A stretch of DNA of 60,764 nucleotides, counting the filler, from Catajapyx aquilonaris (lineage: Eukaryota), in NCBI GenBank assembly GCA_000934665.2. It is 2 parts of 2 records of this genome, joined end to end, with 100 filler letters (N's around TTAATTAATTAA, not from the genome) between each part and the next. Parts side by side here need not be neighbours in the genome. Positions count along the whole stretch, not along the records: positions 1 to 30,310 come from JYFJ02004659.1; 1 more part is not named here. One strand, written 5' to 3'. The position numbers were made by a program, and so were the translations under genes. Below are positions 1 through 60,764 of the stretch, in pieces. A model generated the notes under the pieces. That model did no database searches and was not told the origin of the DNA. It saw only the letters and a program-made list of their open reading frames with translations. Within the stretch, counting starts at the first letter, position 1. Each line of letters starts with the position of its first letter.

Positions 1-2838
1 TTCAATCTGTACGAGTAGACAACATGACAAGAAACGATTCCACGCCCCAAGCAGACGCTTAATGTCTTTATTACCTGCGATTATTGAAACTTGATAAGGC
101 CTTCCATGATTGTAATCGCCATAAATAGGTCCATGTGATTCTGAAAGAAACAGAAAAACTGACTGAAATGATTCTCATAAGATGGCAGAGACCGTAAGGA
201 CGTCCTTTGCCTGGTGCCATCAAGAGTCGCGCTGGACTCAGCGGAGTTTCCCAGCTAATATGCTTCTGACTGATAGTGCATGTATTGGAAGCCACAAGAA
301 GACACAAAGATGGGACAGACGGAGGCAAACACAAAGAGAAAAATATAAGGCAGGAAAGACTGTCCCCTATCCCAAAAAGTACATTTCCAGCTTGGCCGAT
401 CTGCAACTGCTAGCGAAACTACAAGGAACGAAGTTTCCGCCGATGTACCTCTTTAGATTCCTCAATCAAAAATCATATTTCGGATAAGTCATACGTCCGT
501 GCAGAATGACATTTCTCATGTGAACCAATGATTTTTTTGAACTCCTCACTTTCTTTCTCTTCTAACATGATATAGTTCAATAATACGATAATTCCAGTAA
601 CAATTCAATCATTCATTGGCGCAATAAAATTGCACCCTTACATGCAGCAGAGCATGTACCAGCATTGCCAAAATTCAATCAATTATGTGTGCACTCAAAC
701 TGCAGCAGCATCTCTCTAGTGTGTCTATGCAGACGACTAATACTAGTCGTAGAAGTGGGCTTACACCGGCTTACACTTTCTAACACCTCGGTTCCACAGC
801 TATTCACATAGCAACATGACCATTTCATATTATCTTCTGCGTGATATTCAGAAAGTGGATGGCATTTAAAGATTATACCTAAACCACATCATTCTATAAA
901 ATACAAATGCAATACAGGGTATTCCACTGGGCATCACTTACTTTCCATGTCTATGACTGGATCGGCTTTTAAAAAAGTAGTTTGATTCAGAAAAATTGCA
1001 TACCACTACGGCCAATTCAGTTACGAGCACACAGAGTATCACACTGGCGTGCTTCATTATTTTTACATGATGTTCCCACATCGGGTGGTATTAATGTCCT
1101 AATCATATGAAAAATAGTGGCAACATTTTTGGAGAGCTTCAATAATATTTCCAATGGATATCTATGAAAAACTAGTAGATTCTAGACAGTATCTCTCAGC
1201 ACTAAATGCCATTACCACTGGTCATTCTACAAGGATTACATCAGTATTCAATGCCACTGTGATGACACACTTTTGCTCCTCACCCCAAAAGATGGCACCT
1301 GTTGGATACAATTACCATCAAGCTATCAGAAAGGCCCTCAGGAAGATTTAGCAGGGGTCTTTTACAGCAAAAAGGGCCTATGTGTTATCACACTATGAGT
1401 TGACCCGCTACCAACTGGGACAAAAGCTTGCATTAGCCATGATGAACGACGCATGTGGACAACTCCACACATGACCAATTATTATTTGGCAGCTTTGCCT
1501 CTGCATAAATGTAGATTTTTATTCAACTGAATTTTCTGGTCAATGGCATTGATCTCTGCTAATGCCTCTAGCGAGATCAGGATATACAGTACCGGGTACG
1601 TACCTCAACACTCATATTCTAAAATCTGCGAAGTGGACAGTATCTCTCAGTATTAGCTGCCATTGCCATCATTCTACAAAGATTACATCAGTATTCAATA
1701 CCACTGTGATGACACACTAATTTACTCCAAAGTAGGGAATAATGTGCAGGTGCTACAAACAATGCCACAATTATTATTGAATCATAATCCTACTATTGTC
1801 AATATTAACCGTTTCATTGCCTAAACTCATCTTTCAGTGAAGTCTCAAGCTCAATTTCCAGCCAATTTGTTGGACTTGATCACATCCAAATTACGTGGAT
1901 GACGTTGCTGTACTAAAAGACACAGACAGGCCTACAGAAACAGATAATCACCGTAAAATACTACGTAGAACTGCGCCCAAGTTTATCAATGTCAAACAAA
2001 TAAGCAAACTGCTAACTTGTTTCACTCATAACTACAACCAGGTAAAGTGAATGTGACCCCTGGTTATACTGATGAGAAGGAAGTACGGTATAGGATGTGC
2101 CTTGAATGTCTAGGAAGAGTATAACATACAGCACGGATAAACGTCCTCTTCCTGAGCTTATTCTGATAGACGAAGAGACAGTGAGACACTGAGAAAAGCA
2201 AGCCTCCCATCTCCATCATGGCAAGGTGGTTATACCTTGACAGAAGAGGAAATGTGTATCTTATCATTTTGATATTAATAATTAATTAAGACATATTTAT
2301 CTGTACAATGTAACGTTTCTTGAGCTAGATCAATGAACATTTCTAGATAAATACTCGACCAGTTTTGCTTTGTTTTTGAGCAACAAGAGTTAGGAATCTC
2401 CTTGACATATTGAATTATCCAGATGCCGAAGAATTTAGGACAGACCAACAAGCATCTGATAAGCTACTAACGCCGACCAAAAAGGTGAATCCAGCTGAAC
2501 AGAACAGCAACTACCACCCCATACAGGTTTTCAACTGTGCATAAATTATTTACTGAAGCACGACTTTGGTTCCCAATGGCCTGCTTTGAACCATGTATTT
2601 CATCACATACCTAGTTCTACTGTGATGAGATAGTGAAGAGCAAATGATTATAAATATTGCAAGAAACTGGTCACAAAAGAGTCACAAAGTGTTCAATGAC
2701 AATCTCTACTAATGGAACATCATATCTATCACCCAGGGGCCGGCCAGCACCAGGGGCCAGCACAGGGGCGGACACTGGAGCTCGGAGTTACAAATCAGTG
2801 AAATATATTGCAATACATCAAAGCACGTATTATACCGG

Positions 2839-2905
2839 CAGGGTGCCTCAGCTTTTTTGTCCGAACAGTTATCGGAAAAGCGGACCAAAAAGTTGAGACA
2901 CCCTG
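2839..2905. mobile_element. Internally deleted copy of Tc1/mariner-type MITE family M1 (CAGGGTGTCTCAACTTTTTTGTCCG TIR)
   Basis: Same TIR as the 43089 and 55005 copies. Confidence 0.75.
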
Positions 2906-5900
2906 TATATTTTTAAAAAATCACAGATGTTAAACATTTGAAATTAAGAACCTGGAGATTCAAACTGCACAGGGACAAATTCGGCATTACAAAGAGCACG
3001 TGCCTCCCTTCTTGTTGTTTGGTGTCAGATTACAAAAGCATCAAAGGCTCCGTCGCAGTACTATGCATATCAAATGGAATGATATCTTGCACTACTATGG
3101 TTCCAAGGATCATGGATGATTTTTAATGAGTCAAATACCGGCAGAGGGAGTTCCATACGAAAAAAAGTAGTGGTCTCACAGTCAATAGATATGCTCACTA
3201 AGAGGTTAGTTGGTTTGGTTTGGTTTATTCGGAAGAAGCCAAAGCAACTGTGGCTATCTGGCTGTAAGAAGAGGCAAAGGTGGGACAGATGGAGAGAGAA
3301 ACGAAGAGGAAAAAGAAGAAGGTTAAATAGTAACACAACAGCTCCTATTGATCAGAATTGGACTCCGAAGCCAAACAAGCTTAGACAAAAGAGATTGATA
3401 GTCAATTGACTGTTACTACGAACTTCATTCTCATCAAAAAGAAGCTACCTCCTTGGGCATCATCACAAATGAATGGGTTCTGAACTGAGGCTTTTCCCTC
3501 AGGGACCTTCAAAGTCTCGCATCTCACCTAGCGAACTTTGTCTGACACAACCCCACCCAAACCCTGGGATTGTGCCACTACTGCCGCTCTCATCTCTGAC
3601 GTCATTTCCGAAAGACAGAGGAAGCAAATTTTGTATATGGTGACAAAGTATGACAAAGGTAATACTGTACTGCAGTTTACGAAATGTGTCATATTTAGGG
3701 GCCAATATGGCCCAGAACGAGGTAAGATAAATAAAAAAATGTGTCATATAAATTGAGATTTAGTACCCGCAATTACATTACTGATTGTGAGTTACAACAG
3801 CTTACTTATCCCATAAATGCATGAAGTCTATCCTTGGTCACTGATAATTTCCTCAACATAATGAATGTTCCAACTATTTTTGCTGTAGTAAAAAAGTTCA
3901 GGCGCCTCCTAGAAAAGTACGAGGGCAAGTGTGGTTGAGTGACATGTCAGTTTGATTCAATAGGTACATCATAAAACACTTGACTGTATATGGACGCATC
4001 CTGGGATGTGCAGTTATAGCACCATGAAGATGACCAGGAGAAACTCGACTGATCACATTACACGACTGTACTTTCCACTGGCACACACAACTGGATGTGA
4101 TCTAATAACAATCCGACATTTGCAGGGGAATGTGAAGTGAAGCTCGGGTGGAATAATTCCAGGAGAACGTAACATGACTGGTACATCATAAGGCGAGTGA
4201 GTGTGACGGTTGAGGCGGAATGATTGAAAGAGCAAGGCAACATAACTTGTCACACAAAAAGCTTAAGCAAAAAAAAGTGAATTAATAAAAGGGTATGCTG
4301 AGGAGCCTCACAAGATCACCATTCTTATGGTCAAGAGTGTTTCGCATTATTTTTAGCTTCACACTTTTATTTAACATTTTATCATGTCCCTTCTAAATTG
4401 CCGTTTTACGCATCAAGAGCAACGGACATTAAATCAAAACTGTAAAATATTATCCAGAGGGCAAAGAAGTGCACCATATTGGAAGTCTAACCTTCCTCGG
4501 AATACACACTGCCAATGGCGACCACTCTGAGAAGCCATAAATCTAACGGGTCCTTCACTGGGTAAAACAGGAGGTAATCCCTGATATCCTCAGCCAGTGA
4601 CATCTGTCAGATGAAGAGGGATGACCAAGGAGGTGACAGCAGCAGGAAAGGCAACCAGCCTCTAAAATTACGCCGTGACAATGGCTGCTTTCTCAAAGTC
4701 CATGGACTGCGAGTAGAAGTTTATATAAAATATTAAGGGCCGTGATCTTTCCCCGCATTTGGACACTGTGCTCTGACCAGTCACAAGGAACTATCGGTAA
4801 ATATCCATTTGCCGACAAGTGCAAGGGTGATTACTATATTTTGACTTGGAATGGCAGTGGATATGTAACACTCTCACCCATCACTAATCACGGCAATCGA
4901 CAATAAATTTTCATCCTGTTCATTACAGATGACTGTCAGGTTTGGGTTTAGGTTTAGATTTATTGAGAAGAAGCGAAAGCAACTATGGCTATAACAAGAC
5001 AAGGTGGGACAGCTGGAGAGAGAAACGAAGAGGAAAAAGAAGAGAGGAGAGACTGGTATCTCTCTTAGTCTGTCTCTTTAAGTCCCTCCCTTACACAAGA
5101 GAACACTCAGCGAAGAAGACATCTTTTATGATTACGATAAATACCTAAGGCTTTTAAAAATGGAGATCCATCTCCTTGGCCCTTCCAAATTTCGAAATTA
5201 TTTTGGGACCAGCTTCGTACCCTGGAGTGATATTATTTTAACTCACCCAAAAAAATGAGAAAAATGCTCATGCGTAATAGCTGTCGTTACAATTATATAT
5301 ATTACACAATATTACACTCATTTGGTATCAGACGCCCAATAGTCCTACATGCAGAAAGACATGCGATACCATGCCATGTCTGCTTTTGCATGCAACGTGG
5401 CATAATTAGAAAGTTTGCAAAATGTAATAAGCTTAAGGGATAGGATAATCATACGAGAGGTAGCGAATACGCAGTATATGACTGTACATTATTCTCCATG
5501 CACCAATATTGTGAAACTTATTAGGTATGCATTTGTCACATCCAGTTGAAGCAAATACCTGTTTGTTAAGACATTGTGTATATTGTAATGAGGAGGAGAT
5601 ACTGTAGAAGCAAGGTAACACACAACAAGGCGAGAAAGTGGCAAAGAGATATACTAATGTTATTCTTAAAAGATTGTGCGGAATAAGCCAAAGAAACTAA
5701 GGTTACGTGGTTGTACCAAGGGGTAGGCAATGCCTCCTCGAAGTGTCTCCCAATAAATATTATTTGTCATTTCCGTAACGTAGAAATCGGATCCCTACAA
5801 GATAACGTACCATTTTGACACCATTCAATTAATATTATTGCCAGATGGTGCTTTGGACAACTTGCATGTAACATTGCAAGTACAAAGTAATATTAAAATA

Positions 5901-6275
5901 TGAGAGCCAATGCACCGATCAGATATCAAAAAAGGGATGTTACTGAATATGACAGCCGTCAGGTAAACAAAATCTAACGGTAGAACGGCGGAGACATCTG
6001 TCAAACATGACTTTGAAGAGGTCGGTGACAGAAAGCTACCACACATGAACAAAATATGACGACACTTGTTAAATATTAAATTCAGTTGACCTCTGTCTTA
6101 CCAACCAATGGCCATTTCCATCCTCCATCTTCACATATACGGTACCAAGAGCTAATAACGCTCTTGACGGTACCTATTGCTAAGCATCAAAGGCGTGCCC
6201 TCTTGTGAGACACTTATCTTACAAGAGAAAAGTTTTAAACCAATACAGTGACATATGACCTCCTTTAGAGGAAGA

Positions 6276-6377
6276 CAAATCTAAGAAGTGAAGCAGAAGC
6301 TGCTGATATTACCAACAAAGTCACTGCGCCGTTTGTCACAAGAAACTGGATATTCTGCTTCCACTTGCCAAAGAGCC
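6276..6377 (+). mobile_element. Mariner-like (rosa/DD41D-type) transposase HTH fragment
   Basis: Reads QI*EVKQKLLILPTKSLRRLSQETGYSASTCQRA, matching the SPxKSLRRLSQExGxS motif. Confidence 0.65.
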
Positions 6378-6959
6378 CCGAATTGGAATATTTCTGAAGA
6401 CTAGTATTTTTAAACCAAACATCATGTTCGCTAGGGTGAGTGGGAAGAAAAATACAGCTAGTTCTTTGGGGGACATCCTGTTGAAAAACTGCAATACACA
6501 AAATGACATTTATGCCATATCTTCGGACGATGTTACTTGCTACTATGTATTACGACTGAAGGTTTCGCATAAACCCAAGAAATCACAGACCAAGACCATG
6601 ACCATGAAATTGGCAGAAAAGTAGTAAATCCTGCCATTCACAAAGAAGAAAATCCAAACAAATGTACCGCCATCCTTCCTTTTTATGGTATGACATGCAA
6701 CCAGAAATCCAGAGAGTCATTGTACATTTATACGAGCATAAAGGCAATATTACGGCAAGGGAATTAATAGAGGTGACGAAATAATATACGATCAAGAGTG
6801 GCAAACATCCTCGCCCACCACCAATACTAATGCTGCAGTCCAAGAATGTCAAATCGGAGGATAACCACCTCGCTAGGTTTTTGATCGAGACGTTCATGCA
6901 AATGGAGAGCCTCTGTGTAACACTCATAAATAGACTGATACCCTGGATTCTATGCACGC

Positions 6960-7085
6960 TATGTATCTCTCTTAGTCTGTCTCCTACTCCAAAGACCTGT
7001 CCGGCTTGGGTGGCCCTGCCAGTAGACGAAGATACCGCCGGCATAGCTCTTGGGGTCGTGTGAGGAACGTGCCACAGCATAGCAG
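6960..7085 (-). mobile_element. RTE-clade LINE 5'-UTR fragment
   Basis: The reverse strand contains GACCCCAAGAGCTATGCCGGCGG...AGGGCCACCCAAGCCGGACAGGTC, resembling the conserved RTE/BovB-like 5' region. Confidence 0.5.
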
Positions 7086-9980
7086 GACATCAACTTCTGC
7101 CGCTATTTGTGGACCTAATTTATTAAGTAGTCGATGCAACCAGGCAGGATATGATCTGCAAGACTGAGACACCTGCCATCGCAATCACGGCACAACAATA
7201 AGACTAATAGGATTGGGCAATATCTGACAGGAATTGCCTGCGGAAATGACAAATAATAGCCGTCGCGACGGCTCCATAACAAGTAGGTGGAGTGGCTGCA
7301 GATGCAAACATCAGTAAAGACTATCCAACCCTTCGCCGGTGGATTTTTGACTATCCCAATATTAGTCACAACATATTTGTATTAAACTGAATATCCTGAA
7401 GCCCTTCCTTTGACCAGAAAGCTGAGACAATCGCAGAAATAAGGTACACCTACCAATTTCTATACCAACTTAAGGGGAAAAATACAGATTTTGGGTTCTA
7501 CACGTAACACCCCAAAAGAAAAACAAGATTGTTACAGACTATAAGGCCGTCAATTGGCAAGAGACAGATTTCAGTGCCGAATTTCTGACACCCACACTAA
7601 CTCTTTAAATGCATCGGTATATGATTAGAAGAAACATTCACAAGAAGAAAAAGACATCTTCAATTACTAATAGTAACCTTCAAACTGTTTCCCCATTTTA
7701 AATTAAACGTGTAAAGAATTTCGAAACGAAACTCTGCTCTTAATGGAATTGGCACTTTTCACCCCATATTACACTGTGGCTGTGCAGCACTTGACAGTCT
7801 AATATTATTTCTTGAGAACCAACTCACCACTGACCTATTCACCTCACTACAGGTTCTTAAATAAAGATAGGAAGTGCTTCCNGGGGGGGGGCACAAAGTG
7901 GTGGATTTAACTTGTGTACAAGGTTATCGCTGCCCATGGCATTTACCATGAAATCCCGACTGATAAAGGCAAAAATTTTAATATAAAATTAAGGAATTAT
8001 AGTTACAACTTGATATGTGTAAAAAGTTTCAACCTTCCATCCTATTCCATAAAAAAAACTTCACCCAACGCCGTTTCATCTCTTTAGTCCTCTTATCGTA
8101 CATCATGCTTTCCTAAAAACACGACATGCTAGAAATCTCCGACCTAGGTCGGTGATCTAGTATTATCATAATATATTATTAACACACCTCCAAAGCCAAG
8201 AAGGTCTCAGTAGGAAGTTCTACAAACCTTGGGATGTTCTTCCTTGCCGTGGGTTAACAAAAGAAGTCCTGTCGTTTTTGAGGCTCAAAAGCCAGACTGT
8301 TGTATGCCCTTCAAAAATGGATCCCCGTAAGCAAATATATCCCGCCGTACCTTTCCCCAACATCAAAAACCCCCTTACTTCCAACTCCTTCACACAATAA
8401 TTCAAGTCCAGGTTGTCCCAACACTTGTGCTTACAAACTTCTTCATAAGACCTATCCATCAGGCTCACTATGTTAAGTTACCACTTACAAGCATTATTGA
8501 TATTACATACACGGCTCCTTAAACAGCTTATGGACATGATAGTTCTCTGTAATATTTATTCCACATCAGAAATAAAAGTAAGCATTCCATCAGTTACTAT
8601 GTGACAACCTCATTATTGTCGCACAGTTCCTTCATTCGACCTGAAGGATCTCGTCGAAGCCGAACACGACGACGCATAAGTCACGGTTGAAAAATGTGGA
8701 GAAATAGAGCAACAGTGTAACAATGGCATGGAATCAACACATTCTTCACACATTCTTCACAAAGCACAGATTGCTGAAACACAATTGAACAGTGGAAATC
8801 AAAACCGCTTCCAATATTTGCGAATCCCCACCTTTTTGGACGAAGCCTATAATAACGAAAATACGGAGCCGTGATATTGGTATCCACGGGAAGATTTGGC
8901 GAAACTGTTGACCTACCAAGTGGTCCGACCCCCGCGACTCTGTAAGTAATGTTTATAATCGGCACAAAATGCAAGAAGCTGAGGGTATTGTTTTCATTTA
9001 AGGGCACAGACTCAAAAATGCAAAAATGACACATCATGTTACTCAAGAATAACTGAAAGAGGGCAAATCTTTCGGAAAACATTAGGATATCAAACATTGA
9101 CTTACATTATATCGTTCCCATCTGGGTTCTGCACAGTTCAAGACGACAGACAAATATGGTGTGAATAAGGCTGTAACTGCTGCAGCCATAGCCGGCCAAG
9201 TGTTGTAAAAGTAAAAAGCAGTTCACTCTGTACAACAGCCGTTTGGTTCAGAAAATTGTTCACCACTACGGCCAATAATCCTGTTAGAGGACACCGCGTA
9301 TCACAATGACGTGTTAATTTTCACATGATGTCACCATATACCACAGTAATTAATAATGATGTAAGATGGAGACGACCCAGTAAAATATATGCATAAATGT
9401 ACAAAATAATTACCAACGCTGACATTCACATTATGTATACTTTTGTGTCCAGCCATTTCCTCATCATCAAACGCGAAGCAAATTCTTGACGACTGTCCAA
9501 GGAAGGAACTATAACACTGACACCAGTCCTCTTGCTACAGAATTAGTCATTGTATCGTGCCAAGCCGTCCTTTCCCTCTCATCCTTTGGCATTTTACACT
9601 TTTCCGTCTCTGTAGCTTTTATGTGTTTGCCGACAATAAAAAAAGGGGCCAGAGACGCAATTGGCAGTAGCTTCGTTCTTATCAAGAGCGGCGGCAATGG
9701 AAAAAAGTGGCAAGCCTTAGAAGACTGACTCCCGCGACTCGAATCCCCACCATCAGCTGAGTCTGATTGGCAACCCAATAACCGAATCATGCTCCTAAAA
9801 CACAGCAAAACAACTTCTACGAGTCATAATGTACTTATTGAGGACGAATCATTGAGAGAGTAAAGAGCATAATTATAATCACAAATGCTGCCAATAATAA
9901 GACACTGTGAAGTCACAAAGTGTTCCATAACTATTAAGTGGAACTCAGGCCCTTCACTTGTCTCTCTTAGGACTGTCAGC

Positions 9981-10031
9981 ACACAGGGGCGGACACAGGG
10001 GCGGACACAGGGGCGGACACAGGGGCGGACA
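9981..10031. repeat. 12-bp tandem repeat (ACACAGGGGCGG) x4
   Basis: Directly visible. A related array with matching flanks is at about 2680-2784. Confidence 0.9.
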
Positions 10032-10576
10032 CCGGAGCTCGCAGCCTTCCCTTCCATCCCATGCAAAACTAGGGCAATAAATGAGGGGGAAGCAGAGGAA
10101 AAGTGGGGGGCAGGCCTGGAAATACGATGACGTCACTGGCAGAATGGCACTGGAAAACACACAAGCCTTATTTCCAAGCCTGAATCAAGCTACATCCGGG
10201 GTTTTTCCAATGTGGCGAGGAGCCTAAACGCTATTTTAGTAGCAGCGATAATTGCCGCTTCCATTATATTGGAGCAGTCACCGCTGTCACTGCTACTTTA
10301 AAATCTCACCACTTTTCCCACCCTTAGCAACTTCACGGACTGCCCTACGATTTGATGGTGGCATCAGCCCTGGGCGCCGCCGAGGTAGGGGCCAATGCGG
10401 CGGCACAGGCGGCGGGCCTGGGACTGGAGTTCCAAGGATTGATCAAATTAGCAGCCAAGACAGCAGTCAAGGCGGGCATAGATGCGCTAGTGGAGGCCAT
10501 GGGCCCCCAGGCAGTAGCTGGAGGCCTCACTAAACTCGCTTTGGAAGTTTACGTCATTTCTCAACTTTCCACCAAA

Positions 10577-11350
10577 GGTCCAAGCTTTGTAATATATTTT
10601 TGCTGAGAGTTGGAAATTCAGCAGACCTGAAAAGCTATGAGGCTAAGAAAGAGTTGCTTGAAGATGCTGTGGACACAGTTAATGAGTTGACTACCCAGGG
10701 AATAGTTTTTGAAAATCGTGATGGACTGGTGAAAGACTGATTTTACGGCTACGTGGCTTGTTACGCAGGTGATGCTTTGGCGTGCAACAATATAGCGGGT
10801 TTCAAAGAGTCATTTGGTCCCAATGTGCGAATGGGATGCCGTACATGCTGCAACACGAAGACAGTTGACTTTCCCAAGTGCCAGCACCATGCACATTGTA
10901 TTTTGAGAACCGACGAGGATATCAGAAGCCAACATAATGAAATGTGTGACCCACACCGCAGTGTTATAGAAAGGGAGGAATTGGCAATCCAGTATGGCAT
11001 AAATGGCAAGTCGGTGGTAAACATGTTTCCACATTTTTCTTTAACTCTGGATGTGCTTTATGATCCCATGCATGTGCTTCTGGAAGGGCTTGTTTCCCGG
11101 GGAATTACTCGACTGTTGAAAGTGGTAGTGTATGAAAAAGGATGGATTCGTAAAAAGGGGCTCAATGAGGTTGCGCAATTTTAAGTTCCACAGGTCTGTG
11201 AAAGTCACTGATTATTATCCACGTTTATTTGAACCTGATGTGCAGGTAGTGGCTTCTGCTAATGCTTGCTTTGTGTTAATGTTGCATTTAATGTTTGTGC
11301 TCCAGCATTACATCCCCACCAAGAATGATCCTCAAGGCCACTGCTTTGTC
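10577..11350 (+). mobile_element. Decayed CACTA/EnSpm (CMC) transposase fragment
   Basis: Reads RSKLCNIFLL...GD(ALA)..IAGFKESF...CRTC...YDPMHVLLEG, matching animal EnSpm transposase motifs. In-frame stop at 10738-10740 and a frameshift near 11170. Confidence 0.85.
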
Positions 11351-11604
11351 ACATCTTTGTCATTGGTCACATCTACCACCTTCCCGCCGCCCTCTTTGTG
11401 GTACGGTATTATAATACCACAAGACAATTCTGGGTTTTTAATCGTACATTTAAATATTTTAACACGGCATTAGGGGCAAAACTTTGCGCCATAATTATGC
11501 AAACAGGCTATTATTATTATTATTTTTTTTTTTTGCTACTGCGCTATGCTGAGTTACATTTACCATTGCGTTTCCTATATTATCGTTGAACGCTGATTTA
11601 ATGT

Positions 11605-12582
11605 CATTGTTTGCTCACACAGCATGCCATATTCTGCAGAAGCTGATCGTCGCATTTCACCTGCAAGGATTTAGCCCTGAAGCAATATCCCAGCAACCAG
11701 GGATATCTCTCTCGCTTAGGTCCATCCCTTCACTGCTGGAGGCCGGATGGAACACGGTATGTGTCAATAAGGGCAAGAAATGCGCCGGCCACTTTAGCGC
11801 CGCATGTTTAAAAAAATATATAATTATTGCTGAGCAGGGGCTCCGAAAATTATTTAAAAATGGGTTGGTTAGGAAGTAGTCGTCGAGTACCGTAACCTCA
11901 TTAAGGATGTTGACCCTAATTCCGGACGGTGGTCGGACAAAGTGCACTCGGTTCGCTGTCTTATGAAATGAAATTTCTTCAGGCCTTATGTCTCTCTTTA
12001 GCTGCAAGCTCATCATATGGTCGTCCGCGTCGTGCTCACGTTGCGTTGGGACGTAACTTACGGTCTTCTTATTGTTACAGCTATGCAGAGAAGCACATCC
12101 TGGAGGCTGGCCGAAGCGGCCACGTCACGGCCGGTTTCTGGGGGGTCATCCGGGGGCATGAGGCGGTAGTTCTCACCTCTACCCCTCGGCATATGAACGC
12201 CGAGGGGTATGTGAACCTACTGGAGGACGATCTTCTACCAGAGTTGGAGGCCCGGTACCCCGAGGAGCAGGGAATCACATTTGTCCAGGACAACGCTGGG
12301 ATCCACCGGGCGAGGTACACCAGTGCCTTCCTGGAGGATCTTTCTCGGCTGCAGTGGCCGGCCTACTCCCCTGACCTCAACCCCATCGAAAATGTATGGG
12401 GTATGATGGTCAGGGAGTGGGACAACAGGAGTGAACGGCGGGACGATCTTCTCCGGGCTCACTGCAGCCAGGTGTGGGAGTCAGTGGCTAACCGCCCGTG
12501 GATCCTGGGCAGCATAGTGTCAAGCATGCCTCAAAGGCTGGCCGATGTCATCAAACGCAGAGGAGGCCACACCAAATATTGA
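11605..12582 (+). mobile_element. Tc1-like transposase pseudogene: internally deleted, with a spliceosomal intron at 11757-12080
   Basis: ATG at 11624 with an HTH start (frameshifted). Then LHCWRPDGTR|YAEKHI across a GTATGT...TTACAG intron. C-terminal exon carries FVQDNAGIH, WPAYSPDLNPIENVWG and GGHTKY*. Confidence 0.92.
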
Positions 12583-12676
12583 CAGTGCCTTGTTCTTGTT
12601 CGTTCATGTTCCGAGTCAAGTTCCCAGTGTTGTTTGCGTTTTCGTTGATTACCAATATGGATTATTTGTTTCCAAA

Positions 12677-12857
12677 TCTCTCTTAACTTTATTGTTAAGA
12701 AAGCATGATTGTGGTTTACTTTATACTATATGCTTTACACTTTAATACTTCTCTTGACTTTATTGTTACGCAAGTGTGATTGTGGTTTACCTTATACCTT
12801 TATACAAACTATACTTTAATACTTCTCTGACTTTATTGTTACGAAAGTATGATAGTG
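12677..12857. repeat. Tandem repeat of a ~70-bp unit (about 2.5 copies) 3' of the Tc1 ORF
   Basis: Repeated CTCT(T)(G/A)ACTTTATTGTTA...TGATTGTGGTTTAC...TTTAATACTT blocks. Confidence 0.75.
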
Positions 12858-13429
12858 CGTTTATCAAAGCTGAACCACCTGTTATTTTGCCATTGTCGTA
12901 TTTTTATATTGAAATACAATTATGTGAGTTTTCGTGGATTACATTTTTTGTTGTTTATTATTATAGTTCATTATTTTACAATGGAAATCTTGACGCGGCC
13001 CGACGGCGACGACGCATCAGCGTTTGTATAGATTAATACCACTGTGCCAGTGTGCAGCATTTAGTGCTGACCGCTTGTTTTAGTCCATATAGTGTCTTGA
13101 ACCTGCTGGATGTGCGCGAAAAAACATTGCATCAATTAATAATTGCAAAAGTGCGAAAGACGATATGCAAATAAATTCTACAGATGAACAAGGGACCCGG
13201 AATCCGCCAGAAAATGCCCCCTCCTTGCGCACCCGGCAGTATTTATTCCCCCTCTCTATATCACGCTTTTTTTTTATAAGCCTACATACGGTCTAATTTT
13301 TCAAGCCGCGATGATCGTACGATTCGTACCTGTTCCCGACCGTACAAGAACAAAAAAAAAAAATCAACGGCCCGACATGTTAGAACGGGTCCCCTTTCCT
13401 GTTGCAATTAGAGACAACTGGCATAGTGT

Positions 13430-14807
13430 ACTAGAAAGATAGGAGAAAAATTCATTATAGGAACGTATATTTTGGTGGCTGATAGGGTCACTTGAACCCG
13501 GATGGCAGCAGATCAAACGAAAATGTTATTTTTTTCCCTGAAAAGTTGGAAAATGTGCATTATTTATATAGTTTTCCCCTTGACCCCCCGGGGGGAGTGT
13601 TGCCCGGGTCGTGGCCATTGCCTCATCCGCCCCTCCCGCCCCCCTTCCCCCAATCACCCCAAATAAACACCTTTTCACATACACCATACAACGCAACGCG
13701 CCTCCCACTCCCGCCCGCCTCCCAAGACCCCGACCGTGCGGCCATGGGACCCTGGAGCCGTGGGACCGCGACCGTGACCCGTGATCACAGTGCCGTGGAT
13801 TCCGGAATAACGCCAAATAAACAACCACGGTTTACCTGGGAGCGCCTAGGATAGCCAACACATAAACACATAAGAAAATAAACAGTGAGGACAATCTTTT
13901 TTAACGTGATAGTACAGAGTTATGTGCATGTGATGCGGACATCGACAGCTGTGCAAATCCGAACAACAAACGTGGACAGAATGACGTGTATGACAGCACC
14001 GATGACGAAGCAGAGATGAACGACGATATGGAAATGCAAATCTTGTGCACATCAATGACCACACCATTGGGAAAAGTCGTGATGGTTAGTTAGTTAGTTT
14101 GTTTGTATATTAAAACTAGTTATGTGTAGGGGCTTATGTTTCAGGGCCAAGGCCACCTTGCTTCGATCACGTTGCAACAATGATGAATTACCAAAAAGTG
14201 TACTACACCAATGATAATCATAATCTAAGCCTTTTTACGAAAAGAAATTATCGGAAAAATTGCAAATTGTTCACAAATGGCGTTGACAAATATCTTTAGG
14301 GTGTCGGGGAAAAAAATGGCACCATCATTTTTTCGATCAGAATAACCTCTTAACAAATATCCATGGTGGCAAGAATTAACATTCCATGCCCACCGTATAA
14401 CACATGCCCCTACACGGGTAGTATATATAGAAAACCCTTTCTTTACAATGAACCAACACGCCTGATAGGTAATACACAAACGCGCATATCTCTGTTAATA
14501 TTGTACCTAGACAAATGTTTTAAATGTCATTATGGAGGTAGTACCGTTGTGCATGGCTTTTATTTGAAACATATTTCTCTAAACCTTGTATATTACACGC
14601 CACCTCCATGAATATACGGCTGATGCACAATATAATTTCATAAAACCGGTTTCAGAGGATGACCTTTGACCCCCACGTGACCATGAATCGTTTAAAAATA
14701 ATCTCCGATGTATCGCGGATAAAAGTGACCTGAACACAAAAAATCGTCCGGGCCTTCAATGAGGCGTGAAGTTTTTTTTTTTTTTAATTATTTAGCTGAG
14801 ACGCCTA
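13430..14807 (+). mobile_element. Probable Academ-type DNA transposon remnant
   Basis: 13911-14093 reads (S)TELCACDADIDSCANP plus an acidic tail, like the Cys-rich C-terminus of AcademX proteins. Candidate right end ...AGACGCCTA at 14807. Left end poorly defined. Confidence 0.45.
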
Positions 14808-15028
14808 TTGGCCGCCATATTTCAATATGGCGGCGAAAGCAACGCTCGGAAAAATTGACATCATCATTTTTTTAGGATCAGAATAACCTTCTCTTACAAA
14901 ATATCCATGGTGACAAGAATTAACATTCGATTCCCACCGTATACCACACGCCCCTGCATTATAAGTTACAGCAAGACTGTCGATCATAAGTTCTGGTTGA
15001 GTCTTACGATGCTTTCCTATTTCATGCA

Positions 15029-15720
15029 GGCAGAAGAACTAGAAGATTATGCCAGTCCATCCGGTCCACAACTTTTTTTTTTTCCAACAGAGAGAAAAAA
15101 GATGATCTACACGAATGATCCGGATCAAGAAGTCATCTTGCCGGAAGATGTAACACTTGAGAGATCACTTATCCTGTGCCTGGGAATATATTACATTAAA
15201 AATCTGCAGTATCCCAGCACGTTTGGGCAATTGTTAGGCTTGCTGCAGGTATTATTAGTCCCCAAAGACGCATTTGAACAGGGCTGGATGACTAGCAAAC
15301 TGAAAAATATGCTCAACATCCTATCCAAGGGAAAGGGGACATAATCTCTATAGACCAAGAATGCTGGTATTGCATCTTCACCTTGATGCATATGAGGGAG
15401 GGAGGGTGGGTGGGTGCCGATGATGATGGGTTTGGGTGTGTAAATGAGAGGTACACAATACGCATATAAAAGGTACACGGTACCGCAGAGATGTAACACT
15501 GAAATATGCGGTAACTAAGTGGTAAGCTAGTTGCATGTACCACATATGTAAGTGGTACGACAAATATGTGGTACACTGTACCACCTAATTTATGCGGTAC
15601 AAAGATGAGGAACCTGGTGAGCTTTTTTCGCTCCAAAAATGTCAGTCGCAGTATGCTCTGTAGTTTTGCCTGTCTCGGATTGAGGCATGTGGGTACAAAA
15701 TTGCAATTTTGTACCTCTCA
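15029..15720 (+). mobile_element. CACTA/EnSpm second-ORF C-terminal exon (SAMD3-like domain) followed by GGTAC-rich subterminal repeats
   Basis: CLGIYYIKNLQYPSTFGQLLGLLQ resembles the YYxxNLxYP...LQ motif of EnSpm accessory ORFs and follows a ttcatgcag acceptor. Many GGTAC/GTACC units at 15446-15715. Confidence 0.65.
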
Positions 15721-16664
15721 TCCCCACCAGTCATGTCTCAGTATTCCTCACCTCGCAACCCACCACTTCAATGGTCGGGGTCACCGTAAGCTCTTGACAC
15801 CGTCGACGCGACGACACACTCCGTAGTTACTGCTGTTGTGTCAATAGCATCAGGGAAGGGTAAGTTTTAAGTCATGTCGGTTTAACATAACTTACTAGAG
15901 TAATTAGACTTAATTATGAATAATTAGCATACATGATGAATCAGAAGAAATAATTATTCTGCAACATTTGCACACTGAATTGTTTCCTTTGGCACTTATT
16001 GTTGATTATTGTGACAGCTTTTGGGGTCCCATGGTACTAGCCCACACATTTTAAAACCAATGGCCTCTGTTACTACTTGTGCAGTTTCCCATTATCACAA
16101 TCTTCACACTTATATCTTCGTAAAAAGGAAATTTTAAACCAAGTTCACCCCGTTTGAAGATATTTTCTTGCTATAATTAATTAACACTTCATTTCGTAGC
16201 ATTCTACTTTATAATGAACACGAATATCAAAATCATTATTAGGTACATGAAATCCTTGGGAAAAGGCCATACAACTCCAGCATATGTACCACTGTGGAAG
16301 CATATGTGTCTGCAAGTGCTACAGGTACAGACCTGCCCAGAAAATACGGAATCAGAACTATTGTGATTCAGTGACAACCTTTTTACTAACATACGATGAA
16401 GTTATACTGCTAGTAATTACATATTATTATTAATAATAATAATTGGGTTAGTGGGATGGGCCTAAAACAATGTAGTTTTTTATTACTGCGAGAGTAACGC
16501 GCGCTGTTTCACACTCTTGAACAGTTGAACTGCATGCAAATTTGTGTCTGTAGGGTGGTGCAATGGTCGCATTTGTAACAGGGCATTTGTTACTTATCCT
16601 ACGCATCGCCATGCTGAATTACAACCATTACGTCTCAAATATGATTGTTCAACTGACTCGGTCA

Positions 16665-17010
16665 CATTGTTTGCTCACACAGCATGCAGTACTCATCTCA
16701 GGAAGAGAGGGGGATGATAGCAGCCTACCACCAGCAAGGCATGAGGCCTGCTCAGATCGCCCAGCAACCTGGAGTCTCACTCTCAGTGCGATATATTGAG
16801 AGGTGGGTGAAGAGATATTCAGAGGAAGACATGCAGGAGTTGAAGACGAGGAAAATTCCTGGCCGCCCGCGGGTCAGCACCCAAGCACAAGATGAAGCCT
16901 TGGTAGAGGCTGCGAGGCTGAGGCCGTTCCAGCCAAGCACCACTACTGTGAGACAAGATGCCCCGGATTTTCCGGGACAATTCAAGACCGCGCGAAGGAG
17001 GTATGCTACG
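16665..17010 (+). mobile_element. Second copy of the same Tc1 family: 5' exon only (paired-like HTH with GRPR)
   Basis: ORF 16684-17013 MQYSSQEERGMIAAYHQQG...PGRPRVST...TARRR. Shares the upstream CATTGTTTGCTCACACAGCATG with the 11624 copy. Likely donor AG|GTATGC at 17001. Confidence 0.85.
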
Positions 17011-17437
17011 TGAGGAGCGTTGGGTTTTTGATGGGAGGACCTCAGTGCATTCACCACCTTCCTAGTGTTGCCTGGAGACCCGAATCACATTGTTAAATAC
17101 AGCGCGCCTACTAATATGGTGGGAATAAAGGTGAAGGCGTCAATGACAGGCAATGAGTTCAACCGAAGATTCAGATGCCCAACACCAATGATGGAAAAGA
17201 TCAGGACTTCCTTTCAACAACTGCAGAAATGCTAAATGATGAAACAAGACGAGATATCTGATTATTTACGAACAACTTTCGAATGAGAGTAACATACATT
17301 ATTATTCTGATTGGATTATTTGTACCGTGTGGTACAAAAAGAATAACAAGAAGTTGGGGCATAAGAATGTAACAGCTCAACTAGGCCCATCTAATGAATT
17401 CATTCTAATATTATAGCAATAAAGCCAGTTTTATTTC

Positions 17438-17630
17438 AGGTCCAAGGTCAAGTGTATCACCCGATTGGGACTCTACAACCTCTTCCAAACGAACATCCCC
17501 AGTTTCTGCAGATATACTTTGTTGGGGATCTACAAACACAGGCAGAGATACCCAGCTCCATTTCACCTGGAACAAGACTGGAACTAATTACGCAACTTCT
17601 AGAAATGATCCAAGCCAATAACAACTACGG
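17438..17630 (+). mobile_element. Helitron RepHel fragment
   Basis: VQGQVYHPIGTLQPLPNEHPQFLQIYFVGD...ITQLLEMIQANNNY matches the Helitron GQVYHxIGSL...PxFLQIYF motif. Confidence 0.85.
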
Positions 17631-20329
17631 TCAGGCCTCGATGTTGGCTCAACAACACACCATAATTATGGAGAGGTATGCACAAAGCATTGCAACCTTC
17701 TCTCGAGACAATATTGTTTGCTGTTGTTGTTTTGAAGTGGGCCTCTGTGAGTCAGTATTGGTTGCCCAAGATCCATGGCTCGCGTACATGCTGCCAGCCA
17801 GTATCGTAGCCGCTCATCAGCGTCCACGTCCAATTTGATGAGAGGGAGCAGAAATGACTAACGCTGACCCAGCCTGGTCTGGCCTGGCAAGCACAATAAC
17901 AGTGGTATGCAGACTCATCTGGACAGCAAGCGGCAGAATGTATCTATCCTTCCTTTCGACTGCCTACTAGTATGTTTTGCTGTGTGATTAGTTGTACTTC
18001 TGATGGTATAGGGAAACGGTCGTTCCATATTACTGCGGTATATCTGTGCAGTACTGCCAGCAATTAGAGAACTTTAAAAATGTAACATATGTGCTTGTTT
18101 GTTTTACACTTGCTCACATCTGTACAAAAAACCAAATAAAAGTTGGAAATTTTCTATTACAACATATTCAGCTTCATGTGCGTATCACTACTTTCCACAG
18201 AGAGTCTTCGGGATGGGCCTCCTATTTTCCAGGTATTGAGGCCTGTTATAAGCCACGCTTGTTACAGGTATCATCATCTTTCAGTAATGCAAGAATTTAA
18301 CATTGCATGTACTGTGTAGTATGCCCTCCAACGATCGTCCCCATCCGCAGGGTAAGGAGCATTTCGGCAAGATAATCCAGACACACACACCCACATCCAA
18401 AAACAGGTTTGCAATGAACTTGGCAGGCGCAGGAACTTGATTCCCTGTGTCTTGATGTGAGTTATTGTCATAAGAAATTGATCCATTTACATGAGCACAG
18501 TGTTTGTTCCTAGTAATGATAATTGGCCGACACACTTGCGATATGGAAATTGGTCATTAGAAATGTGAAAAGAACCGGCAATTATTAGGGTTTAATTGTT
18601 GGCAATAAATTTTTTAAAGGCTACCACAATTCCATTGTTGAATGAGCTGCACGTGATCCTGAAGCTAATGTTATTCTGCCGATTCAATATCGTCGCATAT
18701 AATTATGCGACGTTATGATTTGAACAACTTTCATGATCCAATAGAGACTGTACTATTGGCATAGCAAAAAGTGAAAGTATTTCATCAGCAAATACAGACT
18801 GTTACAACCTCAATATTCACAGCAGAAAATGTCTGGACGGGTTCTACAGTACGATTGAGATTGAGAAGTGGGACAAAGCAGACCGACAATCCAGAGGGCC
18901 TCAAAATGAATATCTTTCCCATGTGTTCCAGCACACCCACGGGTCATACCTCACCTCATGGAAGGTCCCGCAGGAAAGAAATAATTCGCTTTTCAGTTTA
19001 CACAAGTAGGGCGGACTCTCACACATGTCAACTCAAACCATCCATATTCATAATCCATATTCACAATATCATATGAATGAGGTGGACATGCAGTATTACA
19101 ATTCCACACCTCACAATGATATCCAGTGAGACTACGGGCTACTGAGACCAACTTTTAAGACACGGTTGCATGGAAGCCACGATTTGCATATTAATGAGAT
19201 GCTGTCATGCCACAGAGAGTCAAGAACAAGCTGGCGCCGCCGTCGTTTAGTTTTGGAACATACTAGGAAGGGGGAATCTTGTGGGCATTCCAACAGAATA
19301 CTGTATACATTCCAGGGCATTCCTAAATCGCTGATTCGAACGCGGGAGATTTGCAACCCGATTATTTACGTTCGATTCTACGCATTCGACGGTATGGTCA
19401 GTTTCCGACACTACACCGAAAGAAGTGCCTCTAAGACAGTGCACTGTACTTCCCACCTGTGAAAGCACAGCATGGCTAGGCCCACGCGCGCAGTTCCAAA
19501 GCAGTCCGATCAGCAATGGGCCTCTAATCAGGGACTATCTCCTTACAAGACTTATCCGCCAATTTCATATCAACCAAAATAATCAACTCTAAAGAGGACC
19601 CAAAGAGCACGACACCGCAGCATCCAAATACAGCACATGACTCCCAAGAAGGACGGCAACGCAAGTAACATTGTTGCCCGTTGTTGAATGAGCAGTATGA
19701 TACATGTTCCTGAATAAGGTAAATGACACGCGAATGTATACTGGACATCACATCTTATTATTATTATTATTGACATTTTCTTGCGAATGTTCATTGGCAT
19801 CATGTTAAAATATTGTCGCATATGTAGAGGATGAAGATGAATTAATGGCCTTTGGCGGCGAAGGGTTGGATCAGGAGAAACTCGAGACTCTTGGTCACGA
19901 AGTCCAACAACAATGTTTAACTGGCCACTGTAACGGTATTGCGCAATTTCATTTCCCTGTCTTGCACTACCTTGTAAATCTGATCCATACTCCTGGCACC
20001 ACCATACACAAGCTTGAAGGTGCAGAGACAGAATTTACCGCTTGAGACATTGCACCGTACATTGCACATCCCCTCCCAGTCACCCTGCCCGTGGGCCTGG
20101 GCGCTTCGTCACAAGGTCCCAGCTTTGTGTCTCGTACCCCACTGTACAATAAAGGTCAGTGAGACTGCATACCTCGATTGAGGTCTAGCACTACCCGGAT
20201 TATTATTTTTTTTTAAAATAAAGGGTACCTTAAATAAAACCCAATGTTGCCCATTAAATTAATAATACTGAGCTATGCAAAGTAGGCCTACTCTCGGGAG
20301 AGTAAGGCCTGTTATGAGAAAATGGATGG

Positions 20330-21381
20330 CAATAGAAACATGTTGACTTCAAATTCAAACTCAGCGCATACTAATACTCATTAAAAAGTGAACATGGCGC
20401 ATTTAACAAAACCATTGTTGACCATATATTAGTCACATTGAGCAAAATAAAGTATGACTTCTCTGTTTCTCGATTCCTCCAAAGAAGCGGTGTACGTTAG
20501 AACAATCTCCTGCTGCCAAACGCCAAAGGAGTAAGATGCAGCAAGAAACCGCAGAAAGAACAAATGCAGAGGAGACCTATATCGATGATCAAATCAAGAA
20601 TCTCAAGACTTTCCAGTCTGATACAGGACCTGTGGATTTCTACATGATGCCAACAATGGTGGACAGAAAAGAAAACATATTGAAACGATTGATATCCAAT
20701 TAGAACACTTACAGGTCTGCAATGCTTTAGCGGATTCCTCGGGTATGCATTGCTGTATGTGCTTCAGGACACACCATACCAGAAAGAGTTGTCAGCTTCT
20801 CAACAACGAAGACCTATTCTGCAGACTCATGCTGAGTTCGGATCCCAAATTCAGTGGCATTGGGCACAGACGGGAAGTCAGACAGAGAAAACCCGATGAA
20901 GACATTTTGTTTTTACTGAACATATTATATCAGGCAGAGATCGTTTCTGACACAGAAGACATTTAACTCCAACTAGATCACATATGTGCAGTATGGTGCC
21001 CTGCGTGTGCAACTTAAGTCATTATCTTCATATGTGAAGTTCTGTGTTTTGGGCACAATTTTTGGGACATCCAACTTTAATTAACATTGAAAACTAATTC
21101 AGCCCCATGGATGACATGTCAAAACACTTCGAACTTATTTTGATATGATATTATTAATACTTGAACGAGCATAATTATGAAGTTATGTGATTTCGGATTA
21201 TTATTTTTTTTGACACCCGCTGTATTTTTGGCACACCAGGTCGTGGTTTAAAAAATGAGCACTGAATCAGATTCAGAGACATTGAAACATTGAAAAATAT
21301 TATTTGCACCAATACAGACAGGCCAGTTTGCGAATTATGATTTTTTTTTTCCTTCAGTTTTTCTCGTCTTGAACCACTGCG
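20330..21381 (+). mobile_element. Transib (RAG1-related) transposon remnant, internally deleted
   Basis: QETAERTNAEETYIDDQIKNL...PTMVDRK | VCNALADSSGMHCCMC, then FRTHHTRKS...NEDLFCRLMLSSDPKFS: both Transib hallmark blocks. Candidate RSS-heptamer-like end CACTGCG at 21375-21381. Left boundary approximate. Confidence 0.85.
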
Positions 21382-21496
21382 GCTACGGCTGCGAGAAACT
21401 TCAGGAGAGTGACATGCGACAGTCCCGTCTTGGCTTTTAGTCAGCCAAACAAGACAAGGCTAGATGTAATATATATATCGACAGTGGAATTAACGT

Positions 21497-21605
21497 GCTT
21501 TACACCATGACCCAGAAAGCGACTATGCCAGTGCCAATTCCATTGTTATTGGTGCGATGATCCAAGTATGTCACCACTGCGGGGCTAAGAATTTGAACGA
21601 GACCT
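21497..21605 (+). mobile_element. Helitron RepHel N-terminal zinc-finger fragment
   Basis: ALHHDPESDYASANSIVIGAMIQVCHHCGAKNLNET matches the YDP..DY.....IG.M...C.HC.A.K motif. Confidence 0.75.
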
Positions 21606-24600
21606 CTAAACGATCCACCCGGGAGGACCTATGAAGGACCATAGGCGAATGGTACAACTACAAGGCGAGTCTGCTAGACTGGCAGAAAAAATTCGATTAA
21701 TTATAAAAACTTTCATTCCTTTGGATTTGTAACTGACGCGTATAGCTTGATATTTTTTGGAGCTCGCGTTATATCCTGTTCAAGTCTTGGCAGAGCCTGT
21801 TGACTTCGCTTTTGCCGGATGTCGGAAGTTGTGATTGGGTTATTGATACCATCCGGAATTTTCCGGAGACGGAGAGGACCGCTGGATGGCGCTTGGGTGG
21901 CGGACGTGTCTGTAGATCGCTCTCCTCTGGGGTGCTTATCCGTCGGCGTCTAGGGCCTTCCCGGACCTGTACCTGTGTCGGGCGGCGCCCCTGTGGCACC
22001 GAGGTCCTTTTTGGTCGTCAGTCCGCCCTCGTGTGTGGTGTGGTGGGGCTTTTGAGGCCCTTTTTTGGCTATGTTGGATGTTCACGTGTAGGAACCCCCA
22101 GCAATCTATTCGCCCAAGCTCCAAAAGGAAAAACGAAAAACATTGTATTATACCAGGAGTGCTTCGTCCATAACGATTAATTAATGGCCTCTGGCGGCAA
22201 AGTGTTGGATCAAGAGAAAGTCGAGACTCTTTGTCACGAAGGATGAAGACCAGCAACAATGTTTATCTGGCAAACATACACAAGCTTGAAGGTGCCGACC
22301 CAATTGACATGACCTCAGCAGTACATATTGTGTATCACATTTTTTGAGAATTCTTTACGTAAATTTGGTAAAATGGATGCTTTTGCAATATCAACGACTG
22401 AAGACTGTTTCACAAATGCAGCAATGTCGACAATTGCATGGAATGACGAAACAAGCCGAGATATCTGGTGACTTGCGAACAACTACTTTCCTATCACAGT
22501 AATATACAATATTATTCTGATTGGATTAGTGGCACCGTGTGGTTCAAGAAGAATAACAAGAAGTTGGGTCATCAGAATGTAACAGCTCAGCTAGCCCCAT
22601 CTAATGAATTAATTCTAATATTATAGAAATAAATCAAGTTTTAATGTTGACATGAGAATAACTACCGTACTGGGTAGTGAACACTGGTCATCCACAAGAG
22701 ATCTCATGAATAATTTTATAGAGGTGGCCTACTCTTGCATAATGCGACGCCTACCTCAGCCTTGGAAGAATATATTCTCCACGGAATGATCAACTGCAAC
22801 TGCAAGTTCAAATTGTGCCTCCCTCGATCATGTCTTGCTGCCCTGGAGTGTTGTGCAAGCACAATGACAGTGGCATGCAGACGCATCTGGGCACCAAATG
22901 CTGGGAAATCCAGGACTATCCCTCCTTTCGACTGCCTATACTGTAGTATGTTTTGCTGTGTGATTCGTTGTACTTCTGATTGCAGGGAAATGGTCGTTCC
23001 ATATTACTGCGGCACACCTATGCAGTACTGCCAGCAATTAAATAGCTTTAAAAATGTAGTATATGTGCTTGTTTGTTTTACACTTGCTCACAGTCATCTG
23101 TACAAAAATCCAAATAAAAGTTGAACATTTTCCATTACAACATGTTTATCATCACTATATAAGTTTTAGAACATATATGGGATGCTACGCAGAGCTGTGT
23201 GACCAAGCTTATGAAACACAGGTCATCTGAATCTGGATATTAGAAGAGCATGGGCCTCTAATCAAAACTACCTTCTTACAATATTTATCCGTCAATTCCA
23301 TATCAACCAAAATATCCAACTGTAAAGAGGATCCAAAGAGAATGACACCAATTCATCCAAACACAGCACAGAACTCCCAAGAAGGAAGGCAACGCATATG
23401 AAACACACCAACCAACTACCAAAATCCACCGTTTCCTCTCCTCCAAAGATCTCGTACCACGAGGAGACACCATCAAGATAGAACCCACAAATCCCACCAC
23501 CCACTGGCGCTCCCAGGCAGCTCTGCCCCAAAAAGTGGTTTCCGAAAATACTTCCAGAATATAATTAGCTCACCAAAAATATAACTCAATTAGAAAATCT
23601 TCTTAAATAGCACGCTACTGAAATCAGATGCCTTAAATCCAAACCGAGTAAGCCGGAGGCCAGAAGTAGGGGAATGGGGATGTAATAAAGACAGACTCAG
23701 ACTAGAACACAATTACGCATAATTATGTCGACAAGTACAATCAGAATTGGTACAAAGAATCCCTTTCATACTCACGACATGCAGGAGTATCCAAATATAT
23801 CTAAATTCCTAGAGAGGATTCCTACAGAAGAGACCTATCTTTTACATGAGATGACATCATCAGTCAAGCACAGAATTCGCACATCTTGTAACAACACGTC
23901 ACCAAGTCCACAAAATCGTCAAATCTTGACTACAGAAAACCCTCACAAACTAGAAACTGAATCATGACATAAGAATCAGACCCAGAAACATCCTTGAAGG
24001 ACACCTGGTGCTATTCAAGATGCCCCAATAATCCTTTCCGGCTGATGCCTACAAAGTTCCCATCTTTTATGTCTCCTCACGCTGATAAAATCTCAGACCA
24101 AGATATTATAAATATCATATCCCTAAGCTCCAATAACTCCAAAGGTAACTCTAAATTGACCATTTTACATATTCCAGTCAAACTATTCGGATTCACCCTC
24201 ACAACATACTTCAGCAGACAACTACTTGTTGTGTTGCTGGTTGTGGTCGACTCCAACCTCATCACCTACGACACAAATTAAAACTACCCATTTCCATCCC
24301 AAAGAGCTCCCTCCTTCCCAATAATATGTAAGAACCACGAACAAGGGCAAAACATAATCAGTGCGACACAAAGGACTGGTGTTTCAAAGTTAATTGGTGG
24401 CACTCTCCGGATCATAAATATTAGAAGCTTTGTTTGATTAAGGAGCCAAAATGGCTACCTGGCTACATCCTCATCAATGTCTCATGACACCGCATGTTGT
24501 CAGCTCCAGCCTCTTACAATTTGAACACAATGAGTTTCCACGAGAACATTCCCTGGCTACATGATCATGTACAGTGGCCCTGTCGAAAAACTTAAGAGTT

Positions 24601-25629
24601 ACAATACTCATGTGACAGATACCATAATTATGATACTATTCAAATCTGAACGAAAGAAATGTCAGCCTCATATCCCACTGCCTCGTATACAAGCATCACT
24701 GCACCACTAGCCGTATCCCATCCTGTCACCTCCTGCAGACTCGATGGCGCTCCTCAAGGCATGGTTGAATCCAGCAATTATATTTTGCAAGGGAGCTGGC
24801 ATATTGTACGATGCCGCTAGCCCAACTCCCAGTGAAGAATTTCTTCTTTTACCAAAAACCATTTGTAATAAAACCCAGACAACCGGATCCATGAGAGCAA
24901 AGTATTATGAAAAGTACAGATAAAACTCATGCAGTCTTCCCTCTGTTAGCAGCTGTAGCCTACGACAAGAGGCAGTACAGGTTAAGAGAAGAATTGCATG
25001 TTACGTTGCAACGTAGGACGTTTCAATCCAACTTGAAATCCAACTAAGAGGTCCTTCTGGCACACACTTCGTCTGGCAGAAGTTTAAGGACGCAGTGCCG
25101 AGAGTTACAACAGCGAAATCGGATTGCAAGCTAAGCCAGGTTACATTATGACTACACTGTTCTGTCGCTGACCATATGAATTCAGTCATTCAGACGACGA
25201 CATAATTATGTGTTGGATCAGAGTCTTGTGATACAGACACAACAAGACTTGGACTTGAGGACGGACAAATACGACTTACGAGTGAAGAGTGTGATGGTGC
25301 AAGTGATATCATCATACAACAAAATAATGCTTAGTCAAAACTTCTGTATTTTTTCTAGAAGTTATAATAAATTGCATAGTTTGCCATGGCATCCTACTAC
25401 AGCCGAGGACTATACAACACAACCCCCACAATTAAACCTTTAAATCATGGCTGATAAAGACAGAATGGCAAACTAATACGATGAGTGTTATGTCTGCATA
25501 GCGACCATACGACCATACAACCATAAACGTGCGATCTCTGTGACAATCTGAAGAAAGATCATTAAGGAAAATTACCTGAGGGTACAATTATTCAGTTGAT
25601 GAAACGAACTGGACTTCAACTACATCCTC

Positions 25630-26015
25630 ACGGACAGACACCCCGTGGTGAAGTTTCAAGGGGAGAAAATTAACCTGGACAACACGGTCGGAGTCCTAGG
25701 GCTGTACCTGGACTCTCGGCTGACTTGGGTCCCACACGCTCGCCTGGTTCGAGACAGGGTCAGAGGACTGACGGTCAGGATTTGGAGGGTGTCAGGATCC
25801 CGTTGGGGAATGGCTCCGGGCAGCAGACGGCAGGTGTTGAGGGGGGGCTATGCTCCCTGTGCTGCTTTTTGGTTCGGAGGTTTGGGAACATCGGGCCACG
25901 GACAGCGGATCAGATCGAGTCTACAGGCGGCCATCCGACCGCTGCTGCTGGGCACGACGAGGACTTATCGTACGACGTCCAACGCACTCCTAAAGGTTTT
26001 GGACGGGAGCGTATT
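25630..26015 (+). mobile_element. R1-group non-LTR retrotransposon ORF2 fragment (end of RT and thumb)
   Basis: VLGLYLDSRLTWVPH...RWG...TYRTTSNALLKVLDG matches R1-clade post-RT motifs. Confidence 0.85.
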
Positions 26016-29000
26016 GTAGTAATAATTGAAATAAATTCGAAGTTAATGGGCTGCAGGGCCTTCACAGGTAGGGAAAGTCCGTCTATTCCATTGACATCAA
26101 TAAAGGAAAACATCCACCATCAACACACAACGTCTTGTCGCAACAAGGCGAGTGAAAGAGGTAAAGGTTTCAGTGTTAGTTGGTGCTCATATGAGCTAAA
26201 GTGATGTGACAGAGATTTTTCCACTTAACCTTAAAACTCTCGCACAATGCGACGATGGCACATATCATAGTAGAAAAGGAACCCAAATTACGCCTTGCCA
26301 TGTAAAAAAGAGCGTGAGGAAATTGCATTATTTTCTCGGGAAAAAGGTGAATGCCATACACTTGGTGCATGTTTCTGTTTCTAGGCGTCCGTTCGGCAGA
26401 TTTCCGTGGACTATGAGTCATCGGCTAGAGAGGTTCAGTCCACCAGGCACAGGCTACGAGGATCCTACACGATGGGTAATAGAAACCTGTACCCATTTTC
26501 ATAGAGGGAGAGCAATAATGCTTTAATAGCAGTTCCTCAGTGCATGTTCGCCTACCTCCTAAACTCACTAGCATAAGATATGACTGTCCATCTACATTTT
26601 GCCAGAATAGAAGACTGTTAGTCATGACACGGTCATGAGGCTAACTGAGTAGGAGCTAAAGTGGCTTTTAATAAGGCAAGCTGAATATTTAGAGGCAGAT
26701 GTATTGTGCTGGACTGACTACCACGTAGAATGAAACTATATTAAAAACTAACGTAGAATGACGAGGAGAAAGACCGTTTTAAGATATCACAGGGCAACTT
26801 TTTTTTATATCTACGATTGGAGCCATACCAAACATCCACAAATTGCGGCATCAATTGTGACTAAAAGCCTATTTATATCGCGCTTATTGAATACACAGAG
26901 CAGGTGGCATTACGACTAGAGAAAAACCTGTAGTAACCCTGCCCTTCATGTTTAGAACAAAGGTGGCCGTAAAGAAAATTTAAGTCAATATTATTGACCA
27001 ATTTTCTGGCCAACCAGAACGACGCGAAATAATTTAGCGTTACTCAGCAGTCAAATCTACACTCTCACTGCTTGCATTTATCACGTGACAACAAATATTT
27101 TAGACGAATGTTTTCCGTAGTCATGCAAATTATTGAGGGTAGTACACATGTAATGTAATACAACATTAAATGAAATGTAACGCAATGGTTTCTTGTCACA
27201 TATTGCCTAGGATATGCCCAGGTGTTGATGACAGGCGAAGATGAGGTCAGGTCGTACTTCAGTTGAATGCGACACCATGCAAATGATGGGACACTCTGCT
27301 ACCAGAACACTCTTAGGACAGCAGGCACATGACACACGTAGAAGGGTACTCTACGATGCTCGTATATGCAACAATACACAGTCTCACGGCCATAAACCGC
27401 CAAACACATACAAGGGAACGAGGCTGATTCATTTTAAAGCGATAATATTTGCACCACTTTCGAGTAACTATTGGCTGCGATGTCAAAAGTGACCGATTTA
27501 AACATTCCCAACGAGACAACCTTCATCGAAACTCACGCTCTGATGAGGAGAAAACATTGTAAGAGAAAAGCTACGGCCACTACGATAAGCAAACAAAAGC
27601 AACAAAGACTCTGCCGTGTCATGTCTGACTTGAATGCACGTAAATTGACTTACGATACTATCAGGGAGGACATTCATACTTGTGAGATACGTCGTAGTAA
27701 CACGCTTCAATTGCATAATATACTTATACTATCAAGTCTCTCTTGTAATTATGCAGGCAATGAAAGAAAGCTGCACATTTTTTTCCCCATCTTACTGCAT
27801 ACTGCAACTTTTCCTTCGTCCCACAAGAGTAGTAGTGTTCTAGTGACAGGAAGAACAGAGAGGTCCTAAGGGAAGGCACGAGACGACGCAGAGTGGTCAA
27901 GTTTACCCAAAGTCTGGATAAAAATTGTACTTTCCAAACTCTAAATATGATTACCAAAGTTGCACTTTTACATTATTAGGTCACAATGTAGGTATTTTTC
28001 TTTGGACCATAAAAAACACCAAAGTCGCGTTGAGTCTGGTCGATTATCTTGGAATATAATATTTGGGACATTTTTCACAATATTATCTTCAAACCAATCA
28101 GCAAATTTGTTTATGCCCAATTCTGCTACATAATATATTTTGTTGGGGCTTTAAAAATGGTGCCATAAACAAACGTCAGTTGTGACGTACACTATTGCTA
28201 TTCTCTTATCAACATGCACATGCTCAGGTGCAAATAAATACAATCCATCGGCTGGGATGCGAAGCGACATGTAATAACTTACTCAATAATATTTTCCTGC
28301 GTCTGATTCTTCGTCTACCGAAATACCGATCTTCAGACAGACGTACACGCACACCCTGAAGCAACCTACCTTATTATAAAGGCCAACTGTCTCGTCGCGT
28401 CAGAAATTCACTCACATGACAGCACAATCTACAACATTGAAGAAGCAACTGACAATGACAAAATTAACACCGCACACATTTGAACAAGTCTTTATATTGT
28501 GCCTATGCGTACAGTAGGTGGCATTCTATGAAACGCAACCAGTGGTGAAATGCCACATTCAACTGATGGGAAGGAACCACACAGCTCGCAGGTGATTCAC
28601 GATGATGCAAGTGCTACATTTAATGCAACTGAATGACATTCCTGAAACGACATGATTAATTAACGTGGTTTCATGGCTGAAGTGAGTTACGAGTCGGCCA
28701 GAAAAACTGATGATGCTGAAGTACGCCGTAGACCCCATCGTGGGCATGTTTAGGACAATAATTGCCTAGAGCGCCGCGCCGTCGGGATCCAAAAGATTTA
28801 TCAGCAGTTACCATGGAGTATGGCACATAATGAACTATGATGATTAAACTTATAATTCCAAAGGATCTCTTCCACAATTGATTTTGCAGTGTTCCACAAT
28901 AATTTTCATTGTACGTTGTACCTCATAATATTGCATGAAAAAGTGAACCAGAGTTTTTAAATATCCCTGGCAGTGAAAACCTGGTATAGTAATTGCCATG

Positions 29001-30310
29001 GAATATGGGCCCAGTTTTACGGGGCACTGAGAGGAAGCTGTCCAGTGGCCTTATTGAGCTGTTCAGGGAGGCTGGACAAGAGCTAACAGCATCACTGTAT
29101 CCGCTTGCTGGACGGCCCGACCCAGTGTAACAGGGAAGGTCTTGCCAGATAAATACATAGCCTCCTGCGAAGTATTGGACAGTCACGTAAAAATAGCAAA
29201 TAAGTAAAACAACATTGCAAAATAAATGTTCAATTGAAGGAACAAGCACCAATCGAGTAGAACCTGGAGGAGCCAGTCTTATCAATCCATGACCATCTGA
29301 GATGTCGATAATTATAATGAAGAGTCTAGTAAGTGGCTCGGATTTCTGCAGTTGGAGTGCTGAGTATCTGACTTATGTCACGGATGACCACTCCAACTGT
29401 GAAGACCGACAAGCTACGTCGCCCTCATCGTCCTCACCATGTACGACGGAGTTGGACACAGATACCGCATGAAAGGCCTAAGGTGACGGCTTGTGGAGGA
29501 GAATCATTGGTAAATGTCATCACGTGAAGTTATAAGCAGGCGTTTCACAAAAGAATTCTTGTAGGTGACGATTCCATTTTGATCCCAAAAATCCAGACCT
29601 GTGTCGACAAGGGTCGACAAAGGCTTGTTATACACAAGATCCTTTGTGCTAATTATACAGTAATTTGCTAGTAATTTGGCATATAATGTTATTTAAGTGT
29701 CTTTTCAGATATTAACATTTCATTCCCTCGACTTATGAGGCTCTGAAAGTATCATAGTGAACACTTTAGATCTGCCTTTCTTGCAATCACCAAACCAAAT
29801 CGTTTTCTTTTCCTCTCACAAAAATATGTGAATGCCTGCACCTGTTTTTGTTGATCAGGTTAACTTGAGAGAAACCTAGAGTGTCAATTTTTAAAAAAAA
29901 TATCACGACCAGTTATTTTACCATCCAGTAATATAAAACACAAGTTACAGGTTAGGTACTGACAAGTGACAACTATGAAATTACGTTTATGTAGAGGGCA
30001 TTAATAAAAACCCAAATATGTATGAACCACACATGCATTAAATTATTTTATAAGTTATGTTTTATTTATATATTCATGTTTATATACTTATAATTTATTT
30101 TCACATCTATAATATTAAAATGCTTGCGTTGGGGGGCCGAGCCCTCTGATTGGTCCGCCCCCGTATTGTAGCCGCCACCTCTTCCCATTGGCCCCCGTCC
30201 ATTGTTGCTGCGTCGTATCCATGGCGCATTGTTACCATGACGCCTCCGATTGGCCCCCGTTCCGAGCATGCGCAGTGGGGGTGGAACACGTCCAGTTGCA
30301 TGTTGACCTC

Positions 30311-30410
30311 NNNNNNNNNNNNNNNNNNNNNNNNNNNNNNNNNNNNNNNNNNNNTTAATTAATTAANNNNNNNNNNNNNNNNNNNNNNNNNNNNNNNNNN
30401 NNNNNNNNNN
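30311..30410. other. Artificial contig-join spacer (44 N + TTAATTAATTAA + 44 N)
   Basis: Exactly 100 bp, symmetric, with a linker that gives stops in all six frames. Confidence 0.95.
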
Positions 30411-30800
30411 TCAAACAGAGACAGGCGAATCGAATGTTTGCGCCTCTTATGTAGTATTGTGCCCCCTGTCCTGCCTCTCCATTATTATAATCGCCTTCGA
30501 CTGCAAAACGTGCGAGATGACCCTTCTCCTTAGTGGCACCGGAGAGAGCTGCAGACGCGGTGAAAGGCGACCGCGACCGGGCAGCCGGGACGAGCGTGAC
30601 CGGGCAGCCTGGAAAGCGCCTCGCGACCGAACGCTGGTGTTGTGGCTTACGGAACATCGCCTTTAGGCTGGATTTTCAGCCTGCTAACGTGGAATTTAGC
30701 AGCTGAGGTGATGTTTTCCCAACACTACAGGCCAAGCAGAATTTAATTTATAAAAATTATCAAAATCCACGAGGGTAAGAAAAGTTACTTTGCTTGTAAG
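30411..30800. mobile_element. One arm of fold-back family F1, cut by the contig edge
   Basis: Highly similar to 56743-57110. Confidence 0.9.
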
Positions 30801-30850
30801 ATGAAAGTGCCATGAGTAAGCTGTACTATCGGGTTTTGCAAGCAGGTGTT

Positions 30851-31164
30851 CTTGTCTTCAATAAGGTGTGGGGACGAAAACGGGTGTGTTACTGTAGCTC
30901 TGGGGACGTTGACCCAATTGTGGGGACATTTTAGGTCCCCACAGGGCAAAACTGCTTCACACACGAGAATATTACCGTTACAGTGGGGACATGTCCCCAC
31001 TATTTCCTTTTGCAGGGTATCACAAAAGTCCATTTCTTTCAGCCTAGGTTACTTAGGGTAGGGTATGGTAGGGTAGGTTAGGGTAGGTTAGGGTAGGTTA
31101 GGTTAGTTTACACTCGCTTTGTAAAGTTGTCTTTTTCACGTCCCCACACCTTAGTGAAAACAGG
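30851..31164. mobile_element. Non-autonomous TIR element with internal GTGGGGAC repeats and a (GGGTAGGTTA)n tract
   Basis: 26-bp imperfect TIR C(T/C)TGT(C/T)TTCA(A/C)TAAGGTGTGGGGACG. G-rich tract at about 31046-31106. Confidence 0.8.
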
Positions 31165-31754
31165 TCTATATATGTGTGTGTGAAGGGTTGCTTCAAGACC
31201 AGGATGAACTGGCCAAAAGTATTTGAACCCGATAGTGGTGCTTTTGGTCCCCTCTCAAGATGTGGCTCCTCGTCCTCCTCCCAAGATCATTCTTCCCCTC
31301 CTACCCTCCACATTGGAGTATTGAATAATATTCAGCAATTATATTCCCCATTGATAATAATATTAATAACTAGATTTTAATAAATACATACCTGCATCCA
31401 TTCTGACCTTATTAAGCATGGCATGTACATCACTTTTGCACACATAACTCAACTTTTTATTTTTGGCACTTACAGCCATTTTGACTTAAGCCCTTCAATT
31501 ATTAATGACGGGTGTTGGTGATGGAAGTGTAGTAGCCTCCGTAATCTTTGAAGGTTTGTTTGTATATCATTTAAAATGTGAGCCTGGCTCATCTCTGACT
31601 ATTATCAGTTATTTAAGGTAATAACAAGATGAAATCAATTTTTCTAACTAGTGAAATAAGGAACTTTATAATAAGGTCTACACTTCTTTTAAAAATTAAT
31701 ATTATCAATTACATTTCATAAGAGTGTGGAATAATGAGTGTGTAAGTGACTGAC

Positions 31755-31885
31755 CTCATGTTTCCAAGTCAGTTGTTGAATAGAGGGATTGGCTCGGACT
31801 TCACATTCAAAGTAAACGTCGTCCCCTTCCTTGATATCTCGTGGATCCAGCACATTTCCAAGCTTTAAGTGTGCTTTGGGTGGAT
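31755..31885 (-). CDS. Internal exon C of the Sidestep/nephrin-like gene (YPPKAHLKLGNVLDPRDIKEGDDVYFECEVRANPSIQQLTWKHE)
   Basis: The LG..L....IKEGDDVYFEC.V.ANP motif is typical of arthropod Sidestep-family proteins. Acceptor TTACAG, donor GTCAGT. The T|AT junction with exon B gives Tyr in frame. Confidence 0.93.
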
Positions 31886-32601
31886 CTGTAAGTACAGGTT
31901 TCGCAATCACTGTACAAATATTACATCATGCCAACTATTCTAGCATCTGTTAAAAGATGCAGGCATAAACCCTGGTGGGATGCAGACTTACGGCCTATCC
32001 CCATACTGACTCTTCACAGCCGCGCCGTATGCCTTCCCAAACTATAGAGAGCATAATATACATTTTCTCTATTCTCTAAACCTTATTTCTAACATATGAT
32101 AAGTGATAACCGTATTGTGCGAAAAAGCATGTTGATTATTACCCAAGGCATTTGTGGTGTGCTTCGATATGAATCGTTAACATTATATCAAAACCTGACT
32201 GCAAAAGTCAGGCATGCATCAAAATAATCGATAATTATTTCATGATTTTTTGGGGGGACTGAAAATGTTCAATTTTATCACATGTCTGGTTTTGCCTGTC
32301 AGGTTTATATATTTATTCTGGATTAGCTCTTGACTTAAAGCATCAGTCATTTAAACATGTTCTACTATTGTAGCAAATCCTACCATGCTAAAATAATATC
32401 GTCGCTGGCCCCATTCTGGCATTAATGTAAAATTTTGAAAAGGAAATGCTTTATGAAGTGGAATCAAATTCAGCATCATTAGCTGGGCGTCTACGCTTTC
32501 ATTTCCGCCCACTCCAATGGACTCAGTTCAGTTAGCAGTGGGAATGTCCATCCACCATCATTTATTGCTTTAAACTGGGCCGGAAAAGGTAGGGATCGAA
32601 T

Positions 32602-34302
32602 GGGTGATTCCATGACACTTCAGGCAAAATTTAATTCAGATGACACCCTACCTTTTTTATTATGGCGATATTTTAGATATCCAGTGACCCGGCTGAACGA
32701 CGACTAGAACCATAACTAAAAGTCTCCTAAGGTCAAAGGGTCAAGGGAAATTCCGTCGACAAAAATGGCAACAACAGAAAACATGCGTCTGCTTATGGGC
32801 AGATATCTCTGCACCTGTAACCGTACTGCTGTGAATGATGTGTCATGGGATTCCTAATACTGCAGGGAATTCACATTTTGCAATAGCGAACGTCTTCCGG
32901 CAATAATAGCAGGTCAAATGTCAAAGGTCAATCACGTTGACCTCTGAATTTTCCAGAGATACAATTTTTTATCTTCTTGAAATTTAAAACACATCACCAC
33001 CTGGCCTAGTCCTAACATGCCTTAAAATATCAAACTAGTGCATTGCGGTGTTTACAAGAAGAAAATTGAAACGTGTTGAGGTACAAGTACCCAGACAAGC
33101 CGCGCGCGCTGCGCTGTTACACTGTTCTACAAAAGAAGATTTCTTTCTCTTTTATGAAGCTATGAATAGTGATTCCTATTGTCCTTTCTGCGCTGAATCC
33201 GAATATCTGCTCGGAAGATTTCTGTCTTGCACAGTTTTTGAGATATATCGTTTTAAAATTTGGAACCGCTTACTAGGGGTCTTTACGAATCAAGTGGGCC
33301 TAAAATATGTTGCCAGACCGTCTGTGATCTAGGTGAAAATAATCACAGAGGTACTCACGTATTTCTTAATGCTGCTAATAAAGTTTCAGCCATATTTCAC
33401 AATACCACGATGAGGAAAATAATTGCACATATCTGGATATGGCTGAAAATGAGGAGAATATTTCGGAGAATATTTTTCCGGTTGGTGGAAGAGGTCAAAG
33501 CCCAATGTACATATACATGGCTGAAACTTTATAAGCAGGATTAAGGAATAGTTGAGTACCTCTGTGATTATTTTCACCTAGATCCGAGAAAGTCTACCTA
33601 TAGTAACATATTTTAGGCCCACCTGATTCGTAATGACCCCTAATAAACAGTTCCAAACTTTAAAACTATATATCTCAAAAACTGTGCATACAGAAAACTT
33701 CCGAGCAGATATTCGGATTCAGCGAAGAAAGGACAATAGGAATGACTATTCATAGCTTCAAAAAATAGAAAGCAATCTTATTTTGTAGAACAGGGTAACA
33801 GCGCAGCGCGCGCGGCTGTCTGGGTACCCCAACACGTTTCAATTTTCTTCTTGTAAACACCGCAATACACTAATTTTATATTTTAGGGAATGTTAGAACT
33901 AGGCCAGGTGGTGATGTATTTTAAATTTCAAGAAGATAAAAATGGCGTCTCTGGAAAATTCAGAGGTCAACGTGATTGACCTTTGACATTTCACCTGTTA
34001 TTATTGCAGGAAGACGTTCGCTATTGCAAAATATGAATTCCCTGCAGTATTAGGAATCCTGTGACACATCATTCACAGCAGTACGGTTACAGGGGCAGAG
34101 ATATCTGCCCACAAGCAGACGCATGTTTTCAGTTGTTGCCATTTTTGTCGACGGAATTTCCCTTGACCCTTTGACCTTAGGATACTTTTAGTTATGGTTC
34201 TATTCGTCGTTCAGCCGGGTCACTGGGTATCGAAAATATCGCCCGAATAAAAAAAAGGTAGGATGTTCACCACTACCTGAATATATTGTCATGGCTCCAC
34301 CC
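32602..34302. mobile_element. About 1.7-kb fold-back element (~790-bp arms, ~120-bp spacer) in the intron between exons B and C
   Basis: 32643-33395 is the reverse complement of 33515-34266 with scattered mismatches. Outer ends GGGTGATTCCATGACA / TGTCATGGCTCCACCC. Confidence 0.92.
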
Positions 34303-35788
34303 GAAGGTAAAAAGCGAGAGGATATGACAAAGATGCCAATCTGCTAGGGATCGCTTGAAGTCTGGCGCTATTTTTACACCCGGAGGAATGTGGCTCATCC
34401 TTCACCCGGATTCCCTTGATGGAGCAAATTGGTATCCCGAAACGCAGTCATTGGCATATATAATCTCCTTCAAATCGCGTGATCCGGGTCATAATGGTTA
34501 TACGGGTCATTTTCCTGGATGCAGAGTCGACTCACGGGAGTCAGATTTGGATCAATCCCATTTAGATCCTTGTGCAGTCCCGTAGTAATGCTAGGATATG
34601 TGGCTAAGTTATTTGTCAATCATGACTGACGGGAATGCTGCATTTTACTCGGATGCGTACAAGCGAGGAAGGTCTTTATTTATGGTCAATTACACCGTCA
34701 TGAAATTAGCCTACTAATTAAAACGTAAGCAGTTTGCAGTTATTGGAAACCCATGTGGCAATATTTGTCAATAAATTAAGCCAGTTTGTGAAATGAATCG
34801 GCACCACCACCAATAGAAACCAGCGTGCCATGATAGTCGACACAACGCTCCTGAATTAAATGAAGCCTTTTGCAGCACTGAATAGCTACGCCACAGCCGC
34901 TATTCGCACATCATTTCATAAATCACACCGTATAGACACAGTAGAAGTAGGCGACTTGTGATCCATTTCATTCTAACTAATGTCGCAATACCTTTTGGAT
35001 ATACAGTAGAATTCAGCGACCAAATACAGTATAATATATTATGTGGCTTTATTGCGGCAGTCGAATCGAGAAGTGAGTTTCGCTTTTAACAAAGTTGGCT
35101 ACTTCTGATGTTTTGTTAAGATTTTGACCGATTGTTGCATTCTTTTATAAGTGGGTTACGAGCTGCTCACTGCTTTTTATTAAGTCTAATAATTCCTACC
35201 AGTAGGCCTTTCTAACGTCTACAGTATGGGGAGGGGAGGGAAGGAATTCAATTGCTATTCTACAAGGAGCGTTCTGGACTTGACAATAGAATAATCACCA
35301 GTTATTTCAGGTCAAGATTGTTTAAGGATTTACAATTAAAGTACAGGGTGTTCCAATTGAATAAAAATGTCCTTAATGGTTGCCGTTTTTTTGCATTAAG
35401 TTGCTTATTTAAAATACGTTTTTTATACGCTATCAAATAGATTAGATGATTACGCTTGGTTCAAAGGGTAGCATATCGGAAGCTTCTGGGAGCGTTTTCT
35501 GGCCACGAGAGAAACAGAAAATGATACGATATGTGCGACACGTTTGAATATCGTTATTGTTTTTGTTTCCATTCTCATGAAAGGCGTTTTCCCACTGTTG
35601 CAAGCGTAAGGTTTACGTCGTATTGTATAACTTGACGAAGCCACAGCCGCATTGATCGGTCGCTTCCTCTTCTTATTATTCGTAATTTTCATCCTGCATG
35701 ACCACATACATGTGTTCTTTCCATGTTCTCTGATCAGGCCGTCTGTATATTTTACCAAGCAGATAGAAAAACTATAGAACATACTTAC

Positions 35789-35933
35789 AAGTCACTCTAA
35801 GAATTACTCTGGCCTCCATCTTCCCTAAGGGAACCCAAGGATTCTCAGCTTGGCAAATCAGAGTCTTTCCATCATCATCAGATTTGGGTTCAAAGGTCAA
35901 ACTGTAGCTGACTGGCTGGTCATCAGAGGACAC
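35789..35933 (-). CDS. Internal exon B of the Sidestep/nephrin-like gene (VSSDDQPVSYSLTFEPKSDDDGKTLICQAENPWVPLGKMEARVILRVT)
   Basis: Second half of the Ig domain (L.F.P...DDGK.L.C.AEN). Acceptor CCCCAG, donor GTAAGT. 145 nt, phase 0 in and phase 1 out. Confidence 0.92.
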
Positions 35934-38042
35934 CTGGGGCACAAGAAAGGGTGGGAACCGATGAGTGTTTGCATGCACCGATGGCTAGTAACTGACACGA
36001 AAGGAAGACATTCATAATATGGATAGTCCATATACATTAAGCTTTCCGCGAAAGTAAGAGCAGTTTGCTACTTGAAGACCAAAGATGCAGGTGGGGGAGG
36101 GATAATGTTCCAAATCAGAATAATAAATCAGAATAATACTACACCATGTGATATACCAGCTTTTAAGGGATCATCTTTTACTGATGTTACTTAATTTAGG
36201 TCAGCGCTGTTGATCAATATTGATTGTGGAAGGAAACGGATGGCTTCCACAAAACCTATGTGATAACGGAGATAATCAATTGACACTCTTTTCACATGAG
36301 CAATTCTTCGGTCTGATCCGGAGATAGAACTCGGAACCTCGTAGGTGGAAGGGGCTCTGACAAACTCTTCATACGTGTGTGTCAAATCATGACGAAGTAC
36401 ACTGTAAACTCTGAATATACAAAGTTATAAGTTAACTAGATTCATAACATTTCGAATAATAAAATAAATGTGGAGTGGAGTGTATTAAAACATTTAGAAT
36501 GGGGAATACTCACGGTATAGATTCTACAGAGTGAGAGAGAATTCCAGTTCTGTCACCAACGAGAGTACTCATTGGCTAAAACAAGTCGATATGTATGGGT
36601 AGTATAGTACTGTATATTAATCTCCGTCAATAATTAAGAGAGGTGAAAATTTAGCTGTACTTTAAAATGTTCACTAAGACATCAAGCAAGGTATTCGCTT
36701 AAAAGCATAATTTATTTCCCTCCATGCACACGATAAATTGTCAATCATGTAGGCCTACAGTATTTTAGCCAACAATAATATTGCACTAAAATAAATTATA
36801 TTATAATACAGCGTCAAAAATTAGGCTACTCTCTCGGTCCAAATTGAATGGAGAATTCTCTTTCTTGCTTTCTGTTAGCTGGAAAATTTGTTTACTCAAA
36901 CATGGCAGCAAAAATTTAGTTTTGCCTTTTCACCTGGAATATTCTCATTTAGGATTTCTATAGTGTCATCTCTCCATGCTGGCCAATGTCAATGTGAACG
37001 CATTTTGTGTGGACACAGTTCACTTGACACTCATGGCGACGACACAAACTTGTGATATCACTATCGGTACTACTATGTTAATGTTTTCATCCTCTACTCT
37101 CTAATTGGACATAATATTATAATGTCAATATGATTAAAATAAGGTAGCTTGTACTCGACATAGCCTCTGTTGGGGTCATTTCAGATTTCTAAAAACCTCA
37201 CATAGAGAATTCAATATAATGTCAATGTGCGACGACATGTATTACTTTTGCCCAGTGAAAGTTCATAACAAGTGGAATGGTTAATGAGACTATCGCATTG
37301 AAAAGTACCCGCGTAAATTTGTAATGGATCCGCATAAATGGTGTCGTTACTACTAATTATAGTCCACAAGGAGAATCGGATAATGAGGAAAATCATGACC
37401 GTGATTTACATTCACCTCGAGCAAAACAGCTAGGGAAGGATAATAATAGCCTTTCGTTAGTTCACGTGAACAAATGCCGAGTAAATGAAAGAGTTCGTAG
37501 ATTGGTGCGTTTTCATTGCCGAAACCTATCTCTGACCCCAAAGAGTTCTTTCCTCGACAGGGGTGTAAATCAAGAAAACAATAAAGTCCAGTGCTAACCG
37601 CTAAGCAGCACTTCGTAAGGACAGAGTTGTACGGCCGTTTTCACCTCAACTAATTCCACTGGCTATACTAGGGGGATATCTGGAGGAGGAGTATTTCTCT
37701 CCTCCCTTTCTCACACTCACTATAGGGAATTGGACCCAGTTCCACATATCACGCATAAGTGATTCCTCCTTGCTGCTGCTACTCTAATAATATTATTATG
37801 TCTTAAGCAGCAAAATATAATATATTGTGCAAAACAATGGGAGGGGGATTTGAGAGAGTTCCATGCAAATTCCTCTGATCGGACAGAATACTTTCTCATA
37901 TGCATAAGAAGTGAGTTCTCTCCGTATTCGGGAATTTCTCGGGGTTTTCCCGTTTTCATCAGTAGTGCTCTGTTAATCTAGTCAGGCAAATAAAAGATCC
38001 CATGAGAGGCCGGATAAGGCGGAGGAATTCAATTGTTTCATA

Positions 38043-38415
38043 TGGGTGGTTCCAAAGTTTCGCATTTCCAGTCGAATTAAATATTCATGCAAATTTATCA
38101 GATAACAAATAATTACTCGAGTTGATTTTAGTGAATTCGGCTTTTCAATTTTTTTTAAATCATAGTTTGTTAAGTTTTACGCGCGAGTGATACAGGCAAT
38201 CCTTCACTCTGGGCAACCCATCTAGCATGGATGTTTGAGGGAGTCACCTGGCTCGCAGGAGGAGTCGTATCATAAGTGTCTACAATTATTTAACAAACAA
38301 TTATCTGTTTAATGAAGCCCGAATCGCCCAAATCACCTAGAGTAATTTGGATTTAGAAATGCCCAGGATTTTTAAATACGAGATGAACTGCTCATACGTA
38401 TATGGCATCACCCTG
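38043..38415. mobile_element. Degenerate MITE (GGGTG termini)
   Basis: GGGTGGTTCCA / TGGCATCACCC ends, with inner inverted blocks AATTACTC...TTCGGC / GCCCGAA...GAGTAATT. Confidence 0.5.
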
Positions 38416-38418
38416 TCG

Positions 38419-38766
38419 CAGGCGTTTATCCAGGATTTTGATATGGGGGGGGGNGGGCGTATCATAAGCACTAACTAGGCGAACAAGCCGTAAAACGCGG
38501 GGAGCTCGCCCGCCGCAGGCGAACATTTTTTGGGTTCAAGGTCACACGATCTTAGGTGAATGTGGGAGATTTGAATTGGTGTGTATTTATGAAATTGGTA
38601 GCACTTTTTCAAACTGTAATTTTGATAGTTTTGTCTTAGTGGGACCTGGGGGGAGGGGTTACTTGAAAAATAGGGCGCCAAGTCATTGCACAATATTTTT
38701 TTAAAAAGGTAGCATGGTTTGTGTGACGGGTGTGCGCAAGTGGGGGGGGGGATGGATAAATCCCTG
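38419..38766. mobile_element. hAT-type MITE
   Basis: CAGGCGTTTATCCA / TGGATAAATCCCTG TIR with near-duplicate ACCCTGT(C)G flanks. Interior homologous to 49925-50010 in reverse. Confidence 0.7.
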
Positions 38767-39101
38767 ACCCTGTGCAGCAATGTAATGGAATTAATCGTGA
38801 TGGATGCAGAATTTTGGCCATTAGATAGACACTCCATTCCTTTTCCTTTAATTTTAAGGACATCCAATTATTGCTTTTCGTGGAAATATTCATGCTCTGT
38901 GAAACTCATATGTTGCAGGCCTATACTTGTCAAAGTTCTGTTTTGCTTGCGCTCCAAACGAAGAAATTTGGAGATGAGTCCCATTGCTAAAGGAAAGGAA
39001 GAAGCATCCGTTTCCCGAGAGTACTCCACTAAAGAGGCAGGGCTAATGGAGCAGTGTCGAACAGGTTGGGAATCAGTCTGTTGGGGGTGAAAGTGATTTA
39101 C

Positions 39102-39256
39102 CTTGTGGTACTGCTGCTGGACCTTCTCGCCATCCTTCCACCAGGTCATCTGGACACCCGGATAGGATCCCAGAGCCAGGCATTTCCATTCATGAACTAA
39201 ACCTGCTGAGATATAGCCCTGCGGCTCCCGAATTATCTCCACTTGGGACGGCTTTA
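39102..39256 (-). CDS. Internal exon A of a Sidestep/nephrin-like Ig cell-adhesion gene (xKPSQVEIIREPQGYISAGLVHEWKCLALGSYPGVQMTWWKDGEKVQQQYHK)
   Basis: Ig C2-set motif C..GS.P...TWW. Acceptor TCCACAG (AG at 39258-39257), donor GTAAAT from 39101. 155 nt, phase 1 in and phase 0 out, compatible with exon B. Confidence 0.9.
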
Positions 39257-39873
39257 CTGTGGAGGCCAAAATTGATGCCATTTGTCAGGCCCCTTTCCAT
39301 CGTCCACCCAACCACCCCACAAAACGGACTTCTTTTTTTTCATTCTACACTTTCCCCAGGCCCGGATATTTTAGACAACGGGGACACTCTCCCTCAAATT
39401 AATGCCCCCCTAATATTACCAGTTTTATGCTTACGTGCAGAATTCGAACCATTCCACATCCTTATATATTTCCGGTTAAGATGGTGTGGCGGTGTGGGGA
39501 GGCTCCCTTTCTTGGAATTTAAACGGCTGCGTGAAGGATTTTCCCACTTTGGAAGGTAATTTGGAATAATAGCATCTTGCAAAGAACGTGATCTAATAAG
39601 AACGAGCGATTGCATTATCTGCGTGCCGTATGTTAGAGAACTAATCTTACGCCGGTTTTACGCCTTCTTTTCTGTTGCAAATTGAAGTTTGTTGTTGCGT
39701 AAACAATATAATGTTGCCATCAGGCCAAGCCATTTTATATTAGTTTTTTTCTAGACAGTGCCGATTTTCAGGAGAATTGGCAAATATTAATAAGGAAGAC
39801 ATGTAAAATTTTGAATGACGAACGAAGTACCAAATACTGTAAAGTGCGTTTTATAGTTACAGTAATAATTCAA

Positions 39874-40220
39874 TTTTTTTTCTCTTATTTTACCCGTGAT
39901 AGGCCTCCATAGGCCCTTTTGGGGGGGGTGGCACACCACCATCAGTTTTCTAGAGTGTGTTTACTTCAATGTCTGGTGCAAGGAATCAAGGATATTAGGC
40001 AATGATAGGGATTTTAGGGTAGGGGACAGGGGTGCAGTGCAATGTTTCAAGTTTGGGCCATGTGCAGTCCCCCAGGAGGTTAGGTTGTCAGACACCTCCA
40101 AGGTACGTGTCAGAGACCCTTCCGACGCAGGTGGAAGGGAACTCCAAGGTGGGGATCGAACCTGCTATGACCTTCCACTCAGCAAGCCGAGACGTTACCA
40201 TCTCGGCCACCACACCTCCC
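39874..40220 (-). mobile_element. tRNA-derived SINE, family S2
   Basis: Minus-strand A box TGGCCGAGATGG and B box GGTTCGATCCC, A-rich tail. TSD CAGTAATAA(T/G)TCAA at 39860-39873 and 40221-40234. Confidence 0.85.
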
Positions 40221-43088
40221 CAGTAATAAGTCAAATCAGTATTAGTACGAGTGGCATGCAATTAAACTACTTGCGATTGAGTGGGCATTGATGTTTAAAA
40301 TACGAAACACGCCCTCCACCCTTGAAATTTGTAGATTTTAGAGGACGTGTTCTAGCGCTCGGAATCAGAAGGACCGACAAGACAGTGTTCCAATCCGCTG
40401 TGAGCAAATAATATTTATAATAACCACGAAAAGTAACTGTTCCAAAGAAATTGCTTAAAATGTAGCGGCTTAGTGCCTAAATTAACTAACCAATTCACTA
40501 ACTCAAATGGAACACTCTCTATACAGTTTCTTTGGTTGAGTTGCCAGTTCAGACGAAACTGGTAGGTTGACTTTAAGTAGATTTGTGAGCAAATAAATGA
40601 ATAATAGGCAGTAAAGCAAATAATAATAAATGCGCTGAATAAATAAATGCTAAGCGTATGGTAATAAAATCATCTTTCTAGAGAATTTTCTTTTTGCGTT
40701 TTCGTACATTGCAAGGGGTACATACAATCCATCAAATAATTTTGGCAAGCGGTCCTCATGCAGACCAAGCAACATCACCCTGTGAACAGCTTCATTTTAA
40801 TCCACTTTGAGTTTTTTGATAACACAACGGTAATTTAGTCCCATTACCAGTGAATTCACCTCTCTTTTGAAAATTACCAAGGGCGTGGCCAGATAAGAAA
40901 GAGTCGTAAATTATATAATGTATGGCGGGAAATTTACGGCCATCATCCAGGCTAGTTGCAATGAAAACAACATGGAAAATACGAATTGATGCGTATTATT
41001 TGAGACCCTGTTTGTGACAATATTTTAGCGTAAACTGCCCTGCGCAAGTCAAAATGCTGAATCGTTTCCTGGTCTGAAAGAGTGGAGAATATTTGGGTGC
41101 ATTTGAAGTGTCGCGCGCTTGGCTGGAAATGATCGAATCCAGTGGCTACTCTCTGGAGATAAGCGTCTGATCCTCTATAGTCCAAAGGAGTTGAAATGGG
41201 AGTACATTCGTATGATTACGTTAGATTTTCCAAGTGGAACCGGATCAGCGGAACCGATGGCATGGTCGTCAATTCCTTGTCGAGGCAGACAAAAGCGGAA
41301 ACAAGGCGTCGATCCAACGAACAAGCATGGCGAGTGATTACGAATGATAAACTACCTCACGAACTCGACTCTGCGCGGAAAAGAATGAAGAGTAATGAAG
41401 CTCTCTTTCTGGAGGCAGAGCTGCCCCTAATGACCTGACTTTCTGGCGAAGAGTCGAGCTTCCAGCTTCCTAAACAGCTCCCAGCAGCCATTCCTTCTCT
41501 CCGCATCATTTCGCTCATTTCCATCACAAACGCAGTTCGCGAGCTCAAAATGTTCCTCCTCAGACACCTCCCCTTTCCTTGAATGAAACTGACTCAAAGA
41601 CAAACCCATTCGTCTTTCTCCGTTTTTCTCCGACCCTTTTTTTGCCAACCTTCCTCGTCTCCTCACTCTTTTTCTCTCTGCGGATCCGAAGAGAGAAAGA
41701 GTGTCACTCCTCTTTTCCTTCTCAGCGGATGTGATTTTGCGACATTTTCTCCAGAGCTCATGGTACAGATTATGGGGTGACATCGGTCATTTTCAACTAC
41801 CTATAGACTGCGTCTGCAGTCATAAGTAATTTTGAAAGGGTGCCGTTTGAAGACATCATAAGGATACCATTTTCAGAAAACACCACACATAAAATTTCCC
41901 AGTCCGTTGACTAGTCTGGGTGGTCAGTTGACTAACCAAGGCACCCGAGTAGTCCAACTGGATATGCTCAATTGAGTAGGTCATTGAATGTGCCGTCCTA
42001 CATTTGCACCAGTCACTTGCTATAGAATATGTTTGGCCAAAACAATTTTACATTATTTTACTACATACGAGAAGCTCACATGGAATAAGTCAGAGAATCC
42101 GCTTGATGTTCTTAATTACGTAGTCTGGAACGAAAATATTTTTTGAGTTCCGTTAGTTAGCCTGTTCAAGACAGAAATCACTCCAAGCATAATATATTGT
42201 CTCGAGTGTGAATTATTATGAATTTGTAGAAGGGATTCCCAGGGTAAATTTTTCCCCTGGGTGTAGTAGTCTACATGTGGTGGGTGAAAAACTGAAAAAA
42301 GAAAAGTAACATGGATTATGCAAGTGAGTGCAACCTGTAGGGACTTAGTTCATTGGCTACTTAATTTGGTTAGACATAATTCCTGGCAAGATCACGCGCA
42401 GAACAAATTCCCTCTTCCCATTCCGAACCGCGTGTTTTATAACTAAAGTTACATTTGCATGGGGGAAAAAAAACGAGGTGTACTTCTCTATGATCATCCG
42501 GCAGCTCTGAACGATTGGACTGCATGGCACGCGCGCTTTGTATTATATCGTAACTGATAATATAATAATAATAATATATTATATTACGTTAGCCTACGCT
42601 TATATTATTGCCAAAGTCCTCAGTTAATGGAAGAAGTTATGAATTGTGTACTGCAGAGAAACATCACAAATGTGGCCTTGATTCAGTATAATATACAAGT
42701 ACTTGCTTCTGACGGGTTGTTTCTCTTTAAACTGGTTGCTGGGATAAACAATCCTAAGAACTTATTGCCTGTGGGAAGCGCACAGTGTATAATAATACAG
42801 CGTGTTTGTTTTTCCTAAATGAGGTGTCCGTTTCAGTTATCGATTTTTCGCACTACGCTGCTTCATTATTAAACTGTTTTCCCCGACAGATAACTGCCAG
42901 AGGCCACTGATCTAAATATTAGCTACTGATATATCCTGATAATTTATTATATCAACTGATCTGCACGCATTTCTAAAAAGCCCTCTCGGAGGTCCAGTTC
43001 AGCGCTCAAAAGGGGAGGTTTTTAAAAATTACCTTGCAGAAAAACGCCAAATGTGATGATATAAAATATTTTTTGCTAATATAGCCTA

Positions 43089-43299
43089 CAGGGCGACTAA
43101 ACTTTTTTTGTCCAAACAATTATCGGAAATATTGCACTAAGCTGCTTATTTTTTAGCAGTGACTTGCAACCAGTGATGCTTCCCTGGCTTTATCAGTTGA
43201 GGGATGTGCCAGGAATGTTGGGGCATATTCTGGCTACATAGCTAGAAGGTACATAGGCTTTTCCGATAACTGTTCGGACAAAAAAGTTGAGACACCCTG
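43089..43299. mobile_element. MITE family M1, TA TSD
   Basis: TA|CAGGG...TTTTTTGTCC(A/G)AACA...TGTTCGGACAAAAAAGTTGAGACACCCTG|TA. Confidence 0.85.
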
Positions 43300-43509
43300 T
43301 ATTATGTCCTTATAAGGTTGTGCACTGCTGTATCAAAGCTACTCTGACATACATAAAATGTGTTAAAGATTTGTGGTGAAAATATTGCAGAGTGATATCC
43401 ACAATAAGTGATAATAACACCTGAACCGATAAAGAACGCCGCGCAAGATGCTGCACTACGAGGTCCATATCATTCTATTTGCGTAGATTTGACCAATAGC
43501 AGGATATAA

Positions 43510-43844
43510 TAATAAAAATAAATAATTTGTACCCCGTGCTAGAGCCATGGGCCCTCTTAGGGGGGTGGGATACCACCATATTTTTAAAAATCTGGAACTC
43601 TTGCTTTCGTTTTTACTTCTCGTATATGGGGATGGGATAGGGACGGAAGGAAGCGGCTGTGGCCTATAATTACGGACACGACCCCGGAATTTTCCTGGTG
43701 AGACCATGGGAAACCACAGAAAACCACGGTCAGGGTCGGCGGCCACCGGGATTCGAACCCAGGACCTCCCGATTAGCAGTCCGATACCATATCCCCTCCT
43801 CTACCACTGAAGCAGTGGTAGAGGAGGGGATATAGTTGTTGGTT
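43510..43844 (-). mobile_element. tRNA-derived SINE, family S1, with inverted 5' end
   Basis: B box GGTTCGAATCC. 15-bp TSD AATAGCAGGATATAA at 43495-43509 and 43845-43859. Confidence 0.92.
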
Positions 43845-44057
43845 AATAGCAGGATATAAAATATATGCTAACCTCCCCTCGCCGGGGCTATACGGCACGA
43901 TTCGGTCTCGTCGGTTTAAAGCCGGTGTTTTCTCATCTCCTCTCAAATTACGCAGACCTGTAGTACTGACCACTGGCCTAACATCCCTGCAATTGTAATT
44001 CCAACAATTGAAATCTACAGTAGAATGCGTTATGCGAAGGGAGGCCATTGTAAATAA

Positions 44058-44301
44058 GGGGTTAGTGTGCCATAACGTGCTAAGCCACACTTTTGTGTTT
44101 TTTGAGCTTGCACGTGTCTGAAAGTCCCACCATCGTGCTTCACAAGTGGGCATCACGTAGTTAGAAAAATTCCCCATAGATCACGAGAAAATCACGAATA
44201 ATGTTCCTTGTTTTGTATGATTTGCCATATTAAGCCAAACTTTTGAAAGCCCATATCTCAGAATGAAGGTTTTGTGGCTTAGCACGTTATGGCACTAACC
44301 C
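44058..44301. mobile_element. MITE with GGGTTAGTGCCATAACGTGCTAAGCCACA TIR
   Basis: About 29-bp inverted termini (the left has an extra TG). Superfamily not assigned. Confidence 0.8.
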
Positions 44302-46451
44302 ATTCAATTATTAGTAAGTGTTTGGAACTTTCTATGACGCATACCATTATACTGTAGTAAGGTCATGGAAATCAAGTGTTGCATTACATGTCAGGATTGA
44401 AAAGGCGGCAGATTTTTTACTGCTTCACTTAAATAACATGATATTTTTTTTAAACTTCAATAGTGAATTTTTTATATCCTCGTAAAGGTACAGACGTAAA
44501 GTAACAATGGAACAATGTTTCCAGTAAGCAGCTTGATGCAAAAAAATCACTAACTGTAAGGGGTCACTTCAATTGGATTAGAATCACATGGCAGGCTACA
44601 GAATATGGCCATTTTCAAAGAGCTTGTAGTCTACAATAAACATTAGTTGCACCGACATTTATGTGTGCAGTATAATTAATCAAGTTTTACCATATCTTCC
44701 GATAATCTTAATAAGGAATCCTAATATTGGAACTATAGGCAAGTTGGAACAAAAACCAATGCTAACAAGCATCAGAAAAAATAACGACTATTTGAGGACA
44801 TGATTGCACAGTATGAAATCGGCAATAAAAATAAACATTTCATGCTGTTTGAATGTCAAGTAAGATGACTAGAAGTTCCTGTACTTCATTAAAGAGAACC
44901 TCTTGGCGTTGGGGTTGAATGCAACTGTACTTGTGTCAGGAAATGTGCCAGTCACGACATGGGAACGTGGGTATCATAAAGGACCCAATAATGATGTGGT
45001 TGCCCATCTTGTTTGGAAGTCCCATAACTATTATGCAAAGGAGGACCTCGTCACGTCAATTGTTGGTTGCTCATTTACCCTGGCGTGTGTTATAAGGCTA
45101 TTAGAATAAACTTTTCCGAGCAGTGCGGCTAAGTGAATATGACTTTTGCACAGGTGTAATTATAAACCTCCCCTCCCTCCCTCTCCCCTCCCATCCACCC
45201 CTACTTTCCAAATTCAGGGAGCGTTCCTTCATCTTTGCCCTAAAATTTCCAAGCACGCCAAGTGTCGACTAACGGAAGCAATTATTCAAAGAGCTTATAC
45301 GTGTTCAATTATGGGTAGGAATGATGTCCATTAAGGCGTGCCGCGACCCTTGCCAGATCACGCAGATTGGCGAACACCCGCCCCCACCAGCAAACTCTCC
45401 CTGGATGGTCAGGTGGAAAATGGTGGCCCTCTTGGTACTACCTGTGGGCCACCTCTCTCTCTCGCTCTCTCAGTCCATTTGCGAGCCTTCCACGCTCATT
45501 AGGCAGAGGAGCAGCTCTCTCGACTGCCGCTAGAGTCTCTTGTTACCAGGCTGACAAAATAATTTATTCGCACCACCAAATCTCACACGGCTATCATGGC
45601 TACCCTCTGGCCCTCCCAGAGCGGAATGGGTCACGTGCCCTGCAAAAGACCACTGGAAAAGAGGCCACATCATAATTGTACTCAACAAACGCGGCCTGGT
45701 TGAAGCCTCCTACAACAGGACTTGTTTAGCCGACAATGTTAATGTCAAGGTAGCTTAGACTGTCAGTTATGTTTCTTGGTAGGCTATCTTATAATTCATA
45801 ACTGAAGTGTTTACAAATCAATAACTTGCAGGTGCTCTTTAGTCTCGTCGCTTCCTGTCCGCGGGATACGTTATTGTTGTGTAAAGGTATCATGTGTCGC
45901 TGTTCTTTACAGGGGTCGTCCATAAAGTATGTCACGCAGGTAGAGGGGTACGAAGGTGGTTGGGTGAATGTCAGGGTGACAGATCGTGGCGTGCGGCTGA
46001 GCGCGAGCGTGACATGGAGAGAAAGTCGTTCGAGAGGTTCCCGGTTCAATCCTCGGTGCCGACTTTAGTTTTCCCCCAATTATTTTCAGAACAATATATT
46101 CTTGGATATTTTCAGGGTTGGCCACTTAAAATGTATCTCTAAAGTGAGTTGTTTGACTACCTGACGATTGGTTCGGCATCGAAAGGGCTTTCTTCTATAC
46201 TTCTATAGCTTTACAGCCGTACAGGGGGTGATTTTAGTTATAAATGTCACGAGACGTTTGGAGATAATTATGTACTATATCTCTAAAAACATAGAGACGA
46301 TTTTTCATTTGACTCAAGTGCAGGCTGCACTTGAATCAAATGCAAAATCGTCTCCATGTTATTGAGCGATATAGTAGGCCTACGTATTTAAAAATATGGA
46401 AAATGAAGGAGATAATAATTATACAGCTTTTTTGAGAAGGGTTACCAATGA

Positions 46452-46740
46452 TATATAATAATAACAATTCATACCCCGTTATTAGCCATCAGCTCTTTAG
46501 GGGGGAAGTTGGTTTTGGCTGGAACTCTTTGCTTTCATTTTACTGTGCTCATTGGGATAGGATAGGGACGGAAGGAAGCGGCTGTGGCCTATTAATTACG
46601 GAAGCAACTCCGGAATTTCCCTGGAAGGACCGTGGGAAACCACAGAAAACCACGGTCAGAGTTGCTGGCCCCGGGATTCGAACCCAGGACCTCCCGATTA
46701 GCAGTCGGACGCCTTATCCACTATGCCAACTTGCTTCGGT
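46452..46740 (-). mobile_element. tRNA-derived SINE, family S1
   Basis: Full length. TSD GAA(G/A)GGTTACCAATGA at 46436-46451 and 46741-46756. Confidence 0.92.
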
Positions 46741-47273
46741 GAAAGGTTACCAATGAGGCACACATGTATACTTTTCGGGTCATTTCCAAATGATCAGAGA
46801 CTGAGGTACTGACGCATGACGGGACCAAGTCGTTAAAGACGATTCGTGTTGCATGGCTCCGATGAGTTGACTGACAAAAAGACGAGCCCTCTGCTCTAAT
46901 GTACTGTACTGTACATTTCATTATGTGTATACTGTTCTAGTACGGTACCCTACATGTCAGAAACCTTTGGGCCAAAGGTATCCTTGTGCTCTACAACCAT
47001 CATCACCATCAATGACCATCCGCATTATCAGCATCACATATCTCCGCATTTCCCATTTCTAATCATATTATATTTTACTGTAGGTTCTCTTTGCATATTG
47101 GTGACATACTGACATTCTCTGATGCAAGGTAGTATATATTTCATGAATATTTACGTGATGTAACCCTCTAGTCAAAGAAAAGTCCTCACCAAAGAATAGA
47201 TCACCACTAGCTCATCACCATGAGTATAGAGCAGGTCCCCGAGTCAATAAGGATACATATTCAATTTGTTAAA

Positions 47274-47578
47274 ACCGAAGCAGTAGTGGTGTAGTGGTAT
47301 GGTGTCCGACTGCTAATCGGGAGGTCCTGGGTTCGAATCCCGGAGGCCGGCGACCCTGATCATGGTTTTCTGTGGTTTCCCATGGTCCTTGCAGGATAAT
47401 TCCGGGGTCGTTACCGTAATATAGGCCACAGCCGCCTCCTTCCTTCCCTTTCCCTGCTTCATTCCGGTGATGAGAAAATAGTAAAAAATGGAAAGAGTTC
47501 CAGACAAAAAAATTGGGAGAAATCCCCCCTAGGAAAGCCCGTAGGCTGATAATGGGGTATCAAATTATTAATTATTAT
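47274..47578 (+). mobile_element. tRNA-derived SINE, family S1
   Basis: A box TGGTGTAGTGG, anticodon-like arm TCCGA-CTGCTAA-TCGGG, B box GGTTCGAATCC, (ATT)n tail. TSD TATTCAATTTGTTAAA at 47258-47273 and 47579-47594. Confidence 0.93.
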
Positions 47579-49325
47579 TATTCAATTTGTTAAAAACTTT
47601 TCTGACTAAGGGAAGGAGGGCTTGAAAAATGTTCACATTTTGCTTTCCATTAGAGGAACATTACTGTTCTAAAGAAGCTGATTAATGATAAGCAGGTTCA
47701 TATTCTCGCAAAGAAGGAACGCCTTTCTTCTCGTCACGGCCGCGTCATGGAACATCCTGACATGGAACAGACCATAAGATAACCTCAGCACTAGCCTTCT
47801 CTGAAATCCCTCCTTCATTGGCCCATCCTCCATCCTTCCCAGCAATTATTATTTTGCTCCCTAACAGATCTACGCAATGGTAGGCGTAATCTAAATCTTC
47901 GCCTACTTCGGGGCAAGAACAATGGGTATTAGGCTGTAATAAGACATCTCCAGTGAGCATCTAGTCTTTCTTCTCTTGATGCAGCCCTCCTGCCACCCAT
48001 AAACCTCTTGCAGTCGACCTTTTATGATGTCTCCCTTAGCCAGAAGCTCTTGGACAATATTTATTATTGCTAGTGTCTGAGAGTGAGCAGGCAAGAGGCA
48101 GAAATACGTAATAAGTGCAGTTTCCTAACAGGTCGTGTGAGTTTGCCCTATTGAGGCTTGCATAAAAAGGGCGTGGAATCCCATCGTCAATAATCGGCAA
48201 GGCCGGCCATGGGAATTATCCAATCAATACTTTGCGGAGGGCCCATGTGGCAATTCGGTGGTGAAAGTGAGGCCGATTCGCTGGTCACTAATCCTTTTGC
48301 TGGACCCGTTCAAATCCGGGATACCGGTTTCACGACGCATAATTATGTACCGTGGCCGTCGAGTGACTCGACTGACTGGGCTCCTGGTGTGAATACGATT
48401 TTTCCTCCTGAACCCTACACTGATCTGGCATTGGCTTGCCAAAAAAACTGATTAAATATCGATTGACTCAAAATGATTGCGTGGATCGGTGTCGATTTGA
48501 GTTGCCCGCAAAGCCATCAGAGAAGAATGGACACGGTTTTTCGCACCACTGGATAGCAATTTTCCCCGGCCAGCCTAATTATTAGATGCCGGTACACAGC
48601 TTCCTCTTATTTACCGCTTTCCCGGTTTATAATTAAACCAGAACCACTCAGGAGGGGCCAAAGTTGTTTCCAATCGATCGACTCAGGCCCCAGAATGAAG
48701 AGGAAATACGCATTCAAGGAGGGAGAATGCATGCAATGCTTTGGATCCAGCCTATTTGATTGCTCGGAAATTCCGACCAATTCACGCGATGGTCAGAGGA
48801 TAATCATTTATTATCGGGACATAGCTGGCTGGAGAGAGCAATCCCTTTTCAATTCATTATTGCCTTTCGGGAGATGGCATTCAAATGCACAATTCAACGC
48901 TTTGTTTCCGGAATTTAGCCTCTACCTGCACCAGAGGAAGCTAAGTATTGGTTGTCGTCTAAATATTCCAATATAAGTATCATTGCAATCTTAAATGTCT
49001 GCCTACTTTTAGATTTAATATGGTGTTCAGTCAAAGACATATTATTGCACAGTTTTTCAACTTTAACTAAGGTAAGACAGATCACAACTCTGATAATATA
49101 GTATATTATGGAATAATTATTGTCACAGTCAGCTGGCGAGGTCGAGGTGGCTGTCTAGAGAAGTTTTTGTGCTGTGCCACTGAGGCTCCTCTGGCGAACA
49201 CAGTTAGAACTATTCATTCACTCAGGCAGGCCAGGAGATTGACAACACGTGGTCGGGTATAGAGGAGAAGACATGCCAAACAGGTTCTGGGATGTGGAAG
49301 ATGCACGGTCATATAAGTAAGGTCT

Positions 49326-49770
49326 GGTCACTCCCACCCACCCCCTGCCGAGGAGTTTTGCAGCGGGTGCTCACCTGAGACCGCCAGGAGACATTTAGGA
49401 GGCCACGATAAGTGGCGACCCTACCGGACTATAGGCTGAACTTTATAGGTACGAAAGGGGAGGGCTACATTGGGGGGCCCAACATGGCCGCCGGCGGCCA
49501 TGTTGGGCCAGCATGTAGCCCTCCCCTTTCGTACCTATAAAGTTCAGCCTATAGTCCGGTAGGGTCGCCACTTATCGTGGCTCCGAAATGTCTCATGGCG
49601 GTCTCAGGCGAGCACCCTCTGCAAAACCCCTCGGCAGGGGGTGGGTGGGGAGTGACCTAACCTGAGTCTTCTATAACCATGGTCACCACTTATCGTGGCC
49701 TCCTAAATGTCCAATGGCGGTCTCAGGTGAGCATCCGCTGCAAAATGCCTCAGCAGGTGATAACGCCAGA
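49326..49770. mobile_element. Spacer-less palindromic element F2, copy 1 (hairpin 49326-49657 plus a partial extra arm)
   Basis: Axis between 49492 and 49493, with a perfect 34-bp core GGCCCAACATGGCCGCCGGCGGCCATGTTGGGCC. Confidence 0.9.
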
Positions 49771-49859
49771 ACGTAGTATAAGTGTCCGTGAGCTGGGAAG
49801 ATGTGAGGCGGTGGTGGTGGGGGGAGACTGGAGAAAGGGTGTTGGAGGTGAGGGGTGGT

Positions 49860-50087
49860 GCCCTGGGGGAACTCCTGCGGATTTTTTAAAAAAATAATGT
49901 TTTCAAATTACTAATTAATGATTTTTTTGAAAAAGTGCTGCCAATTTCATCAATACACACGCATTAAAATCACCCACATTCACCTAAGCTCGTGTGACCT
50001 GCTTGAACCCCACTCCCTGCCCTTTTCGGTTTATGCCCCCCTCCCCGATTGCGACCCCCCCGAAATGGAATCCTGGCTACGTCACTG
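49860..50087. mobile_element. Partial hAT-type MITE related to 38419-38766
   Basis: Shared interior sequence. End ...AATCCTGGCTACGTCACTG. Confidence 0.6.
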
Positions 50088-50203
50088 CCTACTACTTCAC
50101 TACGTCACTACCTACTACGTCACCGCGACACAGCGTCTTAAGTGCGAACACGGCAATGAAACGGAGCGACAGCGACAATGAAATGAACGGGAGGGGCGCG
50201 TAG

Positions 50204-50545
50204 CCAGCAACTCTAGTGTGCACGGGCCTTTACATTCGTGGGCGCATACGTTCCCGTTGTCCGGGAGCGGGTCCAACGCCCCTCCAAAAAATTGTTCCTG
50301 AAGGGCCTGGAGAGATTGCCACACCAATGATTCCTGTGCATTCAGCTCCAGGAGGATTCTCTCGATAATGTGTGCCCATCTGCCGACCTGTGAGAGCCCT
50401 GTACTTTTGGGGGAAAAATTGCAAATCATTTTGGAACGGCCCTCGCATTAGACAATATCAACAACCAGCTTAGTACCTTATCCTGGATTCCAGGATAACT
50501 GGAACGTATGCACAGATAAGCCCGTGCATACCGAGCCCTGGCTGG
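50204..50545. mobile_element. Degenerate inverted-repeat element
   Basis: TGCACGGGC...GCATACGTTCC at 50219-50254 versus GGAACGTATGC...GCCCGTGCA at 50501-50528. Confidence 0.55.
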
Positions 50546-51201
50546 AGTTATACGTAGGCTATACTATATACTGCATATTGCGTCCTAGTACTGTATATCA
50601 TGACAATAACAAGATACTTTATGAGCCTGCCAAGGGGGACACTTTTGTCTGTTGGATATTAAGCCCCTGATTATGCAAGCTTCAGCTCCGGAGGTTCCAG
50701 CTCGGGTTCCAGTCCCCTCGACACCCATGTCCCATTGGTCTGTTCTCTCTCTCCCTATTACCTCTGCTAGGTGTCCGGAATTAGACTTGCACGTCTACCT
50801 CATACAAGGGCCCAGTAAAAAAGTTTAAAAAAAGTATAGTGCACTTCGCTTAGTCCAGCATGGCTTACAGTATTCATGTATTCATGCCTGCCTCGGGAAA
50901 CTCTTCCATCTCTAAGCTGCGACAAGAAAATATATATACTCGGCACAATAACCTGAAAACTTCCTGATTATGGGCCGTCTAATTCATTACTATATTCATT
51001 CATTCCGCATTTGGTTTAAAAGTTGCAGATTACTTGAGTCTCTAACTTGCTGATATACTCTAATTAGCATTAGGTTTATTACTGCTATTAATACATTACC
51101 AATTCCTAGAGGACATAAATATTAATTTCCTCTTGCCAATAAGTTGCACACTGCGAGGGAGAAATCACTCGGTGCTTTACTGTACGACGGACTTCCTAAC
51201 A

Positions 51202-51244
51202 CCCGGACCTACCCGGACCTACCATGGACCTACCCCGGACCTAC
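51202..51244. repeat. Short tandem repeat (CCCGGACCTA)-like x4
   Basis: Directly visible. Confidence 0.8.
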
Positions 51245-51416
51245 TTAGACCAACTGACGAAACAAATCCTGCCCGGTGCACACTGTAAAGTAACATCACC
51301 CATAATGCCAACAAGCTACAGTATATATGGCGGGCAGCAACTCTCACAGTTTCTTCAGGTAGATTGATCTTTGCCCTATTAAAGTCAATTGGCCTCTAAG
51401 TTCGAACCCCGCCCCC

Positions 51417-53166
51417 TTTTCGCCTCAGCCAATTGAATGCAGGTTAAAGGACCACACACCCCTTTCTAGCCTATCGTGAGAGAGTAGGTGATGTCATTTC
51501 CTAGTTACCACATGACATTACATTTTTAGAATGTATTTCGTGGGTTATTTTAAAATATGAGTTCCAGAACACCCATGCCTAGTCCATGTCAGCTGTAACA
51601 ACTCAAACTCTTGCATCATAATTGGTTTGTCCATTAGTACAGAACAGATATGAATACGAGTAATGTTCCATGCTTCTGGCCACAGCGTTTATGGCGTCAC
51701 TCAAGCCGCGCCTCCAACTTCTTCGAAGGGTGCGTTCAGTTATCGATTTCCTGAATAGGTGAGCTAGGGTGACGTCACAAAATCAACAACACGGCCGAAA
51801 TTCGAATGTGTCTTGTGGCCCGTCAATTCACAAACGGCTCCCGACAGCCAGGGCCCCAGGACCCGGAACCAGGACCCCAGGACCCCCAGCACCTCGCCTG
51901 CGCGCCATCGTGCGGGAGGGCCGGGAAGCTCAGAAGAGAGGGGGGGAGGTCAGAGCTGTGTAGCTGCTACTCAGCAGCCGCTACAGCTATTGCGCTATTC
52001 TGCGACTCGTTATCATTGCATTTTCGCCCTAAAATGAAGCGTGACTGACAATACCTCCAGCAGGGTACTGTACGGTACTAAATAAATTCCTGGATAAAAA
52101 TAAGGAGAAAGGGAGTGAAAAGAAAGACACAGAAGAAAAGACGACGAAAAAAAGAGGGGGGGAAAAAGAAGCCTAACGGGGACGCGAACCTGCAGCCTTC
52201 TGATTTATAGGCGAGCGCGCTAACCAATACGCTACAGCAGCCATCGCTGGGATTGCTCCTTCCGATGGGGATTCTTATACTGCGCAGAGGTCAGGCCGCC
52301 GTTAAATGACTTATGACGTGGAGGGGGCGAGCGTGTTGATATTTTCAGTGCTGGAATATTAATTTTCACTGCTTGATGTGGGCAGGGAGTAGGGGTACGA
52401 TGTACTAACCCAACCCAACCTAACTTAACCTTCACTCGTTGCGTATACAGCCCTATCGTCAGCGTATACAGCCCTACGTACGGATATGACTACAACCGTA
52501 TATGATCGCAGTAGCTGCTACGGAGTAGCAGTTATCCGATGGAGTGATCGGATCGGCGATGAACGGAACGGCGCATGCGCTGCCTGTGGGATCTGCGTTA
52601 TTCGCTTCCAGGCGAGGTGCTGGGGGTCCTGGGGTCCTAGCTGTCTAGAAACGTTTTTGTCAATTCCCGTCTTGGCTGTCAGTTCCGCTGGATCTGCGTC
52701 ATACTTGACCTGGGGCACGACCTGGGTCAAAGCCGTGCCTCAGGGTCGCCCATAGCATGCTGGCATCCCATCAGCAGGAACACAATTATATATTTCCTTT
52801 CTCCGTGTTATTTACCAATCTCCCGTGGCAACCAAAACAATGGGCATTTTTAAAACGCACCCCCATTAGGAACATCCCCAGAAGACAAACTTCAAAGTGG
52901 CCAGAAGCATGGAACATTACTCGTATTCATATCTGTTCTGTACTCATGGACAAACCAATTATGATGCAAGAGTTTGAGTTGTTACAGCAGACATTGACTA
53001 AGGCATGGGTGTTCTGAAACTCATATTTTAAAATAACCCACGAAATGCATAATTTCAAAATATAATTTCATGTGGTAACTAGGAAATGACGTCACCGACC
53101 CTCTCCTTGTTGGCTAGCCTGGGAGGTGTGGTCCTCTAACCAGCAATCAATTGGCTGAGGCGAAAA
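51417..53166. mobile_element. Long-TIR element (~265-bp arms at 51417-51683 and 52897-53166) with composite interior
   Basis: Arms are clear reverse complements. Inner IR AGGACCCCAGGACCCCCAGCACCTCGCCTG at about 51871-51900 and 52609-52638. Confidence 0.85.
52170..52242 (-). pseudogene. tRNA-like Pol III module followed by T-runs
   Basis: Reverse strand GGCTGCTGTAGCGTATTGGTTAGCGCGC...GCAGGTTCGCGTCCCC has degenerate A and B boxes. The acceptor stem does not pair, so it is not a true tRNA. Confidence 0.6.
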
Positions 53167-54034
53167 ATGAGAAAAAACGCGATTTTACCCAAGATTAGGC
53201 TTTGGCACACGCGTACTAGGGTTGCATAGGAAAGTTCTACTATTATTCCTTGATTGTAGGGTCTCTAAAGAGCCCATTACGCTACACCTTTTTTTTAAAA
53301 AAAGTCCATACACTGTTCCCCAAAAATTGACGAAAAAGTACCAAAAAACGGAATTTTTTCCATAAAAAGGACCCTGGAAAACCACAGTTTCTATAAAAGA
53401 TTGACTTTAAACACCATAGTGGCTTCAGACTAGACCCAGGTAACACCTAATGCCAGCAAAAACCAAATCCGAAACTTACAGTGGTTTCCAGACCTGGAAA
53501 TAGGCCAAAAAACGTCAATATTTTGAATTTTTCGGATTTTTTGTCACCCTGACCCCCTGCACATTTTGGGATAGAAATCCCGGGCGTTTCCCAGCTACTT
53601 TGGGTCCTACTAACATGATCTACATAGTGATTTCCAAGTAACACGCCGAAAGTTTTTTTTGTTGCGCTGTGTTATAAAACGTTAAAAATATCAGACATTT
53701 ACGAATATTTGGATAAGTTTAAGCCTCATGTGCAGACTGAAACCACCACCTAAAATTGTTTAAAAAAATCATGTCTATATTTCAGGCCTTGTTCAACTAT
53801 TTAGTGACTACCCGGTAGGGTTTTTTTTGTTTCAAGAACTTAAATTTTTTTTGTAAGAATATAAAAAATTTCACAATTTTTCAAACTTTAAGCCAAATGT
53901 GCAGACTCAAGATGACGTTGTAAAAATTAAAGATTTTACAGAATTGTTACTAGGTCTCATACACAGTCATTGAAGGGTACCCGTTTCCGAAAAAAAAATA
54001 TTGACCTTTTCCACTCCACCCTAATATGGATATA

Positions 54035-54456
54035 CAGGGTGTATCTGTACTCAGTACAGAGGCGTATATGACTATGTCCCTAGGCGAGGAGTCATTATGT
54101 CTGGGCCGCCTCACGACTGAGATAATGTATTGACCCACCTGATAGTTAGCGATTTGGCTAAAGAGTGATTTGTAAATAGCAGTGAAAGTGCCAGTGCTCT
54201 TCAAAATTAGCAGCGACATTCAGAACAAATTGAAATTACAAACCACAACACAACGTTTTTGCCAAATCGCTCCTTGTGACTGGGGGAGGGTTCGATGTGT
54301 GGCCTAACCGACAGGATATTTTGTATTACATGTTTGATGGCAATTATCTCATCAGTAATGAGGCAGTCCAGACGTAATGACTCCTCTACATAAATTGATC
54401 CTCTGGTGCCTAGGAAGACAGTCATACGTCCATGTACTGAGTACAGATACACCCTG
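54035..54456. mobile_element. Tc1/mariner-type MITE, TA TSD
   Basis: TA|CAGGGTGTATCTGTACTCAGTACA ... TGTACTGAGTACAGATACACCCTG|TA. Confidence 0.9.
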
Positions 54457-54881
54457 TATAGACAGTTGAATCCGGATAAAGGGACCACGGAAAATGGTAC
54501 GTATGTTATTTATGACTGAAGTATGTTAGCGCTAAATCGCCCCATTTGCAACGAATAGAGTTTTTTTTCATATGCCTACAAGCTACAATGCACAATACTG
54601 CATCCTGATTATAATAAAACTATCCACAAATATGCAAAATAAGTTCATACGAAAATTACACAGGACCCCAAAAAATCAGCAATTTTCTTCTGCAGTCTCC
54701 GTGTTGCCAAATATACCAGAAAATAATGACTTTGACCGTTTCTGCAAGTGTAAAGGAGTTCCGCTTAAACTTTCTGCATGACATCTTGGCGATCTTCGTC
54801 TGAACTGCCTGATTCAGGAATAGGCTCGGGCATAGTGTGCCCAAGCCTGGGAACCGAGGTCAGCCCTGTGACTCGCTGCTA

Positions 54882-55861
54882 CCAGATCTAGGCGCTGAGA
54901 TTCGTTTCTGTTCAATTTGCACGTACTCTGAAGATACGGACAAGATATTTTACAAAATATTAATAACAGCTACACTTACACAATCATGCTGTACACTATG
55001 AATACTGGGCGTCTCAACTTTTTTGTCCGAACAATTATCGGAAATATTGCACTAATAAGCTGCTTATTTTTTAGCAGTGAATTGCAACCAGTGATACAGT
55101 GTTGGGGAATATTCTGGCTATGTCTCTTCTAGCTATGGAGCCAGAATATTCCCCAACATTCCTGGCACATCTCTCAACTGATAAAGCCAGGGAAGCATCA
55201 CTGGTTGCAAGTCACTGCTAAAGAATAAGCAGCTTATTAGTGCAATATTTCCAATAACTGTTCGGACAAAAAATTTGAGACACCCTGTATGTTTGGAACA
55301 ATCTTCCGCTTCCAGAAGTCGCACAATTAATTTCCAAAAGGATCACCGTAACAACTTGAAATTAAATTACTGCCGGCCAACTGTTAGCTGATTTAATTAT
55401 GAAATACATTTAAATATGCGGAATAACAACCTTGAGAATCGTGCTATGACTAACATGCTGAAATCGACGTACTTCGCGAGAATTAAATTACAGTATTATT
55501 AGTACTTACTGCGGCTTGCCTCCCACTTCGGAAGAATCCAAAATTGATTTACTTTCGCAAAGTACGACAGTTTCAGCAGATTCATCATAGCACGATTCTC
55601 AAGGTTGCTGTTCCGTATACTTCAACGTATTTCATAATTAAATCCGCCTAACAGTTAGCGAGTAGTAATTTAATTTCGAGTTGTTACGGCGATCTTTTTG
55701 AAAATTAATTGTGCGACTTCTGGAAGCGGAAAATTGTTCCAAACATATTCATAGTGTACAGCATGAATGTGTAAGTATAGCTGTTATTATTTGTAAAATA
55801 TCATGTCCGCGTCAGAGTACGTGCAAGTTGAACAGAAACGAATCTCAGCGCTTAGATCTGG
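54882..55861. mobile_element. Long fold-back element (CCAGATCT...AGATCTGG, TA-flanked)
   Basis: Arms are inverted copies over about 320 bp once the M1 insertion is removed. Short spacer near 55490-55545. Confidence 0.85.
55005..55287. mobile_element. MITE family M1 inserted into the left arm of a larger fold-back, TA TSD
   Basis: The opposite arm of the host palindrome (about 55741-55762) shows the empty site with a single TA. Confidence 0.92.
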
Positions 55862-56095
55862 TATCCAAGTGGCTAAGACTCCCAAAAACACTGAAGAGAA
55901 CACATAATAATTATGTGCCTCAACCTTGAGGTGCAAAACTTGCGACTAGGAAGCGTAGATCAGTGACAGATGATAATATCACCCAAGCTCCAGTACACAA
56001 ACCCCTTCTTACGCGTGCGAATAAATGACGCAGGATAATCAAAAGCACCATATTTTCCCACCGAGGGACCAAGAGATGTCTTGTATACAGTTTCT

Positions 56096-57105
56096 AAGCA
56101 AAGTAACTTTTCTTACCCTCCTGAATTTTGAATATTTTTATATTTTTTAATTCTGCTTGGCCTATACTCCTAGTGTTGAGAAAACATGACCTCCGCTGCT
56201 AAATTCCCCGTTAGCAGGGTGAAAATCCAGCCTAAAGGCGATGTTCCGTAAGCCACAACACCAGCGTTCGGTCGCGAGTCGCTCGTCCCGGCTGCCCGGT
56301 CGCGGTCGCCTTTCACCGCGTCTGTAGCTCTCTCCGGTGCCACGAAGGAGAAGGGTCATCTCGCACGCTTTGAAGTCGAAGGCGATTATAATAATGGAGA
56401 GCCAGGACAGGGAGGATATACTACGTAAGAGGCGCAAACATTCGATTCGCGCGTCTCTGTTTGGGGGGAAGAGTAGCCAACGAGGTGTTAATAGGGTACA
56501 GGCAGGCCAAAGGTCCGCCATATTTGATGGTTTTGGCTGCTGAATTTGAATATTTTTGCCGTATGAGCTCCTTTAAAGCACTTTTCTGCGTATTAATTCC
56601 GTAAGTACAGCAAAAATATTCAAATTCGCGTGTGTTCTTGCCGTGAAGTGCCATGGCCACCGCCAAAACCATCAAAGATGGCGGACCTTTGGCCTGCCTG
56701 TACCTCGTTGGCTCCTCTTCAAAATGGCCGCCAGCATTGGCCCCAAACAGAGACGCGCGAATCGAATGTTTGCGCCTCTTACGTAGAATATCCTCCCTGT
56801 CCTGGCTCTCCATTATTATAATCGCCTTCGACTTCAAAGCGTGCGAGATGACCCTTCTCCTTCGTGGCACCGGAGAGAGCTACAGACGCGGTGAAAAGCG
56901 ACAGCGACCGGGCAGCCGGGACGAGCGACTCGCGACCGAACGTTGGTGTTGTGGCTTACGGAACATCGCCTTTAGGCTGTATTTTCACCCTGCTAACGTG
57001 GAATTTAGCAGCGGAGGTCATGTTTTCTCAGCACTATATGTAAAGCAGAATTAAAAAATATCAAAAATTCCAAAATTCAGGAGGGTAAGAAAAGTTACTT
57101 TGCTT
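56096..57105. mobile_element. About 1-kb fold-back element F1: P-like MITE core (56408-56799) plus ~310-bp outer inverted arms
   Basis: AAGCAAAGTAACTTTTCTTACCCTC...GAGGGTAAGAAAAGTTACTTTGCTT. The arms give near-identical ORFs on opposite strands in the track. Confidence 0.92.
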
Positions 57106-57753
57106 GTAAGGTGAGGTGAACAATGAGTGTTATAGAGCTATCAGGAGTAAAAATAATAATTACGCCTTATGGAAGTATGCCGGATCCGGCCTTTCGAGTG
57201 TGTTATAACCGAAAGCCTGTTATAGCCGAGGCTGCTATATGCTGATTCCACTGTATTAAATTATTCCATGTTTTAATATAATAATATGAATACAATAATG
57301 TAAATGCGATAACTATTGGCAGTGCAAAATTTTCATTTTAGATGCCATGATTACGTAACCCCTAATAATTGCTGTCTCATGATATAAAAGTGCTACGCAA
57401 CCTAAATTGATATTTTGGTCTTTTAATTGTGATATAAGAAGTGATCACCTTCCTGAAGTAACTCCGGGAGTTACACACTGACCTCCCTGTATATTGTGGT
57501 CTTAGCACTCGGAAGAAGCTGCAAGGGTAGTTTCCGGGCGTATTTCATCGTTATTATAGACACCTTTAGGTTATCCAAATTACATATCCAAGATTTGTGG
57601 GAAAGACGCAACAGGCAAACCGAGATAATTCACCAAAAAAGTTCCCGACATAATGGAATCATTTCACCATTGGCAAACCTGTTGATATTATTATCCCTCT
57701 ATTCAACAAGGCAAGTGCAACAAGGTTACTATTGCCAGATGTAATGATAAGGT

Positions 57754-58112
57754 CAGGGAGCATATTATACTACATAAGAGGCGCAAACATTCGATTTCCG
57801 CGTCTCTCTGTTTGGGCCGTTGCCAAGGCTGGCGGCCATTTTGAAGTGTGGGCAAGTGTGGTATAAATAGGGTACATGCAAAAATAGGGCCCTCCATCTT
57901 TGATTCGCGCGTGTTCTTGCGTGTAGTTGCCATGGCCGCCAAAACCATCAAAGATGGCGGGCCCTATTTTTGCCTGTACCCTCTTTATACCTCGTGGGCG
58001 TTGCCCACACGTCAAAATGGCCGCCAGCCTTGGCAACGGCCCCAAACAGAGAGACGCGGACATCATAGGCGCCAACAGAAGTTTGCGCCTCTTATGTAGT
58101 ATATGCTCCCTG
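57754..58112. mobile_element. Palindromic MITE with 7-bp TSD (ATAAGGT), P-element-like
   Basis: TIR CAGGGAGCATA..CTACATAAGAGGCGCAAAC. ATAAGGT at 57747-57753 and 58113-58119. Superfamily inferred from CA termini and TSD length. Confidence 0.85.
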
Positions 58113-58307
58113 ATAAGGTAGTGACACACAACGTCTCTGCTAATTAATTGGCAAAAGCATAATATAATAAACAATCAGAACACTTGAGGCTGTGTGTATT
58201 TTCAGCCGACGTAAAATGTGTGAGTTCACTCTTTTGGTAGGCTATGCCTAAATAATGTTAGCACGTGAGACAGGTTATCTGCAGGATACCTATTTCGCTT
58301 AGTCTAA

Positions 58308-58489
58308 AGGTGCATTCACATATCCGCGATTGCGACTGCGACCACGACCCCGTGCCCGAGCGACGCGACGTCGCGGGCATGGTGTCGCCCAGCTGCTGGG
58401 GGCACGGTCGCAGCGCTGTTTCGGGCACGGCGTCGTGACAGCGGCAGCGTCGTGGTCGCAGTCGCAATCGCGGATATGTGAATGCACCT
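58308..58489. mobile_element. PIF/Harbinger-type MITE, TAA TSD
   Basis: About 41-bp perfect TIR AGGTGCATTCACATATCCGCGATTGCGACTGCGACCACGAC, flanked by TAA on both sides. Confidence 0.9.
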
Positions 58490-58870
58490 TAATAAGATTA
58501 CACTATGCAAAGAAATTTGACTTTTTTGTCCATGGAAATTCATCGTCATATTCAGACATGTTCCTTAGGTCACAAGTGACTCATAATGGCCATTCATTCT
58601 GTCTTTGATTTGTTTTTGACCTCGGGGGAGTCAAAGTCAAAATCAAAGTCCTCAAATATAGCCGTTTTTTCCCAATCAACCTGGCCTAAATGTTGCTAAA
58701 CCATCTCGGATTTTTCTGAGAATAATCACAGCATGCTGTACACACCTCAGCCAAATTGCGAAATACCGTGGGGAGGGAAAAAATCGCGAAATTTTGATAA
58801 TGCGACCTTTTTTGGATAATTTTTTCGGTTATAGGAAGTGGCCAAAACCCAATCAACATATACATCAAAT

Positions 58871-59143
58871 ACCGAAGCAGTGGTGCGGCGGAGGGGATAT
58901 GGTATCCGACTGCTAATCGGGAGGTCCTGGGTTCGAATCCCGGTGCCGGCAACTCTAACCGTGGTTTTCTGTGGTTTCCCACGGTTCCTCCAGGAGAATT
59001 CCGGAGTTGTTTCCCAAACTAATAGGCCACAGTCGCCTCTTTCCTATCCTATCCCAAAAAGCGCAGTAAAAACGAGACGAAGAGTTCCAGTCAAAACAAA
59101 AAATATCCCCCCTAAAGAGCCGCCGGCTGATAACGGGGTATGA

Positions 59144-59208
<65 letters not shown>
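58871..59208 (+). mobile_element. tRNA-derived SINE, family S1, long (ATT)n tail, inserted in a fold-back arm
   Basis: TSD TATACATCAAAT at 58859-58870 and 59209-59220. Empty site visible in the opposite arm near 60000-60025. Confidence 0.93.
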
Positions 59209-59212
<4 letters not shown>

Positions 59213-59445
59213 CATCAAATGAAAGAGAAACGCCAGTGGAATGCGCATACGGAATTTGATTTTTTGGAAAATGCACTCAGAAAAACATGACATGACATGA
59301 CACATTGTGTCGCATTCCATCGGTCACATGCTCAGTAACATGTCCAAGTGTTTGGACCACAACAATTTATTAGTCATGTATTAGAGTAAGAGCAGCCATA
59401 TTTGGTGACAAGAGTTGTGATCAGCCCACGGACACTACCCCTATC

Positions 59446-59798
59446 TTCTGGGCTTATCACCTGCCGAGGGGTTTTGCAGCGGGTGCTCACCTGAGACCGC
59501 CACGAGACATTTCCCAGAGCATTTATGTGGCGACCCTACCGGACTAAGGCTGAACTTTATAGGTACGAAAGGGGAGGGCTACATTGGGGGGCCCAACATG
59601 GCCGCCGGCGGCCATGTTGGGCCAGCATGTAGAGCGCTTCCCTTTCGTACCTATAAAGTTCAGCCTTAGTCCGGTAGGGTCGCCACATAAATGCTCTGGG
59701 AAATGTCTCGTGGCGGTCTCAGGTGAGCACCCACTGCAAAACCCCTCGGCAGGGGGTGGGTGGGGAGTGACCTAACCTGAGTCTTCTACAACCATGGT
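59446..59798. mobile_element. Spacer-less palindromic element F2, copy 2 (hairpin 59460-59753)
   Basis: Same 34-bp core at 59590-59623. Nested in the spacer of the 58576-60318 fold-back. Confidence 0.9.
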
Positions 59799-60764
59799 TG
59801 TGATGCATACAAGATTCAATATGCTCAGTCAGTTTCAATCCTGGATTATGCATGCCTCTCGAGAAAATAATAGATATGTTTGCCGAATTACCATCAATTT
59901 TAATGGAGCCAAATGAAATGCCATACAGTAAGTTACATGTTTTTCCTAGTGCATTTTCGAGGAAAACAGATTCCATAGGCGCATTCCACTCGAGATTTTC
60001 TTTCATTTGATACATGTTGATTGGGTTTTGACCACTTCCAATAACCGAAAAATATTATTCAAAAAAGGCCCCATTATCAAAATATCGCGAGTTTTTCCCT
60101 CCCCACGGTATTTCGCAATTTGGCAGAAACTTGATATGCAGTGTTACGGCATAGGCGAGTACAGCTGCGATTTCTCTCAGCAAAATCCGAGATGGTATAG
60201 CAACATTCAGGCCCCCTTGATTGGGAAAAACTGCTAGTATATTTGAGGATTTTGATTTTTTGACTGCCCCGAGGTCAAAAACAAATCAAAGACAAAATGA
60301 ATGCTCATTATGAGTTACGAATTATCTCAGGGTGGTTCCATTTCAAATCAGGCCAGATCCAGAAAAGTTGTCAGGACTTGGTCTCCGATTATTACGGAAA
60401 AATTACACGAAGTACCACTGTCGAAATGATGACGAATGACACTGGCTATTTTTCAGTGTCATTTTTTATTTGCCCTGAAAAAAATCATAACTGCAGGGGT
60501 ACCAAATCTGCTATTTCTCCAAGTTCATTTTTTCTCAACTTTGGACGCCTGTACCAATTTTCCTGTTCGTTACAGAGAAACCAAATTTGTAATAGAGCAA
60601 CTGCCTACCTAGGTCTGCATTTTCGATATAAAATCATTGCGAATGTATAATTAGCAACCGCGCAAAAAATTGGCAAAAATGCTGTTTTACGACATTTTAG
60701 CAGTTTTCGCGAATTTTTTTCTTTGCAGAAAAAATATTTGTGGGCAAATGAAACACGTAGACTT

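Follow-up and report, generated by a model that had tools for sequence, protein, structure and literature searches.

The left 30.3 kb (positions 1-30310) of a 60,764-nucleotide window of the Catajapyx aquilonaris genome forms a strand-polarised, gene-poor domain, with an A+C-rich plus strand, a G+T-rich minus strand and internal repeats that are all in direct orientation. This strand polarity is real. The reading preferred here, with a probability of roughly 0.38, is that the piece belongs to a long transcription unit on the minus strand, most simply as one very long intron, or as a non-coding part, of an ordinary Pol II gene. Within the window, an artificial spacer (N44-TTAATTAATTAA-N44) at 30311-30410 separates two pieces. 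The findings concern the left piece, which was chosen among more than 1000 pieces and has no visible boundary at either end, and the right piece was used for comparison.

In agreement with the first-pass annotation of this DNA, Pfam scans of the left piece recognised no host gene on either strand; they covered 253 stop-free ORFs (at least 50 aa) and a read-through of all six frames, three on each strand. Scans of the left piece for Rfam families, tRNAs and tandem repeats returned nothing relevant.

Compositional asymmetry

The plus strand of the left piece had been described by eye as A-rich, and the AT skew on each side of the spacer bears this out (+0.070 in 1-30310 versus -0.0006 in the right piece). 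The skew is positive in 27 of 31 1-kb bins of the left piece. When 500-bp bins are used, those with positive and negative AT skew number 47 and 12, respectively, in the left piece (A exceeding T in 47 of 59 non-tied bins; sign test p = 5e-6) and 30 and 28 in the right piece. Plus-strand G+T is 0.474 in the left piece versus 0.501 in the right piece, and it falls below 0.5 in 25 of 30 1-kb bins of the former versus 15 of 30 of the latter. On the minus strand of the left piece G+T reaches 0.526, an excess of the kind by which, in the available text of Glusman et al. (2006; PMC1391917), the RNA-like strand of a transcription unit is recognised. The sign of the GC skew flips between 2-kb bins.

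The asymmetry is not merely the composition of the recognised transposon relics, as AT skew is +0.021 in the 4.7 kb that these occupy versus +0.079 in the remaining 25.6 kb. The A-over-T excess is also present in the first 10 kb, where Pfam scans of both strands recognised no relic, and across the Tc1-like insert at 11553-12579 AT skew drops locally to about zero or below. Since the skew sits in unannotated DNA and is absent in this Tc1 insert, a slow regional process fits better than transposon composition.

Transposon relics

The least decayed insert of the left piece is a Tc1-like transposase relic on the plus strand (11553-12579), whose helix-turn-helix (HTH) and DDE parts lie in different frames. 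The ORF at 11920-12579 (plus strand) carries a DDE_3 domain (E 1.7e-14; 54.3 bits against a Pfam cut-off of 28.6), confirming the Tc1 fragment reported at 11624, and the segment 11553-11876 is similar to the HTH at 16657-17010. This second region, also on the plus strand, is a Tc1/pogo-type N-terminal HTH fragment with Pfam matches to HTH_32 (2e-7), HTH_29 (5.6e-7) and HTH_23 (9.5e-5), in line with the Tc1 fragment reported at 16684.

An internal fragment of an uncharacterised multi-copy arthropod protein (approximately residues 158-423 of about 750) is located at 10570-11400 on the plus strand. Ten database relatives of this fragment were identified in ticks and ants (E 1.2e-31 to 1.7e-24), and tblastn of all ten maps to 10570-11400 of the plus strand only. 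These relatives uphold a plus-strand relic where CACTA had been reported (10577). DUF4218 was detected in one of five relatives at 2.2e-5, below the Pfam cut-off, and the designation CACTA-like is a lead.

The sole retroelement relic of the left piece is a non-LTR retrotransposon ORF2 fragment at 25531-26013 on the plus strand, which matches the part of APE-type ORF2 proteins that directly follows their reverse-transcriptase domain. It has 260 relatives at E <= 1e-3, including 11 at <= 1e-10, and among the seven long relatives scanned RVT_1 was found in all seven, Exo_endo_phos_2 in six and RNase_H in five. The fragment reported as R1 (25630) can therefore be retained as a non-LTR ORF2 relic, for which R1 is a tentative clade label. 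A tblastn search of the whole window, both strands, with 150 non-LTR proteins gave no LINE locus besides 25531-26013. Domains of LTR elements (reverse transcriptase, integrase, gag, protease, env) were found on neither strand in the Pfam scans of the 253 ORFs and the six-frame read-through.

Two further plus-strand relics are identified more weakly. For the putative Helitron N-terminal-type ORF at 17398-17835, the best PDB match was Helraiser (7lcc; E 0.055; residues 207-246). In the Atlas (recognition 2415), its first matches (0.97-0.98, the top score being 0.98) were to unnamed clusters, while a cluster at 0.92 has Helitron_like_N in 16% of its members; the Pfam scan gave neither Helitron_like_N nor a helicase domain. 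The evidence for a tentative Helitron identity, reported earlier at 17438, is weak but consistent. The fragment at 20622-20963 would be the C-terminal part of a Transib-type transposase, given that its query residues 47-89 (43 residues only) align to chain residues 427-469 of 497 in its best PDB match, Transib transposase 6pqn (E 0.0037). Pfam gave no match here, and the Transib fragment reported at 20542 is weakly supported on the plus strand.

The Helitron N-terminal-type ORF is contained in a longer plus-strand repeat (copy A, 17235-19663), of which 22442-23396 (copy B, plus strand) is an internally deleted direct copy, as tblastn agrees. The two copies share three collinear blastn blocks of 84-86% identity (17235-17433/22442-22643, 17887-18176/22855-23154 and 19516-19663/23250-23396). 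A second Helitron had been placed at 21497; its only backing is indirect and comes from copy B, a repetition of copy A in the direct orientation.

Six of the nine plus-strand fragments of the first-pass annotation, two of them weakly, are supported, and the deleted copy at 22442-23396 makes a seventh. No minus-strand transposon fragment was found in the left piece, either in Pfam scans of both strands or in single-ORF searches, the latter being unequal by strand (eight on the plus strand, four with a supporting match; five on the minus strand, none with one). The tally of 6 or 7 to 0 has a two-sided p of 0.031 or 0.016 before correction for the more than 1000 pieces; it replaces an earlier 9:1 split with p of about 0.02, so that the p value is similar and the orientation one-way, with changed counts. 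As the supported fragments cover 4,692 of 30,310 bases, the earlier description of 30 kb of co-oriented transposon debris is borne out for the orientation of the recognised relics and not for their coverage, which is about 15%.

The other reported fragments were not recovered. The sequence at 6276, which by eye may resemble a mariner N-terminus, had no Pfam match and no transposase match in PDB. The ORF at 14859-15341 (plus strand), reported as a second CACTA at 15029, had no relative among longer proteins, nor was it matched by relatives of the 10570 fragment. In Pfam, the one search applied, the Academ-like fragment at 13911 found no support. The minus-strand RTE 5'UTR at 6960 drew a blank in Pfam, as did the minus-strand ORF 6586-7089, which spans this position, in PDB and the large protein search. 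Minus-strand ORFs 19573-20034 and 28926-29372 were blank in PDB, the former having an Atlas recognition of 1005 and a top score of 0.77. Nesting of fragments was likewise not borne out.

Internal repeats and the right-hand end

All ten internal blastn repeat pairs of the left piece are direct, whereas 28 of the 38 pairs of the right piece are inverted and ten direct; inverted pairs in the left piece amount to six weak ones of 20-27 nt. These counts, and a single tRNA-like match that lies in the right piece, agree with the reported absence of long palindromes and SINEs on the left. The members of the direct pairs 1185/1636 and 14311/14850 are about 450-540 bases apart. A repeat orientation bias of the kind considered in the available text of PMC1391917 is present in both the relics (6-7 to 0) and the internal repeat pairs (10 to 0).

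A promoter-like block, read from the sequence, is located on the minus strand at 30040-30310, where the piece ends. It has a G+C content of 0.62 and a CpG o/e of 0.82, and its minus strand bears three CCAAT boxes within this 62% G+C DNA, with TATATAAA-type motifs approximately 60 bases past them; the three CCAAT boxes and the TATA-type motifs fall within 30040-30260. The block sits where a minus-strand transcript would start.

A putative minus-strand transcription unit

The preferred reading is a minus-strand transcription unit that would begin at about 30050 and run leftwards. We infer transcription, its direction and selection on insertions from the polarity described above. Germline transcription would slowly turn the RNA-like minus strand G+T-rich, and selection would purge sense-direction insertions, with the polyadenylation and splice signals that they carry; the relics that remain would be mostly antisense to the transcript, that is, sense on the plus strand. 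According to the available text of Glusman et al. (2006; PMC1391917), genes with long introns can be predicted from G+T skew, biased repeat orientation and asymmetry of polyadenylation signals. Bergman et al. (2017; PMC5786239), in the part available, give an excess of T over A on coding strands as a general rule in eukaryotes. Like these transcription footprints, the left piece combines, across tens of kb, a G+T or T-over-A excess with a biased orientation of repeats.

A transcription unit is favoured because every supported relic (six or seven of six or seven) would be antisense to a minus-strand transcript, and because a block with three CCAAT boxes and TATA-type motifs is found at what would be the upstream end. 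The layout suggests such a unit, be it a piRNA precursor or a long intron, both of which it would suit about equally well. Co-oriented relics, a G+T-rich minus strand and a promoter-like block are not decisive for a piRNA cluster, since such marks are known from any long transcription unit. Base rates favour the intron, piRNA clusters being far rarer than introns and intergenic DNA.

Several observations count against the preferred reading. The minus strand shows no depletion of polyadenylation signals beyond that given by base composition, whereas fewer would be expected on the RNA-like strand of a transcription unit: there, AATAAA occurs 18 times (13.0 expected from base composition), compared with 31 times (22.9 expected) on the plus strand. 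Pfam scans of all minus-strand ORFs of at least 50 aa and of the three minus-frame read-throughs revealed no exon. In the right piece, positions 31926-38870 appear to be an intron of a minus-strand Ig-domain gene; this region, which also contains a large palindrome, has an AT skew of -0.002 and a G+T of 0.508, and the lack of skew in an apparently real intron is a further point against the intron reading. An antisense bias of transposons within genes, which would favour an intron, is established in the available text of PMC3088655 for mammalian LINEs and LTR elements, but the relics of the left piece are mostly DNA transposons. The size and direction of the skew also differ from the known footprints. 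The 7% AT skew is several-fold above that of Drosophila introns (0.8-1.8%), and T is accompanied by G, whereas the coding strand of invertebrates is described as C-rich, not G-rich (PMC5786239, available text). Transcription-linked mutation of the Drosophila kind was therefore ruled out as the only cause, the skew being too large and the G/C direction mismatched.

Alternative origins of the polarity

The alternative that survives best, although unlikely, is the uni-strand piRNA cluster proposed in the first-pass annotation. A promoter at about 30050-30260 would drive a long minus-strand precursor, giving rise to piRNAs antisense to captured, mainly DNA, transposons, and selection would keep antisense insertions. 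Such a cluster would account for the shared orientation of all supported relics, which belong to five or more superfamilies, chiefly of DNA transposons, for the ten of ten direct repeat pairs and for the promoter-like block at the expected upstream end. The lack of an exon in the minus-strand Pfam scans and of any polarity in the likely real intron of the right piece also speak for it, as does the fact that an intron orientation bias is uncited for DNA transposons, which PMC3088655 leaves out in its available text. However, recognised relics make up only about 15% of the piece, with none in 1-10 kb, and chance alone should yield several 6-to-0 splits among more than 1000 pieces.

Known arthropod clusters bear on this reading in both directions. 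In Rhodnius prolixus, uni-strand clusters rich in Mariner-like elements are described, these DNA transposons being among the commonest contents of its clusters, the smallest of which measure a few kb and the largest more than 700 kb (PMC11614815, available text). Rhodnius is, like the source of the left piece, an arthropod other than Drosophila; its clusters hold transposons on both strands, whereas the left piece is polarised. Most clusters of the crustacean Parhyale are bidirectional (bioRxiv 10.1101/2025.05.30.656998, available text), and polarity would, given these two species, be neither needed nor typical in arthropods. The definition used in the Parhyale study is of the proTRAC type, namely dense unique-mapping 24-35-nt RNAs with a 1U/10A bias, mostly from one strand. 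Clusters have been modelled to need 0.2-3% of the genome (PMC7259680, available text).

With flamenco and the flam-like clusters of Drosophila, as presented in the available text of van Lopik et al. (2023; PMC10643416), the left piece shares gene poverty, an overwhelmingly one-way arrangement of fragments (6-7 of 6-7 on the plus strand, none on the minus strand, and antisense if the transcript is from the minus strand) and, at one of its ends, a discrete block resembling a promoter. Flam-like loci measure 227-1,085 kb, compared with 30 kb for this piece, and enrichment in antisense LTR/Gypsy elements is part of their definition, whereas the left piece holds mostly DNA transposons, in about 15% of its DNA. 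As the Pfam scans found no LTR-element domain on either strand, the earlier term "flamenco-like" does not apply in its strict sense. One-strand piRNAs have been demonstrated for flam-like loci in the ovarian soma and mapped piRNAs define the Rhodnius clusters (PMC11614815), whereas the left piece is a candidate by its sequence. More doubtful still is a wider form of the piRNA reading, in which strongly polarised, promoter-capped uni-strand clusters, the left piece among them, would occur genome-wide and would archive mainly DNA transposons (Tc1, Transib, Helitron, CACTA-like) and not Gypsy retroviruses, a flamenco-type architecture with a different target class.

Also improbable, and ranked behind a single piRNA cluster, is an untranscribed transposon graveyard, the polarity of which would stem from chance selection among pieces, local direct duplications and unrecognised one-way A-rich repeats. 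Only six or seven relics can be oriented (p = 0.03-0.016, uncorrected for the choice among more than 1000 pieces), pairs 1185/1636 and 14311/14850 may be tandem duplications and hence direct by mechanism, repeat copies A and B may derive from one local duplication, and the GC skew varies in sign between 2-kb bins, all of which a graveyard would accommodate. It does not readily accommodate an A-over-T excess that holds in 47 of 59 bins over the whole 30 kb (p = 5e-6), the first 10 kb without a recognised relic included. Moreover, skew, relics and repeats are three independent measures that point in the same direction, which would be hard to achieve by chance.

An assembly artefact, or one giant composite element (e.g. 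a Helitron-type carrier of captured fragments) fixing all orientations at once, is very improbable: a Helitron-type repeat does occur in two copies within the piece, but no tandem array, long direct repeat or set of terminal structures extends across it, and decay differs greatly between fragments.

Implications

If the left piece is a long intron, it is an ordinary one, and strong strand skew would still be an inexpensive way to spot regions of this genome that are transcribed in the germline. Should it instead be a true source of piRNAs, polarised clusters of the flamenco type would not be confined to Drosophila or to Gypsy elements and could target DNA transposons.

Transposon relics in the left piece

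Pfam was run equally on both strands, on 253 stop-free ORFs of at least 50 aa (129 plus, 124 minus) and also on six frames with stops read through. In the left piece (positions 1-30310, JYFJ02004659.1), this brought up just two real families, DDE_3 at 11920-12579 (E 1.7e-14) and, at 16657-17010, HTH domains of Tc1 type (2e-7); each is on the plus strand. Matches on the minus strand were limited to sub-threshold junk (PIGA 0.0034, CMC4 0.017), and no LTR or Gypsy element was found among the ORFs and six frames of either strand.

Four further plus-strand fragments came from single searches. The stretch at 10570-11400 resembles the middle part of uncharacterised ~750-aa proteins found in ticks, ants and unnamed assemblies (10 matches, E 1e-31 to 2e-24); DUF4218 was identified in one of five scanned relatives, below the cut-off, so that the name CACTA is a lead only. 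A putative non-LTR ORF2 fragment, the segment directly past the reverse-transcriptase domain, lies at 25531-26013 (260 matches at E ≤ 1e-3), and its long matches, when scanned, carried RVT_1 (7/7), an endonuclease domain (6/7) and RNase H (5/7); R1 is a candidate clade name, taken from the first-pass annotation. A tblastn search with 150 non-LTR proteins on both strands gave no other locus. The remaining two are a Transib transposase-like fragment at 20622-20963 (best PDB match 6pqn, E 0.0037) and a Helitron-like ORF at 17398-17835 (best PDB match Helraiser, E 0.055), the latter being protein-like in Atlas (recognition 2415; top scores 0.97-0.98, one Helitron-named cluster 0.92). The repeat surrounding this ORF has a deleted direct copy at 22442-23396 (+; 84-86% identity, self-blastn). 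On the minus strand, three long ORFs searched singly were all blank.

The first-pass annotation had described 30 kb of debris, with nine plus-strand fragments and one on the minus strand. Search matches support six of the nine; mariner 6276 and 'CACTA 15029' (ORF 14859-15341) found no support in searches, nor did Academ 13911 (Pfam only) or the sole minus-strand item, RTE 6960. Supported relics account for just 4,692 of the 30,310 bases, the first 10 kb containing none. All are on the plus strand, a split of 6:0, or of 7:0 counting the DNA-level copy (two-sided p = 0.031 or 0.016); plus ORFs received eight single searches and minus ORFs five. As the left piece was picked from more than 1000 pieces, chance would be expected to yield a few splits of this kind. 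The original observation is confirmed in part: its polarity is real, but the description as 30 kb of debris is not supported.

Base composition and internal repeats

An artificial spacer (N44-TTAATTAATTAA-N44, 30311-30410) joins the left piece to the right piece (30411-60764, JYFJ02004660.1). The A-richness of the plus strand previously noted by eye was borne out when AT skew was computed on each side of the spacer: +0.070 on the left versus -0.0006 on the right. Left-piece values are above zero in 27 of 31 1-kb bins; among the 500-bp bins, 47 are positive and 12 negative (sign test, p = 5e-6), versus 30 and 28 on the right. C slightly exceeds G on the left-piece plus strand, where G+T is 0.474 (right piece 0.501) and falls below 0.5 in 25/30 1-kb bins (right 15/30); the sign of GC skew by itself flips from bin to bin. 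AT skew is +0.021 inside the recognised relics and +0.079 in the remaining 25.6 kb, and the only strongly negative bins mark the site of the Tc1-like element (the DDE_3-bearing insert around 11553-12579), the least decayed insert. The skew therefore belongs to the region or to unrecognised old repeats, and the identified coding fragments are not its source. CpG observed/expected is lowest at 1-8000 (0.48-0.63; rest of the left piece 0.55-0.93, right piece 0.64-1.06), which may reflect greater age or germline methylation.

Self-blastn showed that all ten repeat pairs of the left piece are direct, these amounting to about 7-8 separate cases as three are collinear blocks of a single repeat, versus 10 direct and 28 inverted pairs in the right piece. 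Long palindromes of the right-piece kind are, as first reported, absent from the left piece, where an inverted-repeat search gave only six weak pairs (20-27 nt). Those of the right piece lie at 32643-34266, 56096-57105, 59214-60011, 55288-55747 and 49304-49681; the largest (1.6 kb, 87% self-complementarity) is within the probable intron of a putative immunoglobulin-domain (Ig) gene. The right piece also holds four ~300-base copies of a SINE-like family (43506-43809, 46442-46740, 47274-47593 and 58871-59164; 75-82% identity, two direct and two inverted); one copy contains a tRNA-Ser (gct) match at 46663-46734 (-), the sole tRNA-like one in the window. A short repeat is common to both pieces: its left copies (2626-2930, 9853-10014) are mutually direct, while those on the right (43087-43334, 54982-55290) form inverted pairs and a palindrome. 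Two small tandem arrays occur in the left piece, at 9981-10032 and 12679-12863; one is ACACAGGGGCGG x4.3 (100% identity), the other a 71-base unit x2.5 (83%) directly past the Tc1-like relic.

The strand polarity of the left piece is real, base composition, internal repeats and coding relics being three mutually independent measures.

Possible origins of the polarity

Our leading but tentative reading, with a probability of about 0.38, is that the left piece is an ordinary minus-strand transcription unit, either an intron or a non-coding gene. Base rates speak for this reading, as do the low density of recognised transposons and the lack of LTR or Gypsy elements. Long-intron transcription units are marked by three footprints: an excess of G+T in the RNA-like strand, a bias in repeat orientation and an asymmetry of polyadenylation signals (PMC1391917). 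T exceeds A on the coding strand across eukaryotes generally (PMC5786239), and antisense bias of transposons within genes is already known (PMC3088655). However, no minus-strand exon was found in the left piece, the skew exceeds that of Drosophila introns several-fold, and T is accompanied here by G, not C (PMC5786239). Minus-strand polyadenylation signals are not fewer (18 observed versus 13.0 expected from composition), and the relics are mostly DNA transposons, for whose orientation in introns PMC3088655 gives no figures.

A probable intron in the right piece also shows no skew. Two minus-strand ORFs, at 31719-31925 and 38871-39284, have Pfam and protein matches to Ig domains (one Ig_3 1.8e-4, I-set 1e-3, titin 1.9e-5 and NCAM 1.6e-3; the other C2-set_2 6.6e-4 and sidekick-2 3.6e-3) and probably represent exons of a host gene of the Ig superfamily. 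As these matches flank 31926-38870, this ~7 kb is probably a true intron; its AT skew is -0.002 and its G+T 0.508, a single case from a gene that need not be germline-expressed. Although the AT skew of the right piece (30411-60764) is zero, its plus strand has 27 AATAAA signals and its minus strand 15 (~16.5 each expected, p = 0.09). Such an imbalance would be compatible with selection acting against polyadenylation signals in the sense orientation of the minus-strand Ig gene.

At 30142-30256 on the minus strand, three CCAAT boxes lie in 62% G+C DNA, followed ~60 bases on by TATATAAA-type motifs. This putative promoter-like block, where a minus-strand transcript would start, caps the piece, which ends at 30310. 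The cap, and co-orientation across at least five superfamilies, also favour the uni-strand, flamenco-like piRNA cluster first proposed from the sequence layout, which we consider doubtful. Uni-strand clusters of arthropods need not be polarised (Rhodnius, PMC11614815) and arthropod clusters may be mainly bidirectional (Parhyale, bioRxiv 10.1101/2025.05.30.656998). The definition of flam-like loci rests on enrichment for antisense Gypsy elements and a size of 227-1,085 kb (PMC10643416). Pairs 1185/1636 and 14311/14850, spaced by only about 450-540 bases, may be tandem duplications. An untranscribed graveyard polarised by chance and duplication is only slightly less probable than the piRNA cluster. 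Any other explanation is very improbable. If the left piece is an ordinary minus-strand transcription unit, the minus strand would be its RNA-like strand and the relics would lie antisense to it.
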